Assembly (NCBI GenBank): GCA_029742005.1
Contig: GCA_029742005.1_4113.1
Source of the DNA: a phage
DNA: 64,000 nt
Direction: 5' to 3' (one strand)
In this document: piece by piece, positions 1 to 64,000 of the stretch
How positions within the stretch are numbered: the first letter of the stretch is position 1
Layout: every line of letters begins with the position of its first letter
Notes under the pieces: model-generated
Seen by the model: the letters and a program-made list of their open reading frames with translations, nothing else
What the model was told of the DNA's origin: nothing
Databases searched by the model: none
Made by a program: the position numbers and the translations under genes

Positions 1-1
1 T

Positions 2-364
2 CATTCAGACGAAGAAATTGATGACATGGAAGCTGAACTGTCACAAGACCGCCAAATGACTGAAAAATCCCATAACGAACTACAGAAATTAATGCAATGG
101 GTTGCAGATGTTGGTGAAAAAGCTGGTGCTGATAAGAAGAGTATAAACCGAAATCTTAGTTGGATTAAAGATAAAGTTGGTAACAACGCTCGTAAACTAC
201 AAAAAGCGTGGACTGATGTAGTGAATGGTGCTGTTGACATTGATGTTGAATCCGGTGAGGCATATGATTATGCATTGACTACACTTGATGACTCTTTCCG
301 TGATTACGAAAATGGAAATGTAACTCCTTGGGAAAAGGATATCATGAGCAAATACGGTAAATGA
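2..364 (+). CDS. hypothetical protein (5' partial, continues upstream of window)
   Basis: Frame open to window start; stop at 362-364; hairpin + T-run terminator follows. Confidence 0.55.
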   Translation, partial: HSDEEIDDMEAELSQDRQMTEKSHNELQKLMQWVADVGEKAGADKKSINRNLSWIKDKVGNNARKLQKAWTDVVNGAVDIDVESGEAYDYALTTLDDSFRDYENGNVTPWEKDIMSKYGK

Positions 365-373
365 TAAAACAAA

Positions 374-400
374 AGGTTGACTTCGGTCAGCCTTTTTTTT
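374..400 (+). terminator. rho-independent terminator (GGTTGAC-TTCG-GTCAGCC + T8)
   Basis: Stem-loop followed by TTTTTTTT directly after stop. Confidence 0.7.
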
Positions 401-436
401 GTAAATACAAAAGAGGAATTAAGAAGAGGGATTACA

Positions 437-688
437 ATGAAAAAATATATTATATTTGGAATTGTATTATTTTCCAGTACTACTTATGGTGCAGATTATC
501 ATTGCTCCGTAGCAAGGCAGGATTTCAGAAATGGGGAGTTCTATACTACCTCATACACAAAAGGAATAATACACGACACCGACAGAACTATTGGATTTAA
601 TGCGTTTGACAACAAAGATTCATATACTTCAGGTATACTATCTGAGCGTAAGACGGATGTACTCGGAATAGAAAAAGAGTTTCGGTGA
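437..688 (+). CDS. small secreted/membrane-anchored protein (N-terminal signal-like segment)
   Basis: ATG preceded by AAGAGGG; hydrophobic N-terminus MKKYIIFGIVLFSSTTYGA. Confidence 0.55.
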   Translation: MKKYIIFGIVLFSSTTYGADYHCSVARQDFRNGEFYTTSYTKGIIHDTDRTIGFNAFDNKDSYTSGILSERKTDVLGIEKEFR

Positions 689-692
689 TTCC

Positions 693-1022
693 GTGGCAAT
701 GTGTAATGACATTGAAAGTACTAAAAAAATTTATTATAATAATGAAATAAATTATCGTTTTCATAATTTAACCACAAATAAAAGTTTACTATTTTACAAT
801 TGTAAAGAAGTAAAATTCCCACCAGACAATAGCTGTACTCCAACTAATCAACCCCCAGCACAATGTAATACTCCCTCTGAACCTGATAAAAATAAAAAAG
901 ACAAAGATAAAGATAAAAAAGAAGACAAAAAACCTTTAAAAGATAAAAAGAAAGATAAAAAACCTAATCCGTTTAAAAATAATAAACCAGCACAACCCGA
1001 TATGACGTGTAAAATAAAATAA
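693..1022 (+). CDS. hypothetical Lys/Asp-rich low-complexity protein
   Basis: 109-aa ORF with KDKDKDKK repeats and several Cys; no RBS checked. Confidence 0.4.
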   Translation: MAMCNDIESTKKIYYNNEINYRFHNLTTNKSLLFYNCKEVKFPPDNSCTPTNQPPAQCNTPSEPDKNKKDKDKDKKEDKKPLKDKKKDKKPNPFKNNKPAQPDMTCKIK

Positions 1023-1031
1023 GGATATAAA

Positions 1032-1451
1032 ATGAAAAAGATTTTTTTAAGTATTATTTTAGTACTTTTTAGTTTTAATGTATATGCAGCAGATGCTAAA
1101 CAGGTTGCTAATACAGTAAAAGATGTTATAGTAGACAATGCTCCTACCTTAGAGGAAATTGGGGTAAAAACTTGTGATATTGTAATATATAATTTAGTTA
1201 ATGATGAACGAGTTATGTTGAATACGTATGAACAAGTAGTCCCATTGGTTGAATCTGGTGCTGCTTTTAGCTTTACATATAAAGTTAAATTAACAGGAGG
1301 GGTTGAAGTTAATCTTGACATTGATACCGCTTCAGTACTAAAAGATAAACTAGGATATGTGTTCAATCGTATTCGTGAAGAAGGTCATCTTAAGTATGTT
1401 TATGAAAGTAAAATACTAAAACGTGCAATAGTTATAGAAAACTGTAAATGA
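1032..1451 (+). CDS. secreted protein with signal peptide
   Basis: RBS AAGGAT; N-terminus MKKIFLSIILVLFSFNVYAADA; terminator downstream. Confidence 0.65.
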   Translation: MKKIFLSIILVLFSFNVYAADAKQVANTVKDVIVDNAPTLEEIGVKTCDIVIYNLVNDERVMLNTYEQVVPLVESGAAFSFTYKVKLTGGVEVNLDIDTASVLKDKLGYVFNRIREEGHLKYVYESKILKRAIVIENCK

Positions 1452-1458
1452 TAATAAA

Positions 1459-1485
1459 AGGGTTGACTTCGGTCAGCCTTTTTTG
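1459..1485 (+). terminator. rho-independent terminator; stem carries TTGACT
   Basis: GGTTGACTTCGGTCAGCC hairpin + TTTTTTG. Confidence 0.65.
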
Positions 1486-1520
1486 TTATGATGTTGATAT
1501 TAACTACAGAGGATAAAGTA

Positions 1521-2162
1521 ATGACTAAGCAAGAAATATTCAAAACTTTAATTGACATTTTGCGTCCATCAAAAACTCGTTGTGCGATGGAGTTTGATAT
1601 TCCTTATGCTGAACGCGTAATCTTTCCACAAGTTAAAGCTGCTGGACTTACTTTGCTTGGAATGGGGATGTACTCTGTAGTAGTTGAACATAAAAACTAT
1701 CCTGGGCGTGCATTTAAAGTAACCACTTCACGCTGGGATGGTTTTCGTGCTTATGCAATGTACTGCATTGAAAACGCAGGAACCAAGTTTCTTCCAGTGA
1801 TCTACAGTGCAAACGAACAAGGAAACTTTGGATGGTATGAGATGGACAAGTACTATCCTATAATTAAACAAAAAAATAATTATGATGACTTTGTTAGTAC
1901 TAAAATTGGAGATTTATATTCTTATGCACATGCTGGTCAGTATGCTACTTCAGTGAATGATATGCGTGGAAATTCTGAAGAGATTGCTATTGCGACGGTC
2001 GCTGCTAACATCATGAAAGAGTTTCACGGGCGTTTTGTACCAGACATTCATTCCAGTAATGTCATGATGGATAAAGATGGCAATGTATTCATTACTGATC
2101 CTCTTTCGTGTGATGTACGTAGAGAAATACCAGTTACTGAAGAAGATCCAGTTTTTTATTGA
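1521..2162 (+). CDS. hypothetical protein, possible kinase/phosphotransferase-like fold
   Basis: RBS GAGGA before ATG; C-terminal DIHSSNVMMDKDGNVFITDP resembles a catalytic loop plus DFG-like motif. Confidence 0.45.
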   Translation: MTKQEIFKTLIDILRPSKTRCAMEFDIPYAERVIFPQVKAAGLTLLGMGMYSVVVEHKNYPGRAFKVTTSRWDGFRAYAMYCIENAGTKFLPVIYSANEQGNFGWYEMDKYYPIIKQKNNYDDFVSTKIGDLYSYAHAGQYATSVNDMRGNSEEIAIATVAANIMKEFHGRFVPDIHSSNVMMDKDGNVFITDPLSCDVRREIPVTEEDPVFY

Positions 2163-2224
2163 CAGAACTGATGTAATGAGGTATTCTTAATAAACCATTA
2201 AAAAGTGCGGTAAAGGATAAAATC

Positions 2225-2506
2225 ATGCGTTCATTTGAAAACTTAATAGGTAAGAATCTTTTATCTGAAATTGATGCAGACGTTAAAGAATTATCCAAAT
2301 CAAAAAGTTACATTCATTTGGATGAACTATTTGTTAAGTACGGTGAGATTGGTTTTAAGTCATTATTTGTTTTTACTATGAAAGTACATAGTTTAAAGTA
2401 CTTCGATTTGAGTGCTAAAGATGGTGAACCGAATCTATATTACATGTATTACCTTAAGAACAAAGATGAAGCTAATACATTACTCTCTGAATATATATTG
2501 GGGTAA
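2225..2506 (+). CDS. hypothetical protein
   Basis: RBS AAAGGATAAAATC-ATG; 93-aa ORF. Confidence 0.55.
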   Translation: MRSFENLIGKNLLSEIDADVKELSKSKSYIHLDELFVKYGEIGFKSLFVFTMKVHSLKYFDLSAKDGEPNLYYMYYLKNKDEANTLLSEYILG

Positions 2507-2508
2507 AA

Positions 2509-2847
2509 ATGGAACAATATTTTGAATTAATAAACAAAGTATCATTTTATGTAGTATCTTTGGTTTGGGTGTATTATATGTTTTGCTACATTATTGCATT
2601 CTTCCGATACACTACTTTATATGAACGTATCTACTATGATGCCCCAATTTCATTCTTGATGTTTTGTGCATGTACGTGGGGAATATTAGAAGTACTGATA
2701 TGTGGGTATAGTACTGATGAATTAAATCTGGTATCGGTGTTGACTGGGTTTTCATTTGTTGTTATGATAGCTGCCGTTCCAGTATGGTTGTTCTTTGGAC
2801 TAGTTCATCGCATTGATATATGGCGTTCTAATATCCCTGAAAAGTAA
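2509..2847 (+). CDS. small multi-pass membrane protein, family A
   Basis: Hydrophobic segments; basic C-terminus ..RSNIPEK; paralog of the 7584-10023 array. Confidence 0.55.
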   Translation: MEQYFELINKVSFYVVSLVWVYYMFCYIIAFFRYTTLYERIYYDAPISFLMFCACTWGILEVLICGYSTDELNLVSVLTGFSFVVMIAAVPVWLFFGLVHRIDIWRSNIPEK

Positions 2848-2856
2848 GGATTGGTA

Positions 2857-3198
2857 ATGATTTATTACACTAACATGTTTGCCTATGCTGTTGCTTGCAT
2901 TTACATTGTTTACTTCTTATTCGGTGGAGTACTGTGCTTCTTTAAGTACAAAACGTTGTTCAACCGAATGTACCCAAATCATCCAATTGTAGTTGTACTT
3001 TTGATTCTTTCAGTTTCTCAAATAATCGTTGAAACTACAATGGGTATCAGTAGTGTACATTATAGTTTTGGTACTATAGTAATTATTACTATGCTTATTG
3101 CATACATTTTAGTACTTGGATATGGTATCTTTGGTAATATTGGTATGAAAATGTATCATCGAATTAAAACATTACGTGATAATCTACCGGAGCGTTGA
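2857..3198 (+). CDS. small multi-pass membrane protein, family A
   Basis: RBS AAGGA; C-terminus ..LRDNLPER; table start at 2851 is TTG, ATG at 2857 used. Confidence 0.55.
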   Translation: MIYYTNMFAYAVACIYIVYFLFGGVLCFFKYKTLFNRMYPNHPIVVVLLILSVSQIIVETTMGISSVHYSFGTIVIITMLIAYILVLGYGIFGNIGMKMYHRIKTLRDNLPER

Positions 3199-3199
3199 T

Positions 3200-3544
3200 A
3201 TGTATAATTTGAACCTAATCTCATATATTATAACAACACTGTTTACATTCTATGCCTTTGTTGGTATAATCCTACTGTACTTTAAATTTTATAAAGTGTT
3301 TAACCGTTTCTATCCTTCAATGGAGAATGAGTTTTTCTTTGTGTTGTACGTATGTTACACATTCATGGCTACATGTTTCACTGTAGTCGATGGTGTCATC
3401 GGCATTAAAACTGCTGCACCAAATGGTAGTACGCTGGTTGCATTTATTCTTACCGGATTCCTTGCAACTTATATTGCCTTCATTGCAACATGGTCAGTGG
3501 TTGAATTTCTCTTGCGACTACGAAAGAATATGCCGAATCGATAG
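3200..3544 (+). CDS. small multi-pass membrane protein, family A
   Basis: RBS GGAG; C-terminus ..RKNMPNR; ATG at 3200 used instead of upstream GTG. Confidence 0.55.
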   Translation: MYNLNLISYIITTLFTFYAFVGIILLYFKFYKVFNRFYPSMENEFFFVLYVCYTFMATCFTVVDGVIGIKTAAPNGSTLVAFILTGFLATYIAFIATWSVVEFLLRLRKNMPNR

Positions 3545-3553
3545 GAGACATAT

Positions 3554-3808
3554 ATGTTTGCATTGCGTAACAAAAACACTAAAGAAATATTATGTTTAGA
3601 TACCGTATGGGATTGTGCGGGATCAACTACAGTTCTTGAAGAAGGAACTGGATATTGCGTGTTTGTTGTACATGATAGGAATGAACTCGAATTATTACTT
3701 GCTGAGTTCAATGCTGGTGGTAATCCTAACAGTACTGAATACCCTGAGATTATCAATCCAGCACCACCAGGCTCTTATGAAATTCTACAACTGTGGGAGT
3801 TGAAGTAA
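3554..3808 (+). CDS. hypothetical protein
   Basis: RBS TAGGAGA; 84 aa. Confidence 0.55.
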   Translation: MFALRNKNTKEILCLDTVWDCAGSTTVLEEGTGYCVFVVHDRNELELLLAEFNAGGNPNSTEYPEIINPAPPGSYEILQLWELK

Positions 3809-4188
3809 TGCGTCAAATGCACAAAGTAACCGAGCTAAACAAGCGTCTGGTTAAACAATCAATGTTCGAGGATAAAGAGTCTTATTATAACTTTAAACGT
3901 GCAGTAGAGGCTGCTATCCACATTCAGAAGCTTAAAGAACGTGGTTGTATTATTCTGGAAAATGGTTCGGAAGTTGTAACGGATGACTTTAGTGTAGCGT
4001 TTGATGTTTCACCTGACGGGACGCTATCAATGCCCCGCTTAGGAACTGGAAACATGACTGTTTGGGTTGGCTTCACTATGGGGAATGTACCTGGTACTGT
4101 GTACGTAGATGATGCGGAATTGAAAGACAGTTTCAAAAACTTATCTTATCTTGAACCACAATACGCACATGAAATGAATTTATTTTGA
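3808..4188 (+). CDS. hypothetical protein
   Basis: ATG overlaps preceding stop (TAATG); RBS GGGAG. Confidence 0.55.
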   Translation: MRQMHKVTELNKRLVKQSMFEDKESYYNFKRAVEAAIHIQKLKERGCIILENGSEVVTDDFSVAFDVSPDGTLSMPRLGTGNMTVWVGFTMGNVPGTVYVDDAELKDSFKNLSYLEPQYAHEMNLF

Positions 4189-4189
4189 G

Positions 4190-4218
4190 TTGACAAACAC
4201 ATTCAGTACTGTATAATG
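4190..4218 (+). promoter_or_regulatory. sigma70-like promoter (TTGACA-17-TATAAT) followed by 5' stem-loop at 4227-4246
   Basis: Exact consensus hexamers with 17-nt spacer; GGGATGA/TCATCCC hairpin downstream. Confidence 0.65.
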
Positions 4219-4264
4219 CTTATCAAGGGGATGAATTTCTCATCCCTACAATCGAGGAACTACC

Positions 4265-4819
4265 ATGATTACTTTTAAGAAAACTGCTAACCACATCCAT
4301 GAAATCTACATTAACGGTCACAAAGCTGGCCTTCTTCGTTTACTCGCCCATCATCCTGATGTTACCGTATCTGATAATGAACCTAAAGATTGGCGTGTAT
4401 TTTTCTTTGGAAAGTACAGTGATTTTCAAGTATCAAACCTGAAGAACATTCGTTCAGTATGCACGTTAACTGAAATTAAAGAAAAGTTAGAAAAAGCATT
4501 GAAAACTAATCCAGATGGTGTTCTTCCACCTGATAACTTTGTAGAGAAAGGTTATGCATTAGCTCATTTCAAAGATGGTACTATTCAATCTATCAGTACT
4601 GAATATGAATATCAATGGACTGAGTACTTCACTTATGGATCGCGTAATACATTGATGGCTTCACGTAGTAAATTGGAAGAAGTACTGACTCGTATGAATG
4701 AACGCGAACGTCAATTTTATGACAAACCAGAAATGTGGAGTTCAACTTACATTGACCGTATTGACTATGTTATTATGACTCCAATCTTTGACACTGCTTA
4801 CTATGATTCTTTGAAATAA
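4265..4819 (+). CDS. hypothetical protein
   Basis: RBS GAGGAA; 184 aa; downstream of promoter + hairpin. Confidence 0.6.
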   Translation: MITFKKTANHIHEIYINGHKAGLLRLLAHHPDVTVSDNEPKDWRVFFFGKYSDFQVSNLKNIRSVCTLTEIKEKLEKALKTNPDGVLPPDNFVEKGYALAHFKDGTIQSISTEYEYQWTEYFTYGSRNTLMASRSKLEEVLTRMNERERQFYDKPEMWSSTYIDRIDYVIMTPIFDTAYYDSLK

Positions 4820-4830
4820 GGATAACTTAT

Positions 4831-5007
4831 ATGAAACTACGTACTCGTAATCGACTGATGGATGCACTGTACCATGAACAGCTTTCACTGAATGAAGTGA
4901 AGCGACAGTTAATGTACACATATCTGTTACCCGCTCGCATTGCAAAACAACGTGCTAAAGAATTGCTGAAAGAAGCAATCGAGTACTGGGAATCTGATTC
5001 GTACTAA
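4831..5007 (+). CDS. small hypothetical protein (58 aa)
   Basis: RBS TAAGGA before ATG; absent from ORF track because under 60 aa. Confidence 0.45.
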   Translation: MKLRTRNRLMDALYHEQLSLNEVKRQLMYTYLLPARIAKQRAKELLKEAIEYWESDSY

Positions 5008-5035
5008 TTGTCACGTTAATTAAGTGAGGCGATAA

Positions 5036-5287
5036 ATGAAAATTTTATTAGTTCTAATACTACTAATTGTTTTACCATTTACGTTAGTATCCCCTGGACT
5101 TGCATGGAATGTGTTTGTGTACTTAGTATGTACTATTGTAGTAAATGGTATCTTGTTCTTAGTTCTATTCATAAATGGAATAGGACACGGTGGAGGATGG
5201 ACCAGTACTGCTGATATTGTACATAAAACCACTATGTCTTTATTTGTAGTGTGGAATTTATTCTGGACTTGGTTTGTGTTCTTCTAA
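5036..5287 (+). CDS. small membrane protein
   Basis: RBS GTGAGG; strongly hydrophobic 83 aa. Confidence 0.55.
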   Translation: MKILLVLILLIVLPFTLVSPGLAWNVFVYLVCTIVVNGILFLVLFINGIGHGGGWTSTADIVHKTTMSLFVVWNLFWTWFVFF

Positions 5288-5299
5288 TTAAAAAAAAAT

Positions 5300-5671
5300 A
5301 TGAATATAGATTTGAAAGGTGCAACCCGAACTGTCATACTCATTGGGGAATATGCTATCAAGATTCCAACCTTTAAAAGTTGGAAGCTATTCTTAACAGG
5401 GATGATAGCTAACCTCAATGAACGTTCTTGGATGCAGTACTCCAAGCGTAGTGATAGTGGTATCTGCCCTACGTTGTGGTCATCATGTACTGGACTAGTA
5501 ACTGTACAGAAACGTTGTAAGCCAGTACAACATAGGGGTTTATTTTGGGTGGAGTTGTGTGCTTTAGCATTGAATTCAGAGTTAAGTACTGACTTCTTCT
5601 ATTCAGATGCGAAGCCAGAAAACTTTGGGTATCTGGGTGGTAAGTTAGTTAAACTTGATTATGGAGATTAA
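5300..5671 (+). CDS. small protein with kinase-like motifs
   Basis: GATRTV..YAIKIP then DAKPENFG and KLDYGD, resembling Gly-loop/Lys/catalytic loop/DFG; only 123 aa. Confidence 0.4.
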   Translation: MNIDLKGATRTVILIGEYAIKIPTFKSWKLFLTGMIANLNERSWMQYSKRSDSGICPTLWSSCTGLVTVQKRCKPVQHRGLFWVELCALALNSELSTDFFYSDAKPENFGYLGGKLVKLDYGD

Positions 5672-5672
5672 T

Positions 5673-6095
5673 ATGTACGCACTGTATAATAAAGAAAAGA
5701 AACAATTTGCTAAGGTTGAAAAATCGATTGATACATTTGGCATGTTTAAGTACTGTATTGTGACGGACCCATATGCTAACTTGTATTACGTTCTTGATGA
5801 CGTATCAGTACTGCAACGATTGCTTGAACGTTCCAAAAGCCAATGCCAAGGTATCCATGATGGTTCAACTTATGAAACACCTGAGTGTTCCTATGGCTAT
5901 CTGGATGGGTATGAGATTGTGAAGTTGGGTGCATTGTTGATTAATGAGGAATTTATGAAACTATGTACATGTGATGATTGTGGTAAACAAATACCAGAAA
6001 GTGAAGTATATCGTAATGAAACTGCATTCGGTGATGATGGTGACTACTGCCAGGATTGTTTTTACGAGAACCATTATGATTTTGGCGATGATTAA
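5673..6095 (+). CDS. hypothetical protein with C-terminal Cys-rich (zinc-ribbon-like) region
   Basis: RBS GGAG; C-terminal CTCDDCGK..(21)..CQDC. Confidence 0.5.
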   Translation: MYALYNKEKKQFAKVEKSIDTFGMFKYCIVTDPYANLYYVLDDVSVLQRLLERSKSQCQGIHDGSTYETPECSYGYLDGYEIVKLGALLINEEFMKLCTCDDCGKQIPESEVYRNETAFGDDGDYCQDCFYENHYDFGDD

Positions 6096-6099
6096 AACA

Positions 6100-6127
6100 A
6101 AGGGTTGACTTCGGTCAGCCCTTTTTG
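6100..6127 (+). terminator. rho-independent terminator overlapping a promoter -35
   Basis: AGGGTTGACTTCGGTCAGCCCT hairpin + TTTTTG. Confidence 0.65.
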
Positions 6128-6134
6128 TTATAAT
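6105..6134 (+). promoter_or_regulatory. promoter TTGACT-18-TATAAT embedded in terminator
   Basis: -35 lies in hairpin stem; -10 TATAAT at 6129-6134. Confidence 0.5.
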
Positions 6135-6162
6135 CATTTCATCGAAACGAGAGGATGAATAC

Positions 6163-6678
6163 ATGACACGCATTAACTTAGTACACGTTAAAGAACTTGC
6201 TGACCAACATCTGATGGCTGAATATCGTGAACTCCCACGTGTATTTGGTGCTGTACAAAAACACGTTCAAGCACGTAAGCGTGTACGTGATTTCAAAATT
6301 AACAGTACTTACCTGTTAGGTTCAGGTCATGTAACATTCTTCTACAACAAGTTATTGTACTTACAGAAGCGTCATATTGATATTGTTAACGAATGTTTGC
6401 GTCGTGGTATGAAGATTCAAAACACTGAAGTAAACGACATTAGCGGATTCCCTGCTGAGTTTTGTAATGACTACGTACCATCGGAGTCAGAGATTAAAAT
6501 GTCTCGTGAGCGTTTGATTGAGAAGCTACAGATGAAGCCTACGTGGTATAAATTTACTGACGTTGAACGCCCACAGTATGTTAAAGATATGCAGGACGTA
6601 AGTAGTAATATAGAATCTAGTACTGATTTGTTCGACGAAATTGAAGAACAAATCAAAGATGAAATGAATAATTATTAA
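6163..6678 (+). CDS. denV: pyrimidine-dimer DNA glycosylase / endonuclease V
   Basis: N-terminal 130 aa closely match the T4 DenV sequence as recalled ([46 protein letters not shown]); acidic C-terminal extension. Confidence 0.88.
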
Positions 6679-6683
6679 AGAAA

Positions 6684-6710
6684 AGGGTTGACTTCGGTCA
6701 GCCCTTTTTG
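6684..6710 (+). terminator. rho-independent terminator overlapping a promoter -35
   Basis: GGGTTGACTTCGGTCAGCCC + TTTTTG. Confidence 0.65.
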
Positions 6711-6718
6711 CTATAATT
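6688..6718 (+). promoter_or_regulatory. promoter TTGACT-19-TATAAT embedded in terminator
   Basis: Same composite as at 6100; spacer is long (19). Confidence 0.4.
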
Positions 6719-6745
6719 ATTTCATCAACTGATGAGGATAACGAA

Positions 6746-7516
6746 ATGACCAGAGAAGCACGTAGCATTCAAATCCAGAAAAACTTCAACTCCATGATGG
6801 TTGCTCTTGAGTGTTTGCTCGATGATAGCAGTACTGTAAAAAGTATGGTTGTCAGCGGTGCACCTGGTGTTGGTAAGACTTACACCCTGTCACAACGCCT
6901 CCAGAAAGCTCATGACGCAGCAGAATGGAACGTAGCTACTATCAGTGGTAAGATGACTACTCTTGCTCTGTATGAAGTTCTGTACAAGAATCGTCACAGC
7001 ACTAACGTATTAGTACTGGATGATATGGACAGCATCTTTGATTCAGAAGACGGTATGAACCTGCTCAAAGCAGTACTGGACAGCGGTAAACGTACTGTGT
7101 CTTACATGACTAGCTCTAAGTACTTAACTACCAACGGTATCCCTAACAGCTTTGATTTTAACGGTCGTATCGTATTCATTACTAACAAAGATTTAGCACT
7201 GAATGCTAAAGCTAAAACCAAAATGTCTGCTCACTATGCTGCTCTTATGTCTCGCTCTGTGTATGTTGACTTACAGATCCAGACTAAAAGCGATATCATG
7301 ATTCACATTGAAAACGTAATGAACAAGACCAACATCCTGTCAACTAAAGGTGTTAATAGTAATGGTAGTAAAGCAATCCTGAATTGGATGCTGAAACATG
7401 AAGATGCACTTCGTGCCCCTTCACTGCGTATGCCTCTGTTGATTTCAGCAGTATACAACAACAACCCGTATGATTGGGAAGAGCAGTGCGAAAACTTGTT
7501 CCTTGAGAAAATTTAA
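6746..7516 (+). CDS. P-loop NTPase (AAA-like ATPase)
   Basis: Walker A GAPGVGKT and Walker B-like VLVLDDMD; RBS GAGGA. Confidence 0.6.
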   Translation: MTREARSIQIQKNFNSMMVALECLLDDSSTVKSMVVSGAPGVGKTYTLSQRLQKAHDAAEWNVATISGKMTTLALYEVLYKNRHSTNVLVLDDMDSIFDSEDGMNLLKAVLDSGKRTVSYMTSSKYLTTNGIPNSFDFNGRIVFITNKDLALNAKAKTKMSAHYAALMSRSVYVDLQIQTKSDIMIHIENVMNKTNILSTKGVNSNGSKAILNWMLKHEDALRAPSLRMPLLISAVYNNNPYDWEEQCENLFLEKI

Positions 7517-7525
7517 TTACATGTA

Positions 7526-7554
7526 TTGACAGTACTACACTATGGTAGTACTAT
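7526..7554 (+). promoter_or_regulatory. promoter TTGACA-17-TACTAT with inverted repeat AGTACTAC/GTAGTACT
   Basis: Consensus -35; weaker -10; palindrome spans the spacer. Confidence 0.45.
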
Positions 7555-7583
7555 AACTTAATATTCACCACCGGAGATACGAT

Positions 7584-7922
7584 ATGCTTGAGTTTTTTAA
7601 TTCAGATACAATGCTTAGTATTACTTTGATTTATCTGTTTGGTTTTTTCTTTTATCATGCACTAGTTGTAGTACTATGGTATTTTAAAAAGAAAATCGTT
7701 TTCAAACTGTATCCTGATGGAAACATTTCACTACTTCTTTTCACTATTATCCAAGGTATGTTTGCAATTGTTGGTCTTATCGCACACTTAATTTATTGTG
7801 CTAATCCACAGTTGAACTCAATATCACAATATATTGTATTCCTTGGATTACTAATTTGGGTGCTGATATACTTGTTTAATCTCATCATTAATGGTAGAGC
7901 AAAAATTCGTGGGGACTTCTAA
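7584..7922 (+). CDS. small multi-pass membrane protein, family A
   Basis: RBS GGAGA; hydrophobic; first of seven tandem paralogs. Confidence 0.55.
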   Translation: MLEFFNSDTMLSITLIYLFGFFFYHALVVVLWYFKKKIVFKLYPDGNISLLLFTIIQGMFAIVGLIAHLIYCANPQLNSISQYIVFLGLLIWVLIYLFNLIINGRAKIRGDF

Positions 7923-8269
7923 TGTTTGAATCTTATCTTGAGTTTTTAAAGAGTAGTTCTGTTGCACATTCAATTGCAGGGATTATTCTAACAGGTTATG
8001 TAACATTTTGGGTAGTTATGTTTCTAGGATGGTATTTTAAACGACAATTCTATAAGCGTAATGGTGAAGATTTTATGAATTCTTTCATTAATCAATCGTT
8101 GTTTGCATCAACATTGATAGCATGTATTGTAGCAACACTCACAGGAAAGGTACTGCCAGCATTCTCCGCAGTTTACGGTACATTGGGTATGATATGTGTA
8201 GTTTTTTACTTGACCATTAAACTTTGTTGTGTTATGATTGAACTTCGAAACAAGATACCGGAGGAATGA
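7922..8269 (+). CDS. small multi-pass membrane protein, family A
   Basis: Start overlaps previous stop; C-terminus ELRNKIPEE. Confidence 0.55.
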   Translation: MFESYLEFLKSSSVAHSIAGIILTGYVTFWVVMFLGWYFKRQFYKRNGEDFMNSFINQSLFASTLIACIVATLTGKVLPAFSAVYGTLGMICVVFYLTIKLCCVMIELRNKIPEE

Positions 8270-8604
8270 TGGAATATTTTTTACACTTACTGCCGTGGTA
8301 TATGAAAGTTAGTACTATGTACTATATTCTTAGTGCTGGATTCTACTTTCTGATGTGGTTCTTCAAACGACCAATTTCAGTATTCATCTCTGATAACATG
8401 CTGCAATTAAAATTACACGCATGGTTTTTTATGGCGATGTTTATGCCTATTATTCACTACTCAATGATTAGTAGAGGTTTACGTTCTAATGGTGAACCAA
8501 TTATATTAGTATTCTATTGGGGTTCAACTATTGCATATGTAAGTTTGTTGTTGATCCCAGCCGTTCATAAATTACGTGCTAAAGTTCCTGATGTGAGGTA
8601 CTAA
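8266..8604 (+). CDS. small multi-pass membrane protein, family A
   Basis: ATGA stop/start overlap; C-terminus KLRAKVPDVRY. Confidence 0.55.
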   Translation: MMEYFLHLLPWYMKVSTMYYILSAGFYFLMWFFKRPISVFISDNMLQLKLHAWFFMAMFMPIIHYSMISRGLRSNGEPIILVFYWGSTIAYVSLLLIPAVHKLRAKVPDVRY

Positions 8605-8918
8605 TGGATATCTTAACATTGATTTACACGTTGTATTCATTCTATTTTATTATGTGTTGGGTTGGATTTTTATTTGTACTGAAGATGTTTGATTATGTTG
8701 AAAAACAGATAAAAGAATTTTGTATTCCTTTTATTGGGTCAACCATTATTAGTATTACTTGTTTGTATTATTTGGTATGTGATCCACCTGATGATACAGC
8801 TATGATTGATTTCATGTTATTGCCAACAACTGTTATTTTTTTATGTAGTCTGATGCCACCGATTAGCCGTGGACTAACTGAATTTAGACGCAATCAAAAG
8901 CGTAAACGAGGGATGTGA
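8604..8918 (+). CDS. small multi-pass membrane protein, family A
   Basis: RBS GAGG; C-terminus EFRRNQKRKRGM. Confidence 0.55.
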   Translation: MDILTLIYTLYSFYFIMCWVGFLFVLKMFDYVEKQIKEFCIPFIGSTIISITCLYYLVCDPPDDTAMIDFMLLPTTVIFLCSLMPPISRGLTEFRRNQKRKRGM

Positions 8919-9286
8919 TGGAAATTGCACTTATTATATTAACTGCTATGTTGTTTATTAGTACAATTGTTATTATTGGCAAGTTCTTCTGTGTATCCTT
9001 CTTGGAAACCGTATACGATGAAATTGCTGATGATTATGAATTACATGCGGGATTTTTTACTACGTATTGGATTAGTTTATTACTACTTATCACTGTATGG
9101 ATTTTACATATATTCAAATGGGGTATGGTAGATGGTGATCCAGTACTGGCAATTATCTGTGTAGTGTTTGGTCTACTCGGTGGTGCTGTCCATAATCTGA
9201 TGGTAATTTGGCAAACCGTACAATATGTATTAGTTCCACATTTTCAGAGAATGCACCAAAGCATCAAATACCGCAAACGAGGATAA
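8918..9286 (+). CDS. small multi-pass membrane protein, family A
   Basis: ATG at 8918 after RBS GAGGG (ORF track starts at GTG 8915). Confidence 0.55.
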   Translation: MEIALIILTAMLFISTIVIIGKFFCVSFLETVYDEIADDYELHAGFFTTYWISLLLLITVWILHIFKWGMVDGDPVLAIICVVFGLLGGAVHNLMVIWQTVQYVLVPHFQRMHQSIKYRKRG

Positions 9287-9287
9287 C

Positions 9288-9650
9288 ATGAATAATATTG
9301 AATTATCTTTTATTGGTCAATTAATGGTAATGGCGTATACATTTATCTTCTCACTGAATGCATTCGTGTGCATTGGGAAGTACTTCCATAAGCGACCATT
9401 ATCAAATATATATGATGTAATCCAAAAGAGATATAGTCCAGCATATACTGTGTTGGGTACAGTATTCAATTTTGGTTTTATTGTATTAATAATTGGACTG
9501 TTCACATCCTCTTTGAATACAATAACCTTCGGTCTTATGATATGTTCATTGGTATTAGCCGTAATTATATGTTGTTTAGTACTACACCTTGTGATACTAT
9601 TATATATAAAGATCTCTGAAATCCACCAACGTTTGGGTATGAGGAAATAA
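9288..9650 (+). CDS. small multi-pass membrane protein, family A
   Basis: RBS GAGGA; hydrophobic. Confidence 0.55.
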   Translation: MNNIELSFIGQLMVMAYTFIFSLNAFVCIGKYFHKRPLSNIYDVIQKRYSPAYTVLGTVFNFGFIVLIIGLFTSSLNTITFGLMICSLVLAVIICCLVLHLVILLYIKISEIHQRLGMRK

Positions 9651-9651
9651 T

Positions 9652-10023
9652 ATGAGTTACCGTGAGATATTTTCCATTATTTCAATTATTATGTTCAGTA
9701 CTGGAACACTGGTATGGTTATTATATTTCTTCTGTATTAATCCAGTGTATAATATGTTATGTAATATTAAATCAAGTGCCGGATATATCACTTTTATGGT
9801 CTTTATGGGATATTATTGTCTAAGCATTTTAGGTGTTGTTTTGGTTGTTATATTTGATGTGGGGCCAAATAGTGATGGTATGGAAATACATGAATTAATA
9901 ACCATGTTTGGATGTATGATACCAACAGCACTACTGTTTGTAGCTACTGGTAGTGGATTGATAAAATTATATAATTATTTAAAATCCATTCATAATTCCA
10001 TTCATAATAAGCGTATGTCATAA
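9652..10023 (+). CDS. small multi-pass membrane protein, family A
   Basis: RBS GAGGAA; hydrophobic. Confidence 0.55.
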   Translation: MSYREIFSIISIIMFSTGTLVWLLYFFCINPVYNMLCNIKSSAGYITFMVFMGYYCLSILGVVLVVIFDVGPNSDGMEIHELITMFGCMIPTALLFVATGSGLIKLYNYLKSIHNSIHNKRMS

Positions 10024-10065
10024 TAAAAAATCCAGTACTATTAAGTACTGGATGTATAAGGAGTT

Positions 10066-10728
10066 ATGATGAAATCAAAATTAGGTTTGTTTTATAAAAA
10101 CTATTTTGTTAAACAACGTAAATTTATAAAAAAATATTTCTCTGGTGAGAAGTCTAGTCCTATAATTTTTAAAAGACCAAGTTATAATACTTACTTAGCT
10201 GGTGCTAAACAGTCTAAGAAATTTATTACTCTTTTAAATAAAAACAAAATTAAAGCTTCTTATGTTGAAACGAGAAGAAACTCATCAATAACTCCTGGTG
10301 ATTTTATTGAGTACGGATGTTTCAATATTAAGTATAATGATAATACATACTTTATGGATATTGATTGTAATACATCCAATCTTTTTAACATTGTAGTAAA
10401 TCCATTAAAACAATATAATGTTTATGGTGATTCTATTATCAAATTAATAAAAAACAAAGATGGCTTTGATTTTGAAATAAATGTTTTAGATGATAATTTT
10501 GACGAAGTACCCGTAAACCCTGAAATCTGTGATATTTTAAACAGTTTAAAAGGTAGTACCTACAATATATCATCTGATTTAATGTTTCAGTACTCATTAA
10601 TCCATAAAGATATTGAAAAGTATATTGAATGCTCCAGAATTTTGAATTTTCTCTATGATGAATTTAAAAAGAGTTCTAAAATAACTGCATACACTTTGTA
10701 CAATATTCCTAAAATGGTGAATCTTTAA
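10066..10728 (+). CDS. hypothetical protein
   Basis: RBS AAGGAG; 220 aa; converges on the minus-strand block. Confidence 0.55.
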   Translation: MMKSKLGLFYKNYFVKQRKFIKKYFSGEKSSPIIFKRPSYNTYLAGAKQSKKFITLLNKNKIKASYVETRRNSSITPGDFIEYGCFNIKYNDNTYFMDIDCNTSNLFNIVVNPLKQYNVYGDSIIKLIKNKDGFDFEINVLDDNFDEVPVNPEICDILNSLKGSTYNISSDLMFQYSLIHKDIEKYIECSRILNFLYDEFKKSSKITAYTLYNIPKMVNL

Positions 10729-11132
10729 CAAATACAGTACTGGCAACTCCACCGTCTGTAATATATTGTCCAGTACTGTAAATTTGTATACCATCGGTTA
10801 AGTAAGTTCTGTATAAAGTTGCTGTAACATATACGTTATTCATATTCATCTCTATTGGTAGTACACATTTGGTATAGGCCGACACATCTGTTTGTGTACC
10901 TATACCCAATTGACCTGCGTTATCGCCTGTGTTATTACCAGTTGCGTAAACACCCAATGAAGTTATAATATGATTAGAAAAATATGAATAACCCAAACTC
11001 TTGAGATTCTCTACTGTACAACGTACCATCTGACATAAGGGCAAAAACTGTTGTATCAGATGAAGCTATTTTTGTTACAGAAGGTTGTATGTTCTGTTTT
11101 GATGATGTGATAATTCTTCGAAAGGGTAGCAT
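10709..11132 (-). pseudogene. truncated/frameshifted RCC1-like paralog
   Basis: MLPFRR start after GGAGGA at 11132; frame breaks in 10974-11044; downstream frame has GNNTGDNAGQLGIG; total about 170 aa versus 370-395 aa for paralogs. Confidence 0.4.
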
Positions 11133-11203
11133 TGTATCCTCCAAATGTAAATCGTTATTATATTTAGGACAAAAAATGCCAGTACAAGGCACTGGCATAA
11201 AAT

Positions 11204-12373
11204 CTAAGCAGAAGGCATATCCTTCATCTTAATAAATGAAAATTGTGTACCAGTATTTGTGGTTTGATCAGTAAAATATGAATTACTACCAGCCCAGTAC
11301 AATTCATTATTAACTATACAATATATAACAGAACTCGAACTCTGTGAATACACACGACTTATATTTGATGGTTCTACTCCAGTACTGAACTGAACCGAAC
11401 CCAACTGTGAACTTGGTATCACATCAGTTGGTCTACCTAAACCATTAACACCAGCCCCACCACCACATGTATATACCCCAGTACTATCAGTTGATATATT
11501 AACATAACCATTCCCGGCATTTTCAAATAGTATTTCACTGGGAGCAACACCAAATCCTGTAAGATCTATTTTCCTGAATGTAGTGTAAACAGTAGAACCA
11601 CCAACACCTCTTCCACCATAATCATTAGAACCAGCCATATAGATACTATATCCAGAACTTCCTAAACATAATAACTGTACGTTGTCATATAATATTTGCA
11701 TAGATATAACGTTATCAGGAATACTCAATACCGTAAAAGTAGTTAAAGAAGAACTTCCAATATTACTACCAACCGATGTTCCACATCTGTAGTACTTACC
11801 GCCTTTTATATAATGGAACGATGAACCCCCTAACTTATGTGCTCCTATTGCACTTACCTCAGTATCTATGAGAATGGGAGATACAACTTTGTTATTAACA
11901 CCTAACTCAGATCTACTGTTCATACCGAACCCATATAAACGACCATCTAACATCAATATTAGTGTACTACCGGAAGTACCCGCTGACGTAAATTCTATAT
12001 TCTTTATTTGCGACACGTCAATACCTACAAATAATGAAGTTACTTCAGTCCAGTTAACATATGAACCACTAGCCCCAAAATATCCACCCATGTATAGACC
12101 TGCACAATATAATTTATTATCAACAGTCTTTATTAATGTACCGGATACACACGCCCAAAAATCATCAACTTCATAGGGTACATGTACCCAACCACCTAAT
12201 ACATCACTAGCATCCCCTGTACCTAATTTATAGTTCGAACCAGAACCACGCATGTACATATTCCCTGTACTATAAAGTAATCCGACATGTAATTGACTAC
12301 CATCCAATTTCTTTATTTCGGGAAGAGTTGGTTTAATATTTCCGTACTTTAACATTCTTCCAAAAGGTAACAT
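11204..12373 (-). CDS. RCC1-like repeat (beta-propeller) protein, MLPF family
   Basis: Start MLPFGRMLKYGN after AAAGGAGGAA; G-x-N-x-x-G-x-LG-like repeats. Confidence 0.6.
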   Translation of the reverse strand: MLPFGRMLKYGNIKPTLPEIKKLDGSQLHVGLLYSTGNMYMRGSGSNYKLGTGDASDVLGGWVHVPYEVDDFWACVSGTLIKTVDNKLYCAGLYMGGYFGASGSYVNWTEVTSLFVGIDVSQIKNIEFTSAGTSGSTLILMLDGRLYGFGMNSRSELGVNNKVVSPILIDTEVSAIGAHKLGGSSFHYIKGGKYYRCGTSVGSNIGSSSLTTFTVLSIPDNVISMQILYDNVQLLCLGSSGYSIYMAGSNDYGGRGVGGSTVYTTFRKIDLTGFGVAPSEILFENAGNGYVNISTDSTGVYTCGGGAGVNGLGRPTDVIPSSQLGSVQFSTGVEPSNISRVYSQSSSSVIYCIVNNELYWAGSNSYFTDQTTNTGTQFSFIKMKDMPSA

Positions 12374-12399
12374 AATTCCTCCTTTATTCATTATACTAT

Positions 12400-12437
12400 A
12401 TTTAATACAAAAAGAAAAGCCAGTACAGAGTACTGGC
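12400..12437 (-). terminator. terminator hairpin GCCAGTAC-N3-GTACTGGC with T-run on minus strand
   Basis: Perfect 8-bp stem; minus-strand transcript reads hairpin then TTTTCTTTTT. Confidence 0.55.
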
Positions 12438-12444
12438 CTATATT

Positions 12445-13164
12445 TTAGACTGAATTGTTAGGATAATATCTCCCACGTCCCCATATTATTCGCACAGCAC
12501 CACCACCAGCAGCCGTATAAGAAAAATTATCCCATATACTACCACCACCACCATACATCTTACCAGCACCACCACTACCAGCACCACCATTATATGAACC
12601 ATCGTATCTACCGCCAATACCATTAGCACCTTGAACAATGATACCAGTACCACCACCCGTACCAATGAACGAGGTATTATAGAATGCACCACCACCGCCG
12701 CCGCCGCCAGCACCATTTTCACCAGTGATTGCATCTCCGTTACCACCTTTACCAGTGTAGCCACCAGCACCACCACCAATGACTGCACCACCACTTACAC
12801 CAGCGTTGCCCCCATTACCACCACCATCATTAATAGCGTTAGCAGCTTTCCCACCTAGTCCACCAACCCTATATTCACCAGTGAAGCTAACACATAGTTT
12901 TTCAGTTCCACGATATAAACCGTTTTCAACTGGTGTAGTAGTGTTGGGATGTGTAAGAGAAACACTTAAGTACTCACCACTAGTAACCGGAATATTATTA
13001 CGCCACGATAAGCCGCCACCAGCACCACGTTGACCACCCGGCGAAATAACACATACTGATATTTCGGTAACGCCAGCAGGAACTGTAAATTGTGTTGTTC
13101 CTATTGTCGTGATTAATTGTTCACCATGTGGCTTATATTCAATTTTATTCCCTCCTTTATTCAT
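12445..13164 (-). CDS. glycine-rich repeat protein (possible fibre-like structural protein)
   Basis: 239 aa, long GGxGG runs in C-terminal two thirds; same upstream module as RCC1 genes. Confidence 0.55.
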   Translation of the reverse strand: MNKGGNKIEYKPHGEQLITTIGTTQFTVPAGVTEISVCVISPGGQRGAGGGLSWRNNIPVTSGEYLSVSLTHPNTTTPVENGLYRGTEKLCVSFTGEYRVGGLGGKAANAINDGGGNGGNAGVSGGAVIGGGAGGYTGKGGNGDAITGENGAGGGGGGGAFYNTSFIGTGGGTGIIVQGANGIGGRYDGSYNGGAGSGGAGKMYGGGGSIWDNFSYTAAGGGAVRIIWGRGRYYPNNSV

Positions 13165-13180
13165 TATAATATATTTAATA

Positions 13181-13211
13181 CAAAAAAGAAAAGCCAGTAC
13201 TCTGTACTGGC
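13181..13211 (-). terminator. terminator hairpin GCCAGTAC-N3-GTACTGGC with T-run
   Basis: Same hairpin as 12419-12437. Confidence 0.55.
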
Positions 13212-13218
13212 TTTTACA

Positions 13219-14409
13219 TTACAATTGTCTAGGTGTATCCAGTACATATCTATTTGTACGAGGACCACCATCATCATGCGTTCCGGTTGAATATATATTT
13301 TTCATATCAGCAGTTAGGAAAGTACGATACGAACCGCGATATATTTTAATTTTATCATACATAGAATATGTTATTCCTGACGGCAATGGACATGCAGTAA
13401 ATTTACCAATGGTAACATTAGAACCAACACCTAATGTACCAGCATAACCACTCGCATTTAAACCAGTTGCATATACACCTGTACTCGTAACTAGTATACT
13501 AGATTGTGATGCATATCCAGTATGGATTGAATAATAAGTTCCTGATGGTAATGTAGTACTATTATTCCCTAATACTGCTAGTGCTGTACTATTCGTAGTG
13601 TTATTACCCCATGCCCCATTATTAGCTAATCCACCAACTAGAAACTGACGTGCTCCTGTATTTGGATTCTCCACTAAAGCACTGACAGCACCAAATGAAC
13701 AAACAGTATATTGTAATGTTTTTGTATATGTGGTACTTGGCTTATACAAAGTATATTCATTAAATGGTGTCCATGTGGTACTAGTACTTATGCCAGATGT
13801 ACTACCACCAATATATAAATTATTTTGTGTATCAAAAAACATTGCACAGTAATTTGTTGACTGTATTTGTGCAATATCTACATCTGGTGTTACCGCTTTA
13901 ACAAATGAACCATCTGATATTTGATAAGTAGTTCCTGTACCATCTGCGAATTGTCTAGCACTATTCCACCCTGTACTCCATATTGTATTATTATCCATTA
14001 AGAAAGTAAACCATGTAGTACCTGCATACATCTGTTTAATTGAAGTACTTGAACTTTGTTTGTACAATTTTTCAATATATTGGTTATAACTTAAAAATGA
14101 TGTAGTACTAGTTTCTAAACCAATATGACTACCATATCCACAATAAAAATAATTTAAGTCCTTATCTTGAACTAACAAAGTTCCTTGTGTCATCCAGCAA
14201 TCTTTGACATTTTCTCTAATTAATGTCCACGACCTTACTGCATTATTATTTCCTCTACCAAACTTCCCAAAACTATTACTGCCTCGTGCGTATAGTTGAC
14301 CGTCGGTATAAAGTACAACAACCTCAGTATCAGTTGGTATTATTTTCTTAATTTGAAGAGGTTCAGGTGTGATATTCCCATAATCAAACATTCTAACAAA
14401 AGGTAACAT
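13219..14409 (-). CDS. RCC1-like repeat protein, MLPF family
   Basis: MLPFVRMFDYGN; RBS AAGGAGGAAAT; repeats such as YARGSNSFGKFGRGNN. Confidence 0.6.
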   Translation of the reverse strand: MLPFVRMFDYGNITPEPLQIKKIIPTDTEVVVLYTDGQLYARGSNSFGKFGRGNNNAVRSWTLIRENVKDCWMTQGTLLVQDKDLNYFYCGYGSHIGLETSTTSFLSYNQYIEKLYKQSSSTSIKQMYAGTTWFTFLMDNNTIWSTGWNSARQFADGTGTTYQISDGSFVKAVTPDVDIAQIQSTNYCAMFFDTQNNLYIGGSTSGISTSTTWTPFNEYTLYKPSTTYTKTLQYTVCSFGAVSALVENPNTGARQFLVGGLANNGAWGNNTTNSTALAVLGNNSTTLPSGTYYSIHTGYASQSSILVTSTGVYATGLNASGYAGTLGVGSNVTIGKFTACPLPSGITYSMYDKIKIYRGSYRTFLTADMKNIYSTGTHDDGGPRTNRYVLDTPRQL

Positions 14410-14478
14410 ATTTCCTCCTTATTCATTATACTATATTTAATACAAATAAGAATGCCAGTATCAAGTACTGGCATTATG

Positions 14479-15588
14479 TTATTTTGGTAAATCAATTTTA
14501 GTAAAGACTGCAACATCCTCGATTGCACCTGGAATGGCGTAATACGATCCAGTACTATACACATCTCCATTTTTGGTTAATATCGATGTCAAACCATCAC
14601 TAAAAAGAACATCCCTAATCTCACTAACTTCAACGGGTAATTGTAAATTGGTAGCACTATATATAGCACCAGTTTGAGAATTGTTTAATCCCAAACCACG
14701 GTTCGCCCCAACACCCTTCTGATATGTACTAGTAATTACCATTTGTGTAGCAGTATTTAAGGCAGGTGAATTCGTCATAAACAACGGAGAACTATTAGGC
14801 AAAGTACTTACAGGAACGGCACGGAATGTAGTCGTGCCTGAACTAAGAAAGTTTGGAGTTTGACCACATACGAAATATGATGTACCATTATAGTAATTGA
14901 ATGCATTACCACCAATGGCTGCATCGATTACACCAGAACTACGCAATCCCCAAGTGTTAATTTGTGTTTGGTTCCCCGTACCATGCTGTCCACTACTATT
15001 CCATCCAGAACTATATAGCTTATTATCTAATGTAAGATACATACTATCATTCGCATTGGTCATTACTTTACGAACGTTCGTAGCACATTGAGTTAATGTG
15101 TAAATTGATGAGGAACCAATACCCAAAGAACCACGATATCCATTATCTCCTGCACCATAGAGTACTGAATTAGTGCTAAGTACAAATATTAAACCATTTG
15201 TACATACAATATTAGCAATTTCACTTACTGGTATAGCATTGGTAAACCAATTAGTCCTTTCAACTAATACAGTACTGTAAGAAGTAGTTGTAGAAGATGA
15301 GAACCAGTACGTTTGACCTGATGTCCATATCGTATTATCATTTTTAATAATAACAAGTGTACGATCACCCACGAAAAAATTAGAAACATCTGCACTTACT
15401 AATATCCATGAAGATACCGTGTTGGTATTACCATTTCCAGATTCACCACCTTGATTTCTACCTATGTAATATAAATCATGTGAATCAGTCAATAAGAATT
15501 GACCTTGTGTAGAAGCACCAACTTTAATTATATTTTTAGGACCAGGTACAATATTTCCGTACTTAACCATTCTTGCAAAAGGTAACAT
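14479..15588 (-). CDS. RCC1-like repeat protein, MLPF family
   Basis: MLPFARMVKYGN start; 369 aa. Confidence 0.6.
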   Translation of the reverse strand: MLPFARMVKYGNIVPGPKNIIKVGASTQGQFLLTDSHDLYYIGRNQGGESGNGNTNTVSSWILVSADVSNFFVGDRTLVIIKNDNTIWTSGQTYWFSSSTTTSYSTVLVERTNWFTNAIPVSEIANIVCTNGLIFVLSTNSVLYGAGDNGYRGSLGIGSSSIYTLTQCATNVRKVMTNANDSMYLTLDNKLYSSGWNSSGQHGTGNQTQINTWGLRSSGVIDAAIGGNAFNYYNGTSYFVCGQTPNFLSSGTTTFRAVPVSTLPNSSPLFMTNSPALNTATQMVITSTYQKGVGANRGLGLNNSQTGAIYSATNLQLPVEVSEIRDVLFSDGLTSILTKNGDVYSTGSYYAIPGAIEDVAVFTKIDLPK

Positions 15589-15598
15589 AATTCTCTCC

Positions 15599-16729
15599 TT
15601 AATTTAATAATGCCCCTGGCAAATCCACTTTGACGAATTGTGCATATGCTGAGGAATTTTGATCAAAGTTTGGTCCCAATCCATAAAATGAGCTAATGCC
15701 GTCTTCATTTGTGTATATGATATAAACGTTCTTTACATCATTTCCGCATATAAATCGAATGTCTTTCGTTTGTGTTCCCGCTGGAACATTACGAAGGTTC
15801 ACAACGCCATTACTTGCATTGTTATCAGCCGACGCAATTGGTAATTGATTTTGACCATATTGACCACGCATATTTTTTGCATCTAAACCAAACACAGTAT
15901 TTGATACCGCACCAACTTTCAAAAATGAACCAAAACTATTATTGAATGACTTTGGAAATGTACCACTATAAACACTTCTCCCATCTGATAATACCGCTGA
16001 ACTGAATTTCCCGTTATTCGATATGGCAAATTCATTGTAAGGAAGTGTACCCATTTTGGTATATACAGAATATGAATTAGTGGAAGTATTATCAATAATC
16101 TTATTACCATTATATCCAATACCATACTGGTATCCGTCTGCATCTTGAACTATACACAAAGGACCACTTGGGGTTTGTGTCAACGAAACAACACGTTCAA
16201 CTTGTATATCACCAAATGTATTTCTTCGCCATGTTCTATCTATTATAGTACTAGTATTACCCAAAGATAATTCCACACTATATAATAGATTGTTTTCAGT
16301 AAAAATGGCAACATAATATGCGTGGTTAATAACTTGCTTCATCCCAGCATCAATAACTTCCTGTGGAATATGATCAGTAACATCCAACCAATCAAGGTTA
16401 GATGATGCAATATCTGGAGTACTGAATTTGTCAAATCTAGTTGAGCCACAAACTAGCACTCTATCATCATTTGTCAAAGCCACTGTGCTAGTCTGCATAT
16501 TAGAACTGAATGATTTAACATTACTAATGTTAGACTTGTACCAACCCTTATCAGCAGCACCCACCGTGAATCCGGTTCCCATTGATCCACTTGTACTTGT
16601 ACCATAAGCCCACATCTCACCACTATATGTTAGTGCCATACAGTGGCTTCCATTTGCTTGGAAATCCTTTATACCAGTGGGAGCAACCACTGTATTCCCA
16701 TAATCAAACATTCTAACAAAAGGTAACAT
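15599..16729 (-). CDS. RCC1-like repeat protein, MLPF family
   Basis: MLPFVRMFDYGN after GGAGAT; track start MEILV is the SD region. Confidence 0.6.
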   Translation of the reverse strand: MLPFVRMFDYGNTVVAPTGIKDFQANGSHCMALTYSGEMWAYGTSTSGSMGTGFTVGAADKGWYKSNISNVKSFSSNMQTSTVALTNDDRVLVCGSTRFDKFSTPDIASSNLDWLDVTDHIPQEVIDAGMKQVINHAYYVAIFTENNLLYSVELSLGNTSTIIDRTWRRNTFGDIQVERVVSLTQTPSGPLCIVQDADGYQYGIGYNGNKIIDNTSTNSYSVYTKMGTLPYNEFAISNNGKFSSAVLSDGRSVYSGTFPKSFNNSFGSFLKVGAVSNTVFGLDAKNMRGQYGQNQLPIASADNNASNGVVNLRNVPAGTQTKDIRFICGNDVKNVYIIYTNEDGISSFYGLGPNFDQNSSAYAQFVKVDLPGALLN

Positions 16730-16804
16730 AACTAAAATCTCCATATAATAATTATAATGTATTTACAAAAAAATACCAGTACATATTTCAGTACTGGCAT
16801 TTTG

Positions 16805-17932
16805 TTAAAATGGTAAATCTATTTGTTTAGTAAATGTCATACTTAGTGGTATTGAACACATTGACGCATTTCTCCCATTTAAATTGGACGGAGGCTGTCC
16901 GTTCATCCATATATTGGTATCGTCGTAAAAAGTACTCCACCACGTAGAACCTTCCGTATGAAGATTAATATTAAAATCAGGGAATTGACATTCTTGAAAA
17001 ACATCAAAAAACGGGATAGATGATACACTACTACCAGTAAATGGAGTGTAGCCTGTTGACATTAATTTATTAGTATCCGAATTTACCAAAAAGATAACAG
17101 AACCAGTATTGAATGGTGAATATTTTGGATACAAATTACTCATATCACCGATAGTGAAGTTGATATCAAATATTTTACTATGCTTACCAGTTCCTGAAAG
17201 TGTAGTACCAGTTACATATATTTTATTATCAGTTGTTCCCATGACAAACCCAATTCCAAATCCCACACAAAATGTTATGTCATATGGTATATTATCAAAG
17301 AGTGGGACAAACGTTGTGGCATCACCAGTAGTAGCTTTTATTTGATAGCTATTATTTGCCCCAGCACCCCAAACAGTACCATTTGATTTCACTTTGAATA
17401 TACTATCTCCTATGTAGTGACCGTATATACTATCAACTTCAGTATCAAGTTTTGTCCATTGTGATACAAAGTTTTTATGCCCTAAACCTAAACAACCATT
17501 GCGGTTTAGTCCCCTGCCGTATAGTGTACCATCATTCATCAGTACAAATGTTGTGTATCCACAAAGCATTTTTTTGATTTGTGTAACATCAATACCAGCA
17601 AAAAAACCACTCCAATCAGTATATCCTTGTTGGATTGCGTTTGATTTGGTGAATGACATAGTTGGTCCTGAACCATATATTTTACCATCTTTTATAATCA
17701 CTGAATAAGAACCTAACCATACATCTTGAACATTCTCACTAATTGTTTTCAATTCACCATATGCAGAGAATGGAGTACTTTGCCCTGCACTATATGATGA
17801 ATCTTCACCGTGTGCATATAATGTTCCATTTTCTGTTAGAATCATTTCCAAATATACACAATTGACAATTTTCTTTATTTTATTAACTTCTATTTTATTT
17901 CCGTACGCTAACATCCTTGCAAAAGGTAACAT
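16805..17932 (-). CDS. RCC1-like repeat protein, MLPF family
   Basis: MLPFARMLAYGN; YGRGLNRNGCLGLGH repeat. Confidence 0.6.
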   Translation of the reverse strand: MLPFARMLAYGNKIEVNKIKKIVNCVYLEMILTENGTLYAHGEDSSYSAGQSTPFSAYGELKTISENVQDVWLGSYSVIIKDGKIYGSGPTMSFTKSNAIQQGYTDWSGFFAGIDVTQIKKMLCGYTTFVLMNDGTLYGRGLNRNGCLGLGHKNFVSQWTKLDTEVDSIYGHYIGDSIFKVKSNGTVWGAGANNSYQIKATTGDATTFVPLFDNIPYDITFCVGFGIGFVMGTTDNKIYVTGTTLSGTGKHSKIFDINFTIGDMSNLYPKYSPFNTGSVIFLVNSDTNKLMSTGYTPFTGSSVSSIPFFDVFQECQFPDFNINLHTEGSTWWSTFYDDTNIWMNGQPPSNLNGRNASMCSIPLSMTFTKQIDLPF

Positions 17933-18007
17933 AACTAAAATCTCCATATAATAATTATAATGTATTTACAAAAAAATACCAGCACATATTTCAGTACTGG
18001 TATAATG

Positions 18008-19180
18008 TTATGGTAAAATAATAGCTTGTAACGAACTCATACCCAATGTTGGAACACTCGCCTGTGGTGCTGGTGCATTCACTTTTGGTGATGAAACCGC
18101 ATAAGTCATTCCTGTACCCAAATCTGGATCAAAAACTACAGAACAATAATCCCCATTGTATATAAGTCCATTAGTATATCCTTGTACACTTTGAATGCAT
18201 TTCGTGAACGTACCAATGTCAGTAGTGGCATTTATTAAGTTCCTCCCACGGTAGCCACATGTGTATATGAAATTATCATCACCTATGTACATACTCGCAT
18301 TCCCAGAAGAACTACATAGATAAGACATATAAGCACGCATGTTTTTAGGAGCAACTGACAATGTACCAGCATAGAATTTATTATTCATACCCGAAATATC
18401 ACCATCACCCAAAGCACCAAAACTCCCCCAACCAGTACCATAATATCTCTTATCACTCAAGAATATAATACAGTTGTTATTACACATCTTGACTTGATAT
18501 ATCAATGAAGGATCAACCCCAGGGAATGATTCAGTGTATGTTAGAACAGCCAGATCAGTACTGGCATTACATTGATGATATGTATTAGTACCAGCGGACA
18601 ATATTGTACCATCAACTAATAGAATCCTCGAAGTGCCAGTACCAGCAATACAAGCAACAGCATTACCTGTATATATTTTTCTGAAAGTAAAGAAACCAAC
18701 AGTCTTACTCCCCTGTCCACTCCAACCAGTATTATCAACACCACATGCCCATACTGAACCATCTTGCATGATCATCATTACACCATAGCGTTCTATCGAA
18801 ATATAGACAATCTTCGTAGTATCAACTGCACTAAATCTAGAAGTTATATCAGTCCAAACCTTTACACTCACCGCCGTCGCACCGAAAGTAGGATCTTCCC
18901 CTGCTATCATTATCCTACCATTGTTAGTCAGATACATTGTCTGACTATAACCAGTACTACAAAACTTAACACTATCAGTCTCTGGAACTTTTAACCACTC
19001 GTTGTAACGTGTTACGTTAGTGTTATTATCTAACTGATAATAGTTATTCATCCCAGATACATATAACACACCATCCTTTATTAAACTATAAGTCGCACTA
19101 TAGTCACTACAGGTATAACGTGTACCCACAGGTCGCTCAACGACGTTCCCATATTCTAACATCCTTACAAAAGGCAACAT
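18008..19180 (-). CDS. RCC1-like repeat protein, MLPF family
   Basis: MLPFVRMLEYGN; no clear SD; start uncertain. Confidence 0.5.
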   Translation of the reverse strand: MLPFVRMLEYGNVVERPVGTRYTCSDYSATYSLIKDGVLYVSGMNNYYQLDNNTNVTRYNEWLKVPETDSVKFCSTGYSQTMYLTNNGRIMIAGEDPTFGATAVSVKVWTDITSRFSAVDTTKIVYISIERYGVMMIMQDGSVWACGVDNTGWSGQGSKTVGFFTFRKIYTGNAVACIAGTGTSRILLVDGTILSAGTNTYHQCNASTDLAVLTYTESFPGVDPSLIYQVKMCNNNCIIFLSDKRYYGTGWGSFGALGDGDISGMNNKFYAGTLSVAPKNMRAYMSYLCSSSGNASMYIGDDNFIYTCGYRGRNLINATTDIGTFTKCIQSVQGYTNGLIYNGDYCSVVFDPDLGTGMTYAVSSPKVNAPAPQASVPTLGMSSLQAIILP

Positions 19181-19221
19181 AACTAAATACCAGAACATAT
19201 TTCAGTACTGGTATCGTAGCG

Positions 19222-20364
19222 TTAAAATGGCATCTTAACCTCTTTATATACTAATATATCACCGGATAAACCAGGAAACGCAGAACCATTACCACATGCA
19301 TATATAGTACTGTCATTCCACGCCGCTTGATGGTAATTACCTATAGTACATTTATAATTCGATAAATCAGTCACACCAGGTGTTAGTACATAATATACTG
19401 GTCCACTAGGTAAATTAAAATCAAATCTACCAAAGTAGTTCAAACCAGATGAATAGGACTTGTCATTAGCAAATATTACAGTACCATCTTCTGTAAAAGA
19501 ACTGTGAGAAATGTCTTTGAGATTGTTCACAACACCAGACGGTATTGATGTATTCAACGTAAAGGACGTCAATGGTGCTGCACTCGGTGTGTTGTTCGCC
19601 GTGTAACCATAATATGCATAACCAGCTACATATACACTCGAATCTGAACAAAATAAAAATGCACTCCTATAACCCAACCTAATACTCTCTATAGTCTTAC
19701 TAAAAGTAACTTTAGTAAAGGTAGGAACTAAACCACTATATCCTACCCCACATGTACCAAAATCATTCTTCCCAGTACTGTACAATTCGTTATTATTTGT
19801 AAGGTAAAATGACGCAGCAGCACCGCTATCTAAAGTACTGTAAACGTCTTTTACATTACTCGCAATCAATTTAAATGCACTCAATACGGTAGCCGAACCA
19901 TTGTTAGACAGCGTTGTTGAATCCGTGCCTTGTCCTATTGTATATAAATCTCCAGTACTAGTCAAAACAAATATACCATTAGTCGCCATAACAATTCTGT
20001 CATTCTTTAAATTAAATGAACTAAAAAGTGTACTTATATCAGTAAAGGTAGTATAACGCCCACTCTGCCCTATACTCGATAAATTCCCACTCAAATAAAC
20101 CTTATTATCATTACCAACAGCTACATAACAACCCCACCCAGCATATATCTGATCAATGCCTTGTATCGGTATTTGTAACCATTCACTACCAGTTACCGAA
20201 GCAGTACTTCCAGTTCCAAGTTCACCAGAGTTATTAGCTCCGAATACATATAAATTCCCACTATCCGATAAAACAACTGTATTACCAACTCCAGTTTTTA
20301 TATCCTTGATACCATTCTTAGGAGCAACATTCCCATAATCAAACATTCTAACAAAAGGTAACAT
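19222..20364 (-). CDS. RCC1-like repeat protein, MLPF family
   Basis: MLPFVRMFDYGN; RBS GGAGGGAAAT. Confidence 0.6.
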   Translation of the reverse strand: MLPFVRMFDYGNVAPKNGIKDIKTGVGNTVVLSDSGNLYVFGANNSGELGTGSTASVTGSEWLQIPIQGIDQIYAGWGCYVAVGNDNKVYLSGNLSSIGQSGRYTTFTDISTLFSSFNLKNDRIVMATNGIFVLTSTGDLYTIGQGTDSTTLSNNGSATVLSAFKLIASNVKDVYSTLDSGAAASFYLTNNNELYSTGKNDFGTCGVGYSGLVPTFTKVTFSKTIESIRLGYRSAFLFCSDSSVYVAGYAYYGYTANNTPSAAPLTSFTLNTSIPSGVVNNLKDISHSSFTEDGTVIFANDKSYSSGLNYFGRFDFNLPSGPVYYVLTPGVTDLSNYKCTIGNYHQAAWNDSTIYACGNGSAFPGLSGDILVYKEVKMPF

Positions 20365-20436
20365 ATTTCCCTCCTTTATTCATTATACTATATTTAATCA
20401 AAAATAAAAGCCAGTACTTGAGTACTGGCATAGTAT

Positions 20437-21564
20437 TCAAAAAGGTAAATCAATTTGCTTAGTAATAATAGTATCTAACGGTATTGAACACAATGAGAAA
20501 TTCTTTCCACCCGTATTTTCAGGATTATATCCATTCATCCATACATTATTACCTTCGTAAAATGTATTCCAGTATAAAGCCCCACTATATCGTGTATTCG
20601 AATTGAACGATGGAAAGTTGAATTCTTGGAATGATGTAAAATATGGAATGGAACTTGAACTACTTCCCGTAAATGGGGTATACCCAGTTGCTATTAGTTT
20701 GTTTGTATCTGCATTAATTAAAAATACAACACTAGTCGAATAGTCCAACGAATCAGGATGATATATATTACTCATATCACCTATAGTAAAACCAACATCA
20801 AAAACTTTACTATGTGCACCACTACCAGCAAAAGTAGTTCCAGTTGCATATATTTTATTATCAGATGTTATCATTACAAAACCAACACCAGAAACAAAAC
20901 TGCATTTTATATCATAAGATATATCATCAAACAACGGAACAAATGTGGTTGCATCACCCGATGTTGCTTTAACTTGAAAGCTGTTATTTGAACCTGAACC
21001 ATATACAGTTCCATCGTTTTTAATCTTAAACAATGTATCGCCAAGGTAACCGCCAAATATATTATCCACATTAGTGTCAAGTACAGTCCACGCTGAAACA
21101 TAATTTTTATGTCCTAAACCTAATGCACCACTTCGATTCCATCCTCTTCCATAAAGTGTTCCGTCTTTCATTAATATAAATGCTGTATAACCACATAACA
21201 TTTTTTTAATTTGGGTAACATCTATACCAGTGAAATACACAGCCCAGTCAGTATATCCTTGTTGGAAAGTATCAGAATTCGTGAATGCATATGTTGGACC
21301 TGAACCATATATTTTATCACCTTTAATAACAACGGAAAACAATCCTAACCATAAGTCATCAACTTCAGTTGTGATTTGTTGAACTGCTCCTAACGATACA
21401 AACTTTGTACTTAAACCCGCATTATAGTTTGAATCTTCACCGTGTGCATATACAGTGCCATCTTGCATTAGAAACATTTCAAGAGTGCCACTAACAACAC
21501 TTTTCTTTATATTATTAACTTCGATTATATTCCCATAATCAAACATTCTAACAAAAGGTAACAT
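20437..21564 (-). CDS. RCC1-like repeat protein, MLPF family
   Basis: MLPFVRMFDYGN; YGRGWNRSGALGLGH repeat; closest paralog of 16805-17932. Confidence 0.6.
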   Translation of the reverse strand: MLPFVRMFDYGNIIEVNNIKKSVVSGTLEMFLMQDGTVYAHGEDSNYNAGLSTKFVSLGAVQQITTEVDDLWLGLFSVVIKGDKIYGSGPTYAFTNSDTFQQGYTDWAVYFTGIDVTQIKKMLCGYTAFILMKDGTLYGRGWNRSGALGLGHKNYVSAWTVLDTNVDNIFGGYLGDTLFKIKNDGTVYGSGSNNSFQVKATSGDATTFVPLFDDISYDIKCSFVSGVGFVMITSDNKIYATGTTFAGSGAHSKVFDVGFTIGDMSNIYHPDSLDYSTSVVFLINADTNKLIATGYTPFTGSSSSSIPYFTSFQEFNFPSFNSNTRYSGALYWNTFYEGNNVWMNGYNPENTGGKNFSLCSIPLDTIITKQIDLPF

Positions 21565-21636
21565 AATTCCCTCCTTTATTCATTATACTTTATTTAATAC
21601 AAATAAGAATTCCTGTATCGAGTACTGGCATTCAAT

Positions 21637-22785
21637 TTATTGTAAAAAGGACATATCTACTTCTGTATAACTAAGAATGTTTTGACCAGCAATTCCACCC
21701 ATTACTACTATTGCATACCCACAATAATATAATTTCCCAGTGTCCGTAAGTATAAGTGAACCAGAAGGTGTTCTTACCAAATTACACGAACTATTAAAAG
21801 AAGTATACGAAGGAGTATAGGAGTACTGATTAATATTATTACCAACACCTAATTGACCACCCCTATTCGAACCAGATGCATAAAGTACTTCATCTGCTTT
21901 GACAATATGTGATGCCATGTTAGCAACACATGCATATACACCATATACCCCTGTACTCAATAATGTAGGAGTCTTGTATTGAATATCAGTACTAGTAGAT
22001 GTTCCACCTGTGCCAAATTCATTACCATATTGTGCTCCGTACTGCTTCCCACATGCGTACAAATTATTATCCGATTTGATAAAAAATGTACTCTGATAAC
22101 TTACATCAAAATCTATAACATCCGAAGAAATCATCGTTACCCCAGTAATCGAAGTTTGATTACCAGTACCCAACTGGTAGTAATAGTTAAAACCACAACC
22201 CCATAAAGTATTATCTTCTTTTAGGTATATGTTACCAACTGCCTTTTTAACCGAAGTTATAGTATCTACCCTTTTGAATGTGTTAAAAGAATTAATGTTT
22301 GTACCATCACCAAATGATGATAGGTTCGAGTTATTGTTAACTCCACAACAATACAACGTACCATCGTTTGTTATCAAATTCACCTTCATATCATTAAAAC
22401 TACTCATGTATTTTATATCAGAAACATTAATACCACCTGATGTTATCCATGTAGTACAGTCCGTCCATAACGTCTTCCTATCAGTTACCCCAGTAAATGC
22501 CTTCGTGTTACCAGTGATAAACACTTTACCAGTACCCTTTTCTTCATACAATTGACAATCACTACTGTTATCTTCCAATAAAACCCTCTGTACATTCTCT
22601 GCACAAAGAATAAATTTACTCGATGCTACACCTGTTCCAGTACCCCAATTCGTCGCAGAAGATGCATACAACTTATGTGTTAGTGTATCATGCAAATACA
22701 TAGAACCACTAGAATATATTTTAAAACGCCCAGAGTTGGTAGGTGCTTCATTCCCATAATCAAACATTCTAACAAAAGGTAACAT
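21637..22785 (-). CDS. RCC1-like repeat protein, MLPF family
   Basis: MLPFVRMFDYGN after AAAGGAGGAAAT; track start MNKGGN covers the SD. Confidence 0.6.
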   Translation of the reverse strand: MLPFVRMFDYGNEAPTNSGRFKIYSSGSMYLHDTLTHKLYASSATNWGTGTGVASSKFILCAENVQRVLLEDNSSDCQLYEEKGTGKVFITGNTKAFTGVTDRKTLWTDCTTWITSGGINVSDIKYMSSFNDMKVNLITNDGTLYCCGVNNNSNLSSFGDGTNINSFNTFKRVDTITSVKKAVGNIYLKEDNTLWGCGFNYYYQLGTGNQTSITGVTMISSDVIDFDVSYQSTFFIKSDNNLYACGKQYGAQYGNEFGTGGTSTSTDIQYKTPTLLSTGVYGVYACVANMASHIVKADEVLYASGSNRGGQLGVGNNINQYSYTPSYTSFNSSCNLVRTPSGSLILTDTGKLYYCGYAIVVMGGIAGQNILSYTEVDMSFLQ

Positions 22786-22827
22786 ATTTCCTCCTTTATT
22801 CATTATATCATATTTACCCCATAACCC

Positions 22828-22856
22828 TTGACATCCTTTCAGTACTGGTGTACTAT
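22828..22856 (+). promoter_or_regulatory. promoter TTGACA-17-TACTAT heading the 22.9-26.9 kb array
   Basis: Consensus -35, 17-nt spacer containing CAGTACTG. Confidence 0.5.
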
Positions 22857-22881
22857 AGAAGGAATATAAGGAGAACTACAC

Positions 22882-23109
22882 ATGACAGCTACACTTAAGT
22901 ACTACATTAATACTCTAAATGAACTAGAGTACGGTAAGTTTCTCGCGGATTGTTCGTGGCTAATAGAGCTAAAAACACATAACAGTACTGGATGTAACCT
23001 TATGCTGAACAATGCACTTGATACCCTTGTAGTGAGTATTTTACACAGCAACATCTGCGGGAATAGCAATAAACAATTATCAAAAATCTTAGTACTGGTA
23101 GCTATATGA
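22882..23109 (+). CDS. small hypothetical protein (family B-like)
   Basis: RBS TAAGGAG; 75 aa. Confidence 0.5.
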   Translation: MTATLKYYINTLNELEYGKFLADCSWLIELKTHNSTGCNLMLNNALDTLVVSILHSNICGNSNKQLSKILVLVAI

Positions 23110-23318
23110 ACACTATGAACATTAAACAGTACTACATCGATGCACTACCAACAAAAGGTCTACGAGAAAGCCTACTGTATACACAAAATAATTTTATACA
23201 CTACAAACGTTATCCTAAACTCCTGAACTCGTACAGGAATAATAACATAAGAAATGCTTTACAAGGGGTAGAAAGTATGCAATACTATTACATCCTTACC
23301 CTTTTAATCGAGTACTAA
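23106..23318 (+). CDS. small protein, family B
   Basis: ATGA overlap; MNTMNIKQYY.., C-terminus LTLLIEY. Confidence 0.5.
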   Translation: MNTMNIKQYYIDALPTKGLRESLLYTQNNFIHYKRYPKLLNSYRNNNIRNALQGVESMQYYYILTLLIEY

Positions 23319-23319
23319 T

Positions 23320-23505
23320 ATGTATAAAGAATTCTACTGTAGTAAGCTGCACAAGCAATACCGAGATTCATTCCCCAATGAACCTATGGACATGAATAGT
23401 CCATTTTATAAATTTGACTTCAGACTGGAGACACGTTATGCAATAGAACATCAATTTCCTGAAACTAAGTACTTATCTATCATGAACCTCATCTTTAAGT
23501 TCTAA
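23320..23505 (+). CDS. small protein, family B
   Basis: 61 aa, tightly packed. Confidence 0.45.
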   Translation: MYKEFYCSKLHKQYRDSFPNEPMDMNSPFYKFDFRLETRYAIEHQFPETKYLSIMNLIFKF

Positions 23506-23516
23506 AAGAGTACTAT

Positions 23517-23729
23517 ATGAAAACTATGAACATTCATCAGTACTACTTAGATATTCTCCCTAAAGATGTGCAGAACATCCTTAAACAAGAATTCAGTACT
23601 TTAAAAAACCTTAAAAGATCCGCACCGAATGTACTCATCCTGCACCAAATAAATGTAGTTGATAATATTCTACAAGGTGTACCAGGAACCGAGTACTTTA
23701 ATATAGTAAGGCTAATTACATTACAATGA
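23517..23729 (+). CDS. small protein, family B
   Basis: MKTMNIHQYY.., paralog of 23106. Confidence 0.5.
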   Translation: MKTMNIHQYYLDILPKDVQNILKQEFSTLKNLKRSAPNVLILHQINVVDNILQGVPGTEYFNIVRLITLQ

Positions 23730-23911
23730 ATCATATAAGCTACTATTACCAAAAACTATCCGACCGAGACAAGTACAGCCACAACTCCCATGTATGGTAC
23801 TACAAACGCGGTAGTATAAGGGACAAACAACATTACTTCTGTACTGCTATAAAAGAAAAACTAACAACTAAGTACACGTACAGAGCAGTACTGAAACTTA
23901 TTGATATGTAA
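23726..23911 (+). CDS. small protein, family B
   Basis: ATGA overlap; C-terminus KYTYRAVLKLIDM. Confidence 0.5.
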   Translation: MNHISYYYQKLSDRDKYSHNSHVWYYKRGSIRDKQHYFCTAIKEKLTTKYTYRAVLKLIDM

Positions 23912-23921
23912 AGAGAATACT

Positions 23922-24107
23922 ATGAATACATTTGAGTACTATACAAATAAACTATCTATGCCAGAAAGATCTCATCTCTATGTGTGGAGAAATGCGTATA
24001 AAAGCGGCAATAAACTTATACAAAGAAATTCCCTTACAGTGTGTACAAATTTAATTAAAGCAGAGTACCGCACATATATTGAAGTACTGAAACTAATCTC
24101 TATCTAA
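23922..24107 (+). CDS. small protein, family B
   Basis: RBS AAGAGA; C-terminus EYRTYIEVLKLISI. Confidence 0.5.
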   Translation: MNTFEYYTNKLSMPERSHLYVWRNAYKSGNKLIQRNSLTVCTNLIKAEYRTYIEVLKLISI

Positions 24108-24115
24108 GGTACTCT

Positions 24116-24295
24116 ATGCAAGAATTCTATATCTATAAACTTCAGCACAAAGATAGATACAACTATAATAAATTCCAAAGGTACTACACAGTCGGGAACA
24201 AAAGAGATAAAAAACGATACTTTCTATCATGTACAGTAGAAGCACAAAACGAAAAGTACACGTACAGAGAAGTACTGAAACTCATCTCAATCTAA
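24116..24295 (+). CDS. small protein, family B (59 aa)
   Basis: RBS TAAGG; C-terminus KYTYREVLKLISI; missing from ORF track. Confidence 0.5.
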   Translation: MQEFYIYKLQHKDRYNYNKFQRYYTVGNKRDKKRYFLSCTVEAQNEKYTYREVLKLISI

Positions 24296-24303
24296 GGAAT
24301 AAT

Positions 24304-24483
24304 ATGCAAGAATACTATATAGAACACATAAGCATTAAAGACCGTTTCATGTACGACACCTTCGTGAAGTACTACAACCTGGCAACTAACAGTACTAAAA
24401 ATATTAATCTCAATAGCTGCATTCATCAGGCACTAACAAAAGATAATCCCTTCAGGGAAATCCTCGCTCTCGCATCTGTATAA
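24304..24483 (+). CDS. small protein, family B
   Basis: RBS TAAGGAA; MQEYYIEH.. Confidence 0.5.
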   Translation: MQEYYIEHISIKDRFMYDTFVKYYNLATNSTKNINLNSCIHQALTKDNPFREILALASV

Positions 24484-24494
24484 AGGAATCTAAT

Positions 24495-25154
24495 ATGAAA
24501 CTTAATGCACACAGTAAACAATACCTTAAGCACTTTAAGTACCTCAACAGTATTCAAGCAGAATCTTTTACACCAACATATACTTACGACCCGTGTGTAC
24601 TAAAGAAACGAAATAAAAAGAAAAAATCCAGAAATGTTCTCGTATCTAAGAACCTCAAATCGTACTTGAAGAAAAATAATATAGCTCTTGCTTTTATTAA
24701 TATCTATAATACTGATTTAAAAGTATTGAGTACTAATACCAGCACAAAAGCACTAAAGAATGCATCTATCTATATACACATGGATAATATCCCGTGTACT
24801 ATAATTCTATCTTTCGGGAATGTATACTTCTTCGGGAATTGTAATAGCACCCATGATATCAGTACTGCACAATTCCAAATCGGCGATATGTACTGCATGG
24901 GTTCAGAAAAAATACACGATAACATGCACTTCTTCCAAAAGCAACGTACTAACGAAACTGATACAGTACTGCAATTCCTCAAAGAATTACAAGGCAAAGA
25001 ATTATCAGAAGAAGATCTATTCATGTACAGTACTGTAATCGATAATCCAGAACTCTATAAAAACGCGTACAATCTAACAAAACATGTACAGGAACTTATC
25101 AGTACTGATAAGAAATTTCATCACCTCATTACGTATATTTCAAACTATGTATAA
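24495..25154 (+). CDS. hypothetical protein (219 aa) inside small-gene array
   Basis: RBS AAAGGAA; Lys-rich N-terminal region. Confidence 0.55.
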   Translation: MKLNAHSKQYLKHFKYLNSIQAESFTPTYTYDPCVLKKRNKKKKSRNVLVSKNLKSYLKKNNIALAFINIYNTDLKVLSTNTSTKALKNASIYIHMDNIPCTIILSFGNVYFFGNCNSTHDISTAQFQIGDMYCMGSEKIHDNMHFFQKQRTNETDTVLQFLKELQGKELSEEDLFMYSTVIDNPELYKNAYNLTKHVQELISTDKKFHHLITYISNYV

Positions 25155-25329
25155 AGAATACTACAAAGATAAAATCCCAATGCATCTACAACACCATATA
25201 CCAAACGTTGCATTGGGTATCAAAGATCACGCAAAGATAATGTTCCAACAATGTACTAAGTACACGCTCATATACGATGATAATCCATATATGCTGTACT
25301 ACGTAGTAATGCTAACATTCAGGTACTAA
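25147..25329 (+). CDS. small protein, family B
   Basis: MYKEYYKD.., C-terminus VVMLTFRY. Confidence 0.5.
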   Translation: MYKEYYKDKIPMHLQHHIPNVALGIKDHAKIMFQQCTKYTLIYDDNPYMLYYVVMLTFRY

Positions 25330-25330
25330 T

Positions 25331-25510
25331 ATGAATACTTATAAAGAATTCTACCTCTCGTACCTTAATTCCGATATAGTAACATCCAATACATTCAGTA
25401 CTAAAATTATCTATAATGAATTAATGAAAGAATGTATTAACGGTGCTATTAACCCTAAAGATACGTATGACTTGTACTATGCAGTACTAACCCTTGTTTT
25501 CACGAAATAA
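25331..25510 (+). CDS. small protein, family B (59 aa)
   Basis: MNTYKEFY.., C-terminus LTLVFTK; missing from ORF track. Confidence 0.5.
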   Translation: MNTYKEFYLSYLNSDIVTSNTFSTKIIYNELMKECINGAINPKDTYDLYYAVLTLVFTK

Positions 25511-25518
25511 CACATAAT

Positions 25519-25710
25519 ATGAATAACCACAAAGAATACTACATAGAGAAACTCCCAATGTATCTCCAACACCTTGTACCAACAGAACCATTGGGTATAG
25601 AAAAAAACTACGAAAAAGACTACTTCATTCAGTGCACTAAATCCTCGATATATATTGAAGACTATAATCGAGTACTGTATCACATCCTTTTACTAATATA
25701 TAGGTACTAA
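25519..25710 (+). CDS. small protein, family B
   Basis: MNNHKEYYIEKLPMYLQH.., C-terminus LLLIYRY. Confidence 0.5.
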   Translation: MNNHKEYYIEKLPMYLQHLVPTEPLGIEKNYEKDYFIQCTKSSIYIEDYNRVLYHILLLIYRY

Positions 25711-25711
25711 T

Positions 25712-25894
25712 ATGCACAAAGAATACTACACACAATTTCTCCCCAGCATTTTTGAACACTACGCCAGATACAAAGTCCCTATGGATAACGATTTGGCAGT
25801 ACTGGGATTCAATAACTGCATAGAACGAAGTATAGAAAATAGTAGTAGTTATGACCAGCTATATAACACTATCCTACTTATATTCAGGTACTAA
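25712..25894 (+). CDS. small protein, family B
   Basis: MHKEYYTQF.., C-terminus ILLIFRY. Confidence 0.5.
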   Translation: MHKEYYTQFLPSIFEHYARYKVPMDNDLAVLGFNNCIERSIENSSSYDQLYNTILLIFRY

Positions 25895-25895
25895 T

Positions 25896-26081
25896 ATGCA
25901 TAAAGAATACTACACACAATTTGTTAAAGGGAACTACAAACATGCCGTACCCAGAACCCCTTTAAATTCTCATGACCCAAGTACTATATTCTTGTTTAAT
26001 GACGCAATACGTACAGTACTCAATACTAAAGATGAAGATGTGCAGTACGTATTCTTACTATTACTTATATACAGACACTAA
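25896..26081 (+). CDS. small protein, family B
   Basis: MHKEYYTQF.., C-terminus LLLLIYRH. Confidence 0.5.
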   Translation: MHKEYYTQFVKGNYKHAVPRTPLNSHDPSTIFLFNDAIRTVLNTKDEDVQYVFLLLLIYRH

Positions 26082-26086
26082 CTAAT

Positions 26087-26296
26087 ATGAATAAAGAACA
26101 TAAAGAATTCTACTCCAAATACATAAGCCCCTCAGAACAAATGTTTCTAAGGACTACTCCACCTTTAAGTACTAATACATTTTTCGGCAGAGTATGCTAC
26201 AATAATTGTATTCAAATGACTTTAAACGCAAACGAAGATGGTAACAGTACTAACCTGTACTCAGGTATCATAGGTATACTATTCCTGTATGAATAA
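26087..26296 (+). CDS. small protein, family B
   Basis: MNKEHKEFY.. Confidence 0.5.
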   Translation: MNKEHKEFYSKYISPSEQMFLRTTPPLSTNTFFGRVCYNNCIQMTLNANEDGNSTNLYSGIIGILFLYE

Positions 26297-26477
26297 TTAC
26301 AAAGACTTCTATTTGAATACACTACCTACTGTACTTTCTCTAAGTGCTCAATGTAAAATCCCGCTGGATAATGCTTACGCCAGATATAGCTATTCCATAA
26401 CTGTTAATCGATGTATAGAGAATCATTGCAGTACTAACCAGTACTATAACATAATCCTACTTATATTCAGGTACTAA
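26289..26477 (+). CDS. small protein, family B
   Basis: MNNYKDFY.., C-terminus ILLIFRY. Confidence 0.5.
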   Translation: MNNYKDFYLNTLPTVLSLSAQCKIPLDNAYARYSYSITVNRCIENHCSTNQYYNIILLIFRY

Positions 26478-26478
26478 T

Positions 26479-26625
26479 ATGAATAAAGAACATAAAGAAT
26501 TCTATATACGAAAACTAACATTCGTCCCCGTAAGAATATATAAAGAATGCGACCCAAGATTATACCTATGGCACTTCAATGAGTGCATAAAAGATTCTAT
26601 ATACCATAAGAACTATAAAGAATAA
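26479..26625 (+). CDS. small protein, family B (48 aa, possibly truncated)
   Basis: MNKEHKEFY.. N-terminus; short; missing from ORF track. Confidence 0.35.
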   Translation: MNKEHKEFYIRKLTFVPVRIYKECDPRLYLWHFNECIKDSIYHKNYKE

Positions 26626-26676
26626 TTGTGCTCAGTACTAACACTAGTACTATCATATTAATTAATAGAGAATACT

Positions 26677-26868
26677 ATGTATAAAAACTTCTATATAAGT
26701 AAACTAAAAGAAAATGAACAAGTATGGATTAGATCTATAATTCCACTGGCATTTAATAGATATGCATTTAACAGATGTACCGAGATTGCTATAGACCCTT
26801 ATAATATTAAAGAGAATGTACAGTATAATCAGTACTACTATATCTTAATGCTTATATATAGAAAGTAA
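26677..26868 (+). CDS. small protein, family B
   Basis: MYKNFYISKL.., C-terminus LMLIYRK. Confidence 0.5.
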   Translation: MYKNFYISKLKENEQVWIRSIIPLAFNRYAFNRCTEIAIDPYNIKENVQYNQYYYILMLIYRK

Positions 26869-27506
26869 TTAAACACAAGTAGACAGGGGAAGCTCCTAGT
26901 GAACAACCTTTATGTACAGGCGAATTGTTAAAATTCAGCCTGGACAAATGCGATCACTAGGATTCTCCCCAGGCTAAACCCCGTAATCATAGGTAGTCAT
27001 AAGTAATCATATATAAACATTTATATGAGCACCGTAGAATCACAGAATGATTATATATGATTCAGTACTGATTAGTATAGACAAGATTGCTCAAGAATGC
27101 ACGGAAATGTGTGTGAATGATTCAGTACTGATATCCCACTAAGTAGGCAGAGGAAGTCTGCCGTACTTTTTAGTTTCCAAGCTCCTTTTCCATTTTTCAA
27201 ATTACATCAAATGTAATCAAAAGTAATCACGCAATGATTAGTACTGAATTATTACTTTCACCTTAATTTCAATGACCCCTTTACCCTTCGGGGTAAAATT
27301 CCATTACCCCTTGAGGCTCCAGCAAAAAGTTGGTTAGTACTCCATCCTAAATCTCGATCCTAAAAATTTTGGAGTACCTATGAAATAAAAGTTGGATCTT
27401 CGAAAGTTGAAATTTACGTTGGGACGTTTATGATTTGTGGGATATAATGATGTTTGTAGTCGGGTAGTTCTCAAGAATATCAGTACTGAATAATGAAAGA
27501 AAGCTA

Positions 27507-27534
27507 TTGACATTATGATTCAGTACTGTATAAT
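27507..27534 (+). promoter_or_regulatory. promoter TTGACA-16-TATAAT in non-coding region
   Basis: Consensus hexamers; no protein ORF downstream. Confidence 0.5.
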
Positions 27535-27540
27535 GTTCTA

Positions 27541-27655
27541 CATAGCTTCAAGGGGTGATGAGTTGCTGCGAACAATTCATTTACTCTACCTCCTGTCGTG
27601 AGACAGTACAGAAAAGATAGTTCCTCCTGTGGTGGTACATCTTTTTGAACCTCAT
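27541..27655 (+). ncRNA. candidate small non-coding transcript
   Basis: Promoter upstream, no credible ORF, T-run near 27650. Confidence 0.25.
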
Positions 27656-27726
27656 ATGAAAATCGTAATAACAGTACTGATATTAACAGAATGGTGTCAG
27701 TACTGATTTTAATCTAAAGCATTATG

Positions 27727-27746
27727 CCACCAGCACAAGCTGGTGG
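27727..27746 (+). repeat. inverted Chi octamers forming hairpin CCACCAGC-ACAA-GCTGGTGG
   Basis: Perfect 8-bp inverted repeat whose arms are the E. coli Chi octamer and its complement. Confidence 0.6.
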
Positions 27747-27889
27747 ATTCCCTCTAACAGTATTCAGTACTACATGATAGTCTTCATCCTCCTAGGGTAA
27801 CATAGTGAGGGCTATGATGGCAGTACTGAATACTCCCTTTCAAAAGATAGATCTATGGTATAGTACTGACGGATTTTGGGCGTAGTTAC

Positions 27890-28060
27890 CCTGGATGGAT
27901 TTTGGACGTAGATATGTCTAGCCCTCCAGAAGTCTGGAAGTAAAGATGGCTATCCATCTAGACGGCTAAACGGCTAGATTTCTGGATGGCTGGATGGCTA
28001 GACGTTTGGACGGCTAAACGGCTAGATGGTTACACGTCTGGAAGTATAGACGGCTAAATC
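27890..28060. repeat. iteron-like direct repeat cluster
   Basis: GACGGCTAAACGGCTAGAT at 27961 and 28009, partial at 28049; TCTGGAAGTA twice; palindrome AGATGGCTATCCATCT. Confidence 0.6.
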
Positions 28061-28816
28061 AAAATTTTATTTTGTTTTTTCCAATAGTTCCCCTACCGCG
28101 TGGGGATAGTTTCCCCGCAGTATCTGGAGTTAGATTTTTCTGAATCTGGAATCATTATCTTATAAACTGGGGGCAATGTCAACCGCCTGGACGGATATTT
28201 TTAAAAATTTTTTCAGTACTGAATTTTGGGCGTAACTATGCACCCGGTGGGCTATAGTCTTTCTCGACTTGATGGAACTATTATACAGTACTGAAAAAAT
28301 AAAGCAATACCCTGGAAGCAAAAAAGTTTTAATTAATTTGCTTGCCATCCTGGGCCGTACTATGGTACTATATTTCAGTACTGAGAAAGTGCGTTTACCT
28401 GCTAGGGTGCGGGAGTGTATCCTTTTTTTATATCTTGAATTTTGGGCGTAATTCCGCACCCTCTGGGGTTTCCGCTTTCTCGCGTCTATGTAGTAATTAT
28501 ACGCTTTTTCAGGATCAAGTCAATACCTAAAAACAAAATAATTGAAAATAATTTAACGCGTTTAAACGGCCCGTAACGCCCTGGAATGATTGGAATGGTG
28601 CAAATGTATAGCTTAGGTGTATTAATGCGTTAGAATGCGTCTGAGGCCGTTTTACGGGGTATGGGGATGATTTAGTGGATTGATTCAGTACTGAATGATA
28701 GTACTACTATATAGAAAGATAGTTCCCCTGGATGGTTGCAGTACTGAATGATAGTACTGAATAATAGTTCCCCTATATAGAAAGAAAACTATTTTAAAAG
28801 TATTTGTAGAAAGTAC

Positions 28817-28844
28817 TTGCAAACTATGTTTAACGGCGTATAAT
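28817..28844 (+). promoter_or_regulatory. promoter TTGCAA-16-TATAAT followed by 5' stem-loop at 28856-28877
   Basis: First PeSL-like unit of the 28.8-45.3 kb region. Confidence 0.6.
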
Positions 28845-28899
28845 GTTTTACATCGAGAGCGGGAACACTTCCCGCTACACTTTAAGAGAGATTAATACG

Positions 28900-29262
28900 A
28901 TGGCGACTCAAATCACTAAAATCATGCTTAACCTGGTAAACTTCCGCGATGAGATGAAAGGTCTTCCGGCTGAAACTGTAAAAATTCACATTGCAGCTTA
29001 TCGGGAACTTATTGCAATGTTGCCGCTTAAGCGTGAACAATACGCCGCTACTTTGATGCTTGATTCAATGATCCATATAATGATCTCAAATGATTTAACG
29101 ATGGTTTATCAGTATATGGGTGAATTGTTCGCGGTGTATAGTAAACCAGTACCAGGAATGGAAAGTACAGAAGTATTACACGGTTTAAATTTAAAACAAG
29201 ATGCATGGGATAATATGCCTCGTTTCCTGGTATGGGCTGACAGTGGCAAGATTTACGAATAA
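28900..29262 (+). CDS. hypothetical protein
   Basis: ATG after RBS and hairpin; track start 28843 lies in the promoter. Confidence 0.55.
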   Translation: MATQITKIMLNLVNFRDEMKGLPAETVKIHIAAYRELIAMLPLKREQYAATLMLDSMIHIMISNDLTMVYQYMGELFAVYSKPVPGMESTEVLHGLNLKQDAWDNMPRFLVWADSGKIYE

Positions 29263-29276
29263 GTTTTAGAAAGTAC

Positions 29277-29304
29277 TTGCAAACTAAGTTTAAAAGCGTA
29301 TAAT
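29277..29304 (+). promoter_or_regulatory. promoter TTGCAA-16-TATAAT followed by stem-loop GTGGGGAATAGTTCCCCAC
   Basis: Same architecture as 28817. Confidence 0.6.
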
Positions 29305-29355
29305 GTTTTACATCAGGTGGGGAATAGTTCCCCACTATATAAGAGGATTAAAAAA

Positions 29356-29595
29356 ATGGCTAAATCAAAAATGTTCTTGGGTCACAAAAACAAAACTCAT
29401 TGGAATGTAAGCCTTTGGATTAATAACGATGAGTCATTGTACCGGTTGGCCCAGGACTTTATTGCCGCCAATACTAATCGCAATGATGCGGCCCGTCATA
29501 TGATGTTATTTTTAGAACAGACTGGACAATATAAAACACCGGACGGATTCAAATATAGCACTACTGCGATCCGTGCGGCGATGGTTGGAATGTAA
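29356..29595 (+). CDS. hypothetical protein
   Basis: RBS AAGAGGA; MAKSKMF.. Confidence 0.55.
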   Translation: MAKSKMFLGHKNKTHWNVSLWINNDESLYRLAQDFIAANTNRNDAARHMMLFLEQTGQYKTPDGFKYSTTAIRAAMVGM

Positions 29596-29609
29596 TAGAA
29601 TTTATTTAA

Positions 29610-29643
29610 AGTACTATCGCAAAAAATGATAGTACTTTATAAT
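29610..29643 (+). promoter_or_regulatory. promoter with operator-like inverted repeat AGTACTATC-N9-GATAGTACT before TATAAT
   Basis: Perfect 9-bp arms; -10 at 29638-29643; weak -35. Confidence 0.45.
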
Positions 29644-29680
29644 AGTGTTTTATTCATACACCAACGATAAGGGCAACAGC

Positions 29681-29947
29681 ATGAATATTAAGTATTTTGC
29701 GACGCGTGAACAAGCTCGGATCGCCGCACGCCAGGACGGGGCAACGTTTAAAGATATGGGCGTACAATCGGAACGTGGTAAACGTTGGGCCATTATAAAG
29801 CGTAGTACCGCCAGATCATTACAGTACTGGCTATCTGCTTTAAAGCGTCCTGATAGTGTATCGCGTCGCGTGGTAGAAATAAAGCACGACCGCAAGGGCA
29901 ACCGCGTTACTGTGTACAGTACTAAAAAGATAGCAGTACTTGAATAA
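29681..29947 (+). CDS. hypothetical protein, KYFATREQAR family
   Basis: Paralog of 40678-41073 (shared ..FATREQARI.AR..G.TFKDMG.. and ..HDRKGNRVTVYS..). Confidence 0.55.
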   Translation: MNIKYFATREQARIAARQDGATFKDMGVQSERGKRWAIIKRSTARSLQYWLSALKRPDSVSRRVVEIKHDRKGNRVTVYSTKKIAVLE

Positions 29948-30131
29948 AAGTACTTGCATACTATGTTTAAAGGCGTATAATGTTTTACATCAGGACGGGG
30001 AACGAAATAAGTAACTTCCCGTTAAGTAGCCCAGGAGTAAGGCACACGAAAAACTCCCCTGATAAAATAGTTTGACAAATGTTTTTAAAAGCGTATAATA
30101 CTTACATCAACTACTGAATGAGGGTTACAAA
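29946..30131 (+). repeat. dual-promoter repeat unit, copy 1
   Basis: Near-identical to 39417-39601; promoters at 29954-29981 and 30072-30099. Confidence 0.6.
29988..30070 (+). ncRNA. candidate small RNA between tandem promoters
   Basis: Hairpin ACGGGGAA..CTTCCCCGT; no ATG-initiated ORF; conserved in second copy. Confidence 0.3.
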
Positions 30132-30743
30132 ATGAAAACTATCACTACTACTACTTTCGTTATGGCTTTTTCTGAATTGAACGCAGAACAACAAACGTCA
30201 GCTATCGAACTGGTTCGGGATCGGGAACGTTCAAGCGGTGATGATTTCTTTTCTGAGTCAGTGATCGAGTACTATAAAGAAACAGTACTACCAGAATATG
30301 GAATTGATGACGCTGATTTGCAATTCAGTGGTTTTTGGTCGCAGGGTGACGGTGCATCAATCAGTACTGACCACGTTGACGCAGTGAAGTTTTTACGCAA
30401 GATTAAAGCATTAACTAAGTATCGTTCTATCCGTCACCTGCTGAATGAAGATGATTTGGCGATGAGTGTAAAGCGTTCTCACTCCCACTACTCGCATGAA
30501 AACACTGTAAGCGGGTACATTGAATCGGGGTACACTGATTTAACCGCAAAACAAGAAACGTTAGTTAATGAGCTTGAGGAACTACTCACTGAAACTATTC
30601 GTGAATTATCCCGCAAGTTGTACCGTGATTTAGAGAATGCATATGAGGATCAATTCACTACTGAAAACATTACGGCACTGATTGAGGGTAACGAATATCA
30701 ATTCAATGTTATTGATGGCGTAGTAGAATCTATCGAATATTAA
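30132..30743 (+). CDS. hypothetical protein
   Basis: 203 aa after promoter 30072-30099. Confidence 0.6.
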   Translation: MKTITTTTFVMAFSELNAEQQTSAIELVRDRERSSGDDFFSESVIEYYKETVLPEYGIDDADLQFSGFWSQGDGASISTDHVDAVKFLRKIKALTKYRSIRHLLNEDDLAMSVKRSHSHYSHENTVSGYIESGYTDLTAKQETLVNELEELLTETIRELSRKLYRDLENAYEDQFTTENITALIEGNEYQFNVIDGVVESIEY

Positions 30744-30799
30744 TTCAGTACTGAATCAATGGCGGGAGTGGTTCCCGCCTATAACCAGGAGTAAGCATC

Positions 30800-31033
30800 A
30801 TGTTCGAACAAATTCAAACGACCACAAGCCGGAGCGGAACGAAAGTACATTACATCGCTGATACTGATAAAGGTGTACCCTATTGTGCTGTACACGTAAA
30901 TACTGACGGTGACTATTGGTTAACTGTATACGGGCGTTACTCGTTTGCTTTTAGTGCACATTGTAAGATCCTGGAAGTAGTGAAGCCTACCGGTAAGAAT
31001 ATCACGCCGGGAAAATGTTTTACTAAGCACTAA
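30800..31033 (+). CDS. hypothetical protein, family with 31955-32191
   Basis: RBS AGGAG; shares GVPYCAVHVNT..YW.TVYG.YSF and ..PTGKNIT. Confidence 0.55.
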   Translation: MFEQIQTTTSRSGTKVHYIADTDKGVPYCAVHVNTDGDYWLTVYGRYSFAFSAHCKILEVVKPTGKNITPGKCFTKH

Positions 31034-31119
31034 AAAGTACTTGCATACTAAGTTTAAAAGCGTATAATACTTTATATCGAGGCGGGGGAATGGTTCCCGC
31101 CTTTACTGAGGATTATCTA

Positions 31120-31407
31120 ATGAGCAAAGTAATTAACTATACAGTACTAAGCAAGTCATTATCTATTAGCCAGTGCACCGATGGTTTTTGGCTGTACGAT
31201 GAAACGCGTGGCATGAATTTAGCTATGCGGGAGAAAACTGCTGAGGCGGCGTATTTACAAGCCCTGGAATACTACCAGGAACGTTTAAAGGAAGTAGAAA
31301 ACAATTATCAAAATTTAAAAGAGAAAGTAGATAATTTCGTTGGTCAATTCGTTGACGATGACGAGGAAGACGGGCACTACTGCAACCGTTGCGGATCTTA
31401 CAATTAA
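31120..31407 (+). CDS. hypothetical protein with C-terminal CxxC
   Basis: Promoter + hairpin GGCGGGGGAATGGTTCCCGCC upstream; RBS GAGGA. Confidence 0.55.
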   Translation: MSKVINYTVLSKSLSISQCTDGFWLYDETRGMNLAMREKTAEAAYLQALEYYQERLKEVENNYQNLKEKVDNFVGQFVDDDEEDGHYCNRCGSYN

Positions 31408-31489
31408 GTACTTGCAATTAGTTTTCAGTACTGTATAATGGTTTACATCAAAGGGAGAAATGGTTCTCCCTGGTAATGAGGAAAATAAA

Positions 31490-31711
31490 ATGGCTAATAT
31501 CACTACTCTTTCCCAACTGGAAGCACTGGTTAAATCTATGCGGGAACATGCCGACAAAATCGGCGTACAAGATCCAGCCGTTTGCTTTTGCGACGAATTG
31601 AATGATGATACCCTGGTAATAGCAGAAGTCCAGGACGTTTCTAACTATTCCTCGCGTTACACTGGCGGCGTAGCAAATAAAGGTGACTTCTGTTTATACC
31701 TTACAAAATAA
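31490..31711 (+). CDS. hypothetical protein
   Basis: Promoter + hairpin GGGAGAAATGGTTCTCCC upstream; RBS GAGGAA. Confidence 0.55.
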   Translation: MANITTLSQLEALVKSMREHADKIGVQDPAVCFCDELNDDTLVIAEVQDVSNYSSRYTGGVANKGDFCLYLTK

Positions 31712-31714
31712 CAA

Positions 31715-31747
31715 CGCGGGGAGATAATAACTCCCCGTTACTTTTTC
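31715..31747 (+). terminator. rho-independent terminator
   Basis: CGCGGGGAG..CTCCCCGT hairpin + TTACTTTTTC. Confidence 0.6.
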
Positions 31748-31954
31748 AGTACTGAATCATTTAATAGACGGATCTATGCACCCGGTGGGTTAGTGACTGT
31801 TTCGTCTTGATGTAGTAATTATGCCAGTACTGGATGCACTTGTCAACAATTATTTTTCAAATACTTTTTATTAAAATACTTGCAATTAGTTTTTAAACGC
31901 GTATAATGTTTTGCATAGGGGGAGCGGTTCCCCTGGTAACTAAGGAATAATAAA

Positions 31955-32191
31955 ATGCTTGAACAAATCAAATCAACGTCTTCGAATGTAACGGGAACGG
32001 TAGCACACTTTACTAGTGATGAATCGCGGGGCGTTCCCTATTGTGCTGTACATGTAAACACTGAGGGTAACTACTGGTTTACGGTTTACGGTTCATATTC
32101 ATTTGGACGGCCAGGGCATCAAAAAATTCTGGATAAAGTACAGCCAACGGGTAAAAATATCACTGCTGAAATGTTTTATAAAAAATCATAA
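31955..32191 (+). CDS. hypothetical protein, paralog of 30800-31033
   Basis: Promoter + hairpin upstream; RBS TAAGGAA. Confidence 0.55.
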   Translation: MLEQIKSTSSNVTGTVAHFTSDESRGVPYCAVHVNTEGNYWFTVYGSYSFGRPGHQKILDKVQPTGKNITAEMFYKKS

Positions 32192-32275
32192 AGTACTTGC
32201 AATTAGTTTTTAGTACTGTATAATATTTTACATCGCAAGGGGGAGCGGTTCCCCCTGGTAACTAAGGATAATCAA

Positions 32276-32575
32276 ATGAAAATTGCAATCATCGCCCTGG
32301 CTTTATCTGTTTCCTCTTTCGCTGTTAATGCGTCATTAGATGTAAGTAGTGAAAAATTCATTCAGTGCACTGTTGCAATGACCGATGAAAGTACTGGCGA
32401 GATTGTTTTAAAGGATTTAGAGATCCAGCCGGAAGCATTTAAAAACGGGCCGTTCCATGAAGAAGACGAAAAAGGTAGCACGACAATTTATTACGATGCA
32501 AGTACTAAACGCGGTTCGGTCACTGTTATGGATACTGAGAAAGTAACTCATACTGGCGTTATTAATTGCCGTTGA
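32276..32575 (+). CDS. secreted protein with signal peptide
   Basis: MKIAIIALALSVSSFAVNA; promoter + hairpin upstream. Confidence 0.6.
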   Translation: MKIAIIALALSVSSFAVNASLDVSSEKFIQCTVAMTDESTGEIVLKDLEIQPEAFKNGPFHEEDEKGSTTIYYDASTKRGSVTVMDTEKVTHTGVINCR

Positions 32576-32596
32576 TAGATACTACGGGGTAACATC

Positions 32597-32827
32597 ATGA
32601 CTAAGCGAATTGTTTTACTTAACGAAAGCAGTACTACACAACTACTTAACGCCGTGCATTATGATATTGAAACGAGCGTTAATCTTATCAGTACTGTCGT
32701 ACTGTTGGACACTGGAAAGGTCGCCAATGATAAAGCGATTGCAGGTATACTAACGGATCTTGAGCCTGGTAGCAGTGCACCAATAACGTTAAATGGTAAA
32801 GTGTTTAACATTTTACTTACTGATTAA
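32597..32827 (+). CDS. hypothetical protein
   Basis: 76-aa ORF, terminator immediately downstream. Confidence 0.5.
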   Translation: MTKRIVLLNESSTTQLLNAVHYDIETSVNLISTVVLLDTGKVANDKAIAGILTDLEPGSSAPITLNGKVFNILLTD

Positions 32828-32833
32828 GTACAT

Positions 32834-32856
32834 AGCCCACCCGGTGGGCTTTTTTG
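32834..32856 (+). terminator. rho-independent terminator AGCCCACC-CGGTGGGCT + T-run
   Basis: Perfect stem + TTTTTTG. Confidence 0.7.
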
Positions 32857-33059
32857 TTTTTGTAGTATCGTAGTACTGAGATACTTTGAAAATAGTTTTA
32901 AAAAATAGTTGACATTACCGCAGAAAAGCGTAGAATGTATTACATCAAGACGGGGAGCACTAAGTAGACCGCCAGTAAGTCGAACGAAAAACTGGACACG
33001 TCGAGAAAACTTTGATACACTAATAAACGTAAACTAAACTTTAATTGAGGATTTATAAA

Positions 33060-33542
33060 ATGGCTAATGTAAAATCATTCATCAAAGCACTGGTAGCAAA
33101 TGAAACTAACGTCGCGGCAGAGATCCTGGCTGATCTGGATAACGATACCATGAAAGCGGTACGCAATAATTTTAACATCGCTTATAGTACTGCGAAAGAA
33201 CTACAAGCAAATAAAGCGGCAGAAATTGAAGCGGCAAAGGCGGCCCGTGAAGCAGAACTACAAGCAACAATTGAAAGTATCCAGGCGGCAGTAGTTGGAT
33301 TGGATCTGGAAGTAGTTACAGAGATGGCACAAAAAGCCCTGGCGGTTAAGTATGGGGAAGATAAGCCGGAATCTAAGCCTAAAAAATGGATTCAAAAACG
33401 TGTAGCGGTAGTACTGGACAACGGGGAAGAATATCTGATTCCGGTGCGTGGTAACTGCATTGCGGTAGTACTGGATGCGATTAACTCCAGTGGTATGACT
33501 CGCGAGGAATGGATCGAAGCTCATCGCAAAGTGGAAGCATAA
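33060..33542 (+). CDS. hypothetical Ala-rich protein
   Basis: RBS GAGGA; long 5' UTR after promoter TTGACA..TAGAAT near 32909. Confidence 0.55.
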   Translation: MANVKSFIKALVANETNVAAEILADLDNDTMKAVRNNFNIAYSTAKELQANKAAEIEAAKAAREAELQATIESIQAAVVGLDLEVVTEMAQKALAVKYGEDKPESKPKKWIQKRVAVVLDNGEEYLIPVRGNCIAVVLDAINSSGMTREEWIEAHRKVEA

Positions 33543-33563
33543 CAATTAAAGTACTGAATCACT

Positions 33564-33590
33564 AGCCCACCTTAAACGGTGGGCTTTTTT
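33564..33590 (+). terminator. rho-independent terminator AGCCCACC-TTAAAC-GGTGGGCT + T-run
   Basis: Stem + TTTTTTG. Confidence 0.7.
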
Positions 33591-33609
33591 GTGTTTATCG
33601 TTTACCAGG

Positions 33610-33679
33610 CCACCAGCACCGCCTAGAAACGATTCTAACGCATTAAACTGATTATCTGATGCATTGCCCTAGCTGGTGG
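33610..33679 (+). repeat. inverted Chi octamers separated by about 55 nt
   Basis: CCACCAGC at 33610-33617 and GCTGGTGG at 33672-33679. Confidence 0.5.
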
Positions 33680-33827
33680 CGTTAAGGCTGTAAGAACGCG
33701 ATTGAGAGCGTTTAAAGTATTTTGCAAAAAGTAATAAAAAGTACTTGCACGATTAAGAGATTAGCGTATAATGTTTTACATCGAGAGGGGGAAACGGTTC
33801 TCCTTCCAAATCAAAGGAATTAAAACA

Positions 33828-34055
33828 ATGGCTATCGTAATCACTCGCGTAACTGGTACTACTGGCAATTCTTCTACTGTTGCTGTAATTACTAATAAGA
33901 AAGGTGCGGAATTGCATTTTGCAATGGATAAATGGGCCGTTAATGAGTTCGGTCAGTGGGCAAGTGTAGCATACATTGAAACCTATCAAGTGCCGTCAAT
34001 TAGTTTAACTGATTTGGGCGTTGAGCGTATCCTTTGCCTGGATGAATTAAATTAA
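33828..34055 (+). CDS. hypothetical protein
   Basis: Promoter + hairpin upstream; RBS AAAGGAA. Confidence 0.55.
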   Translation: MAIVITRVTGTTGNSSTVAVITNKKGAELHFAMDKWAVNEFGQWASVAYIETYQVPSISLTDLGVERILCLDELN

Positions 34056-34141
34056 AAAAGTACTTGCAAAGTAAATCAGATAAAGTATAATACATTACAT
34101 CAAGGGGAGAAATGGTTCTCCCTGATAATGAGGAAACTAAT

Positions 34142-34285
34142 ATGAAAACTTGTCAATGTGGTAAAAAATCTATTACTGGTTTAAAGCGGGGCGTTGCACT
34201 TTGCCAGTACCATTATAATTTACAAGTATGGGGTAAAGAATGGGCCGACCAGGTGGAAGCAGCAAAGAAAGCAAAAAGTAAGTAA
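34142..34285 (+). CDS. small Cys-containing protein (47 aa)
   Basis: Promoter + hairpin upstream; RBS GAGGAA; CQCG..CQYH. Confidence 0.45.
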   Translation: MKTCQCGKKSITGLKRGVALCQYHYNLQVWGKEWADQVEAAKKAKSK

Positions 34286-34297
34286 AAATATTATCAC

Positions 34298-34333
34298 AGT
34301 ACTATTGACATAGTTTGATAGTACTGGCATAAT
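34298..34333 (+). promoter_or_regulatory. promoter TTGACA-17-CATAAT bracketed by inverted repeat CAGTACTAT/ATAGTACTG
   Basis: IR arms flank -35 and fill the spacer; same unit at 37151, 40593, 43371. Confidence 0.55.
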
Positions 34334-34366
34334 AGATTTTATCAAGACAACTAAGAGGAAATTAAA

Positions 34367-34711
34367 ATGGCTAATATCAACACTATCGCAAAACAAAATA
34401 TCAACCTGTCTTCTGTTGAAGTTGTACATATTGCCGCTCGGCGTTGGTTCCAGGCTTCATATGGTAACACTTATTTCTCTTTAAGTGTAGACGTAGAAAT
34501 TGATGGTAATTTTATTGAAGTAGTAAACGTGCCGTTCCAATATGGATACGGGGATCACTTTGACACTGTAGCAATGGAAGAATTTAGCAAGGTTATTAAT
34601 ATGGAAGATAAGGAGTTTACACGCGGAACGTACCTTTCACGTTTTTGCCGTGATAATAATATCACTGTTTATAGTTCTGTTAGTGATGTTAAACGCAAAA
34701 AAGATCTTTAA
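34367..34711 (+). CDS. hypothetical protein, paralog of 40255-40578
   Basis: Shared ..GNTY.S..V..YGYG.. and C-terminal VKRKKD. Confidence 0.55.
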   Translation: MANINTIAKQNINLSSVEVVHIAARRWFQASYGNTYFSLSVDVEIDGNFIEVVNVPFQYGYGDHFDTVAMEEFSKVINMEDKEFTRGTYLSRFCRDNNITVYSSVSDVKRKKDL

Positions 34712-34791
34712 TTAGCTTTACTTTATGCAGATACTTTGATATAGTGTCTGCATAGGGGAAAGAAATTAAATTAACTTAAGAGGATAGTATA

Positions 34792-35061
34792 ATGAAAAAT
34801 ATCAGTACTTTAATCGATGCAGGTACACATGTTCGGCGGTCAATGGTTGCAACCAGTACTACAAAACAAGTAGCGAGCGGTTATCTTGTATTTGTGCACG
34901 ATGGTAAACTCCTGGAACGTTCAATCAATTTTGATGTTAAAAACAATTGCCGTTTTATTATCTTTCGCCGTGAACAATATAAGATCGACATTCCAGCGAA
35001 GCCCATTAGCGGGGCGTATAACGTCTATTCATTGTTTGAGCGTCAACCATACACCTATTAA
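34792..35061 (+). CDS. hypothetical protein
   Basis: RBS AAGAGGA. Confidence 0.5.
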   Translation: MKNISTLIDAGTHVRRSMVATSTTKQVASGYLVFVHDGKLLERSINFDVKNNCRFIIFRREQYKIDIPAKPISGAYNVYSLFERQPYTY

Positions 35062-35112
35062 TCAAAACATCGTTAGCGGTTGATTTAGGCCGCTTATATT
35101 GAGGATTATACC

Positions 35113-35385
35113 ATGAACGTTAATCAAGTACTGAATGAGATCGAAAGCATCATTAAACCGATGAAGCGTACTGATGCTATGTTAACACCGGAAGAATGCC
35201 GCCTATATGAGCGTTATAGCGTCGAACAAGTCCAGGCAATGGCTATGGCTACCCCAGCCGTTAAACCGCCTGAGAATGCGTTACAGGACGTTACAGGGGA
35301 TTATATCATCAATCCAGTACTAGGGAAGATGGCTGCAATCACCGAAGATCAACAAGACTACTTAAGCCAGTACTTAAAAGGTTAA
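35113..35385 (+). CDS. hypothetical protein
   Basis: RBS GAGGA. Confidence 0.5.
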   Translation: MNVNQVLNEIESIIKPMKRTDAMLTPEECRLYERYSVEQVQAMAMATPAVKPPENALQDVTGDYIINPVLGKMAAITEDQQDYLSQYLKG

Positions 35386-35390
35386 TTAAT

Positions 35391-35600
35391 ATGCTTACTG
35401 TACAGGATAAGATCGACATCTTAAAGGTTAATATGTATGTGATTGATGCCGTACCTGGTAAAGTATTTGCATACGATGATAGTACTGTAAGCGATTTCTA
35501 CTATAGCCAGGACGTGGGGGATCTTTCTGTACAGTCGGTTATTGAAAACGTAGTTAATGCAGCGTATGAGCATTTACTTTCAAATAGTACTTGCAATTAG
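35391..35600 (+). CDS. hypothetical protein
   Basis: 69-aa ORF; weak RBS. Confidence 0.4.
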   Translation: MLTVQDKIDILKVNMYVIDAVPGKVFAYDDSTVSDFYYSQDVGDLSVQSVIENVVNAAYEHLLSNSTCN

Positions 35601-35669
35601 TTTTTAAACGCGTATAATGTTTTACATGAAGGGGAGAAATGATTCTCCCCACTAATTAAGGAATATGAA

Positions 35670-35816
35670 ATGAAAGCATCAAAAAAGAGTAATACCAAGA
35701 AAGCATGTTCACCTTTCGCTGGGGTATTCCCTTTACGTTTCGTTGATGAAGTAGTTTCCTACCCGCCGGGCCTTACTCCTGAGATGGTAGAAAGTTTGCG
35801 TAAATCTAAAAAATAG
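35670..35816 (+). CDS. small hypothetical protein (48 aa)
   Basis: Promoter + hairpin GGGGAGAAATGATTCTCCCC upstream; RBS TAAGGAA. Confidence 0.45.
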   Translation: MKASKKSNTKKACSPFAGVFPLRFVDEVVSYPPGLTPEMVESLRKSKK

Positions 35817-35897
35817 TACTTGCAATTAGTTTTTAGTACTGTATAATAGTTTACATGAAGGGGAGAAATGGTTCTCCCCAATAACAGGAGAATCAAA

Positions 35898-36050
35898 ATG
35901 AAACAATACAACGCTCGGTTTGATGTTACTATCGGTAACGGCAAAGGTCAATTCTCTTTCAGTACTCGCAAAAGTTATACAGAAAACTTCCTGCGTAATT
36001 GTGCACTGACCGCCGCACAAATTAAACATTATTTTCAGGCTAAAAAATGA
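35898..36050 (+). CDS. small hypothetical protein (50 aa)
   Basis: Promoter + hairpin upstream; RBS AGGAGAA. Confidence 0.5.
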   Translation: MKQYNARFDVTIGNGKGQFSFSTRKSYTENFLRNCALTAAQIKHYFQAKK

Positions 36051-36136
36051 AAACATTAGCTTACTATAGTTCGGCCCTGGTCGGTGCATTGATCGCGGCG
36101 TTGTTAGTAACCTATCTATTCTTTATGGTGATTTAA
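36047..36136 (+). CDS. tiny hydrophobic peptide (29 aa)
   Basis: ATGA overlap with upstream gene; one predicted TM helix. Confidence 0.3.
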   Translation: MKTLAYYSSALVGALIAALLVTYLFFMVI

Positions 36137-36280
36137 ATGAATCCAACAGGTTTAAACTATAAAAGTTGTTCGGCGTTTACGAAAGCAAATAAAGCGAATG
36201 CACGTAAAGCGAAAGTACAGGAATACATCAAGCAAGGCATGACGCGAAAGGCGGCGATTCTAAAAGCTAAAAATAAATGA
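36137..36280 (+). CDS. small basic protein (47 aa)
   Basis: Starts right after previous stop; Lys/Ala-rich; terminator follows. Confidence 0.35.
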   Translation: MNPTGLNYKSCSAFTKANKANARKAKVQEYIKQGMTRKAAILKAKNK

Positions 36281-36285
36281 AAAAA

Positions 36286-36319
36286 GTGGTTGACTCCGGT
36301 CAGCCATTTTGCTATTATA
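36286..36319 (+). terminator. terminator-promoter composite (hairpin with TTGACT, then TATTAT)
   Basis: TGGTTGACTCCGGTCAGCCA hairpin; -35 36290-36295; -10 36314-36319. Confidence 0.55.
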
Positions 36320-36490
36320 TATTCATTGAGAGATAGCTCACTAGCCCACAGGGTGCATAAGTGTATCTATTATATAAGTATTGAGTACTGAAAACTATTT
36401 TTAAAAAGTACTTGCAAACTATCTCAATTGGCGTATAATGTTTTACATCGCAAGGGGAAACGGTTTCCCCTGGTAATAAGGAAACGAATC

Positions 36491-36832
36491 ATGACTATCT
36501 CAATTGCTCAATCTAACTTTGAAAACGAAATCATCGCCCAGGCACTGCGTTTAAATGATGGTCGGGCCGAAATTAATTACGGTTTCAATTCAGGCGGTTG
36601 CGAAAAATATCAGTACTTTGTAACGGCTGATGGCGGTGTCCTGGGGATCAATACAGTTATTGTAAACATTCAGAAAATTAATTTCAATGATCCAGAAGAT
36701 AGCCAGTTTTACATCACGGGTGTGAACGTGAACTATGAGGATGATTATCTAACTGATGATCACACTGGCGAGAAGTTAGAAAGTGCATACGGTGAAGATG
36801 ATTATCAGTCCGGTCCAGAAGATTTTGAATAA
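36491..36832 (+). CDS. hypothetical acidic protein
   Basis: Promoter + hairpin upstream; RBS AAGGAAA. Confidence 0.55.
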   Translation: MTISIAQSNFENEIIAQALRLNDGRAEINYGFNSGGCEKYQYFVTADGGVLGINTVIVNIQKINFNDPEDSQFYITGVNVNYEDDYLTDDHTGEKLESAYGEDDYQSGPEDFE

Positions 36833-36927
36833 TATTAAAAAATAGTTTGACAATAGATTATAGTACTGTATAATAAGTTACATCAAGGGGAGAAATGATT
36901 CTCCCCCACTAACAAAGAGAAAACAAA

Positions 36928-37140
36928 ATGGCTAATATCTGCACTGTACTGAAAAATGCAAAACAAGTTTTATTTTCTGATCATGAAAATTTCAACAAGG
37001 ATATTACGGGCGTTCGGAATATCAAAGATGTAAAAAGTGTTATGGGTATCTATTGCAATATGAAACGTGTTGGTACGTTCGGCGACAAAGTACTATACCA
37101 GGCAGGGGATTATAACTTTACATTAACCATTATCAATTAA
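36928..37140 (+). CDS. hypothetical protein
   Basis: Promoter + hairpin upstream. Confidence 0.5.
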   Translation: MANICTVLKNAKQVLFSDHENFNKDITGVRNIKDVKSVMGIYCNMKRVGTFGDKVLYQAGDYNFTLTIIN

Positions 37141-37150
37141 AATATATTAC

Positions 37151-37187
37151 CAGTACTATTGACAATGATTGATAGTACTGGCATAAT
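37151..37187 (+). promoter_or_regulatory. promoter TTGACA-17-CATAAT bracketed by IR CAGTACTAT/ATAGTACTG
   Basis: -35 37159-37164; -10 37182-37187. Confidence 0.55.
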
Positions 37188-37231
37188 AACTTTTATCAAC
37201 AGTAGTTAACTTAACAAAAGAGAGAAACAAA

Positions 37232-37375
37232 ATGATCGCACTAGATTCATTCATCGACGCAGTACTGGCAAAAACTGGCGAGGATCTGACCGCAGAACAA
37301 TACGCGATGATCGAACAATGTCAGCAAAACGGTAAATCGGTGAAAGATACTGTTAAGATTATCCGCAAGATGTAA
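37232..37375 (+). CDS. small hypothetical protein (47 aa)
   Basis: RBS AGAGAGAAA; hairpin with Chi octamer downstream. Confidence 0.45.
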   Translation: MIALDSFIDAVLAKTGEDLTAEQYAMIEQCQQNGKSVKDTVKIIRKM

Positions 37376-37474
37376 GATTATAGCCCACTGGTTAACGCTG
37401 GTGGGCTATAATTCATTACCCTATACAATGCCAGTACTAAACCGTTTATCTCGTTAGAATGCGTTACAGGACGT

Positions 37475-37678
37475 TTGACAATGATTAGCATGAAATCAGT
37501 ACAAAAACAAATAGAAACATTATCAAAAATTAAACGTAAACAATACTCCTTAGAATATAATATCAATGGTAACTATCATCTAATGAAAGAAAATAATTTT
37601 ATAGTCATTGATGAATCATTGCAAATTATTAGTATAGTACTGAAAGCATTAATCAATGACAGAAAAAAGTTAAAATAA
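37475..37678 (+). CDS. hypothetical protein
   Basis: ORF only; start uncertain (alternative ATG at 37490). Confidence 0.4.
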   Translation: MTMISMKSVQKQIETLSKIKRKQYSLEYNINGNYHLMKENNFIVIDESLQIISIVLKALINDRKKLK

Positions 37679-37935
37679 TGGCTGTAGGATTCGCGAAAGA
37701 CGGGGCCGAGCAAGACGAGATTAACGCAGTGATTCAGGCCGCCGTAAACCACGCTAGAAAGCAAATTAACGCACAAATAGAATCACTGATACATTGCCGC
37801 GACTGCGGCGATATAATCCCTGAGAAACGACGCCAGGCCGTTAAGGGATGTAAGTACTGCATAACTTGCCAGGAGGATCATGATAGTACTTTTAAACGTC
37901 CCCCGCGTAATTGTTGGCATAGATCTATGAGATAA
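37678..37935 (+). CDS. TraR/DksA-type C4 zinc-finger protein
   Basis: CRDCGDIIPEKRRQAVKGCKYCITCQ = CxxC-N17-CxxC typical of the family. Confidence 0.55.
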   Translation: MAVGFAKDGAEQDEINAVIQAAVNHARKQINAQIESLIHCRDCGDIIPEKRRQAVKGCKYCITCQEDHDSTFKRPPRNCWHRSMR

Positions 37936-38016
37936 AAAGTATTGACAGTACTATCCAGTAGTGTTATAGTACTTACATCAAGGGGAAACATCTTCCCCTA
38001 CTAAGAGGAAATGAAA

Positions 38017-38205
38017 ATGGAAAACTTATCAAGTATTTTAGTACAAGATGATTTCGGTAATCCTGGAAGTGCTATCATTGTTCGGGGTAATAAAGCAACA
38101 TTTGTTATTGCTGGTGGACCTGTACAGCGTAGCATTAAAAACAATGCCGTTACTATTAATAATGTACGCTATCGCTTAGATAAAGAATTGATTCATAAAC
38201 TGTAA
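38017..38205 (+). CDS. hypothetical protein
   Basis: Promoter + hairpin upstream; RBS AAGAGGAAA. Confidence 0.5.
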   Translation: MENLSSILVQDDFGNPGSAIIVRGNKATFVIAGGPVQRSIKNNAVTINNVRYRLDKELIHKL

Positions 38206-38232
38206 TATTAATTTAATAGAGGATAACAATAA

Positions 38233-38556
38233 ATGTACATTCATACTACTATCACAAAGGAAGTCCGTTGCCAGTTCGAAAGTATTCCGGGCGTATGTTT
38301 CATCACTGGTACGTTTTCCCCTGGTGATCGTGATAATCCAGTACTGTTACAATTACGCCATCCATCATGGGATAAAGCATTTGATCTACCGTTGAATGAA
38401 TTCGCAACTACTGCTGAAAAGTACATTAAAAATATTCGCGAGAATGATCGACTATTCATTAATGCTTTTAGTGATTCCGCGTTAAGCGAGATCCACGGCG
38501 TATTGGTTGCAATCATGGAATCAATGGAGAAAACTAAATTCAAACAAGGTGAATAA
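38233..38556 (+). CDS. hypothetical protein
   Basis: RBS TAGAGGA. Confidence 0.55.
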   Translation: MYIHTTITKEVRCQFESIPGVCFITGTFSPGDRDNPVLLQLRHPSWDKAFDLPLNEFATTAEKYIKNIRENDRLFINAFSDSALSEIHGVLVAIMESMEKTKFKQGE

Positions 38557-38639
38557 AAACTATTGACAATGTAATCTAGTACTGTATAATAAGTTACATG
38601 AAGGGGAGAAATGATTCTCCCCACTGAGAGGAAAGAAAA

Positions 38640-38852
38640 ATGCAAGGTCAACTAATCGTTCGTAAATGGTCTGATACTAACGAAAAACCGTGGGATGTAC
38701 AATACATCGGACCGGACGGTGTTTCACGTTATCAACCTGGCGTAACGCATAGTACTGAGCAATATGCCGCCGCTCACCGCGAACGCCTGTTAGAATCCAT
38801 GAAACAGGGATTCTGTGAAAAATTCATTCAAGATCATTGGCTGAAAGATTAA
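38640..38852 (+). CDS. hypothetical protein
   Basis: Promoter TTGACA-16-TATAAT + hairpin upstream; RBS GAGAGGAAA. Confidence 0.55.
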   Translation: MQGQLIVRKWSDTNEKPWDVQYIGPDGVSRYQPGVTHSTEQYAAAHRERLLESMKQGFCEKFIQDHWLKD

Positions 38853-38869
38853 TATAAGGAGTACAGCTT

Positions 38870-38962
38870 ATGCAAATGAATCCGATGATTATTGTTTTAG
38901 CTGTACTTATGATCATTCATGCAATTGTAGAAGTATTAACGCAATCAGGAGTAATAAAATGA
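38870..38962 (+). CDS. tiny hydrophobic peptide (30 aa)
   Basis: RBS TAAGGAG; one TM-like segment. Confidence 0.35.
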   Translation: MQMNPMIIVLAVLMIIHAIVEVLTQSGVIK

Positions 38963-39132
38963 TTCAAGTAGAATTATCAGTACTGAAAGATCTGTTTTAT
39001 CGGATTGGTACTACTGGCGAATATCCGAAGGGTGATAATGCAAAACTTTACGTATCACTCGACTTATGGCAACGCGAACAATTAGCAACAGCGTGGCGTA
39101 AAGGTAAAGCAGATCGCGAGGTGAAAGCATGA
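38959..39132 (+). CDS. small hypothetical protein (57 aa)
   Basis: ATGA overlap with upstream ORF. Confidence 0.4.
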   Translation: MIQVELSVLKDLFYRIGTTGEYPKGDNAKLYVSLDLWQREQLATAWRKGKADREVKA

Positions 39133-39278
39133 AAGAATTCTTATTCGAAGTAGTGTTCCAGGGCGTAGGAAGTAACCAACTGATTCGATCAAGTGGTTAC
39201 AATGTTAACCAGGCATGGAATAACATTAAACAAATGTACCCGAACGCTATCACCTATCGCAACCCAAAACAAGTTTAA
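39129..39278 (+). CDS. small hypothetical protein (49 aa)
   Basis: ATGA overlap; terminator-promoter follows. Confidence 0.4.
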   Translation: MKEFLFEVVFQGVGSNQLIRSSGYNVNQAWNNIKQMYPNAITYRNPKQV

Positions 39279-39292
39279 AAAGAATTGAAAAA

Positions 39293-39325
39293 GGGATTGA
39301 CTCCGGTCAGTCCCTTTGCTATTAT
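39293..39325 (+). terminator. terminator-promoter composite
   Basis: GGGATTGACTCCGGTCAGTCCC hairpin; TTGACT-17-TATTAT. Confidence 0.6.
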
Positions 39326-39416
39326 ATATTCATTGAAACAATCTAGCCCACAGGGTGCATAAATGTATCTATTGTTTGCTGGTGGCTAGTACTATCAAGT
39401 ACTGAAAACTATTTTT

Positions 39417-39601
39417 AAAAAGTACTTGCAAAGTATCACGATAAGCGTATAATGTTTTACATCAGGACGGGGAACGAAACAAGTAACTCCCCGTTAAGTA
39501 GTCCAGGAGTAAGACATACGAAAACCTCCCCTGATAAAATAGTTTGACAATAGAAATTAAACGAGTATAATACTTACATCAACCACAAAGAGGAATACAA
39601 A
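39417..39601 (+). repeat. dual-promoter repeat unit, copy 2
   Basis: Near-identical to 29946-30131. Confidence 0.6.
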
Positions 39602-39802
39602 ATGAAACATTTTACTTTCGGTGTAGTAGGCTTTACAGTATCCAGCGGCGTTTATAAATCAGAACGCGGTGCTAAAAATGCAGCAAGTCGGGCGTATGGT
39701 TCACAGCGTGACTTACAGGTCGGTTATATTAGTAACATTAATAACATGTTTATTCCTGTTTCACAGCGTAAAGCGGGTAACATGAAATGGGAAACAATTT
39801 GA
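39602..39802 (+). CDS. hypothetical protein
   Basis: RBS AAGAGGAA. Confidence 0.5.
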   Translation: MKHFTFGVVGFTVSSGVYKSERGAKNAASRAYGSQRDLQVGYISNINNMFIPVSQRKAGNMKWETI

Positions 39803-39891
39803 TAAAATAGTTTGACAATAGTTTTTAGTACTGTATAATAGTTTACATCAAGTGGGGAATAGTTCCCCACCTAACAAAGAGAGAAATTAAA

Positions 39892-40167
39892 ATGCGGATT
39901 CTACTGACAGCTAACGAAATCGAGCAAGTACTGACTACTAACCTGGAAGACTGGAAACGTGATGCAGATATCCAGGCGGTTCAATGCCTTAACGATAAGT
40001 TAACGCCAGATGACTTAAGCACGATTGTTGATCCACAATTTTATGAAGATATTCACGACATGGATTTAAGCGTAGAGGATGTACTTGATAAGCACTACAT
40101 TGATACTGATTTACAGGTTTACGGTCGTAAAAACTTTATCACTATTCACGACATTTACAATACTTAA
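39892..40167 (+). CDS. hypothetical acidic protein
   Basis: Promoter + hairpin GTGGGGAATAGTTCCCCAC upstream. Confidence 0.55.
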   Translation: MRILLTANEIEQVLTTNLEDWKRDADIQAVQCLNDKLTPDDLSTIVDPQFYEDIHDMDLSVEDVLDKHYIDTDLQVYGRKNFITIHDIYNT

Positions 40168-40254
40168 GTATTGACAAAGTATCTTAGTACTGTATAATAG
40201 TTTACATCAAGTGAGGGGAATGGTTCCCCTCCTAACAAAAAGAGAGAAATTAAA

Positions 40255-40578
40255 ATGGCTATGATCCTTACCCAGAAAGTAGAAATGAAAATTGTAACTT
40301 CCTTTGACATTAAAGTTAATCGGTGGACTGATAGCCACGGCAATACTTACCACTCATGCTACGTGTCTGCATTGATTGGTGACCGCTGGGAAGACCTGGG
40401 ACATGAAACCTTTACTTACGGTTACGGTACACAAGGCGAATACACGGGCTTGGAGATCATTAAAGAAACTGTAATAGGTTTCAACCCGAAAGAGAAAGTA
40501 CTACACAGAATTGAGGATGAGATCAACAAAGAAATTACAGTTCGTTACTACGATGTAAAACGTAAGAAAGACATGTAA
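40255..40578 (+). CDS. hypothetical protein, paralog of 34367-34711
   Basis: Promoter + hairpin upstream; C-terminus VKRKKDM. Confidence 0.55.
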   Translation: MAMILTQKVEMKIVTSFDIKVNRWTDSHGNTYHSCYVSALIGDRWEDLGHETFTYGYGTQGEYTGLEIIKETVIGFNPKEKVLHRIEDEINKEITVRYYDVKRKKDM

Positions 40579-40592
40579 TAGAATCCATTTAA

Positions 40593-40629
40593 AGTACTAT
40601 TTGACATTACCCAGATAGTACTTTATAAT
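40593..40629 (+). promoter_or_regulatory. promoter TTGACA-17-TATAAT bracketed by IR AGTACTAT/ATAGTACT
   Basis: -35 40601-40606; -10 40624-40629. Confidence 0.6.
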
Positions 40630-40677
40630 AGACTCTAACTTGTAGTACTAATTAACTTAACTAATAGGATGTACACC

Positions 40678-41073
40678 ATGATTACTAAATTCTTCGCTAC
40701 CCGTGAACAAGCTCGCATCGTTGCCCGTGAAGAAGGTGAAACATTTAAAGACATGGGCAAAGATGCACCGAAAGGACAACGCTGGGCGGTACAGTTCAAA
40801 GAGATCTCTGATATTGTGAATTCACCTGAACCAGTACTTACTGAAGCAGAACTAAAGCAAGCTCAAGAACTGGCTGAAGTACTGAACGCTCAAGATGACT
40901 TCTTGGAAGGTTCTGATATTCAAGTACAAGTGAATAGTAATGCATGGACTCACGCGGATCACCTGGCAAACCTTAAGCGTCCAAGTGAACTGATTCGTAA
41001 CCAGAAAGAGATCCGTCATGACCGTAAAGGAAACCGTGTAACAGTATACAGTAAACGCCGCCAGGTTATCTAA
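40678..41073 (+). CDS. hypothetical protein, KFFATREQAR family
   Basis: Paralog of 29681-29947. Confidence 0.55.
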   Translation: MITKFFATREQARIVAREEGETFKDMGKDAPKGQRWAVQFKEISDIVNSPEPVLTEAELKQAQELAEVLNAQDDFLEGSDIQVQVNSNAWTHADHLANLKRPSELIRNQKEIRHDRKGNRVTVYSKRRQVI

Positions 41074-41095
41074 TAACTTGCAGTACTAACAACAC

Positions 41096-41120
41096 GGCGG
41101 GTTCAGTTCCCGCCTTTTTT
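41096..41120 (+). terminator. rho-independent terminator
   Basis: GGCGGG-TTCAGTT-CCCGCC + TTTTTT. Confidence 0.7.
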
Positions 41121-41135
41121 ATAGGATAAACTAAA

Positions 41136-41390
41136 ATGATGAAGGTACAACTATCTAAAGATAATATCTTGCGGGTACACTATAAAGCACCACAGAGAAT
41201 CATCACAAAGGCCGTACAGCTTGCTAATGAGTTTATTAATGGTAGTCTATTACCCAGGAAGTTAAGCAACGGAAAACTACGTGTTATCGATGTAGACACT
41301 AACAATAGAATAGTAATTGAGAGTACTGGAAAAATTAATCTATATGAACACCAACAATACAATAAAAAAATAAAACTAATATCACGTTGA
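41136..41390 (+). CDS. hypothetical protein
   Basis: RBS TAGGATAAA. Confidence 0.5.
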   Translation: MMKVQLSKDNILRVHYKAPQRIITKAVQLANEFINGSLLPRKLSNGKLRVIDVDTNNRIVIESTGKINLYEHQQYNKKIKLISR

Positions 41391-41446
41391 CAGTACTCAA
41401 TTGTTTTAGTATTATGTATCTATACCAACACAGAGAGAGAAACAAA

Positions 41447-41665
41447 ATGAAATTATCTAAAATCGAAAAGAAAACTATTGATGAAGCAGTGAAGCACGGT
41501 TATACCTTTCGTAATGATTCACATTTTACCAATTTTCAACAAGGGTATCGTACTATTAAAAAACTAATTGACAAAGGTTTATTAGTTGAAGTCAATAACG
41601 GCAATGGCATTGAGTATCAACCAACACAAGACGCATTATCACTAAAGAAATATTCTATTATCTAA
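41447..41665 (+). CDS. hypothetical protein
   Basis: Promoter TTGACAGTACTCAATTGTTTTAG-TATTAT upstream. Confidence 0.5.
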   Translation: MKLSKIEKKTIDEAVKHGYTFRNDSHFTNFQQGYRTIKKLIDKGLLVEVNNGNGIEYQPTQDALSLKKYSII

Positions 41666-41722
41666 TTGACAGTACTCAAATGTTTTAGTACTATGTACGC
41701 ATACCAACACGGGGAAAACAAA

Positions 41723-41950
41723 ATGATTACTTTAGAAAAACGTATCAAAGAGACTACAACGCTGGTGGAACTGTTAACCGTTCTTAAATGCCGGGTAACT
41801 CCATTCAGTACACCGGACTTTATCAACATGGTGGACGTTAACGGTCGATATCGTATTGCGGTCGAACAAGGTACGGCAAAAGTATTCAGTACTAAAAATA
41901 CGCGTGAAGTATTCCACGCAGTTCAAGTAAAAAAAAGTAGTTGCCATTGA
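41723..41950 (+). CDS. hypothetical protein
   Basis: Near-identical duplicated promoter upstream. Confidence 0.5.
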   Translation: MITLEKRIKETTTLVELLTVLKCRVTPFSTPDFINMVDVNGRYRIAVEQGTAKVFSTKNTREVFHAVQVKKSSCH

Positions 41951-41997
41951 TAGTAAAGTACTGTAATATAGTTTCATTAACTCAAGGAGTCAACACA

Positions 41998-42582
41998 ATG
42001 CGTAACTATACTAAATTCATCCGTTCACTTCATGCAATGGAAACCAACAAAGAGATCCTTTCAGCTTGTCGGTTAGCTGGACTGGAGATCGTCGGTGCGG
42101 GTTCTTCCCGTATTGTATTCGCTTTAAATGATCGGTTAGTGATTAAGGTCGCGAATTGTGATGCGGGTGTAGAACAAAATGAAACTGAATGTAAGGTATG
42201 GAATTTTTTAGATTATGACCGTCCGCACCTTAAACAGTTCTTTGCCAAGGTGCATATGCATTTATGCGATCCTGATAATCTGTTTATTGTTATGGATCGT
42301 TTGAGTACTGCAAGCAAAGGCAGTGTAAAGCATGTAAACGCGTGCAATGAGTTAAAGTACAATATTAAACGTAATACGGTAGAACGCCAACACCATTTCG
42401 CTGATGCTCTCAATCACGTTGATGATACATTATCCACACTAACGATAAGAGATATCAGAAAACAGAATATCGGCCAGGATCGCAACGGCTTGATTAAAGT
42501 ACTTGATTACGGTTTAACCCGCAATATCTGGAATCAGTACTATAAAAAACGTGATGTTAACGCGATAACTATAACACGATAA
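41998..42582 (+). CDS. protein kinase-like protein
   Basis: GAGSSRIVF (Gly loop), VIKVA (Lys), IRDIRKQN (catalytic loop), KVLDYG (DFG-like); RBS AAGGAG. Confidence 0.5.
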   Translation: MRNYTKFIRSLHAMETNKEILSACRLAGLEIVGAGSSRIVFALNDRLVIKVANCDAGVEQNETECKVWNFLDYDRPHLKQFFAKVHMHLCDPDNLFIVMDRLSTASKGSVKHVNACNELKYNIKRNTVERQHHFADALNHVDDTLSTLTIRDIRKQNIGQDRNGLIKVLDYGLTRNIWNQYYKKRDVNAITITR

Positions 42583-42596
42583 AAAAGATTAAAAAA

Positions 42597-42629
42597 GGGA
42601 TTGACTCCAGTCAGTCCCTTTGCTATTAT
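42597..42629 (+). terminator. terminator-promoter composite
   Basis: GGGATTGACTCCAGTCAGTCCC hairpin; TTGACT-17-TATTAT. Confidence 0.6.
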
Positions 42630-42803
42630 ATATTCATTGAGAGATAACTCACTGACCCATAGGGTGCGGAAGTGTATCTATTATATAAGTATTCAGTACT
42701 GAAAACTATTTGATAAAAAGTACTTGCAAACTATCTCAAAGAGCGTATAATGTTTTATATCGAGAGGGGGAAATGGTTTCCCCTCAAGTCCAGGAGATAC
42801 ACC

Positions 42804-43067
42804 ATGAACACTATCGAAATCACTATCAATGCACACGTATACGACAACGTAGTACTGCAAACTACTATGACCGCTAACGATACCAGTACTTTGCGGAATA
42901 CTGTTATTAGTGCTGTATGTGCCGCTATCGGTGATGTCGCCCTGGAAAATGCAAAACACGTAAACGATGGTTTCACTATGTGCAAACGTGATAACGCAAA
43001 ACATATCATCGTAGAAGGTTACGGCGGTGTAGAATATAATGTTTATATGAAAAAAGTACTTGCATAG
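42804..43067 (+). CDS. hypothetical protein
   Basis: Promoter + hairpin GAGAGGGGGAAATGGTTTCCCCTC upstream. Confidence 0.55.
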   Translation: MNTIEITINAHVYDNVVLQTTMTANDTSTLRNTVISAVCAAIGDVALENAKHVNDGFTMCKRDNAKHIIVEGYGGVEYNVYMKKVLA

Positions 43068-43134
43068 TACTGAATAAAGCGTATAATGTTTTGCATAGGG
43101 GGAGATATCCTCCCCCACTAAAAGGAGTATTAAA

Positions 43135-43359
43135 ATGGCTAACTTTGATGAACTGATGCGGGAAGTAGCTAACCTGGCAGAAGAGAAGAAATCATTCGAT
43201 TCTATCTATAACACCGCTCACCGTGATTCAGTACTGGCATGTAACCAGGATCAAAAAGATGAACTAATCGCCACATATCATGAAGCATGGAAGTACTACC
43301 GACAATGGGAGAAAGAAGAAAGCGAGTCTACCATCGAAGGTATCAATAATCTAATCTAA
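43135..43359 (+). CDS. hypothetical protein
   Basis: Promoter + hairpin upstream; RBS AAGGAG. Confidence 0.55.
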   Translation: MANFDELMREVANLAEEKKSFDSIYNTAHRDSVLACNQDQKDELIATYHEAWKYYRQWEKEESESTIEGINNLI

Positions 43360-43370
43360 AAGTTTTATTT

Positions 43371-43407
43371 CAGTACTATTGACATAGCTTGATAGTACTG
43401 ATATGAT
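43371..43407 (+). promoter_or_regulatory. promoter TTGACA-17-TATGAT bracketed by IR CAGTACTAT/ATAGTACTG
   Basis: -35 43379-43384; -10 43402-43407. Confidence 0.55.
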
Positions 43408-43434
43408 AACTTTACTAACTAAAGGGGAAACATA

Positions 43435-43692
43435 ATGGAACAGTTCACACAATATCGGGTAAATCCTCAAGCGATGGCCTACGTAGAAGACCATAAAACG
43501 TTACCAGTACTGCAACCAGTTAAAGGCCATATCTATCGTGCAATGTCGTGGAGTGCGGCCCAGGATGGATATAAAACCGTCGCCGTGGGGATGTATTGCG
43601 GGAATGGTGAATGGTTTGATCCTAACAATCCGATTGCACTTGACAGTACTGAAAAAATGAAATGGGCCGACTACATCGAAGATATTTCATAA
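43435..43692 (+). CDS. hypothetical protein
   Basis: RBS AAAGGGGAAA. Confidence 0.55.
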   Translation: MEQFTQYRVNPQAMAYVEDHKTLPVLQPVKGHIYRAMSWSAAQDGYKTVAVGMYCGNGEWFDPNNPIALDSTEKMKWADYIEDIS

Positions 43693-43782
43693 AAACTATT
43701 TGACAGTACTAACCAGTAATGTATAATGTTTTACATAGAGCGGGGGAATAGTTCTCCCGCCAATAGTTTGGAGTAAAACATT

Positions 43783-43983
43783 ATGTCTATCGCTATCGCC
43801 CTGGTTGAAGTACTGAAAGAAGCTAAAGCCAACCTTATCGATGTACAGATTAAGGAATTGCAAAACGGCTTAATCGGCTGTACTTGTACCGCTGGTGGAG
43901 CGGCAGACTATCGAGAACACGAATCACTCGAATCACTGGTTCGGTATCTTACCATGATCGTTGATGATTGGAGAATCATCTAA
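43783..43983 (+). CDS. hypothetical protein
   Basis: Promoter + hairpin GCGGGGGAATAGTTCTCCCGC upstream. Confidence 0.55.
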   Translation: MSIAIALVEVLKEAKANLIDVQIKELQNGLIGCTCTAGGAADYREHESLESLVRYLTMIVDDWRII

Positions 43984-44000
43984 CAAAAAAGAATAAAAAA

Positions 44001-44033
44001 GGGATTGACTCCGGTCAGTCCCTTTGCTATTAT
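44001..44033 (+). terminator. terminator-promoter composite
   Basis: GGGATTGACTCCGGTCAGTCCC hairpin; TTGACT-17-TATTAT. Confidence 0.6.
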
Positions 44034-44228
44034 ATACGCATAGACAAAAACTAGCCCACTGGGTGCATAAGTGTATCCAAAATATATAGTTAATAACGGT
44101 GAGTAACTATCTGCTGGTGGAGTGAAAACTATTAATAAAAAAAGTATTGACAAAGTATATCAGTACTGCGATAATGTATCTCGTAGGGCGGCAATGGTGC
44201 GACGGCCCACAAAGTTAGGAGATTCAAA

Positions 44229-44561
44229 ATGACTACTTCAATCGCTATCGTTAAAGCTTTCATCCGTACTAATGTTTCCTCTGTATTCATCGACGGCCTC
44301 GACCGTAACGTAGAATACTCAATCATTATCGCACAAACGGCAAACGGTTCTCGGTACATCCTGAATGATAGTGAAGCAAATCACTACTACTTCACTAAAG
44401 CCACTGGCTTTAAACGCATCGATGCTGATGTAGTATACGCTAAGATGAATAAGCTGGTAGATAAGATTAACGCTAAAGGTACTATAGATTTACAGTACTG
44501 GACCGAAACCGATCCAGAATATGGATCTCACCGCTACCTGAATCCAGGTATTAAAATGTAA
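44229..44561 (+). CDS. hypothetical protein
   Basis: RBS TAGGAGA. Confidence 0.55.
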   Translation: MTTSIAIVKAFIRTNVSSVFIDGLDRNVEYSIIIAQTANGSRYILNDSEANHYYFTKATGFKRIDADVVYAKMNKLVDKINAKGTIDLQYWTETDPEYGSHRYLNPGIKM

Positions 44562-44650
44562 AAAGTACTTGCATAGTACTTAGATTCATGTATAATGTTT
44601 TACATAGAGAGGGGGAAATGGTTCTCCCTCCTAAATTAAGGAGTTTTATC

Positions 44651-45052
44651 ATGACCTTCTCAATCACTTCCTTCGCTGACGTTTTAGTACTGGCTCGGAC
44701 TTTTGGTAAAGATGCACTGGAGTACGCTGTAAGTAATGGCACTATCCAACCGGAACAGTGCCGCATCATTGGAAACTGCAAACGTTGGGCGGTATCCAAT
44801 ACTATTGCACTGGAAAACTTCAACGATGGCAACAATGAATATTCTGTTGATGCAGTATTCGAAGCCGTAGACCTGGGCGGTATCTATAACACTAACCTGA
44901 ATGATGTGCGTATCGTTCGCACTGGCTTCGGTGCTTATGATGTATCTATCCGTGAAGCTATGGACAAGGGATACATTAGCAAGGACCAGTTAGCTTACAT
45001 CATGCAGCAAACTAAGGAGCGTAACGAAGCCCGTACTATCTTAGGGTTGTAA
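44651..45052 (+). CDS. hypothetical protein
   Basis: Promoter + hairpin GAGAGGGGGAAATGGTTCTCCCTC upstream; RBS AAGGAG. Confidence 0.55.
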   Translation: MTFSITSFADVLVLARTFGKDALEYAVSNGTIQPEQCRIIGNCKRWAVSNTIALENFNDGNNEYSVDAVFEAVDLGGIYNTNLNDVRIVRTGFGAYDVSIREAMDKGYISKDQLAYIMQQTKERNEARTILGL

Positions 45053-45120
45053 GCGTTACACATCACCAAACATCATAGGCCGCCTTGTAGCGGCCTTAAC
45101 TATATCAGGAGTACATACAC

Positions 45121-45330
45121 ATGATCTATACAGTATATAGCGTTCTAGGTACTATTGCAGGCGTACACGATAACGTCGATAGTGCTATGCGTACAGTACT
45201 GCAACAGGTTCCACTAAAGCCTAAGACCATTAAGCAGATGACAGCACGATTAACCAGGGCGACGGCTGGCGTGGAAGTATGGCAGGACTATGGGGATACA
45301 CAGATAATCGTAAGCGTAACGAAGGATTAA
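45121..45330 (+). CDS. hypothetical protein
   Basis: RBS TCAGGAG. Confidence 0.5.
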   Translation: MIYTVYSVLGTIAGVHDNVDSAMRTVLQQVPLKPKTIKQMTARLTRATAGVEVWQDYGDTQIIVSVTKD

Positions 45331-45561
45331 TGCGTAAAAGGATTTAGTACTGAATCAAAAAAAAGTCAAGGCATTTTTTTCATGCGTCGAAAAAAAACTT
45401 AACCAGTACACTATCACGCATGAAATAATTTTGACCAGTGATTATATCTCTTGCCCTAAAGGGCGGGTAATGTCTTAGCGAGCATATTGGAGTTCTTGGG
45501 TAGGACAAAATTATTTCTTGTGCTATAATTATATCGAATGTAATCATAGAAAGGAGTCCCT

Positions 45562-45759
45562 ATGCGTATTTTAACTGAAGAAGAGCACAACCACACACTC
45601 ATATCCAACATGGCATATATCCTACATATGTCACATATCCGTGGTATTGCATATAAGCGTGAATTGGTTATGAAACTTTTCATAGGAACTAACTATCAAG
45701 AAAAGTATATCGAACTATACTTACAAGAATTACGAAGGGACATAAAAGGAAGACGATGA
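45562..45759 (+). CDS. small protein, LGTNYQ-motif family C
   Basis: RBS AAAGGAG; ..FIGTNYQEKY.. Confidence 0.55.
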   Translation: MRILTEEEHNHTLISNMAYILHMSHIRGIAYKRELVMKLFIGTNYQEKYIELYLQELRRDIKGRR

Positions 45760-45956
45760 AAATGCGTATTTTAAATAAAGAAGATTATCAAGAACTGTTA
45801 TGTAAAAACATGGTAAAGATTTATAACACAGACACAAACTTAGAACGAATTGAGTTATACCTTTTGATTACATTGGGAACAAGCTATCAGAGAAGATGGG
45901 TGATTCAATATATGGATGCATTGAAAAATGAAATATTGTCCACGAGGAAACAATGA
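45756..45956 (+). CDS. small protein, family C
   Basis: ATGA overlap; ..LGTSYQRR.. Confidence 0.5.
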   Translation: MKMRILNKEDYQELLCKNMVKIYNTDTNLERIELYLLITLGTSYQRRWVIQYMDALKNEILSTRKQ

Positions 45957-46162
45957 AAACTATAACACGAACCCAATCATACGGTCTTATCTTGAGATAC
46001 ATGGACTTAATGTTGGATATCAGCAAAGACCTTCCTAAAACTGCAATTGAAGTTACAAGAGCAGAGATCCGCATGTTGGCTGTACTGAACACAAACCATC
46101 AGGAAGAGTATGTTGATGATTGGATTAATTTTTTAATTCAAGATATAAAGAGTAAACTATGA
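45953..46162 (+). CDS. small protein, family C
   Basis: ATGA overlap; ..LNTNHQEEY.. Confidence 0.5.
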   Translation: MKTITRTQSYGLILRYMDLMLDISKDLPKTAIEVTRAEIRMLAVLNTNHQEEYVDDWINFLIQDIKSKL

Positions 46163-46371
46163 TTTTTTTAACACCAGAAGAATATAAGATACGTTTTGTT
46201 TCTGTCCAGAATAAAATCTTAATTATATACAATTCAAATGCAGACCTTAACTTATCAAGGGTATTAGAAAAAGATTTACTTATGGGTGCATTTTTGGATA
46301 CAGACTTTCAGGAGTATTATGTAGGGGAATACTTAATTGCACTCAAGAATTATATTAAGAGTAAACTATGA
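46159..46371 (+). CDS. small protein, family C
   Basis: ATGA overlap; ..LDTDFQEYY.. Confidence 0.5.
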   Translation: MIFLTPEEYKIRFVSVQNKILIIYNSNADLNLSRVLEKDLLMGAFLDTDFQEYYVGEYLIALKNYIKSKL

Positions 46372-46583
46372 ATATCATTGCAAACTCAAATCAATATACC
46401 GAACGCGTCGCTGCAAGACAACTTGAAATTCTCATAGTATACGAAGAGACTTCTGATTTAAACTTAGCCGAGGTATTGGAAAATGATATACTATTGGGTG
46501 CATTCCTCGGCACAGACTATCAGGAGCACTTCTTGAATGAGTATATAATTGCACTCCAGAAATACATTAAGAGCAAACTATGA
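46368..46583 (+). CDS. small protein, family C
   Basis: ATGA overlap; ..LGTDYQEHF.. Confidence 0.5.
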   Translation: MNIIANSNQYTERVAARQLEILIVYEETSDLNLAEVLENDILLGAFLGTDYQEHFLNEYIIALQKYIKSKL

Positions 46584-46816
46584 AACATTTAAGTAACTCC
46601 GAGAAGAATAAAATTATCGTTGCTGCAATAAACAAATATTTTACACTTCCTCACACAGAAGGTTTATGTGTAAGAGAACACAGGATAAACACCACCGATA
46701 TACGCATGATGGCTGTACTGGGGACTAACTTTCAGAAGGAGTATGTTGATGCACACATTACCGCACTGATGAACTTTATAATGGGAAAGGTAAATGAAAC
46801 ACTTAACACTAGATGA
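46580..46816 (+). CDS. small protein, family C
   Basis: ATGA overlap; ..LGTNFQKEY.. Confidence 0.5.
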   Translation: MKHLSNSEKNKIIVAAINKYFTLPHTEGLCVREHRINTTDIRMMAVLGTNFQKEYVDAHITALMNFIMGKVNETLNTR

Positions 46817-47051
46817 ATATGAAACTATAGTCCGTAAACTAACCCCTATAGCAAGGATAGTCTACGATGACCCCAGCCTTACATGGAACCAAATGCGAGC
46901 TAAAGTTAATGAGCTATGGTTGCTGTACTTTATGGGAACGCAATATCAAGATAAGTTTTGCACAGAATATGTCGAACAATTAATGAATGTTATACAGGAT
47001 AAACTAGATGATTATTGGCTCGCAAAACATGAAGACTTTATCAGGAGTTGA
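46794..47051 (+). CDS. small protein, family C
   Basis: ..MGTQYQDKF.. Confidence 0.5.
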   Translation: MKHLTLDEYETIVRKLTPIARIVYDDPSLTWNQMRAKVNELWLLYFMGTQYQDKFCTEYVEQLMNVIQDKLDDYWLAKHEDFIRS

Positions 47052-47280
47052 GTATCAAACTGCCCTATTCTCTTTAATCCATACCCTTAGAAAAAACAAT
47101 GCCTTACATGGTGCACCTGAAGTGGATGTTATCAACGGTGAACTTTATCTGATGAAATTCATTGGAACAAACTATCAAGATCTGTTCATTCAACGATACC
47201 TATCAGCATTAAGAAACCAAATCCAATATAAAACCATCAAGGCCAAAAAAGAATGGAATAAACAATGCGACACAGACTAA
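47029..47280 (+). CDS. small protein, family C
   Basis: ..IGTNYQDLF..; start uncertain. Confidence 0.45.
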   Translation: MKTLSGVEYQTALFSLIHTLRKNNALHGAPEVDVINGELYLMKFIGTNYQDLFIQRYLSALRNQIQYKTIKAKKEWNKQCDTD

Positions 47281-47516
47281 ATCACAAAATGTATTGTAAA
47301 CTATTGCAGACACTGGCACAGAAACACTATGACACGGTATCTGAAATATTACCCTATGATATCATGCGTTTACTTCACTGTGAGGCCGAGATGCTTGTAC
47401 TGATGACAGGCACAGATAAAAAAGCAATTGCCAAATCAATAGATATGTTCATCGAAGCACAATGTCAACACATTAGAACCGAGATATGGAGGCGAGAGAA
47501 TGATAACCCTAAATGA
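47265..47516 (+). CDS. small protein, family C (divergent)
   Basis: ..MTGTDKKAI.. Confidence 0.45.
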   Translation: MRHRLNHKMYCKLLQTLAQKHYDTVSEILPYDIMRLLHCEAEMLVLMTGTDKKAIAKSIDMFIEAQCQHIRTEIWRRENDNPK

Positions 47517-47715
47517 GTATCAGTATCATTGGAGGTTACAAGCTATAAGAAGGAAAGTTGTTAGTATTTCTTTAGACAAGTCTATTGCACAAGAGGACAA
47601 ATGTGTTATAATAGCTGAAATGAAGTTGGGTGTTTTCGTAGGGACAAACTATCAAAACATCTACACTGACGTATTGTTAAGTGTCTTACGTAACAAGGTG
47701 ATATCAAAAGAATGA
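47500..47715 (+). CDS. small protein, family C
   Basis: ..VGTNYQNIY.. Confidence 0.5.
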   Translation: MITLNEYQYHWRLQAIRRKVVSISLDKSIAQEDKCVIIAEMKLGVFVGTNYQNIYTDVLLSVLRNKVISKE

Positions 47716-47930
47716 GAAAATTACAAGGCTTTGAATACATCAGGCTCCTGAAAACATGTGGCAGCAGAAGGAGAATGATATCAAGCGATAAGAGCATCTC
47801 TATTGACCTGAAGCACGCAATGAAAGCTGAACTCTATGTATGAGCACTATTGGGGACAAACTATCAACAAATGTATGTAGACCTATGGATTGATGCATTA
47901 GTCAAGGAGGTCCAAAGTAAATGCAAATGA
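47712..47930 (+). pseudogene. family C member interrupted by in-frame TGA at 47841-47843
   Basis: ATGA overlap start; 43 codons, TGA, then ALLGTNYQQMYVDLWIDALVKEVQSKCK in the same frame. Confidence 0.5.
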
Positions 47931-48139
47931 TTAATTTAAGTAAAGATGAATTTTATGTTCTACTGGCGAAAACTTATTCATTACGCAAGGCCGTTTATGA
48001 TAGTCACATTATTGAACCAACAAAGAAGTTGATTTTAGTATCTGAGATAAAGATGCTTTCAGTCTTAGGAACAAACTACCAAGAGAATGCTGTACTGTTG
48101 TTAATTGATGCCCTCAAGAGAGAGATACAAAGTAAATGA
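47927..48139 (+). CDS. small protein, family C
   Basis: ATGA overlap; ..LGTNYQENA.. Confidence 0.5.
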   Translation: MINLSKDEFYVLLAKTYSLRKAVYDSHIIEPTKKLILVSEIKMLSVLGTNYQENAVLLLIDALKREIQSK

Positions 48140-48375
48140 TTCATTTATCTTACCATGATTATCAAAAACGTTTAAATGCATCAAGGGATATAAGAATTCA
48201 AATCTTCAATAACAAAAAATTGAAACCTGACACCAGAAGAATCAAAATAATCGAAGCAGAGTTATGCAACTTCCTGGGGACGAACTATCAGGCAGGTAAG
48301 GTAAAAAACTATCTTAGAGAACTCATGAATTGTATCGAAAATAAATGCGATGCTTTGGAGGATAAAAATGATTAA
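48136..48375 (+). CDS. small protein, family C
   Basis: ATGA overlap; ..LGTNYQAGK.. Confidence 0.5.
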   Translation: MIHLSYHDYQKRLNASRDIRIQIFNNKKLKPDTRRIKIIEAELCNFLGTNYQAGKVKNYLRELMNCIENKCDALEDKND

Positions 48376-48625
48376 TTTAAATTCTGATGAATATCATGAA
48401 CGCATGGCTAAAATCTCAACTAAACGAAATGAAATCTATCACAACCCAGAAATTCAACACAGTAAGAAAATGATTATGATGCGTGAGTTAAAGTTGGGTG
48501 TATTCTTAGGAACAAACTATCAAGAACCAGAGGTCCAACGCGTATTAAATGAATTACTAATGGAAATCAGAGGTAAGCTTTACTTTCATCAAATGACCCA
48601 ACCACTGAGGTGTACTGTGAAATGA
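48368..48625 (+). CDS. small protein, family C
   Basis: RBS GGAGGA; ..LGTNYQEPE.. Confidence 0.5.
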   Translation: MINLNSDEYHERMAKISTKRNEIYHNPEIQHSKKMIMMRELKLGVFLGTNYQEPEVQRVLNELLMEIRGKLYFHQMTQPLRCTVK

Positions 48626-48837
48626 TCAACATCACATTACAAGAAAGATTCATCCGAATCAACTATGCAATTTCCAAATTAGATGCTACAATAGGATTTC
48701 AAAGTCTACCGTTCAAAACCAGAATGATATTAGAGTGCGAAGCCAGGTTAGGTGTACTGTTAGGGACGCAACACCAACAACGATATGTGGAAATCTGGAT
48801 TGATCTTTTAACCCAAAATGCACATGAGAGAATGTAA
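48622..48837 (+). CDS. small protein, family C
   Basis: ..LGTQHQQRY.. Confidence 0.5.
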   Translation: MINITLQERFIRINYAISKLDATIGFQSLPFKTRMILECEARLGVLLGTQHQQRYVEIWIDLLTQNAHERM

Positions 48838-49068
48838 ATGCAAAATGAAATGATATACTTAACACATGATGAATTTCAAGAGAAGATGTTAAAAGCCAAT
48901 AACATTACTCTTAAGTTCGTTCCAAATCAATCAATATATGAAATGTCTGCGAATGTATTGTTTGAGAAGCTACCATACGTTCTTGGAACTGATAAACAAG
49001 AATTTATGGTTCAAAATATGATTGAGCATCTTGCAATGAGTATTATGGAAAAAGTAAATGCAAAATGA
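48838..49068 (+). CDS. small protein, family C (divergent)
   Basis: ..LGTDKQEFM..; start may be 48850. Confidence 0.45.
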   Translation: MQNEMIYLTHDEFQEKMLKANNITLKFVPNQSIYEMSANVLFEKLPYVLGTDKQEFMVQNMIEHLAMSIMEKVNAK

Positions 49069-49318
49069 AATGAAATACTTAACATATAATGAATACGTCG
49101 AGAGATTAGTTAGTGCCAAGAGATATGCCAATCAACTTCCTAATGATCCAAACCAAACCCCAGAGGAAAAGAATGCGGAAGCTCTATTCCAAGCACTACC
49201 ATACCTTCTTGGAACTGATAGGCAGGAGTATCACGTTGAACGTATAATTAAATCTCTTAAAATCACTATTAAGGAAAAAGTAAATGCAAAAGGAAATGAT
49301 ATACTTAACAGACGATGA
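49058..49318 (+). CDS. small protein, family C (divergent)
   Basis: ..LGTDRQEYH..; start may be 49070. Confidence 0.45.
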   Translation: MQNEMKYLTYNEYVERLVSAKRYANQLPNDPNQTPEEKNAEALFQALPYLLGTDRQEYHVERIIKSLKITIKEKVNAKGNDILNRR

Positions 49319-49541
49319 GTTAAAAGAACGATTAATTAAATCCAGAAAACTTACAAATCAACTTCCAAACGACACAAACAAGTCACCTGCCGAAAGGAGT
49401 GCAGAAGTTTTATACATTCAACTCATGTACTTTCTTGGAACTGACAGACAAGAGTATTACATTGAAAGTATGCTTCGATATCTTAAATTCTCTATAAAGG
49501 AAAAGATACATGCTCAAGAATTTAAAAATCCTAACAGCTAA
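49284..49541 (+). CDS. small protein, family C (divergent)
   Basis: ..LGTDRQEYY..; start may be 49296. Confidence 0.45.
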   Translation: MQKEMIYLTDDELKERLIKSRKLTNQLPNDTNKSPAERSAEVLYIQLMYFLGTDRQEYYIESMLRYLKFSIKEKIHAQEFKNPNS

Positions 49542-49767
49542 TGAATATCATAAGATTGTAATGGAAACTAATAGTGCTTACGCTAAAAAATCAAACCCAA
49601 AGTATATACTGGAACACACATTTGAAGAACGTCAATTAGCTCTAGTTGAAGCAAAACTTCTTGCACTATTAGGAACAAACTATCAGGAAGAATACAATAG
49701 AAAACTAATATACCTTTTAACTAAACACATCAGGAAAAGAAAAAAGCATGAAACACTTGACAGATGA
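49510..49767 (+). CDS. small protein, family C
   Basis: ..LGTNYQEEY.. Confidence 0.5.
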   Translation: MLKNLKILTANEYHKIVMETNSAYAKKSNPKYILEHTFEERQLALVEAKLLALLGTNYQEEYNRKLIYLLTKHIRKRKKHETLDR

Positions 49768-49978
49768 TGAACATGGGCTTATAGTAATGGATGTAATCAA
49801 CATCGAATTCAAAAAGTTGATACGCTACCGTTGTTATGAAGATAAGCAACTCGTTCTAGCAGAACAGAAGTTGTTTCGACTCTTAAACACAAACTACCAA
49901 GCACAATACGAAGAATCGTATATGTACCTTTTGGCGAGGAAAGCAAAAAGAGATTATGAAAATTTTAAGCCACGATAA
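49748..49978 (+). CDS. small protein, family C
   Basis: ..LNTNYQAQY.. Confidence 0.5.
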   Translation: MKHLTDDEHGLIVMDVINIEFKKLIRYRCYEDKQLVLAEQKLFRLLNTNYQAQYEESYMYLLARKAKRDYENFKPR

Positions 49979-50171
49979 ACAAACAGAATTGTTAATCTTT
50001 AATACAAGTAAATTCTTAAACATAACATTGTCTGATATAGATGAGGATGAAAAAGAGTTACTTAGAGCAGATTTAAGAGTTCTTTTATATATTGGAACTA
50101 ACTTCCAAGAGCAATTCGTTGAGGACTACATCGATGAACTTAAAGAATCTGTACTGAGAACATGCAAATGA
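49956..50171 (+). CDS. small protein, family C
   Basis: ..IGTNFQEQF.. Confidence 0.5.
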   Translation: MKILSHDKQTELLIFNTSKFLNITLSDIDEDEKELLRADLRVLLYIGTNFQEQFVEDYIDELKESVLRTCK

Positions 50172-50413
50172 AAATCCTTTCACCAAGTGAATACCACGAA
50201 CTATTAAGTAGTTTAATTCTAAAATTGTATATAGCAAAGACCACAGATTTACCAGATGAAGAAAAAAATATTCTAATGAGTGAAATCTATGTTAATTCTA
50301 CCCTAGGGACTAACTATCAAGAATGTAATATTAATGATTACATCAAAGAACTAAAAAGGTTTATCCAATGCAAATGCGAATCATTACCGGAGAAGAATAC
50401 CGAACAATCATAA
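50168..50413 (+). CDS. small protein, family C
   Basis: ATGA overlap; ..LGTNYQECN..; 3' end runs into next gene. Confidence 0.5.
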   Translation: MKILSPSEYHELLSSLILKLYIAKTTDLPDEEKNILMSEIYVNSTLGTNYQECNINDYIKELKRFIQCKCESLPEKNTEQS

Positions 50414-50610
50414 ATGGACTGTTTTTGAAGTTATTTGCCATTAACACATCAAAACTACCAGATACGGATAAAATTATTAAGTTAAATGAAATCTACGTTC
50501 AAGCTACTCTAGGAACTAACTATCAAGAAGCCAATGTGTATAATTACATTAATACACTTAAAAGGGTAATACAATTAAAATGCACAGACAGCACATACAC
50601 AAACCCCTAG
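50374..50610 (+). CDS. small protein, family C
   Basis: ..LGTNYQEAN..; near-duplicate of 50168. Confidence 0.5.
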   Translation: MRIITGEEYRTIINGLFLKLFAINTSKLPDTDKIIKLNEIYVQATLGTNYQEANVYNYINTLKRVIQLKCTDSTYTNP

Positions 50611-50810
50611 GAACAGCAGAATACATTGAACTAATGGCAGCAAACTTCTCATCCTTTCAGAAACTGATGCAAGAATCAAATAATGATTTAGAATATCATA
50701 TCAAAAGTTCAGATTTAAGATTGTTACTCACTCTAGGAACAGACAGTCAGTACAAATTCGTACAGGAGCATATTAGAGCACTTTTAAATGGCATCAGGAA
50801 TAAACTATGA
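50580..50810 (+). CDS. small protein, family C (divergent)
   Basis: ..LGTDSQYKF.. Confidence 0.45.
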   Translation: MHRQHIHKPLGTAEYIELMAANFSSFQKLMQESNNDLEYHIKSSDLRLLLTLGTDSQYKFVQEHIRALLNGIRNKL

Positions 50811-51022
50811 AGGTAATATCAAACCAAGAGTACTTGGCACTATTCAGAAAAAATAGTCAAGAATTTCTGAATCTTGATACAAGAACTGATATAAGTGAAC
50901 TTGAAAAAAATCTTTTGCGTTCAGAGATGATAGTACTGACACTCTTAGGAACACAGCACCAAGAGAGAACTGTTAATTCACACATAGGGATTCTTATACA
51001 GATAGTACAGGAAAAGATATGA
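50807..51022 (+). CDS. small protein, family C (divergent)
   Basis: ATGA overlap; ..LGTQHQERT.. Confidence 0.5.
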   Translation: MKVISNQEYLALFRKNSQEFLNLDTRTDISELEKNLLRSEMIVLTLLGTQHQERTVNSHIGILIQIVQEKI

Positions 51023-51240
51023 GAATCATAACACAACAAGATATTCTTAAGTTCACAAGGGTTCATGCATCTGAATTTGATGCTATATTATCAAAAAGTT
51101 ACAACAACCCTTATACAGAAGATGTACACTACAGTGAATTATGGGTGTATATACTTTTAGGTACAGATCATCAAGAGCAAGCAGTACAGAAGTATTTGTT
51201 AGCGTTAAGTACTGCTACTGCTAATGGAGTATGTGTTTAA
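51019..51240 (+). CDS. small protein, family C (divergent)
   Basis: ATGA overlap; ..LGTDHQEQA.. Confidence 0.5.
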   Translation: MRIITQQDILKFTRVHASEFDAILSKSYNNPYTEDVHYSELWVYILLGTDHQEQAVQKYLLALSTATANGVCV

Positions 51241-51241
51241 T

Positions 51242-51484
51242 ATGAAAGTACTGACAGAATTAGAAATGTATCATAGATTTAATAAGTACTATCATTTACT
51301 TAAACCTATACAGAGGATTAAGTGTCCCTTTGTAGTGAAACAGGTATTAATTTATGAGCATAAGTTATTTGTATCATTAGGTACGAATGAACAAGAGTAT
51401 TATTTGAAGTTGTACTTAATTACTTTAATTGAATTGATTAATTACAAAACTCAGAAAGCGAAGAAATCTAAAAATGAAAACTAA
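51242..51484 (+). CDS. small protein, family C (divergent)
   Basis: RBS GGAG; ..LGTNEQEYY.. Confidence 0.5.
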   Translation: MKVLTELEMYHRFNKYYHLLKPIQRIKCPFVVKQVLIYEHKLFVSLGTNEQEYYLKLYLITLIELINYKTQKAKKSKNEN

Positions 51485-51815
51485 AATTCAACTCAGGGTA
51501 TACATATCGTATGAAAATATATACGTTAAAAGTAGTCTATGTAAAGATGTAATGGACTACAAAGGTAAACCATTCACAGTTACTTACAGTTTAACAGGAG
51601 GTTTATATATCTCTTTTGCTAATTACGAAAATAATATGTACGAACACATTGACATTGAAGATTTAAGTACTTTATCACCAGAGGAATACTTCCAGGAATC
51701 ATTAGTATGGGATTTAGAGTTCCCTATGCCATTAGTACATAAGATGATAGTACTAATGAAAGAATCTAAACAGGAGCCTAATAGTGCTTATGAAGAACAC
51801 ATTATTGAGTATTAA
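51474..51815 (+). CDS. FQ-motif family D protein inside family C array
   Basis: ..SPEEYFQESLVWDLEF.. Confidence 0.5.
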   Translation: MKTKIQLRVYISYENIYVKSSLCKDVMDYKGKPFTVTYSLTGGLYISFANYENNMYEHIDIEDLSTLSPEEYFQESLVWDLEFPMPLVHKMIVLMKESKQEPNSAYEEHIIEY

Positions 51816-51827
51816 GAGTACTGATAT

Positions 51828-52043
51828 ATGAAAAGATTATCATACAAAGATTACAGTAAACTTATCAGTACTTTACAACCAGAAATTAGAAGAATTAATT
51901 ATCTTCCTATATCTAACGAAGAACGTGTAGTACTGAAAAATGAGTTAATCTTAAAACGCACAGTAGGTACTAACTATCAAGATAATAGTGTTCGCGATTT
52001 AATTAGAGGGTTAATGATCACAATAAAGGCCAAGTGCTATTGA
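51828..52043 (+). CDS. small protein, family C
   Basis: ..VGTNYQDNS.. Confidence 0.5.
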   Translation: MKRLSYKDYSKLISTLQPEIRRINYLPISNEERVVLKNELILKRTVGTNYQDNSVRDLIRGLMITIKAKCY

Positions 52044-52107
52044 CAGTACTTGACGGAGCTTTTCATTACTGATATAGTGCATCAACGTTAATCATAGGGT
52101 ACAGATT

Positions 52108-52353
52108 ATGTTAAAATTTTTAAATTTCCTTATCGTCTTGTGTATTGTTCTTGGAATTGCACCGTTTGTATTAGCGTATCTGGATTCAGATGAAATGCAG
52201 AAGATGAATTGCACAAAGACAGGACAGAGTAGAGAAGAGACGGTTATGATGCCTGTAACGGTTATTGTGAATAACATACCAATTACGAACATGATTCCTA
52301 CCCTAACGACAACGTACCAGTACTCTTGTGCTGACGGAGAGAGGTGGAGATGA
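52108..52353 (+). CDS. small membrane protein
   Basis: Hydrophobic N-terminus; RBS ATAGGG weak. Confidence 0.45.
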   Translation: MLKFLNFLIVLCIVLGIAPFVLAYLDSDEMQKMNCTKTGQSREETVMMPVTVIVNNIPITNMIPTLTTTYQYSCADGERWR

Positions 52354-52661
52354 AATTTAATATAGCAAAAACATCGAGTATATGTATTTTTGGTTATTCC
52401 TATGAATTGGGTGATATTGACATTCTATTGTACAAAACGAATGGTGTTATGCATTTCAAGTACCAGGATGAAGAGGCAGACAATTATCTTTTACCTAATT
52501 TAGTACAAATGCAGGAAGAGGAATTATTCCAGTACAGCTTAATATACGACATTGATATTTGCACGATGCCAGTATTAATTAGTATTCAAAAAGTGATGCT
52601 CGATATGTATGATAAGCTAATACAAGGTATGTCAGGGAGGATCATTGAAATCGATATATAA
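52344..52661 (+). CDS. FQ-motif family D protein
   Basis: ..QEEELFQYSLIYDIDI.. Confidence 0.5.
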   Translation: MEMKFNIAKTSSICIFGYSYELGDIDILLYKTNGVMHFKYQDEEADNYLLPNLVQMQEEELFQYSLIYDIDICTMPVLISIQKVMLDMYDKLIQGMSGRIIEIDI

Positions 52662-52857
52662 GAATTTACCTAATGAATATTTGTTGAAGTACAAAGAGTT
52701 TATTAAAGATGTATATGTAGATCCTTTTAATATCAAATTTGCAGAGTTCGAAGTATCATTTTATCTAGGGACAATAGTACAGGACCAATACGTTGATAAT
52801 CTAATAAGGTGTTTGAAAAAGGAGATACAATGCAGACCCAAATGTACAAAAAAATAA
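52645..52857 (+). CDS. small protein, family C (divergent)
   Basis: ..LGTIVQDQY.. Confidence 0.45.
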   Translation: MKSIYKNLPNEYLLKYKEFIKDVYVDPFNIKFAEFEVSFYLGTIVQDQYVDNLIRCLKKEIQCRPKCTKK

Positions 52858-53093
52858 ACTGTTATTTGTATGCATCAAAGTACAGGGATTTTTGTTTACG
52901 AGGGGGAGAGGAAGATTTTGCTCTGAGATTATCGGAATTTAATATGTTATTTTATCTTGGTACATCAGTACAAGAAGAAATGGTACAGAAATTTATCAAT
53001 CACCTTGTACAAAAAATTAATATGCAAATTTTGATGCTTGAGTTACAGAATGAGATAAACAAATATGAACCCAACAATAGTACAGGATCTTAA
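52830..53093 (+). CDS. small protein, family C (divergent)
   Basis: RBS AGGAGA; ..LGTSVQEEM.. Confidence 0.45.
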   Translation: MQTQMYKKINCYLYASKYRDFCLRGGEEDFALRLSEFNMLFYLGTSVQEEMVQKFINHLVQKINMQILMLELQNEINKYEPNNSTGS

Positions 53094-53454
53094 ACAAGTA
53101 ATATTCCTTTTGAATACAAGAAGTGAAATGTATACAGAGTTTAAAGAGATTAATGCATTTTATCAGAATTTTGTAATTCAAGAGTTCAGTGATTTAATTA
53201 CAGATGCATTATTTGAATTATCGGAAAAATACAAAGGAACAGAGTTCAGTGTTAAAAATGTATTACGTTCTTTATCAACGCGTATAATAAAATTAGATCA
53301 TTTCAAATTTGAAAATAAAGATTTATTCAGTCACAATCCAAGTACAGCTTTATATTTTATTCCTGATTCAGACAAAAATCATCCTATTCATTACGGATGG
53401 ATTTTGTCGTACATAGTACAAGGAAAGGAGTATCCTATTAAATGGAACGATTAG
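53065..53454 (+). CDS. hypothetical protein
   Basis: 129-aa ORF. Confidence 0.45.
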   Translation: MNPTIVQDLKQVIFLLNTRSEMYTEFKEINAFYQNFVIQEFSDLITDALFELSEKYKGTEFSVKNVLRSLSTRIIKLDHFKFENKDLFSHNPSTALYFIPDSDKNHPIHYGWILSYIVQGKEYPIKWND

Positions 53455-53602
53455 GGCGATTAGATTATTACACAATTAATACAAATTATTTGTTGCGTAA
53501 TATAAAATCCGATTACAAAATATGGATAAAGAACAGAGATAGTATGTGTTATGAATTTTATTTAGATTATGCCATCAAACGCTTTTTAAGAGAAGAACAT
53601 TA

Positions 53603-53794
53603 ATGCACACACCGCACAAAGAGCACAAAAATACAAAAACGATAAATGTTTTAAATGATTCTTTATTGGTGAGTATAAATTTATATTATAAAATTCATTT
53701 AAATGGTGGTATTGAAAATTTTAGTTATTATTTGAGTGCAATATCGCAAGAGCATTTAATATACCAAGATCATTTATTGCACCCGAATCCATAA
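53603..53794 (+). CDS. hypothetical small protein (doubtful)
   Basis: ORF only; no RBS; AT-rich. Confidence 0.25.
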   Translation: MHTPHKEHKNTKTINVLNDSLLVSINLYYKIHLNGGIENFSYYLSAISQEHLIYQDHLLHPNP

Positions 53795-53802
53795 GGCGAA
53801 TT

Positions 53803-54348
53803 ATGAATGAGATAGAATTATTAGCACACAAGATTAGTACAATAATGCTTATCCTAAATAACAACCATCCTATATCGCAGATAGATGGAATCCTGAGTCA
53901 GAGGACAGGTGGTAGTTTATATTTGACATTAACAGAGGTTATCGCAAGGAATTACATTGATATTGAAATCGAGAACAGTGATGCATCAGGAAAGGTTGAT
54001 GTAGGTGCATTAATCAGTTCAAATCCAGTATCAGCATCCCCATTGACCAAAGGTGTTAGTACAGGATTCGAAGGGTATTTGTGGTACAATACCAATGATG
54101 ATTATTTTATATATCAGCATTCCAATACAAATTATGATGAAGACAAATTTCAGTTCATAGACCCTTATGATGAAGCTGAAGTATTTCAAAAATCATTAAT
54201 CACAAAACCGCATGAGATGATGTATCTAATGTTATTCAGTACAATGCATTTGAATCCATTAATTAAAGGTTTAAAATTTTATATTCAATTGAAATTAGTC
54301 CATGTAGTTTATGATTTATTAATGCAAGGATATAGTTATGAAGTATAA
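53803..54348 (+). CDS. FQ-motif family D protein
   Basis: ..YDEAEVFQKSLITKP.. Confidence 0.5.
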   Translation: MNEIELLAHKISTIMLILNNNHPISQIDGILSQRTGGSLYLTLTEVIARNYIDIEIENSDASGKVDVGALISSNPVSASPLTKGVSTGFEGYLWYNTNDDYFIYQHSNTNYDEDKFQFIDPYDEAEVFQKSLITKPHEMMYLMLFSTMHLNPLIKGLKFYIQLKLVHVVYDLLMQGYSYEV

Positions 54349-54655
54349 AATGCTTAATACAGTATCAGGGATATATGTAGAATTAGAATCCGATTATTCA
54401 GATGGATGGAATTTTATTAAACGACACGATAGAAATACATGGTACATGGCACATTTGGATAATGACGTAATAATAGATAATTTTGTCGATTTTAATACAT
54501 TATCAGAAGAAGAATTTTTCCAAATGCAATTTGTGCTTGATACAAATGGATTTGATTTGCTATTATTAAGGAATATTCAGAAAGCGGTTAATGAATTCAT
54601 AATCCAAAATAATTCAGGTAAAATGGGGATGTTCCATGATCTGGAAGTACAATGA
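54338..54655 (+). CDS. FQ-motif family D protein
   Basis: ..LSEEEFFQMQFVLDT.. Confidence 0.5.
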   Translation: MKYKMLNTVSGIYVELESDYSDGWNFIKRHDRNTWYMAHLDNDVIIDNFVDFNTLSEEEFFQMQFVLDTNGFDLLLLRNIQKAVNEFIIQNNSGKMGMFHDLEVQ

Positions 54656-55193
54656 AATTCAGTACACCTACGCTAATGCAATCCTTATGGGACAAAAGTT
54701 AGCTTGTATTGTTGCAGCCTTATATAATGCACAGAAAGATTACAAGCGTCATATCCACAAATGTATTGGTATTATTCCATCGAAGTACAATACATATATT
54801 GCGTGCACGAGTCATTTTGATAAACGATTCAATACACCTGATACCCCAAATGCCAGTAGTGTTATTGGTCTTTTGGATTTCGCACCTGGTGCTGTTATTG
54901 GAAAGAATGATTTAGAGTACACATGGTATAATAAAAATGCCCCGTTAGTAATGGGAAAATATGATACAGAAACGAACAAAACAATAGAGTACAATACATA
55001 TAAATCAGAGGAAGAATTTTTCCAAGGTTCATTGCTTGTACCAGTGCGTTTGTTGTTTTATAATGTCCTTATTAGTACAGTACACAATAGTCCATTACAC
55101 AAGAATCACAAAATTAATTTCAATTTTTGTGCTTATGCGATTGATGGTGTGTATGAGTGTTTAATGGAGGTATTGAGTTATGAAGCTGAATAA
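54636..55193 (+). CDS. FQ-motif family D protein
   Basis: ..KSEEEFFQGSLLVP.. Confidence 0.5.
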   Translation: MIWKYNEIQYTYANAILMGQKLACIVAALYNAQKDYKRHIHKCIGIIPSKYNTYIACTSHFDKRFNTPDTPNASSVIGLLDFAPGAVIGKNDLEYTWYNKNAPLVMGKYDTETNKTIEYNTYKSEEEFFQGSLLVPVRLLFYNVLISTVHNSPLHKNHKINFNFCAYAIDGVYECLMEVLSYEAE

Positions 55194-55521
55194 TACATTT
55201 GATATTAATAAGTTAAGAGAATGGTTTTATAGTATTGAAATTGAAGCCATCCCGTATCATAGATATGAACAATATAATTTAACCAGTATTGATATCCGTG
55301 AGTTGTACGCGTATTATCAAAGTGCATTAGAGATGCATAAGTTATTTTTGAGTACAGATTTTGTTATAAATTACAATTTTGAGGAATTTAATAATTATAA
55401 TTTAGTACAGAAATATGTAGTAGCAAAGTACATGTACCTTCAAGGAATTACAAGTAATTTGGAATTCAATACAGTCCTGGCTTTAGTTGAGGTAATTTTA
55501 TGCAGTACATGTATGATTTAG
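55180..55521 (+). CDS. hypothetical protein (array member, motif not evident)
   Basis: RBS GGAGG. Confidence 0.45.
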   Translation: MKLNNTFDINKLREWFYSIEIEAIPYHRYEQYNLTSIDIRELYAYYQSALEMHKLFLSTDFVINYNFEEFNNYNLVQKYVVAKYMYLQGITSNLEFNTVLALVEVILCSTCMI

Positions 55522-55895
55522 AGTTTAGTTTAGATGCTGCCTTTAAATTTGTTCACAAGATAGAAACAATATACAGTACATTATGTGCAATACAATCAGT
55601 ATCATCTGAGTTTGATGTTGGTGAAAAATATCAGGTATGGAATAATACATTTCTAAACAAAGAACGTTGCTCTACGGGGTTTAATATTTTAACATTTAAT
55701 CCCAGCAATTGTTACCCAGAGAAGCATGAACGTTATCCGAATGACGACATGTGGTTTGATTACACAAAAGATGGTGATATGTCATCCCTTGTAGTTCCTG
55801 ATGATTTTAATGCCGAAGATTTAACGGAAGAGTGGTGGTTTCAACAGAATTTAGTTCACGATGATATTGATTTATTTTTTTTATGTAGTATTTAA
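55500..55895 (+). CDS. FQ-motif family D protein
   Basis: ..LTEEWWFQQNLVHDDIDL.. Confidence 0.5.
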   Translation: MQYMYDLEFSLDAAFKFVHKIETIYSTLCAIQSVSSEFDVGEKYQVWNNTFLNKERCSTGFNILTFNPSNCYPEKHERYPNDDMWFDYTKDGDMSSLVVPDDFNAEDLTEEWWFQQNLVHDDIDLFFLCSI

Positions 55896-56022
55896 AATGC
55901 TTTATCACAACAATATATTAAAAGATAGTGTGTTTTTTTCATGTCTATATATTGATGATTTGTACAATGAAATCCAAATCAACATTCCCAGCACGCCTGT
56001 ATCGTAAGATATGGGCTTTTTT

Positions 56023-56050
56023 CGTTTTGGTATTGACAAAGAAGTGCAAA
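56023..56050 (+). promoter_or_regulatory. internal promoter TTGACA-16-TATCAT
   Basis: Consensus -35; precedes RBS AAAGGAGAA and GTG start. Confidence 0.45.
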
Positions 56051-56089
56051 GCTGTTATCATGTGTAATCATTTTAAAGGAGAACATATA

Positions 56090-56602
56090 GTGAGTTTCAT
56101 AATCCCAAGTACATACGAAGATGCATCAAGTGCAGTTCATAAGATTCATTATATTTTTAATTTAATTATTAGATCTGCAAAAATTAAAATGTATGCACCT
56201 CTTGTGGAATACGATAAAAATGAGGAAATTTTTGTTAGCACAGACCAAATTATTTTTCCATATTTCAATGAAGATAGATTGTGGTTCATGCATTTAGCTG
56301 CATTACAAAAATATAAAATGTCAATTCGTAATAATTTGGATATACCGTTATATCATCCTGATATTGGAGAGGATGAATATTTTCAGTACAGTACAGTACA
56401 CCGCCATGAAGATATCTTTGTTGCTATGCTTATTGCTAAATTGAATACCGTTGATTTGGAGCAGTACAAATACAATAATAAATCATGTAAGATCATAATC
56501 CCTGCATTCATAGCTCTTTATGATTATGTGGTGCATAACAAAAAAGATGATACATATGCTTTCAATGAAGAGTATTTGAATTTTTTTAAGGAGAACATAT
56601 GA
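56090..56602 (+). CDS. FQ-motif family D protein
   Basis: GTG start after AAAGGAGAA; ..IGEDEYFQYSTVHRHED.. Confidence 0.5.
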   Translation: MSFIIPSTYEDASSAVHKIHYIFNLIIRSAKIKMYAPLVEYDKNEEIFVSTDQIIFPYFNEDRLWFMHLAALQKYKMSIRNNLDIPLYHPDIGEDEYFQYSTVHRHEDIFVAMLIAKLNTVDLEQYKYNNKSCKIIIPAFIALYDYVVHNKKDDTYAFNEEYLNFFKENI

Positions 56603-57126
56603 GCAGTGAAGTGCTGAAATCAATGACATTCAATGAAATTGGTGCATTTAAAGATAAGATCATTGATTGCATTGAATACATGATTTGTAGTAATATCGAA
56701 AGTATTGAGATATTTAACAAGACAAATCGCTCTTACCATATGATGTACATTGCAAACAATAATGGTATCATTCCATTTATTTCGGATAGTACAATATGGT
56801 ACGCATGTGATACGAAAAAAACCACAATAGGTTTACATTCATTTGAGACACATTATGATCTAATTATTCCTGAACATTGTATGCAAGAAGAAGAATATTT
56901 TCAAATGCAATGTATACATTCACCATTAGTGTTGTTTAGTTTATATATTATACCTTATATCACCAAATGTGTTCATGAGAATAAAGCTCCGTGGAATCAT
57001 GAATTTGTATCGTTGAAGTTATTGTATAATGTATTAGTAGAATATTATGATTACAGGCACAATGGTACAATCAGTGATGTATGGGATTTTGAATCGCTAA
57101 GGGTGAAAACATACACAGGTGAATGA
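56599..57126 (+). CDS. FQ-motif family D protein
   Basis: ..MQEEEYFQMQCIHSP.. Confidence 0.5.
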   Translation: MSSEVLKSMTFNEIGAFKDKIIDCIEYMICSNIESIEIFNKTNRSYHMMYIANNNGIIPFISDSTIWYACDTKKTTIGLHSFETHYDLIIPEHCMQEEEYFQMQCIHSPLVLFSLYIIPYITKCVHENKAPWNHEFVSLKLLYNVLVEYYDYRHNGTISDVWDFESLRVKTYTGE

Positions 57127-57742
57127 TATGACCAGAATTAAAATGTATGATTTGATGCAGTACAGTAAAATTGCCATTCCAGTGCTTAATAAAGTGCTGG
57201 ATGCATTCATTGCCAAATACCCTGAGAATTCAGTGTTATGTATTCCATTTAGTGTTCCAGATAAAGATGATATATTCCAAGTGAATGTCAGTACACGTGG
57301 TATTACATTGCAGCAGAAATACATGGATACGGAATATTATGGAATAAAGTTGGATTCAGTACAGGGTTCAAAATCAGCCTATGATTTTTTTGTTCCTAAT
57401 AATATAGAGTCATGGGAAACAAACATTTCAAAGAAAGATGAAAATGATGTTCCTATTAGTGGTGTGTTCAACAATAAAGTTTTTTATTATTACGAAACCG
57501 ACAAATTCCCTGAAGAGTTATATTACAATTCAGAAATGATTGAAGATGTAGATGCATTCATGTTTCAATTATCGTTAGTACATGATATCATTGATGTTCA
57601 AGAGTTAAGAGCAGAAATCAATTTAGCTAAAGAGTTATCGGACATGCTGCCACCGTTTAGTATGCTTTTTTGTGAAGGAGGTTATTTTTCAAAAGAAGTG
57701 TTTGAACATTTCGTAGATGTTGTAAAAGGGTTGGATATATAG
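57119..57742 (+). CDS. FQ-motif family D protein (divergent)
   Basis: ..EDVDAFMFQLSLVHDIIDV.. Confidence 0.5.
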   Translation: MNDMTRIKMYDLMQYSKIAIPVLNKVLDAFIAKYPENSVLCIPFSVPDKDDIFQVNVSTRGITLQQKYMDTEYYGIKLDSVQGSKSAYDFFVPNNIESWETNISKKDENDVPISGVFNNKVFYYYETDKFPEELYYNSEMIEDVDAFMFQLSLVHDIIDVQELRAEINLAKELSDMLPPFSMLFCEGGYFSKEVFEHFVDVVKGLDI

Positions 57743-57743
57743 T

Positions 57744-57938
57744 ATGCTTACAGTTGATGTTAAACAAAAATACCGTAAGTTTGATTGGTTCACCGACAGT
57801 TTCCAGCTTGAATTATTACATTTGAATATCTGTGAAACATTATGTGCAGAAACACAAGATGAATTTGATGATAGAGTGCTTCACATCGTAGTTCTTTCTT
57901 GCTTTAAACATTTTGGTTATTTTTTCGGACAGAATTGA
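57744..57938 (+). CDS. small hypothetical protein
   Basis: 64-aa ORF. Confidence 0.4.
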   Translation: MLTVDVKQKYRKFDWFTDSFQLELLHLNICETLCAETQDEFDDRVLHIVVLSCFKHFGYFFGQN

Positions 57939-57946
57939 GGTAAAAA

Positions 57947-58465
57947 ATGCATCAACACAAGCATCATTCATATGATTTTGCAATTAACATTATGAAGTTC
58001 ATTCGAGCGTTGGAGGATGGGAAGCTTAGTCATAAGTACACCAAAGTGGGTGACAATTGGTTCAGAAATGATGATGATGAGTTCAGAAGTCATAAGATTG
58101 TTTACAGCAATAATTACAGTGCCAATTACCTACAAGATGTAGTGATGTGTTTTGAATACGTGTTACAGTTCAGGGGTTCCATCAGTCCTGAGCTAAGAGA
58201 ACACATGTACATTCGATACCTACCAATGCTTAAGGATGAGAAATCAATATTCAATTCAGTACACCACAGAGTACGAGAGAGAACATTCAGAGATATTTTG
58301 GAAGATGAAGCTGCCTATTTTCAGCAATCATTGATTGATGCTCCTGATGTGTTACAGATGCAGAATTTGTATAATGTATTAGATGCGAACATCGATACGG
58401 ATATCTTTTTTTCCTTAAGTGATTATGAAACATTTTTGGAAGATTTAAAGGAAATAGGATTATGA
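57947..58465 (+). CDS. FQ-motif family D protein
   Basis: RBS GAGGT; ..EDEAAYFQQSLIDAPD.. Confidence 0.5.
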   Translation: MHQHKHHSYDFAINIMKFIRALEDGKLSHKYTKVGDNWFRNDDDEFRSHKIVYSNNYSANYLQDVVMCFEYVLQFRGSISPELREHMYIRYLPMLKDEKSIFNSVHHRVRERTFRDILEDEAAYFQQSLIDAPDVLQMQNLYNVLDANIDTDIFFSLSDYETFLEDLKEIGL

Positions 58466-58806
58466 GTAGATTTTCAGTTTATATAGTAAACGTCAGTAAA
58501 GATGGTAGTTTAATTGAATTTGATGTAGTTGATAACAATGATAATTCATATGGTATTAAGGTACAGGACAATGATGTACAGTTCAGTACAAGGACAAATT
58601 TTGAGAATCCAGTCCAAGTTCCGAATTTCATAGAAGATGAAGCTGCACGATTCCAATACGAAACGGCCTTTGATAATTTAGCGATGCATATTATTATGCA
58701 AGAAAGTTTAGTTCAATTGCTTCAGGTATTCAGACAAAATATATATGTACATGAAGTGTCGATTAATGGCATTCAAAGTTCCGTTTTGTTCGGTACAAAT
58801 ATGTAA
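58462..58806 (+). CDS. FQ-motif family D protein
   Basis: ATGA overlap; ..EDEAARFQYETAFD.. Confidence 0.5.
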   Translation: MSRFSVYIVNVSKDGSLIEFDVVDNNDNSYGIKVQDNDVQFSTRTNFENPVQVPNFIEDEAARFQYETAFDNLAMHIIMQESLVQLLQVFRQNIYVHEVSINGIQSSVLFGTNM

Positions 58807-58816
58807 GGAAAGTACA

Positions 58817-59371
58817 ATGAGTTCAATGAGTTTATTAGATACATTAGAAAAAGACAGAAGTGCCATTAAGAGATTAAAAAATCTTGTCCAGAGCATTGCG
58901 AACAACGCTGAGAAGTTCAGTGACAATCTTAGTATAGGTGATATAACCAGTACAGGAATAAAATCCCTGAAGTCAGATTTATTAATTCATAAGGAAGATA
59001 AATTATTATTTGTATTGAGTTCAGATTTAATGGTTGCAAGTAATGGTTTCAATTCGATATCAACACAAGATGGTAGCACAGGATTATATCTATCACAGGG
59101 TGTCCAGACGAACGAACAGAAGTGTTTTAGTTCAGGAGTACAGAATCCCTTTAAGTTCAGTACAGAACAAGCTACAGAGCTTTTAGAGGCTTCAGAAGAG
59201 ATGTTATTTCAGTACAAAACGGTTCATACAGATTTTGAATTACGATGCATGTACGCTGTTAAGCATTATGTTCAGGAGTTCGAGGATTTAAGTTATCTTT
59301 TAGTTCGAACGAATACAAAGAACATTGGTGCATTAGAAGATTACATTTCAAAAGTTGTTAAAGGTTGTTAA
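58817..59371 (+). CDS. FQ-motif family D protein
   Basis: RBS AAGGAAAG; ..SEEMLFQYKTVHTDF.. Confidence 0.5.
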   Translation: MSSMSLLDTLEKDRSAIKRLKNLVQSIANNAEKFSDNLSIGDITSTGIKSLKSDLLIHKEDKLLFVLSSDLMVASNGFNSISTQDGSTGLYLSQGVQTNEQKCFSSGVQNPFKFSTEQATELLEASEEMLFQYKTVHTDFELRCMYAVKHYVQEFEDLSYLLVRTNTKNIGALEDYISKVVKGC

Positions 59372-59380
59372 AGGGTGCTG

Positions 59381-59542
59381 ATGAAAGAGTTATTTGAAGA
59401 ACAGTTCGATACATATGTGGATAATATTCTTTATTCTAGCCGTGCTAGTCAACGAGGAAATCGTGCTTACAACATAGATTACCTATTAACGGTGCTGAGT
59501 TCACAGTACACCTACGCTGTACAGAGGACATATTATGAATAA
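59381..59542 (+). CDS. small hypothetical protein (53 aa)
   Basis: ORF overlapping next start; weak RBS. Confidence 0.3.
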   Translation: MKELFEEQFDTYVDNILYSSRASQRGNRAYNIDYLLTVLSSQYTYAVQRTYYE

Positions 59543-59738
59543 TTTTAGAGATGTTGCAAAGGAGAAGTTCAAGTGCAGTTTAGATTACGGTTTAAATGAT
59601 TTTCTTACATGCACAATGTACAGGAATGATGATTATGAGCAATCCGTAATTTCGTTGCACAGATATTTCGAAATAATTTACGCAAGATATCTTAGAAGGT
59701 TAGAGGGAATAGGGGATTGGAATTATGATTACGTTTGA
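59535..59738 (+). CDS. small hypothetical protein
   Basis: 67-aa ORF. Confidence 0.4.
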   Translation: MNNFRDVAKEKFKCSLDYGLNDFLTCTMYRNDDYEQSVISLHRYFEIIYARYLRRLEGIGDWNYDYV

Positions 59739-59949
59739 AGAGCCGGAAGTGGTATATTGCTTTAGTGTGAAAGGTTTTGAATACATGATGGATTCGATTT
59801 TGAAGGATACATATTTGGTTCAGATTGCAGTTACAGATAATACAGATAATGCATTACAGCGTGTAATGAATATGTACGAGAAGACAAGTCGAAGGCTTTG
59901 TGCAATGAAAAGGATTGAAGAAATCAAGGTTTCTAGGCTGAATAAATAG
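59725..59949 (+). CDS. small hypothetical protein
   Basis: 74-aa ORF, RBS GGAATT weak. Confidence 0.4.
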   Translation: MITFEEPEVVYCFSVKGFEYMMDSILKDTYLVQIAVTDNTDNALQRVMNMYEKTSRRLCAMKRIEEIKVSRLNK

Positions 59950-60147
59950 AGACGTTTCATTTTGACAGGCCGCAGGGGGGTCAAAAAAATTTCCGCTGAA
60001 AAACATGCTAAGGTATATGTTTAATATAAAGTTTTATATTGTGTTTTTCAGAGTACAGTTCATGTTTCCTGAAACAAAAAAAATACCCCGCCACCGAACG
60101 TGCTCCTTATATTGGAGTTTACCTTATTAATTATAGTAGAGATTAAG

Positions 60148-60525
60148 ATGGAAATAAAATATAATGAATTTTGTGCAAGGACATGGATGTACACTGGTGA
60201 GTTAGTTACGCACTCTAACTTATACAAGGGTGATTTAAACTACGCTAGGGACAAGATTTTAAAGTACTGGAATGCTGACTTTTATTTGATGGATTTTAGT
60301 ACTGGGTTTAGGGGTAAAGCAACCGAGATGTTGGACTATACAGTACTTGATGATGCTGCACTGTTTCAGGAGGCATTAGTATTTGATAAGAAGTACATCT
60401 GTACATTAGAAGAGATGATTGAATTACAGCGTAGAATTAAATGTATTCACAGGGAATGTATAGATATCTGGTGCAGTACTGGTGAAGTTGATTTTTGTAA
60501 TCATTTCAATCTAGGGGAAGTGTGA
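60148..60525 (+). CDS. FQ-motif family D protein (LFQEALVFDKKYICT subgroup)
   Basis: ..DDAALFQEALVFDKKYICTLEEMIELQ.. Confidence 0.5.
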   Translation: MEIKYNEFCARTWMYTGELVTHSNLYKGDLNYARDKILKYWNADFYLMDFSTGFRGKATEMLDYTVLDDAALFQEALVFDKKYICTLEEMIELQRRIKCIHRECIDIWCSTGEVDFCNHFNLGEV

Positions 60526-60881
60526 TGGAATTTGATTTTTTAATATCAGTACATTCTTTTAAGCACAGTTTTCAGTACTTTTGTAATTTAAACAAAGGTG
60601 ATTTAATGCACAGTGCGAATGAGTATATTCATTTTACTGATGGTAAATTCTCATTTATTGATTACAGTTCATTAGATTTTCCATACACTGATATGCCGGA
60701 CTATACATTGATGGATGCTGGTGAACTATTTCAAGCTGCATTAGTATTTGACAAGAAGTACATCTGTACATTTGAAGAAGTAATTACTATACAAAATGAA
60801 ATGAAGGTGTATGCATCGTTGAATAAACCTAATGAATGTATTAATCAAGAATACAAATTCAATATAGGAATTCCAAAATGA
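60522..60881 (+). CDS. FQ-motif family D protein (same subgroup)
   Basis: ATGA overlap; ..DAGELFQAALVFDKKYICTFEEVITIQ.. Confidence 0.55.
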   Translation: MMEFDFLISVHSFKHSFQYFCNLNKGDLMHSANEYIHFTDGKFSFIDYSSLDFPYTDMPDYTLMDAGELFQAALVFDKKYICTFEEVITIQNEMKVYASLNKPNECINQEYKFNIGIPK

Positions 60882-61237
60882 CATATGATTATTCTATGTA
60901 CTATTATAAGTTACCTAAAGGATGGGACTTGTGCTGTAATCTTATTAAGGGAGACTCGGAACATGAGTTGAGTTTATATATGCACTACAAAGATTCTTGT
61001 TTTAAATTTATTCATGTATTACATGATGGCTATGACTATGAATCTGAGAGTCTTATAGATTATACAGTACTGGACGATGGTGAACTATTTCAGGAAGCAT
61101 TAGTGTTTGATAAGAATAAGTACTCCTGTACATTTGAAGAAATGGTTTCTTTGCAAAATGAAATGAAGAGATTTGAAAAAGAAAACGTATTTAATCCATC
61201 CCCATCAAGAACGAATAATTATTATTTCAATATATGA
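60878..61237 (+). CDS. FQ-motif family D protein (same subgroup)
   Basis: ATGA overlap; ..DDGELFQEALVFDKNKYSCTFEEMVSLQ.. Confidence 0.55.
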   Translation: MTYDYSMYYYKLPKGWDLCCNLIKGDSEHELSLYMHYKDSCFKFIHVLHDGYDYESESLIDYTVLDDGELFQEALVFDKNKYSCTFEEMVSLQNEMKRFEKENVFNPSPSRTNNYYFNI

Positions 61238-61246
61238 GATTATAAA

Positions 61247-61741
61247 ATGACATTACAGAGTTCATTGGAAAAAGCAAAGAAGATTCATGAGTACATGAAT
61301 ATGGCAAAAGAAGGTTCAGTTTACGGTGTTTTCAAAGACACAAGTACTCAATATTATGTGCCAGATAACCTCCTTTATAATGACTGCTCAGATACAGAAA
61401 CGTGCGTACTGGATACAGAAACGTGCATACTAGATACCGACCCTAATGATTATGAATGTTTCATTGATATGCATAATGAGTACATGGTCTATATTAATGA
61501 TGCAGATATTACCATATACAGTACTGACTGCGATTCCGATGACATTATAATTCCGAGTGAAGTACTAGAAGGTCAGTGGGATAGTGAAGAGTATTACTTC
61601 CAACAAAGTACTGTTTACGATGATGAAGTACTTGAAGTATTAGTTATTATGTGGTACTTTAAAAGTATTGGTTCTGGGAACTTCTATTTCGATTACAGAT
61701 ACGTAACGAAAACTGTAGATAACGGTATTAACAGGGGTTGA
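61247..61741 (+). CDS. FQ-motif family D protein (EEYYFQ/WYFK subgroup)
   Basis: RBS GAGATT; ..WDSEEYYFQQSTVYDDEVLEVLVIMWYFKSI.. Confidence 0.55.
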   Translation: MTLQSSLEKAKKIHEYMNMAKEGSVYGVFKDTSTQYYVPDNLLYNDCSDTETCVLDTETCILDTDPNDYECFIDMHNEYMVYINDADITIYSTDCDSDDIIIPSEVLEGQWDSEEYYFQQSTVYDDEVLEVLVIMWYFKSIGSGNFYFDYRYVTKTVDNGINRG

Positions 61742-61742
61742 A

Positions 61743-62213
61743 ATGAGTTTAGAAAGAGCATTAGAGATTGCGAAGTTAATTGATTTATGCAGCAAAGAAA
61801 TTGTATCAAATTGTCTCAATGGATATCTATTCAAGGAAGGTAAATCATATTGTCGAATGATATACGATGACAGTAGTGAATATATCCATATGTATGAAGA
61901 AAACTTAGATGATTCTGACATAGTACTCACAGGATGTGATGTTAATTTGGAAGATAATTACATGTACTTCTGCCGTGATGCTGATATTTTAATCCAAGAT
62001 TCATTAATTCAAACAGGTGCACCAGAGGTATATCTTCCGTATTCAGTACTGGATAATAACTGGGGTAGTGAAGATTACTATTTCCAGCAGAGTACTATAT
62101 ATAATGAAGATATACTTGACAAACTTGTTATTTCGTGGTACTTTCATAACACGGATTATAGTAGCTTCTACATAGACTTGGATCTACTAAGAGTACTTAA
62201 AGAGGATATATGA
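61743..62213 (+). CDS. FQ-motif family D protein (same subgroup)
   Basis: ..WGSEDYYFQQSTIYNEDILDKLVISWYFH.. Confidence 0.55.
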   Translation: MSLERALEIAKLIDLCSKEIVSNCLNGYLFKEGKSYCRMIYDDSSEYIHMYEENLDDSDIVLTGCDVNLEDNYMYFCRDADILIQDSLIQTGAPEVYLPYSVLDNNWGSEDYYFQQSTIYNEDILDKLVISWYFHNTDYSSFYIDLDLLRVLKEDI

Positions 62214-62650
62214 GTTTAGAAAGAGCACTAGAACTAGCCAACAAAATACATCAGTACTACGATAAAATAAAAAGTGGGTTCTATGGTGATAAAGTACATG
62301 CATATGGGAATGAATATTACCTCACAGGAGTAAAGAGATACTCTAATGATATTTTACTTATGGGTCATGATAAAGACTATACTATACAGTACTCTTCATG
62401 TAGTCAATATACTAGTTTTATGGTATATATTCCTGGTACTAAGATTACTTTTGACACATCAAATACACCTGTTGACTTTGAAGTGTTGGAAGGACCGTGG
62501 GGTACTGAAGAATATTACTTCCAACAGAGTCTCATTTTTAACCAAGAAATGCTTGATTCCTTGGTTGTGTTGTGGTACTTTAAGGAATTGAATTTTGAAC
62601 CATTCTTTCTTGACTGGGGATCATGTGAGTATTTAATTTCAGGGGAATAA
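62210..62650 (+). CDS. FQ-motif family D protein (same subgroup)
   Basis: ATGA overlap; ..WGTEEYYFQQSLIFNQEMLDSLVVLWYFK.. Confidence 0.55.
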   Translation: MSLERALELANKIHQYYDKIKSGFYGDKVHAYGNEYYLTGVKRYSNDILLMGHDKDYTIQYSSCSQYTSFMVYIPGTKITFDTSNTPVDFEVLEGPWGTEEYYFQQSLIFNQEMLDSLVVLWYFKELNFEPFFLDWGSCEYLISGE

Positions 62651-62652
62651 TA

Positions 62653-63141
62653 ATGTCATTACAAAGTGCATTGAAAGAAGCAAAGAAAATTCATGAGTTC
62701 ATGATTATGGTACAGGAAGGTTCAGTACCAGGTGTATACAAAACATCAGATACGGAATTCTTCGTTAAGGATAGAGATGATTATGACGATTCAGAGGTAT
62801 GTGCAGAAACATTAGTACTGCACACTGATACTGGTGACAGTGATAACTGTGAATATCATATGTACAATCAGTACATTAGTTATTGCCGTAATGAAGATAT
62901 TACCATCTACAACACAGATAGTGATGCTGATGACACTATCATTCCTTATTCAGTACTGGAAGGTCCGTGGGATAGTGAAGAATATTACTTCCAGAATAGT
63001 ACTATCTACAATGAAGAAGAACTGGATGTTATTGTGATTATGTGGTATTTCAAAAGTATTGACTCCAGTAGTTTCTATTTTGATTATGAATATGTAGAGA
63101 ATACAGTAGGAGAAGGTAATGTCATTACAAAGTGCTCTTGA
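62653..63141 (+). CDS. FQ-motif family D protein (same subgroup)
   Basis: ..WDSEEYYFQNSTIYNEEELDVIVIMWYFKSI.. Confidence 0.55.
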   Translation: MSLQSALKEAKKIHEFMIMVQEGSVPGVYKTSDTEFFVKDRDDYDDSEVCAETLVLHTDTGDSDNCEYHMYNQYISYCRNEDITIYNTDSDADDTIIPYSVLEGPWDSEEYYFQNSTIYNEEELDVIVIMWYFKSIDSSSFYFDYEYVENTVGEGNVITKCS

Positions 63142-63571
63142 AAAAGCAAAAGAACTACATGGATACTTTGAAGATATAAAGGCCGGAAAGTTCAAAGAAG
63201 TGTACAAAGCCGAGAACGGTAACTACTACAAAGATGAAATGTATAATAACTCCGTTGGTGTAAGGGTTATTCTTGGGTTGAATTCCAATAGTCCTATATC
63301 GTTTTCTGAATACAATAGAGATGCAGAATTTATTAGTTATGTTGAAAATGGTAGCATTCGTTTTATTAATAGACAAAAACCATTAATTTTGAATTATGAA
63401 GTACTGGATGGACAGTGGAATAGTGAAGAGTATTACTTCCAAAACAGTACTGTATATGATGATGAAGTACTTGAAGCATTAGTTATTATGTGGTACTTCA
63501 AGAGTGTTAGCTGTCCTCGATTTTATTTGGATTTCGAAGATCTTCGTAAAGATCCAGAAGGTATAGAATGA
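63119..63571 (+). CDS. FQ-motif family D protein (same subgroup)
   Basis: ..WNSEEYYFQNSTVYDDEVLEALVIMWYFKSV.. Confidence 0.55.
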   Translation: MSLQSALEKAKELHGYFEDIKAGKFKEVYKAENGNYYKDEMYNNSVGVRVILGLNSNSPISFSEYNRDAEFISYVENGSIRFINRQKPLILNYEVLDGQWNSEEYYFQNSTVYDDEVLEALVIMWYFKSVSCPRFYLDFEDLRKDPEGIE

Positions 63572-63882
63572 AAAACTTATTCAGTGTTCAGTACGTTCCT
63601 GGTGAAATTGGTTTATTGTATCTATTTGACCATGATAATTCATTATTACTAGTAGTGAAGAAATGCCAAGCTAGTTCGTTTGTTGAATACATTCACGATA
63701 GTGAATACATTCCTGATTTCCTAGAGTGTGATTATCACGATGAACATGAATCATTTATTTTTCAGGAATCACTCGTTTGGGATAAGTCTATTAACTTCTT
63801 TACGTTAATTGAATTACAAAAGCAGGTGAAGTATCATTGGGATTACTTAATTACACAGGATTACATTGAGATAGAAATATAA
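63568..63882 (+). CDS. FQ-motif family D protein
   Basis: ATGA overlap; ..HESFIFQESLVWDKSINFF.. Confidence 0.5.
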   Translation: MKNLFSVQYVPGEIGLLYLFDHDNSLLLVVKKCQASSFVEYIHDSEYIPDFLECDYHDEHESFIFQESLVWDKSINFFTLIELQKQVKYHWDYLITQDYIEIEI

Positions 63883-64000
63883 TGACTAAAAATGAATTTG
63901 ATTCACTTTGTACGGTTTATAATTCATTGACAGAAATACCTGACTTTATTAATTACATTTCAGCTTTAAATCAAATTATGCATAGTTTTGAACAATCGTT
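63882..64000 (+). CDS. hypothetical protein (3' partial, continues past window end)
   Basis: ATG overlapping previous stop (TAATG); open to window end. Confidence 0.4.
   Translation, partial: MTKNEFDSLCTVYNSLTEIPDFINYISALNQIMHSFEQS

What the first reader, a model, noticed from the sequence alone, without database searches (positions are those of the whole stretch)
27727..44120. Chi octamer (GCTGGTGG) enrichment, including inverted Chi pairs
Forward-strand GCTGGTGG occurs at 3713, 27739, 33672, 37397, 38110, 39378, 43891 and 44113, five of them intergenic. For an 8-mer of this composition in AT-rich DNA fewer than one copy would be expected in 64 kb. At 27727-27746 and 33610-33679 a reverse Chi (CCACCAGC) pairs with a forward Chi as an inverted repeat. 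Chi attenuates RecBCD degradation in E. coli, so clustered Chi sites could protect linear phage DNA or recombination intermediates if the host is enterobacterial.
Basis: partly seen in the sequence, partly recalled or inferred. Interest (0 to 1): 0.45.

Follow-up and report, generated by a model that had tools for sequence, protein, structure and literature searches.

The report
Chi sites packed into phage terminal repeat
The cluster of E. coli Chi sites is real and fills the ~18 kb repeat at both physical ends of this giant E. coli phage's DNA, where host RecBCD would attack, so it most likely blunts that attack and promotes end-joining recombination, as already proposed for phage P1 and some lambda relatives.

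Summary
GCTGGTGG occurs 14 times in the window against ~0.6 expected. Ten copies lie in 27,727-44,120. The window comes from an Asteriusvirus-type E. coli jumbo phage.

The Chi block coincides with the genome's long direct terminal repeat (DTR), window 27,142-45,475. I mapped this from fEgEco12, whose ends were determined experimentally.

- In a complete 352 kb relative, 11 of 28 Chi sites lie in the 21 kb DTR (P = 2.5e-8).
- Two distant genera with defined DTRs show the same enrichment at non-homologous positions: 14 sites in Klebsiella phage fENko-Kae01 and 9 in Pectobacterium phage CBB.
- The Pseudomonas relative PA5oct has none.
- Within the genus, Chi octamers are intact in 55 of 58 comparisons, against 66% for other octamers.
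- Minus-strand sites sit nearer the left end and plus-strand sites nearer the right end, each facing incoming RecBCD.

Best explanation (inferred, not tested): the DTR Chi sites stop RecBCD degradation inside redundant DNA and load RecA to recombine the two repeats. This is a new member of a known kind (P1, LLS-type lambdoids), apparently unreported for jumbo phages.

The parts
27142..45475 (.). Long direct terminal repeat (DTR), present once in this window because the two copies are collapsed. 27142 is the left physical end of virion DNA and 45475 the right physical end. It carries the early genes.
   Evidence: fEgEco12 position 1 (ends confirmed by PhageTerm and restriction digests) aligns to window 27142, and the G17 record end maps to the same base. 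fEgEco12 position 20,993 maps to about 45475. 22 of the window's 25 strong sigma70-like plus-strand promoters lie inside.
27727..27734 (-). Chi facing the left DNA end, 586 bp inside it. Left arm of the outward-facing Chi pair.
   Evidence: Conserved in 5 of 6 other Asteriusvirus DTRs and in Klebsiella phage fENko-Kae01.
27739..27746 (+). Chi facing the right end. Right arm of the left-terminal pair, and the last barrier before RecBCD moving leftward leaves the DTR.
   Evidence: 6 of 6 intact. The arms are invariant while the 4-nt spacer varies (ACAA, TTGT, TTAA).
33610..33617 (-). Second Chi facing the left end, 6.5 kb inside it.
   Evidence: Intact in 4 of 6 relatives and mutated to CCACTAGC in G17 and UE-S1, so it is the least constrained site.
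33672..33679 (+). Chi facing the right end, intergenic.
   Evidence: 6 of 6 intact.
37397..37404 (+). Chi facing the right end, intergenic. Overlaps the 3' arm of an AGCCCAC/GTGGGCT stem.
   Evidence: 6 of 6 intact.
38110..38117 (+). Chi facing the right end, inside ORF 38011-38205 (codons GCT GGT GGa, Ala-Gly-Gly).
   Evidence: 6 of 6 intact.
39378..39385 (+). Chi facing the right end, intergenic. Sits in a short insertion within one copy of a four-copy intergenic module.
   Evidence: 6 of 6 intact.
41761..41768 (+). Chi facing the right end, inside ORF 41666-41950 (acG CTG GTG Gaa).
   Evidence: 6 of 6 intact.
43891..43898 (+). Chi facing the right end, inside ORF 43783-43983 (GCT GGT GGa).
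   Evidence: 5 of 5 covered relatives intact.
44113..44120 (+). [quoted passage not shown] Intergenic, in a separate insertion in another copy of the four-copy module.
   Evidence: 5 of 5 covered relatives intact.
45455..45483 (+). Conserved sequence at the right DTR boundary (…GGGCGGGTAATGTCT|TAGCGAGC). Likely the terminase cut region.
   Evidence: The same …CT|TAGC(G/C)A junction occurs at the annotated DTR ends of fEgEco12, fENko-Kae01 and CBB.

Best explanation
The window is from an Asteriusvirus-type jumbo phage of E. coli. Window 27,142-45,475 is its ~18 kb direct terminal repeat, present at both ends of the linear virion DNA and carrying the sigma70-driven early genes. Natural selection keeps about ten copies of the host's Chi octamer inside this repeat and almost nowhere else.

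Proposed mechanism (inferred, not tested):
1. RecBCD can load only at a double-strand end.
2. From the right end it moves leftward and meets eight plus-strand Chi sites from their 3' side, the first 1.36 kb in. From the left end it moves rightward and meets the minus-strand Chi 0.59 kb in, then a second at 6.5 kb.
3. At Chi, RecBCD stops destroying the 3'-ended strand and loads RecA.
4. Because this happens inside the repeat, only redundant DNA is lost, and the RecA-coated tail has a homologous partner: the other repeat copy, on the same or another genome. The outcome would be circularisation or concatemer formation, or recombination-primed replication, instead of degradation into unique genes.
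5. With a per-encounter recognition probability of 0.3-0.4 (assumed from my own knowledge of the literature), eight sites stop about 94-98% of enzymes and two sites about 51-64%.

Shown: the sites, their confinement to the repeat, their placement and orientation relative to the ends, and the signs of selection. Inferred: Chi activity, protection and recombination.
For: Enrichment: 14 against 0.6 expected in the window; top-ranked octamer in the block under order 5; about 30-fold on each strand separately (plus 8 against 0.15-0.28, minus 2 against 0.05-0.10).
Identity of the block as the DTR.
Confinement: in the complete relative EC22.5-2, 11 Chi lie in the 21.3 kb DTR and 17 in the other 330.7 kb (P = 2.5e-8). 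fEgEco12 has 12 in its DTR and none in the ~7.7 kb of unique flank examined.
Independent lineages: fENko-Kae01 has 14 Chi in its DTR (rank 1 octamer under order 3) and 2 in the next 25 kb. CBB has 9 in its DTR and 3 in the next 22.5 kb. Apart from the left pair, these sites lie in sequence that does not align with the window.
Gains by separate insertions in two of four copies of an intergenic module.
Purifying selection: 55 of 58 octamers intact against 65.9% for background octamers.
Placement: minus sites lie nearer the left end and plus sites nearer the right (mean relative position 0.26 and 0.61; p = 0.0035).
Host tracking: no GCTGGTGG in the 39 kb DTR of the Pseudomonas relative PA5oct.
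The DTR is not host-derived DNA.
No homolog of the T4 gp2 end protector was detected (control gp4 found at 1e-11), and no recognisable anti-RecBCD gene lies in the DTR.
fEgEco12 DNA cuts as predicted with restriction enzymes, so its DNA is probably not heavily modified.
Precedents: P1 and LLS-type lambdoid phages.
Against: There is no functional evidence. Chi activity, RecBCD sensitivity and the order in which the ends enter the cell are unknown for these phages.
The 27:6 plus:minus ratio is not distinguishable from the ~3:1 expected from strand composition (p = 0.25), so the excess of plus sites need not mean anything.
The left end has only two correctly oriented sites, and one of them is lost in G17 and UE-S1.
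Relatives encode their own recombination proteins (UvsX, gp46/47, UvsW, endonuclease VII). In lambdoid phages, Chi richness goes with lacking such functions.
An anti-RecBCD protein could be hidden among the roughly 500 unannotated genes, in which case Chi would be irrelevant once it is made.
PA5oct shows no enrichment of the proposed Pseudomonas Chi, so there is no positive co-variation with the host.
The conservation P-value is not corrected for shared ancestry.
The DTR boundaries are transferred from relatives, not measured on this genome.
Confidence: 0.65

Rival explanations
1. Protection or decoy only. The Chi array neutralises RecBCD by switching off or disassembling the few enzymes in the cell, and limits RecBCD-fed CRISPR spacer capture from the ends. 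The phage's own UvsX and gp46/47 system does all the productive recombination, and host RecA-mediated joining of the repeats plays no part.
For: Relatives encode a T4-like recombination set. No gp2-type end protector was detected. Multiple Chi sites lie close to both ends. Chi-dependent inactivation of RecBCD and Chi-limited spacer acquisition are established for E. coli (my own knowledge, not tested here).
Against: It does not by itself explain why the sites stop at the repeat boundary. Protection alone would work equally well a few kb further in, whereas a need for a homologous partner predicts confinement. It overlaps the main explanation rather than excluding it.
Confidence: 0.2
2. The octamer is recognised by something other than RecBCD, for example a phage DNA-binding, packaging or replication protein specific to the terminal repeat. 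Its identity with Chi would then be coincidental.
For: Other short motifs are also strongly DTR-enriched: promoter words, AGTACT-containing words and ribosome-binding-site words. Chi ranks only 39th among DTR-specific octamers when overlapping words are counted separately. The left-terminal pair is a conserved palindrome at a fixed distance from the end in two genera.
Against: The word is exactly the 8-nt Chi with no flanking conservation. It recurs at non-homologous positions in phages of three enterobacterial host genera and is absent from the Pseudomonas-host relative. The placement by orientation fits RecBCD entry. A phage-protein site would be expected to drift with its protein across such divergent genera.
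Confidence: 0.08
3. By-product with no function of its own: base composition or codon usage of a GC-richer early region, hitch-hiking on repeats or terminator hairpins, or captured host DNA.
For: The DTR is GC-richer than its flanks (0.37-0.40 against 0.31-0.35). The three sites at 12.5-13.0 kb are a glycine-codon by-product. G17's annotators called the left pair a terminator. Two sites lie in a repeated module.
Against: Markov models fitted to the block itself still give 10 against ~1 expected. 7 of 10 sites are intergenic. The flanks differ. In the module, Chi sits only in separate insertions. The pair lacks a U-tract and the DTR has no Rfam match. There is no match in 5,426 E. coli genomes. 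Octamers are conserved above background. PA5oct's DTR has similar composition and zero copies.
Confidence: 0.04

Closest known systems
Phage P1: Chi-dense terminal redundancy
   Same: Chi sites are concentrated where virion DNA ends fall, on both strands. The proposed role is RecBCD- and RecA-promoted recombination between terminal direct repeats to circularise the injected genome. P1 yield drops about 20-fold in recA or recBC hosts.
   Different: P1 is a 95 kb temperate, headful-packaging phage with variable 5-10 kb redundancy, so Chi is spread over tens of kb near pac. Here the phage is a ~350 kb virulent jumbo phage with fixed ends and an exact ~18-21 kb repeat, and Chi stops at the repeat boundaries. 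No dependence on RecBCD or RecA is known for these phages.
LLS-type lambdoid phages with Chi clustered at the right end (Zheng et al. 2025; Bobay et al. 2013)
   Same: Many Chi sites lie near one DNA end, mostly oriented to act on RecBCD entering from that end. LLS growth is enhanced by RecBCD. The authors interpret this as using host recombination.
   Different: Those are cos phages without terminal repeats, and they lack their own recombination module and any RecBCD inhibitor. The jumbo-phage relatives encode UvsX, gp46/47 and UvsW. The correlation that defines that class is therefore not met here.
Phage T5: long terminal repeat carrying pre-early genes
   Same: A virulent coliphage with a long exact terminal repeat (10.2 kb) that carries host-RNA-polymerase-driven first genes. 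T5-like phages over-represent Chi genome-wide.
   Different: T5's repeat has only 2 Chi sites, so dense DTR-confined Chi is not a general property of DTR coliphages. T5 has a defined first-step DNA transfer; nothing comparable is known here.
T4 gp2 DNA-end protector
   Same: It addresses the same problem, shielding injected linear DNA ends of a large T4-related myovirus from RecBCD.
   Different: It is a protein cap, not a DNA signal. No gp2 homolog was detectable in the complete relative genome.

Membership tests
E. coli Chi site (RecBCD regulatory octamer) | Exact sequence 5'-GCTGGTGG-3' | tested here: met
   14 exact matches, 10 of them in the DTR. No flanking extension.
E. coli Chi site (RecBCD regulatory octamer) | The host has a RecBCD that recognises this octamer (enteric bacteria) | tested here: met
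   The window is 90-95% identical to phages isolated on E. coli. The host of this particular genome is inferred from that similarity.
E. coli Chi site (RecBCD regulatory octamer) | Approached from its 3' side by RecBCD coming from a double-strand end | tested here: met
   Eight plus-strand sites face the right end (first at 1,355 bp) and two minus-strand sites face the left end (first at 586 bp).
E. coli Chi site (RecBCD regulatory octamer) | Chi-dependent nicking, hotspot activity or protection in vivo or in vitro | not testable with these tools
   Needs RecBCD assays or genetics.
Phages with terminally clustered Chi (P1 / LLS class) | Significant concentration of Chi near virion DNA ends | tested here: met
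   11 of 28 genome-wide sites lie in the 6% of the genome that is DTR (P = 2.5e-8). The same holds in fENko-Kae01 and CBB.
Phages with terminally clustered Chi (P1 / LLS class) | Excess of the orientation active from the nearby end | tested here: inconclusive
   Placement by orientation is significant (p = 0.0035), but the 27:6 strand ratio matches the composition-expected 3:1 (p = 0.25).
Phages with terminally clustered Chi (P1 / LLS class) | No phage recombination module and no RecBCD inhibitor | tested here: not met
   The relative CBB encodes UvsX, gp46/47, UvsW and endonuclease VII. No inhibitor is recognisable among the 41 DTR ORFs. The rest of the genome was not scanned.
Phages with terminally clustered Chi (P1 / LLS class) | Growth helped by host RecBCD or RecA | not testable with these tools
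   No data found for Asteriusvirus.
Long direct terminal repeat of Rak2-like / Asteriusvirus jumbo phages | Homologous to, and sharing boundaries with, an experimentally defined DTR | tested here: met
   fEgEco12 positions 1 and 20,993 map to window 27142 and ~45475. The G17 record end maps to the same left base. The right junction motif is conserved in four phages.
Long direct terminal repeat of Rak2-like / Asteriusvirus jumbo phages | Physical ends or doubled read depth in this very genome | not testable with these tools
   No reads or virion DNA are available for the window's source.
Intrinsic terminator (for the 27727-27746 pair, as annotated in G17) | GC-rich stem-loop followed by a U-tract | tested here: not met
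   The stem is present (-15.7 kcal/mol), but the downstream sequence is ATTCCCTCTAAC with no T-run. The scan did not list it.

The most novel reading that the evidence does not exclude
In a whole clade of enterobacterial jumbo phages, the long terminal repeat doubles as a DNA-encoded anti-RecBCD and pro-recombination device that replaces a T4 gp2-type protein cap. An outward-facing Chi pair about 0.5 kb from the left end and a plus-strand Chi array reaching to about 0.4-1.4 kb from the right end would disarm the cell's few RecBCD molecules. They would also hand the ends to RecA before any phage gene is expressed, even though the phage later makes its own recombinases. The strictly conserved plus-strand array would then predict that the right end is the exposed, first-entering end.
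Probability: 0.3. Interest if true: 0.6.

Novelty: new member of a known kind. Interest (0 to 1): 0.45.

Why it matters
It extends the idea that phages use Chi to exploit RecBCD from temperate P1 and lambdoid phages to virulent jumbo phages that encode their own recombination machinery. It also gives an unusually clean natural layout: fixed ends, an exact repeat, Chi confined to the repeat, and each orientation nearer the end it faces.

The predictions are directly testable with recBCD, recD, Chi-blind recC and recA hosts. The result also offers a reason why these phages keep ~20 kb repeats and how they may cope without a gp2-like end protector. Chi content inside a DTR could become a computable clue to host range for uncultured jumbo phages.

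Tried and rejected
- **tRNA genes in the window:** none found, so the sparse-ORF block is not a tRNA region.
- **Rfam on the DTR:** no match at E <= 0.1.
- **Composition or codon artefact:** rejected by dinucleotide shuffles, order-1 to order-5 Markov models and strand-specific models. The order-6 model is saturated because nearly every GCTGGTG and CTGGTGG is already inside a Chi, so I disregarded it.
- **Longer hidden motif or repeat hitch-hiking:** rejected. The flanks differ, and in the four-copy module Chi occurs only in separate insertions.
- **Terminator reading of the left pair (as annotated in G17):** no U-tract.
- **Host-derived DNA:** no megablast match in the E. coli genome collection.
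- **Anti-RecBCD gene in the DTR:** the PHROGs scan of 41 concatenated ORFs gave only 'unknown function' families, a DksA-like zinc finger and a weak, partial 'DNA ligase' match. This is negative only for described families and only for the DTR.
- **T4 gp2 homolog:** none by tblastn. A remote homolog cannot be excluded.
- **Positive host co-variation:** the proposed Pseudomonas Chi (GCTGGCGC) is not enriched in PA5oct's DTR (1 copy), so only the negative half of that test worked.
- **T5 as a general DTR precedent:** only 2 Chi sites in its repeat.
- **Orientation excess as evidence:** set aside, because composition predicts about 3:1.


Full report
**1. The observation**

An exact search finds GCTGGTGG 14 times on the two strands, against 0.60 expected from dinucleotide-preserving shuffles (maximum 2).

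The three minus-strand copies sit in a glycine-rich ORF (12445-13164, minus strand) as GGT-GCT-GGT-GG, so they are a coding by-product. Ten sites (8 plus, 2 minus) lie between 27,727 and 44,120.

In 27,000-46,500, Chi is the top-ranked over-represented octamer under an order-5 Markov model (10 observed, 1.03 expected). Outside that block it is unremarkable. The order-6 model is saturated and uninformative. The bases flanking the octamers are not conserved, so the unit is exactly 8 nt.

**2. What the region is**

The window is 90-95% identical, in mosaic fashion, to about 350-385 kb Escherichia jumbo phages of the 121Q / PBECO4 / G17 group, genus Asteriusvirus. The host therefore uses GCTGGTGG as Chi.

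The block is packed with consensus sigma70 promoters and small plus-strand ORFs. 22 of the window's 25 strong promoter-like sites lie in it.

- fEgEco12: 20,993 bp, confirmed by PhageTerm and restriction digests.
- vB_Ec-M-J: 21,525 bp.
- fENko-Kae01: 19,736 bp.
- CBB: 22,456 bp.

fEgEco12 position 1, its left physical end, aligns to window 27142. The end of the G17 record maps to the same base. fEgEco12 position 20,993 maps to about window 45475, at a junction motif (…CT|TAGCGA) shared by fEgEco12, fENko-Kae01 and CBB.

The Chi block is therefore the DTR (27,142-45,475; 18,334 bp), collapsed to one copy in this window. In the Pseudomonas relative PA5oct, the authors report from RNA-seq that many DTR genes are highly transcribed early in infection. 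By analogy, the DTR here is the early region.

**3. Confinement to the repeat**

I fetched the complete 351,992 bp relative EC22.5-2. It has 28 Chi sites. Eleven lie in the 21.3 kb DTR and 17 in the remaining 330.7 kb (Poisson P = 2.5e-8).

fEgEco12 has 12 in its DTR and none in the adjacent ~7.7 kb of unique DNA examined. In the window, the figures are 10 in 18.3 kb against 4 in 45.7 kb.

Ranking all octamers by DTR specificity in EC22.5-2 puts Chi 39th. The words above it that I inspected (the top 25) are overlapping pieces of the early-promoter consensus, the AGTACT motif and the ribosome-binding-site region. Chi is the one DTR-specific word I examined that transcription or translation signals do not explain.

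**4. Evidence for selection**

a. *Independent lineages.* Klebsiella phage fENko-Kae01 has 14 Chi sites in its annotated DTR (12 plus, 2 minus; rank 1 octamer under order 3) and 2 in the next 25 kb. Pectobacterium phage CBB has 9 (7 plus, 2 minus) in its DTR and 3 in the next 22.5 kb. The three DTRs barely align. Apart from the left-terminal pair, which the window and fENko-Kae01 share, the Chi sites lie at non-homologous positions.

b. *Independent gains.* In a four-copy intergenic module (36283, 39290, 42594, 43998), two copies lack Chi. The other two carry it in separate short insertions at different positions.

c. *Purifying selection.* Across six other Asteriusvirus DTRs at 90-94% identity, Chi octamers are intact in 55 of 58 comparisons, against 65.9% for all other octamers (binomial P about 1.5e-7, not corrected for shared ancestry). 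Plus-strand sites are intact in 46 of 46 comparisons. The three losses are all minus-strand sites. In the left pair, the arms are invariant while the 4-nt spacer (ACAA, TTGT, TTAA) and the flanks vary.

d. *Host tracking.* PA5oct's 39 kb DTR has similar composition (36.5% GC) and no GCTGGTGG. The proposed Pseudomonas Chi is not enriched there either, with one copy. This is a negative control rather than positive co-variation.

e. *Not host DNA.* The DTR has no match in 5,426 complete E. coli genomes.

f. *Intergenic preference.* 7 of the 10 sites are intergenic, against about 33% non-coding DNA in the DTR (p = 0.019).

**5. Geometry**

RecBCD recognises Chi only when it approaches from the 3' side (stated). 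In virion DNA the left end is at 27142 and the right end at 45475.

| End | RecBCD direction | Correctly oriented Chi sites | First site from the end |
|---|---|---|---|
| Left (27142) | rightward | 2 (minus strand: 27727, 33610) | 586 bp |
| Right (45475) | leftward | 8 (plus strand) | 1,355 bp (44113-44120) |

The corresponding first-site distances in relatives are 578 and 1,361 bp in fEgEco12, 484 and 375 bp in fENko-Kae01, and 3,514 and 1,429 bp in CBB.

Across the three lineages, minus-strand sites lie nearer the left end and plus-strand sites nearer the right. Mean relative positions are 0.26 and 0.61 (Mann-Whitney p = 0.0035).

Both inverted pairs have the minus site on the left and the plus site on the right. 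Each site therefore faces outward, and the pair works as a barrier from either direction.

The 27:6 plus:minus ratio differs from 1:1 (p = 1.6e-4) but not from the ~3:1 expected from strand composition (p = 0.25). Each strand separately is enriched about 30-fold.

**6. Mechanism (inferred)**

Chi sites inside the repeat would convert RecBCD from a nuclease into a RecA loader while it is still in redundant DNA. The resulting 3' tail has a homologous partner in the other repeat copy. That allows circularisation, concatemer formation or recombination-primed replication.

This explains why the sites stop at the repeat boundary: beyond it, a singly infecting genome has no partner. It is the model proposed for P1's terminal redundancy and is close to that for LLS-type lambdoid phages.

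Supporting context:
- No T4 gp2 end-protector homolog was detected, while the positive control gp4 was found at E = 1e-11.
- No recognisable anti-RecBCD gene is present among the 41 DTR ORFs.
- fEgEco12 DNA is cut normally by restriction enzymes.

Points against or unresolved:
- Relatives carry UvsX, gp46/47, UvsW and endonuclease VII. The lambdoid correlation between lacking a recombination module and having many Chi sites therefore does not hold here.
- The role may be limited to the first minutes of infection, or to protection only.
- Which end enters the cell first is unknown.

**7. Novelty**

Chi clustering near phage DNA ends is published for P1 and relatives and for many lambdoid phages. 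Genome-wide Chi excess is published for T5-like phages.

Searches combining Chi with jumbo phage, Asteriusvirus or direct terminal repeat found nothing relevant. The fEgEco12 authors suggest the repeats circularise the genome but do not mention Chi or RecBCD.

I classify this as a new member of a known kind. Its distinctive features are exact confinement to a fixed long DTR, its occurrence in virulent jumbo phages that have their own recombinases, and a conserved outward-facing Chi pair about 0.5 kb from the left end.

Noticed in passing
whole window; EC22.5-2 genome (L001-L008): The palindrome AGTACT (often CAGTACTG) is hugely over-represented: 269 copies in the window against ~22 expected, and 919 against ~119 in the 352 kb relative. 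It is by far the most enriched 6-bp palindrome. It is genome-wide, two-thirds of copies are in coding DNA, and it is 2-3 times denser in the DTR. In 10 early promoters AGTACTG abuts the -10 box (…AGTACTG-TATAAT). It is also enriched in CBB's DTR. Its function is unknown; it could be a protein-binding or modification site.
   Followed up: partly
EC22.5-2 genome (L001-L008): Several GC-rich 6-bp palindromes are completely absent from the 352 kb genome although 8-32 copies of each are expected: CGCGCG, CCGCGG, CCCGGG, CCATGG, AGGCCT and AGCGCT. This looks like restriction-site avoidance.
   Followed up: no
window 27142-28842: The first ~1.7 kb of the DTR has no ORF of 100 aa or more. It contains a perfect consensus promoter (TTGACA-N16-TATAAT at 27507-27534), then the Chi hairpin, many CAGTACTG copies and a terminator-like hairpin at 28404-28423. 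This could be an early ~0.9 kb non-coding RNA. PA5oct's DTR has annotated lncRNAs. There is no Rfam match.
   Followed up: partly
window 36283, 39290, 42594, 43998: A four-copy intergenic module: a 12-bp-stem hairpin AAAGGGATTGACTCCGGTCAGTCCCTTT, then GCTATTATAT, a conserved AGCCCACAGGGTGCATAAGTGTATC block and a TTGCAA/TTGACA promoter. It is probably a terminator-promoter cassette that has been duplicated between early genes.
   Followed up: partly
window 45455-45483; L009 ~20993; L011 ~19736; L012 ~22456: The right DTR boundary falls at a junction conserved across three genera (…CT|TAGC(G/C)A), preceded by GGGCGGGTAA or GGCCAGTAA. It is a candidate terminase cleavage signal.
   Followed up: partly
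window 27735-27738: The 4-nt loop of the Chi-pair hairpin is ACAA here but TTGT, its reverse complement, in fEgEco12 and EC22.5-2. That is the signature of an inversion of the whole palindrome.
   Followed up: no
window 11204-22803, minus strand: Nine tandem paralogous ORFs of about 370-396 aa, annotated in relatives as RCC1-like 'regulator of chromosome condensation' repeat proteins. Copy number and identity vary between relatives.
   Followed up: no
window 12445-13164, minus strand: A glycine-rich ORF (239 aa) whose GGT/GCT repeats create three Chi octamers at ~255 bp spacing. All three are conserved in EC22.5-2. They lie outside the DTR and are most simply a coding by-product.
   Followed up: partly
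window 45560-53600, plus strand: Immediately right of the DTR is a long run of some 30 tightly packed, overlapping ORFs of 65-90 aa with almost no intergenic space. This is a different architecture from the promoter-rich DTR.
   Followed up: no
L014 (phage T5, 1-12000): T5's 10.2 kb terminal repeat has two plus-strand Chi sites (8127, 8689), about 1.5-2.1 kb from the repeat's right boundary. In the right-hand copy they would face the right DNA end.
   Followed up: no

What the first reader, a model, noticed from the sequence alone, without database searches (positions are those of the whole stretch)
28800..45350. About 47 small genes each behind its own promoter plus 5' stem-loop (PeSL-like cassettes)
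Nearly every gene here is preceded by the same unit: -35 (TTGCAA or TTGACA), 16-17 nt spacer often ending AGTACTG, TATAAT, the start region ..TTTACATC.., a GC-rich perfect hairpin (GGGGAGAAATGGTTCTCCCC and variants), a Shine-Dalgarno and ATG. The hairpin translates as a spurious N-terminal extension (MFYIERGK.., MVLPGNE..) in the six-frame track, so the real starts lie downstream. This matches the promoter-early stem-loop cassettes described in T4-type phages, where repeated regulatory modules are proposed to drive modular shuffling of ORFans.
Basis: partly seen in the sequence, partly recalled or inferred. Interest (0 to 1): 0.6.

Follow-up and report, generated by a model that had tools for sequence, protein, structure and literature searches.

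The report
Early-gene promoter–hairpin cassettes in terminal repeat
The long terminal repeat of a 350-kb E. coli "jumbo" phage is packed with 47 tiny genes, most with their own strong host-type promoter and many with a conserved RNA hairpin, and these repeated control units mark where genes have been swapped between related and even unrelated phages.

Summary
Window 28800-45350 holds 47 small + strand genes. 33 have their own sigma70-like promoter and 21 have the full unit: -35, 16 nt, TATAAT, TTTACAT, a 7-10 bp G/C hairpin, SD and ATG. The window is an Asteriusvirus jumbo coliphage (121Q/phAPEC6/G17 group). The array coincides with that genus's ~20-kb direct terminal repeat, here 27142 to about 45482. 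Strong promoter matches number 32 on + versus 5 on -, against 4.6 in shuffles. The hairpin keeps its structure through compensatory and G·U changes and folds better on the sense strand, so it most likely acts as RNA. It lies downstream of the predicted transcription start and has no T-run. In true PeSLs (checked in RB49) the stem-loop sits inside the promoter. Ten other units here do have that PeSL topology. Homology-block ends against five relatives fall in the units (26 of 43, versus 23% expected). rV5-like phages carry a homologous array in shuffled order. Verdict: a PeSL-like early-gene cassette system in a non-T4 lineage, a new variant of a known kind. What the hairpin does is unresolved.

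The parts
27142..45482 (+). Equivalent of the Asteriusvirus direct terminal repeat (DTR). It has a non-coding head (27142-28816) followed by the 47-gene array.
   Evidence: Position 1 of vB_Ec-M-J (DTR annotated 1-21525) and of fEgEco12 (termini verified experimentally, DTR 20,993 bp, PMC13070987) aligns to window 27142. The DTR ends project to about 45480-45482. The G17 record also starts there.
28817..28899 (+). Class A unit (promoter + 5'UTR hairpin + SD) for gene 28900-29262
29277..29355 (+). Class A unit for gene 29356-29595
31041..31119 (+). Class A unit for gene 31120-31407
31412..31489 (+). Class A unit for gene 31490-31711
31880..31954 (+). Class A unit for gene 31955-32191
32197..32275 (+). 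Class A unit for gene 32276-32575
33745..33827 (+). Class A unit for gene 33828-34055
34064..34141 (+). Class A unit for gene 34142-34285
35591..35669 (+). Class A unit for gene 35670-35816
35820..35897 (+). Class A unit for gene 35898-36050
36412..36490 (+). Class A unit for gene 36491-36832
36847..36927 (+). Class A unit for gene 36928-37140
37942..38016 (+). Class A unit (17-nt spacer, TATAGT) for gene 38017-38205
38563..38639 (+). Class A unit for gene 38640-38852
39812..39891 (+). Class A unit for gene 39892-40167. In relatives the same gene sits behind a hairpin-less unit.
40171..40254 (+). Class A unit for gene 40255-40578. In vB_Ec-M-J this unit is duplicated around an extra gene.
42724..42803 (+). 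Class A unit for gene 42804-43067. A 1.3-kb insertion in relatives is flanked by copies of this unit.
43060..43134 (+). Class A unit for gene 43135-43359
43700..43782 (+). Class A unit for gene 43783-43983
44147..44228 (+). Variant class A unit (GATAAT; weaker, different hairpin GGGCGGCAATGGTGCGACGGCCC) for gene 44229-44561
   Evidence: z = 0.2; not found by model R1
44569..44650 (+). Class A unit for gene 44651-45052
34298..34366 (+). Class B unit. The inverted repeat CAGTACTAT..ATAGTACTG encloses the -35 and spacer (PeSL topology). -10 is CATAAT and there is no UTR hairpin. Serves gene 34367-34711.
37152..37231 (+). Class B unit for gene 37232-37375
   Evidence: recurrent breakpoint at 37138-37200
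43372..43434 (+). Class B unit for gene 43435-43692
29606..29680 (+). Class C unit. An 11-bp inverted repeat AAAGTACTATC..GATAGTACTTT runs up to the -10 TATAAT. Serves gene 29681-29947.
40594..40677 (+). Class C unit (TTGACA-17-TATAAT inside the inverted repeat) for gene 40678-41073, a paralogue of 29681-29947
34717..34791 (+). Class S unit: TTTACT-17-TATAGT with a stem-loop (ATGCAGA..TCTGCAT) over the spacer and -10. Serves gene 34792-35061.
41387..41446 (+). Class D promoter (TTGACAGTACT..TATTAT), no hairpin, for gene 41447-41665
41666..41722 (+). Class D promoter (TTGACAGTACT..TACTAT) for gene 41723-41950
30072..30131 (+). Hairpin-less consensus promoter unit for gene 30132-30743
39544..39601 (+). 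Hairpin-less consensus promoter unit for gene 39602-39802
41943..41997 (+). Weaker promoter (TTGCCA-17-TAATAT) for the kinase-like gene 41998-42582
   Evidence: sequence read; weak Pfam kinase match
36283..36411 (+). Class E module: a terminator hairpin whose stem contains the -35 TTGACT, then -10 TATTAT, then a conserved ~90-nt ORF-less transcript
39290..39425 (+). Class E module
42594..42723 (+). Class E module
43998..44146 (+). Class E module
29954..30071 (+). Class R: a class-A-type promoter driving an ORF-less structured RNA of about 85 nt, closed by ATCAGG/CCTGAT. It abuts the next promoter.
39426..39543 (+). Class R, second copy
32909..33059 (+). Class R-related promoter (TTGACA-16-TAGAAT) with a 120-nt structured leader for gene 33060-33542
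30761..30779 (+). Half unit: hairpin GGCGGGAGTGGTTCCCGCC plus SD, no promoter, before gene 30800-31033
   Evidence: sequence read
45077..45096 (+). Half unit: hairpin AGGCCGCC..GGCGGCCT plus SD, no promoter, before the last DTR gene 45121-45330
31716..31738 (+). Intrinsic terminator after gene 31490-31711
32834..32850 (+). Intrinsic terminator after gene 32597-32827
33564..33585 (+). Intrinsic terminator after gene 33060-33542
41096..41114 (+). Intrinsic terminator with a class-A-like stem (GGCGGG..CCCGCC plus T6), placed before the SD of gene 41136-41390

Best explanation
Window 28800-45350 is the gene array of the roughly 18-kb direct terminal repeat of an Asteriusvirus jumbo coliphage. It is built from about 39 repeated expression units on one strand.

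Each unit most likely works as follows. Host sigma70 RNA polymerase recognises a near-consensus promoter: an A-rich upstream stretch, TTGCAA or TTGACA, 16-17 nt, then TATAAT. Transcription starts in the conserved TTTACAT. This yields short, mostly one- to four-gene early transcripts for small proteins of unknown function, presumably host take-over or anti-defence factors.

In 21 units the first ~30 nt of the transcript fold into a 7-10 bp G/C hairpin. The hairpin leaves the A-rich SD region free. I infer that it acts as RNA, as a generic, gene-independent stabiliser and insulator. In that reading it gives a structured 5' end to its own message. It would also act as a 3' barrier or processing boundary for read-through from the previous cassette. 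I do not think it is an intrinsic terminator.

Because the ~80-nt units are 75-95% alike and repeat every ~350 nt, they also act as portable homology. Recombination between units inserts, deletes and swaps whole gene cassettes, which produces the mosaic seen among relatives and in rV5-like phages.

Shown here: the anatomy, non-randomness, structural conservation, strand bias, position in the DTR, and breakpoint coincidence. Inferred: early timing, sigma70 dependence, the transcription start, the hairpin's biochemical role, and recombination (rather than selection) as the cause of the breakpoint pattern.
For: Identity and position in the DTR. DTRs of ~20-21 kb were determined experimentally for fEgEco12 and Sharanji (PMC13070987, PMC11895373).

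Promoters: 32 strong sites on + versus 5 on -, against 4.6 +/- 2.1 in shuffles. The distance from -35 to ATG clusters at 75-84 nt or 56-62 nt.

Hairpin anatomy: dG is -11 to -16 kcal/mol. The stem starts 5-8 nt after the A of ACAT (a few folds extend it to 0-3) and mostly ends 16-23 nt before the ATG, leaving the SD unpaired.

Hairpin conservation: model R1 finds 146 matches in the window plus five relatives, all on + and all inside the DTR equivalents. 89.8% of cells are paired, and 49 cells show changes on both sides (0 of 500 shuffles reach this).

Strand bias: the sense strand folds better than the antisense in 61 of 80 distinct hairpins, with 49 G·U pairs (p = 3e-7).

Generic, not gene-specific: gene 39892 has the hairpin unit here but a hairpin-less unit in Ec-M-J and G17. 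Hairpin+SD 'half units' also occur without a promoter (30761, 45077).

Cassette shuffling: 26 of 43 distinct homology-block ends lie in units that cover 23% of the region (p = 2e-7), and only about 5 lie deep inside genes. An extra gene in Ec-M-J is flanked by two 95%-identical units where the window has one. Each unit shares a 14-36 nt exact match with another unit.

Cross-family sharing: the rV5-like phage A7_1 has the same unit design and at least 9 homologous genes (67-88% nucleotide identity) in a different order.

Context: a related jumbo phage, PA5oct, uses host RNA polymerase with TTGAC/TATAATA promoters at its transcription starts and expresses ncRNAs from its DTR (PMC7318152).
Against: There are no transcript data for this phage group, so promoter use, timing and the transcription start are all predictions.

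The 5'-stabiliser reading is weak if the start is the A of ACAT or CAT. That would leave about 3-8 unpaired nucleotides 5' of the stem. RNase E readily bypasses a simple orthogonal stem-loop while scanning from the 5' end (PMC9943677). By my recollection, 5' hairpins protect only when within ~2-4 nt of the end (Emory, Bouvet & Belasco 1992).

Twelve genes do without the hairpin, so it is dispensable.

Breakpoints in intergenic units are also what purifying selection against broken genes would leave. BLAST blocks also extend into repeated units by construction.

The covariation signal is inflated by orthologous copies and by G-run/C-run low complexity. Versions of the structure slid by -1 or -2 columns still pair 83-87% of cells.
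Confidence: 0.6

Rival explanations
1. These are true PeSLs. The hairpin's job is to terminate or attenuate transcription arriving from the upstream cassette, so that each gene is driven only by its own promoter, as proposed for RB49/phi1.
For: The stems have the same G-run/loop/C-run composition as RB49 PeSL stems. In RB49 a stem-loop without an obvious T-run reduced downstream lacZ as strongly as rrnB T1 (PMC2839356). Only about 8-9 canonical terminators serve 47 genes and about 36 promoters, so some attenuation of read-through seems necessary. Ten units (classes B, C, S, E) have the PeSL topology, and class E fits an intrinsic terminator.
Against: In class A the hairpin lies downstream of the unit's own predicted start, so it would attenuate its own transcript equally. 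No T-run follows it; the next bases are ACTAA, TGGTAA or CCTAAC. The terminator scan does not pick up any class A hairpin.
Confidence: 0.2
2. The hairpin is a specific RNA recognition element for a phage or host protein. Candidates are a translational repressor, a RegB-like nuclease that shuts off early messages, or an antitermination or processivity factor. It would give all early transcripts one common switch.
For: The structure is conserved at the RNA level, and the core is GGGGA(G/A)...(T/C)TCCCC. The hairpin sits at a fixed position relative to the start and the SD. The same design is kept in rV5-like phages. The stem contains GGAG, which I recall is the target of T4 RegB.
Against: Loop sequence and length vary (AUGG, AUAG, CAC, GCGG, ACAUC, AUAUC), and so do the outer stem pairs. 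That argues against sequence-specific recognition. Orthologous genes work with or without the hairpin. No candidate binding protein was identified, and only a DksA/TraR zinc finger is recognisable in the array.
Confidence: 0.12
3. The inverted repeat works as DNA. It could be a palindromic operator for a dimeric repressor placed at +8 to +28 (a roadblock for early shut-off), or a cruciform or recombination hotspot.
For: The sequences are perfect palindrome-like repeats at a fixed distance from the promoter. [quoted passage not shown] Breakpoints cluster in the units.
Against: There are 49 G·U (G·T) pairs, and the sense strand is more stable in 61 of 80 hairpins. Double-stranded DNA recognition would not produce that asymmetry. 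The half-sites covary rather than being conserved. The stems are short for cruciform extrusion.
Confidence: 0.06
4. The pattern is not functional. It reflects chance promoter-like matches in AT-rich DNA plus recently duplicated intergenic sequence.
For: AT-rich phage DNA gives many weak sigma70-like matches: 80 found versus 61 expected at the loose threshold.
Against: At the strict threshold there are 32 sites versus 4.6 expected. All are on the coding strand and at fixed distances from ATGs. The units are conserved across at least 40 Asteriusvirus records and in another phage subfamily.
Confidence: 0.02

Closest known systems
PeSLs (promoter-early stem-loops) of T4-type phages RB49/phi1, PST/T4, nt-1/KVP40 (Arbiol et al. 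2010, PMC2839356; Comeau et al. 2014, PMC4122927)
   Same: Both are repeated ~60-100 nt intergenic units. Each has an A/T-rich upstream stretch, a near-consensus sigma70 promoter, a G-run/C-run stem-loop, and an SD and ATG. Both are concentrated in hyper-variable regions full of small genes of unknown function. In both, insertions, deletions and replacements between close relatives end in the units, and degraded 'half' units occur. Ten units here (classes B, C, S, E) even have the stem-loop inside the promoter, as in RB49.
   Different: The host phage is an Asteriusvirus jumbo phage, not Straboviridae. In the dominant class (21 units) the stem-loop is transcribed from its own promoter as a 5'-UTR hairpin at a fixed position, with no T-run. 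The proposed PeSL function, terminating upstream transcription, therefore does not transfer directly. The array coincides with the direct terminal repeat. Mini-circles have not been tested.
Pre-early (first-step-transfer) gene region in the terminal repeat of phage T5 (own knowledge, not checked here)
   Same: Both are blocks of small host-take-over genes that lie inside a long direct terminal repeat. Both read inward from the genome end and are driven by very strong sigma70 promoters with A-rich upstream regions.
   Different: T5's repeat is ~10 kb with far fewer promoters and no repeated promoter-hairpin cassette that I know of. Two-step DNA injection has not been shown for Asteriusvirus.
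5'-UTR stem-loops that stabilise or insulate mRNAs: the E. coli ompA 5' hairpin and the phage T7 phi10 leader GGGAGACCACAACGGUUUCCC (own knowledge)
   Same: The layout is the same: a G/C hairpin at or near the 5' end, ~20 nt of A/U-rich single strand, then SD and AUG. One unit here (GGGGAAACGGTTTCCCC, 36443-36459) even resembles the T7 stem.
   Different: In those cases the hairpin starts at or within ~2-4 nt of the 5' end. Here the predicted tail is about 3-8 nt. RNase E can bypass simple stem-loops when scanning (PMC9943677).
Early-gene array of rV5-like phages (Vequintavirinae, e.g. Escherichia phage A7_1, OP795442)
   Same: It is a homologous system. The design is the same (TTGACA-17-TAAGAT/TAAATT/TATAAT, CACATCAGG, a G/C hairpin, an A-rich SD). 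At least 9 genes share 67-88% nucleotide identity with window genes, and the R RNA and the class B promoter are also present.
   Different: The gene order differs and the -10 variants differ. AGTACT is not enriched there (0.9x). The rV5 genome paper lists 33 sigma70 promoters but does not describe the hairpin or the cassette structure (PMC3606486).

Membership tests
PeSL (promoter-early stem-loop) | Near-consensus sigma70-type promoter with an A/T-rich upstream stretch | tested here: met
   TTGACA or TTGCAA, 16-17 nt, TATAAT, preceded by runs such as AAAAAGTAC. 32 strong + strand sites versus 4.6 expected.
PeSL (promoter-early stem-loop) | Stable G/C stem-loop as part of the same short intergenic motif | tested here: met
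   Stems of 7-10 bp with dG of -11 to -16 kcal/mol. Structure is conserved in 146 copies.
PeSL (promoter-early stem-loop) | Stem-loop placed upstream of or within the promoter (upstream A/T region, over the -35, between -35 and -10, over the -10, or just before the start), so that it is met only by upstream transcription | tested here: not met
   Not met for the 21 class A units, where the stem begins about 12-15 nt after the -10, that is after the predicted start. Met for 10 other units in classes B, C, S and E. The RB49 reference was checked.
PeSL (promoter-early stem-loop) | Stem-loop acts as a transcription terminator or attenuator | not testable with these tools
   By sequence alone, class A hairpins have no T-run and are not picked up by the terminator scan. 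Class E hairpins are picked up. A functional assay is needed.
PeSL (promoter-early stem-loop) | Concentrated in hyperplastic regions with small genes of unknown function | tested here: met
   The best relative covers only 70% of the region, in 14 pieces. Of the 10 genes scanned (mostly the largest), 8 have no known function.
PeSL (promoter-early stem-loop) | Insertion, deletion and replacement end-points between close relatives coincide with the motifs | tested here: met
   26 of 43 block ends fall in units versus 23% expected, p = 2e-7.
PeSL (promoter-early stem-loop) | Found in T4-type phages (Straboviridae); excised mini-circles detectable | tested here: not met
   The host phage is an Asteriusvirus. 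Mini-circles cannot be tested in silico.
T5-type pre-early region in a terminal repeat | Gene block lies inside a long direct terminal repeat at the physical genome end | tested here: met
   Shown by homology to records with determined termini. Window 27142 corresponds to position 1 and about 45482 to the DTR end (PMC13070987). The window's own termini were not measured.
T5-type pre-early region in a terminal repeat | Expressed first, from host-polymerase promoters, before the rest of the genome enters or is transcribed | not testable with these tools
   Only promoter predictions are available. No time-course data were found.
5'-terminal stabilising stem-loop (ompA type) | Hairpin begins within ~2-4 nt of the transcript's 5' end | tested here: inconclusive
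   The predicted unpaired tail is 5-8 nt from the first A of ACAT, or 3-6 nt from the second A. The true start is unknown.
5'-terminal stabilising stem-loop (ompA type) | Removing the hairpin shortens mRNA half-life in an RNase E/RppH-dependent way | not testable with these tools
   This needs an experiment.

The most novel reading that the evidence does not exclude
The promoter, 5' hairpin and SD unit may be a shared 'expression socket' used by at least two unrelated lineages of large virulent coliphages: Asteriusvirus jumbo phages and rV5-like Vequintavirinae. Under this reading, early host-take-over or anti-defence genes move between phage families as ready-to-express cassettes, through homologous recombination at the units during co-infection. 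The RNA hairpin would be a specific mark that lets early transcripts be stabilised and later shut off together. In Asteriusvirus the sockets are additionally tied to a genome-wide AGTACT palindrome system placed at fixed promoter positions, suggesting an unknown DNA-binding regulator.
Probability: 0.2. Interest if true: 0.7.

Novelty: new variant of a known kind. Interest (0 to 1): 0.5.

Why it matters
Jumbo phages of this group are being isolated for therapy, yet more than 80% of their genes have no known function and their transcription has not been mapped.

This analysis gives a concrete, testable map of the ~20-kb terminal repeat. It proposes about 39 transcription units, their likely starts, and the boundaries of the exchangeable cassettes.

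It extends the PeSL idea, in which repeated regulatory motifs guide modular gene shuffling, beyond T4-type phages. It also shows a variant in which the stem-loop has moved into the transcript.

The shared array in rV5-like phages points to a common pool of early genes exchanged across phage families. That pool is where anti-defence and host-shut-off functions are most likely to be found.

The units are also compact natural promoter/5'UTR parts of graded design: with a UTR hairpin, without one, or with an embedded terminator.

Tried and rejected
Rfam: a permissive scan of 26000-47000 found no family for the hairpin, the R element or the E module. The two hits had E > 0.4 and were chance.

Consensus folding: RNAalifold on a plain MAFFT alignment of the units recovered only 5 pairs, because stems of different length were out of register. 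I replaced it with a covariance-model alignment and per-sequence folding. The model alignment still mis-registers the outer pairs, so I discounted its 'AC' cells.

IMG/VR scan: an exact scan with TATAATGTTTTACATC gave 72 loci. Nearly all were single hits in unrelated contigs. Only a few >300-kb contigs, including the 121Q-length one (348,532 bp), had two or more hits. This was uninformative and I did not pursue it.

Literature: searches for promoters, hairpins or transcript maps in Asteriusvirus found nothing. The rV5 paper lists promoters only.

Intrinsic-terminator reading of class A hairpins: rejected on sequence grounds, because there is no T-run.

Loop AUG as a real start: I rejected the idea that the ATG in the hairpin loop or in TATAATG is a true start codon. 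It has no properly spaced SD, it lies inside the stem-loop or the -10 box, and the true starts have a strong SD 7-9 nt upstream.

Simple '5' hairpin blocks RNase E' story: downgraded after reading PMC9943677.

Full report
**What the window is.**
A megablast of 28800-45350 against GenBank phages hits 172 records. Almost all are Escherichia jumbo phages of 350-385 kb (121Q, PBECO4, phAPEC6, G17, slurp01, JP4 and others; genus Asteriusvirus). No record covers more than 70% of the query. Matches are 90-95% identical but broken into 8-14 pieces. The region is therefore conserved in kind but mosaic in content.

In vB_Ec-M-J, bases 1-21525 are annotated as direct terminal repeats. Position 1 of that record aligns to window 27142, and so does position 1 of fEgEco12. 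[quoted passage not shown] The DTR ends project to window ~45480-45482, where the G17 record also begins. Sharanji has a 20,668-bp DTR (PMC11895373).

The finding's region is therefore the gene array of the DTR equivalent (27142 to about 45482). To its left lie a 1.7-kb non-coding head and then minus-strand genes from the other end of the genome. To its right, from 45562, the genes become tightly overlapping (ATGA junctions), with a single promoter-like site in front of the first gene and none between genes.

**Check of the observation.**
Reading the sequence and a regular-expression catalogue confirm the unit. It consists of an A-rich run, -35 TTGCAA/TTGCAT/TTGACA, 16 nt, TATAAT, (G/A)NTTTACAT(C/G/A), a perfect G/C hairpin, an A-rich stretch with GAGGA/AAGGA/AGGAG, and then ATG.

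Gene calling by SD and start codon gives 47 genes. I added four short coupled genes (32597, 36047, 36137, 37678) and removed one false call at 29980.

Of the 47 genes:
- 21 have the full class A unit.
- 12 have another kind of promoter: classes B, C, D, S and P, plus the R-type leader of gene 33060.
- 4 have a hairpin and SD only.
- About 10 are translationally coupled.

Seven more promoter units drive no ORF directly (3 R and 4 E modules).

Strict sigma70 matches (at least 10 of 12) number 32 on + and 5 on -, against 4.6 +/- 2.1 in dinucleotide shuffles. The distance from the -35 to the next ATG clusters at 75-84 nt with the hairpin and 56-62 nt without it.

The 'spurious N-terminal extensions' are real ORF-list artefacts. 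They start at the ATG created by TATAAT+G or at the ATG in the hairpin loop.

**The hairpin.**
I folded each 5' UTR from the presumed start. This gives a single 7-10 bp stem with dG of -9 to -16 kcal/mol and a mean z of -2.2 against shuffles. The stem begins 5-8 nt after the first A of ACAT in most units. It mostly ends 16-23 nt before the ATG, with the SD unpaired. UTR lengths are 42-51 nt.

A covariance model built on 20 units finds 22 matches in the window. All are on + and all lie between 28839 and 44591. It finds 146 matches in the window plus five relatives, all on + and all inside the DTR equivalents.

On that alignment 89.8% of cells pair. 5 of 8 pairs show changes on both sides, in 49 cells (0 of 500 shuffles reach this). 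The covariation score is 0.294 against 0.210 in shuffles. Versions slid by -1 or -2 columns still pair 83-87% of cells, because of the G- and C-runs.

Independently, the sense strand folds more stably than the antisense in 61 of 80 distinct hairpins (mean -12.9 versus -11.7 kcal/mol, p = 3e-7). The folds contain 49 G·U pairs. This points to selection on the + strand RNA rather than on a DNA palindrome.

No T-run follows the stem, and the terminator scan does not pick up any class A hairpin. It does find 8 canonical + strand terminators (31716, 32834, 33564, 41096 and the four class E hairpins). No Rfam family matches.

**Other unit types.**
- Classes B and C. Class B (34298, 37152, 43372) and class C (29606, 40594) have 9-11 bp AGTACT-containing inverted repeats that enclose the -35 and the spacer.
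- Class S (34717) has a stem-loop over the spacer and the -10.
- Class E (36283, 39290, 42594, 43998). This is a 12-bp terminator hairpin whose stem carries the -35 TTGACT and whose T-rich tail runs into the -10 TATTAT. Similar composite terminator-promoters occur outside the DTR, near 1460, 6102 and 6685.

These ten units have exactly the PeSL topology.

**Comparison with PeSLs.**
PeSLs are defined as sigma70-like early promoters combined with a stem-loop that works as a terminator or attenuator for upstream transcription. Five sub-classes are described: stem-loop upstream of the -35, over the -35, between the boxes, over the -10, or just before the start (PMC2839356, PMC4122927).

I extracted 16 RB49 intergenic regions (ORFs 185-228). 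The stem GGGGATC..GATCCCC lies between TTGACA and TATAAT, or over the -10, in nearly all of them.

The class A units here share the parts list but not the arrangement. Their stem-loop has moved about 15 nt further downstream, into the transcript.

**Cassette shuffling.**
I chained high-identity blocks between the window and five relatives: Ec-M-J, G17, JP4, WPEC3 and phAPEC6. This gives 43 distinct block ends within 28800-45350.
- 26 ends lie in units, which cover 23% of the region (binomial p = 2e-7).
- 7 ends lie at gene edges or in other intergenic DNA.
- 10 ends are nominally inside genes, but about half of those are within 10 nt of a start or stop codon.

Many consecutive blocks overlap in window coordinates by exactly one unit: 29272-29351, 29946-29991, 37138-37200, 40165-40261 and 42714-42782. 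This is the signature of one unit here against two units flanking extra DNA in the relative.

Two examples were aligned:
- Gene 39602 plus the following unit is absent from Ec-M-J and G17. There, gene 39892 sits directly behind the hairpin-less promoter unit.
- Ec-M-J has an extra gene (gp036) between two 95%-identical copies of the unit that is single at 40171.

Each unit shares a 14-36 nt exact match with some other unit. Selection for intact genes would also favour intergenic end-points, so recombination at the units is inferred rather than proven.

**Beyond Asteriusvirus.**
A single 95-nt unit finds 10-32 copies per Asteriusvirus record. It also finds weaker copies in the related jumbo phages Munch, 7t3 and fENko-Kae01 (in the last, inside an annotated DTR). 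It further hits ~145-kb rV5-like phages.

In Escherichia phage A7_1 (Vequintavirinae) a 12-kb array of small + strand genes has ~80-90 nt spacers of the same design: TTGACA, 17 nt, TAAGAT/TAAATT/TATAAT, CACATCAGG, a G/C hairpin, and an A-rich SD. At least 9 of its genes are 67-88% identical in nucleotide sequence to window DTR genes, but in a different order. It also carries the R element and a class B promoter.

The rV5 genome paper lists 33 sigma70 promoters but no hairpin or cassette structure. No paper in the library describes promoters or hairpins for Asteriusvirus.

In the related jumbo phage PA5oct, RNA-seq showed reliance on host RNA polymerase. It also showed TTGAC/TATAATA promoters at transcription starts and two abundant ncRNAs in the DTR.

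**Gene content.**
Of the ten genes scanned (mostly the largest), only the DksA/TraR zinc-finger protein (37678-37935) passes a Pfam threshold. Gene 41998-42582 is weakly kinase-like. The rest fall in PHROGs of unknown function. The array contains internal paralogues, for example 34367 and 40255.

**How it most likely works.**

*Shown.* The region is a one-strand array of repeated expression units with near-consensus host-type promoters. It lies in the DTR. It carries a structurally conserved, strand-biased RNA hairpin at a fixed place in 21 leaders. Cassette boundaries fall at the units.

*Inferred.* I infer immediate-early transcription by host sigma70 polymerase (probability ~0.85). I also infer unit-mediated homologous recombination as the motor of the mosaic (~0.65).

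*Hairpin role.* I favour a generic RNA-level stabiliser and insulator (~0.4). It would give its own message a structured 5' end and keep the SD region free. It could also serve as a 3' barrier or processing boundary for read-through from the previous cassette. Hairpin+SD half-units without a promoter fit an intercistronic role.

*Against a pure 5'-end protection model.* The predicted 3-8 nt single-stranded tail argues against it. So does the report that RNase E bypasses simple stem-loops while scanning (PMC9943677).

*Rivals.* These are a PeSL-type attenuator (0.2), a specific protein-binding RNA switch (0.12) and a DNA-level palindrome (0.06).

**Verdict.**
This is a PeSL-like regulatory-cassette system. 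It occurs in a different phage lineage, has a different dominant architecture (hairpin in the 5' UTR), coincides with the direct terminal repeat, and is shared with rV5-like phages. I rate it a new variant of a known kind, with interest 0.5.

Noticed in passing
whole window; e.g. 27062, 27122, 27480, 27697, 28213, 28375, 28685, 30745, 31746: The palindrome AGTACT occurs 269 times against 21.6 expected (12x). CAGTACTG is 91x enriched and TCAGTACTGA 200x. In 28800-45350 there are 12.1 copies per kb in non-coding DNA and 4.2 per kb in coding DNA. The coding count is 51 against 11.2 +/- 3.2 after synonymous-codon shuffling. In promoters it sits at fixed positions: -27 from the -10 start (13 cases, overlapping the -35) and -7 or -8 (12 cases). 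All six Asteriusvirus DTR loci fetched show 15-22x enrichment. The rV5-like locus shows 0.9x, and four of its seven copies lie in the cassette units it shares with the window. RB49 has 0 copies in 35 kb against 11 expected. This suggests a lineage-specific DNA-binding or modification system.
   Followed up: partly
window 45483-60000: AGTACT density collapses right of the DTR: 1.5 per kb at 45.5-52 kb and only 2 copies (0.8x) at 52-60 kb. It returns to 6 per kb at 60-64 kb. GC is also lowest here (31%). These blocks may be of different origin or under a different constraint.
   Followed up: no
window 27142-28816: The first 1.7 kb of the DTR equivalent has no convincing genes. It contains an 8-bp periodic array ((A/G)GA(C/T)GGCT and variants, about 27928-28055), seven TCAGTACTGA palindromes, and short direct repeats (TAGTTCCCCT(G/A)..ATAGAAAG at 28687-28785). 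It could serve in packaging or terminus recognition, as an origin, or in injection control.
   Followed up: partly
window 29954-30071, 39426-39543, 32909-33059: Three promoter units drive ORF-less structured RNAs of ~85-120 nt. They share the motif TAAGTAG.CC..AGTAAG.C..ACGAAAAAC and a closing stem ATCAGG/CCTGAT, with one compensatory change. Two of them abut a second promoter for the next gene. A copy is present in rV5-like phage A7_1 (81-89% identity). There is no Rfam match.
   Followed up: partly
window 36320-36411, 39327-39425, 42631-42723, 44035-44146: Downstream of each class E terminator-promoter lies a conserved ORF-less segment with a 7-bp hairpin (GGGTGCATAAGTGTATC). Each one precedes a class A or class R unit. 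It may be a small RNA or a boundary module that splits the DTR into ~1.4-3.3 kb segments.
   Followed up: partly
window 1460-1500, 6102-6140, 6685-6725: Composite terminator-promoters of the same design as class E lie outside the DTR. The sequence is GGGTTGACTTCGGTCAGCCC, a T-run, then TATAAT/TATGAT, in front of + strand genes. A class-A-like unit also lies at 4190-4255.
   Followed up: partly
window 45562 to about 50600: Immediately after the DTR boundary comes a tandem array of ~65-70-aa genes with overlapping stop/start (ATGA) junctions. Their N-termini are alike (MRILTEEEH.., MKMRILNKEDY..). There is one promoter-like site in front (AGGACA-16-TATAAT with TG, 45502). Relatives annotate 20 or more such genes. 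The organisation contrasts sharply with the cassette array.
   Followed up: no
L007 (Escherichia phage A7_1, OP795442) 9786-21448: This rV5-like (Vequintavirinae) phage carries a homologous early-gene array with the same promoter, hairpin and SD design. At least 9 of its genes are shared with the window at 67-88% nucleotide identity, in shuffled order. That implies cassette exchange between phage families.
   Followed up: partly
window 29681-29947 / 40678-41073; 30800-31033 / 31955-32191; 34367-34711 / 40255-40578: The array contains paralogous gene pairs with similar N-termini. The pair 34367/40255 falls in the same PHROG (6246). This fits duplication of whole cassettes.
   Followed up: no
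L003 (Escherichia phage JP4, PQ330092) 2153-3647 versus 22297-23761: In the JP4 record the sequence after the DTR array returns to the DTR head. Genes of the same sizes appear in the same order. The deposited record therefore seems to carry two DTR copies in tandem in mid-record, probably an assembly or permutation artefact.
   Followed up: no
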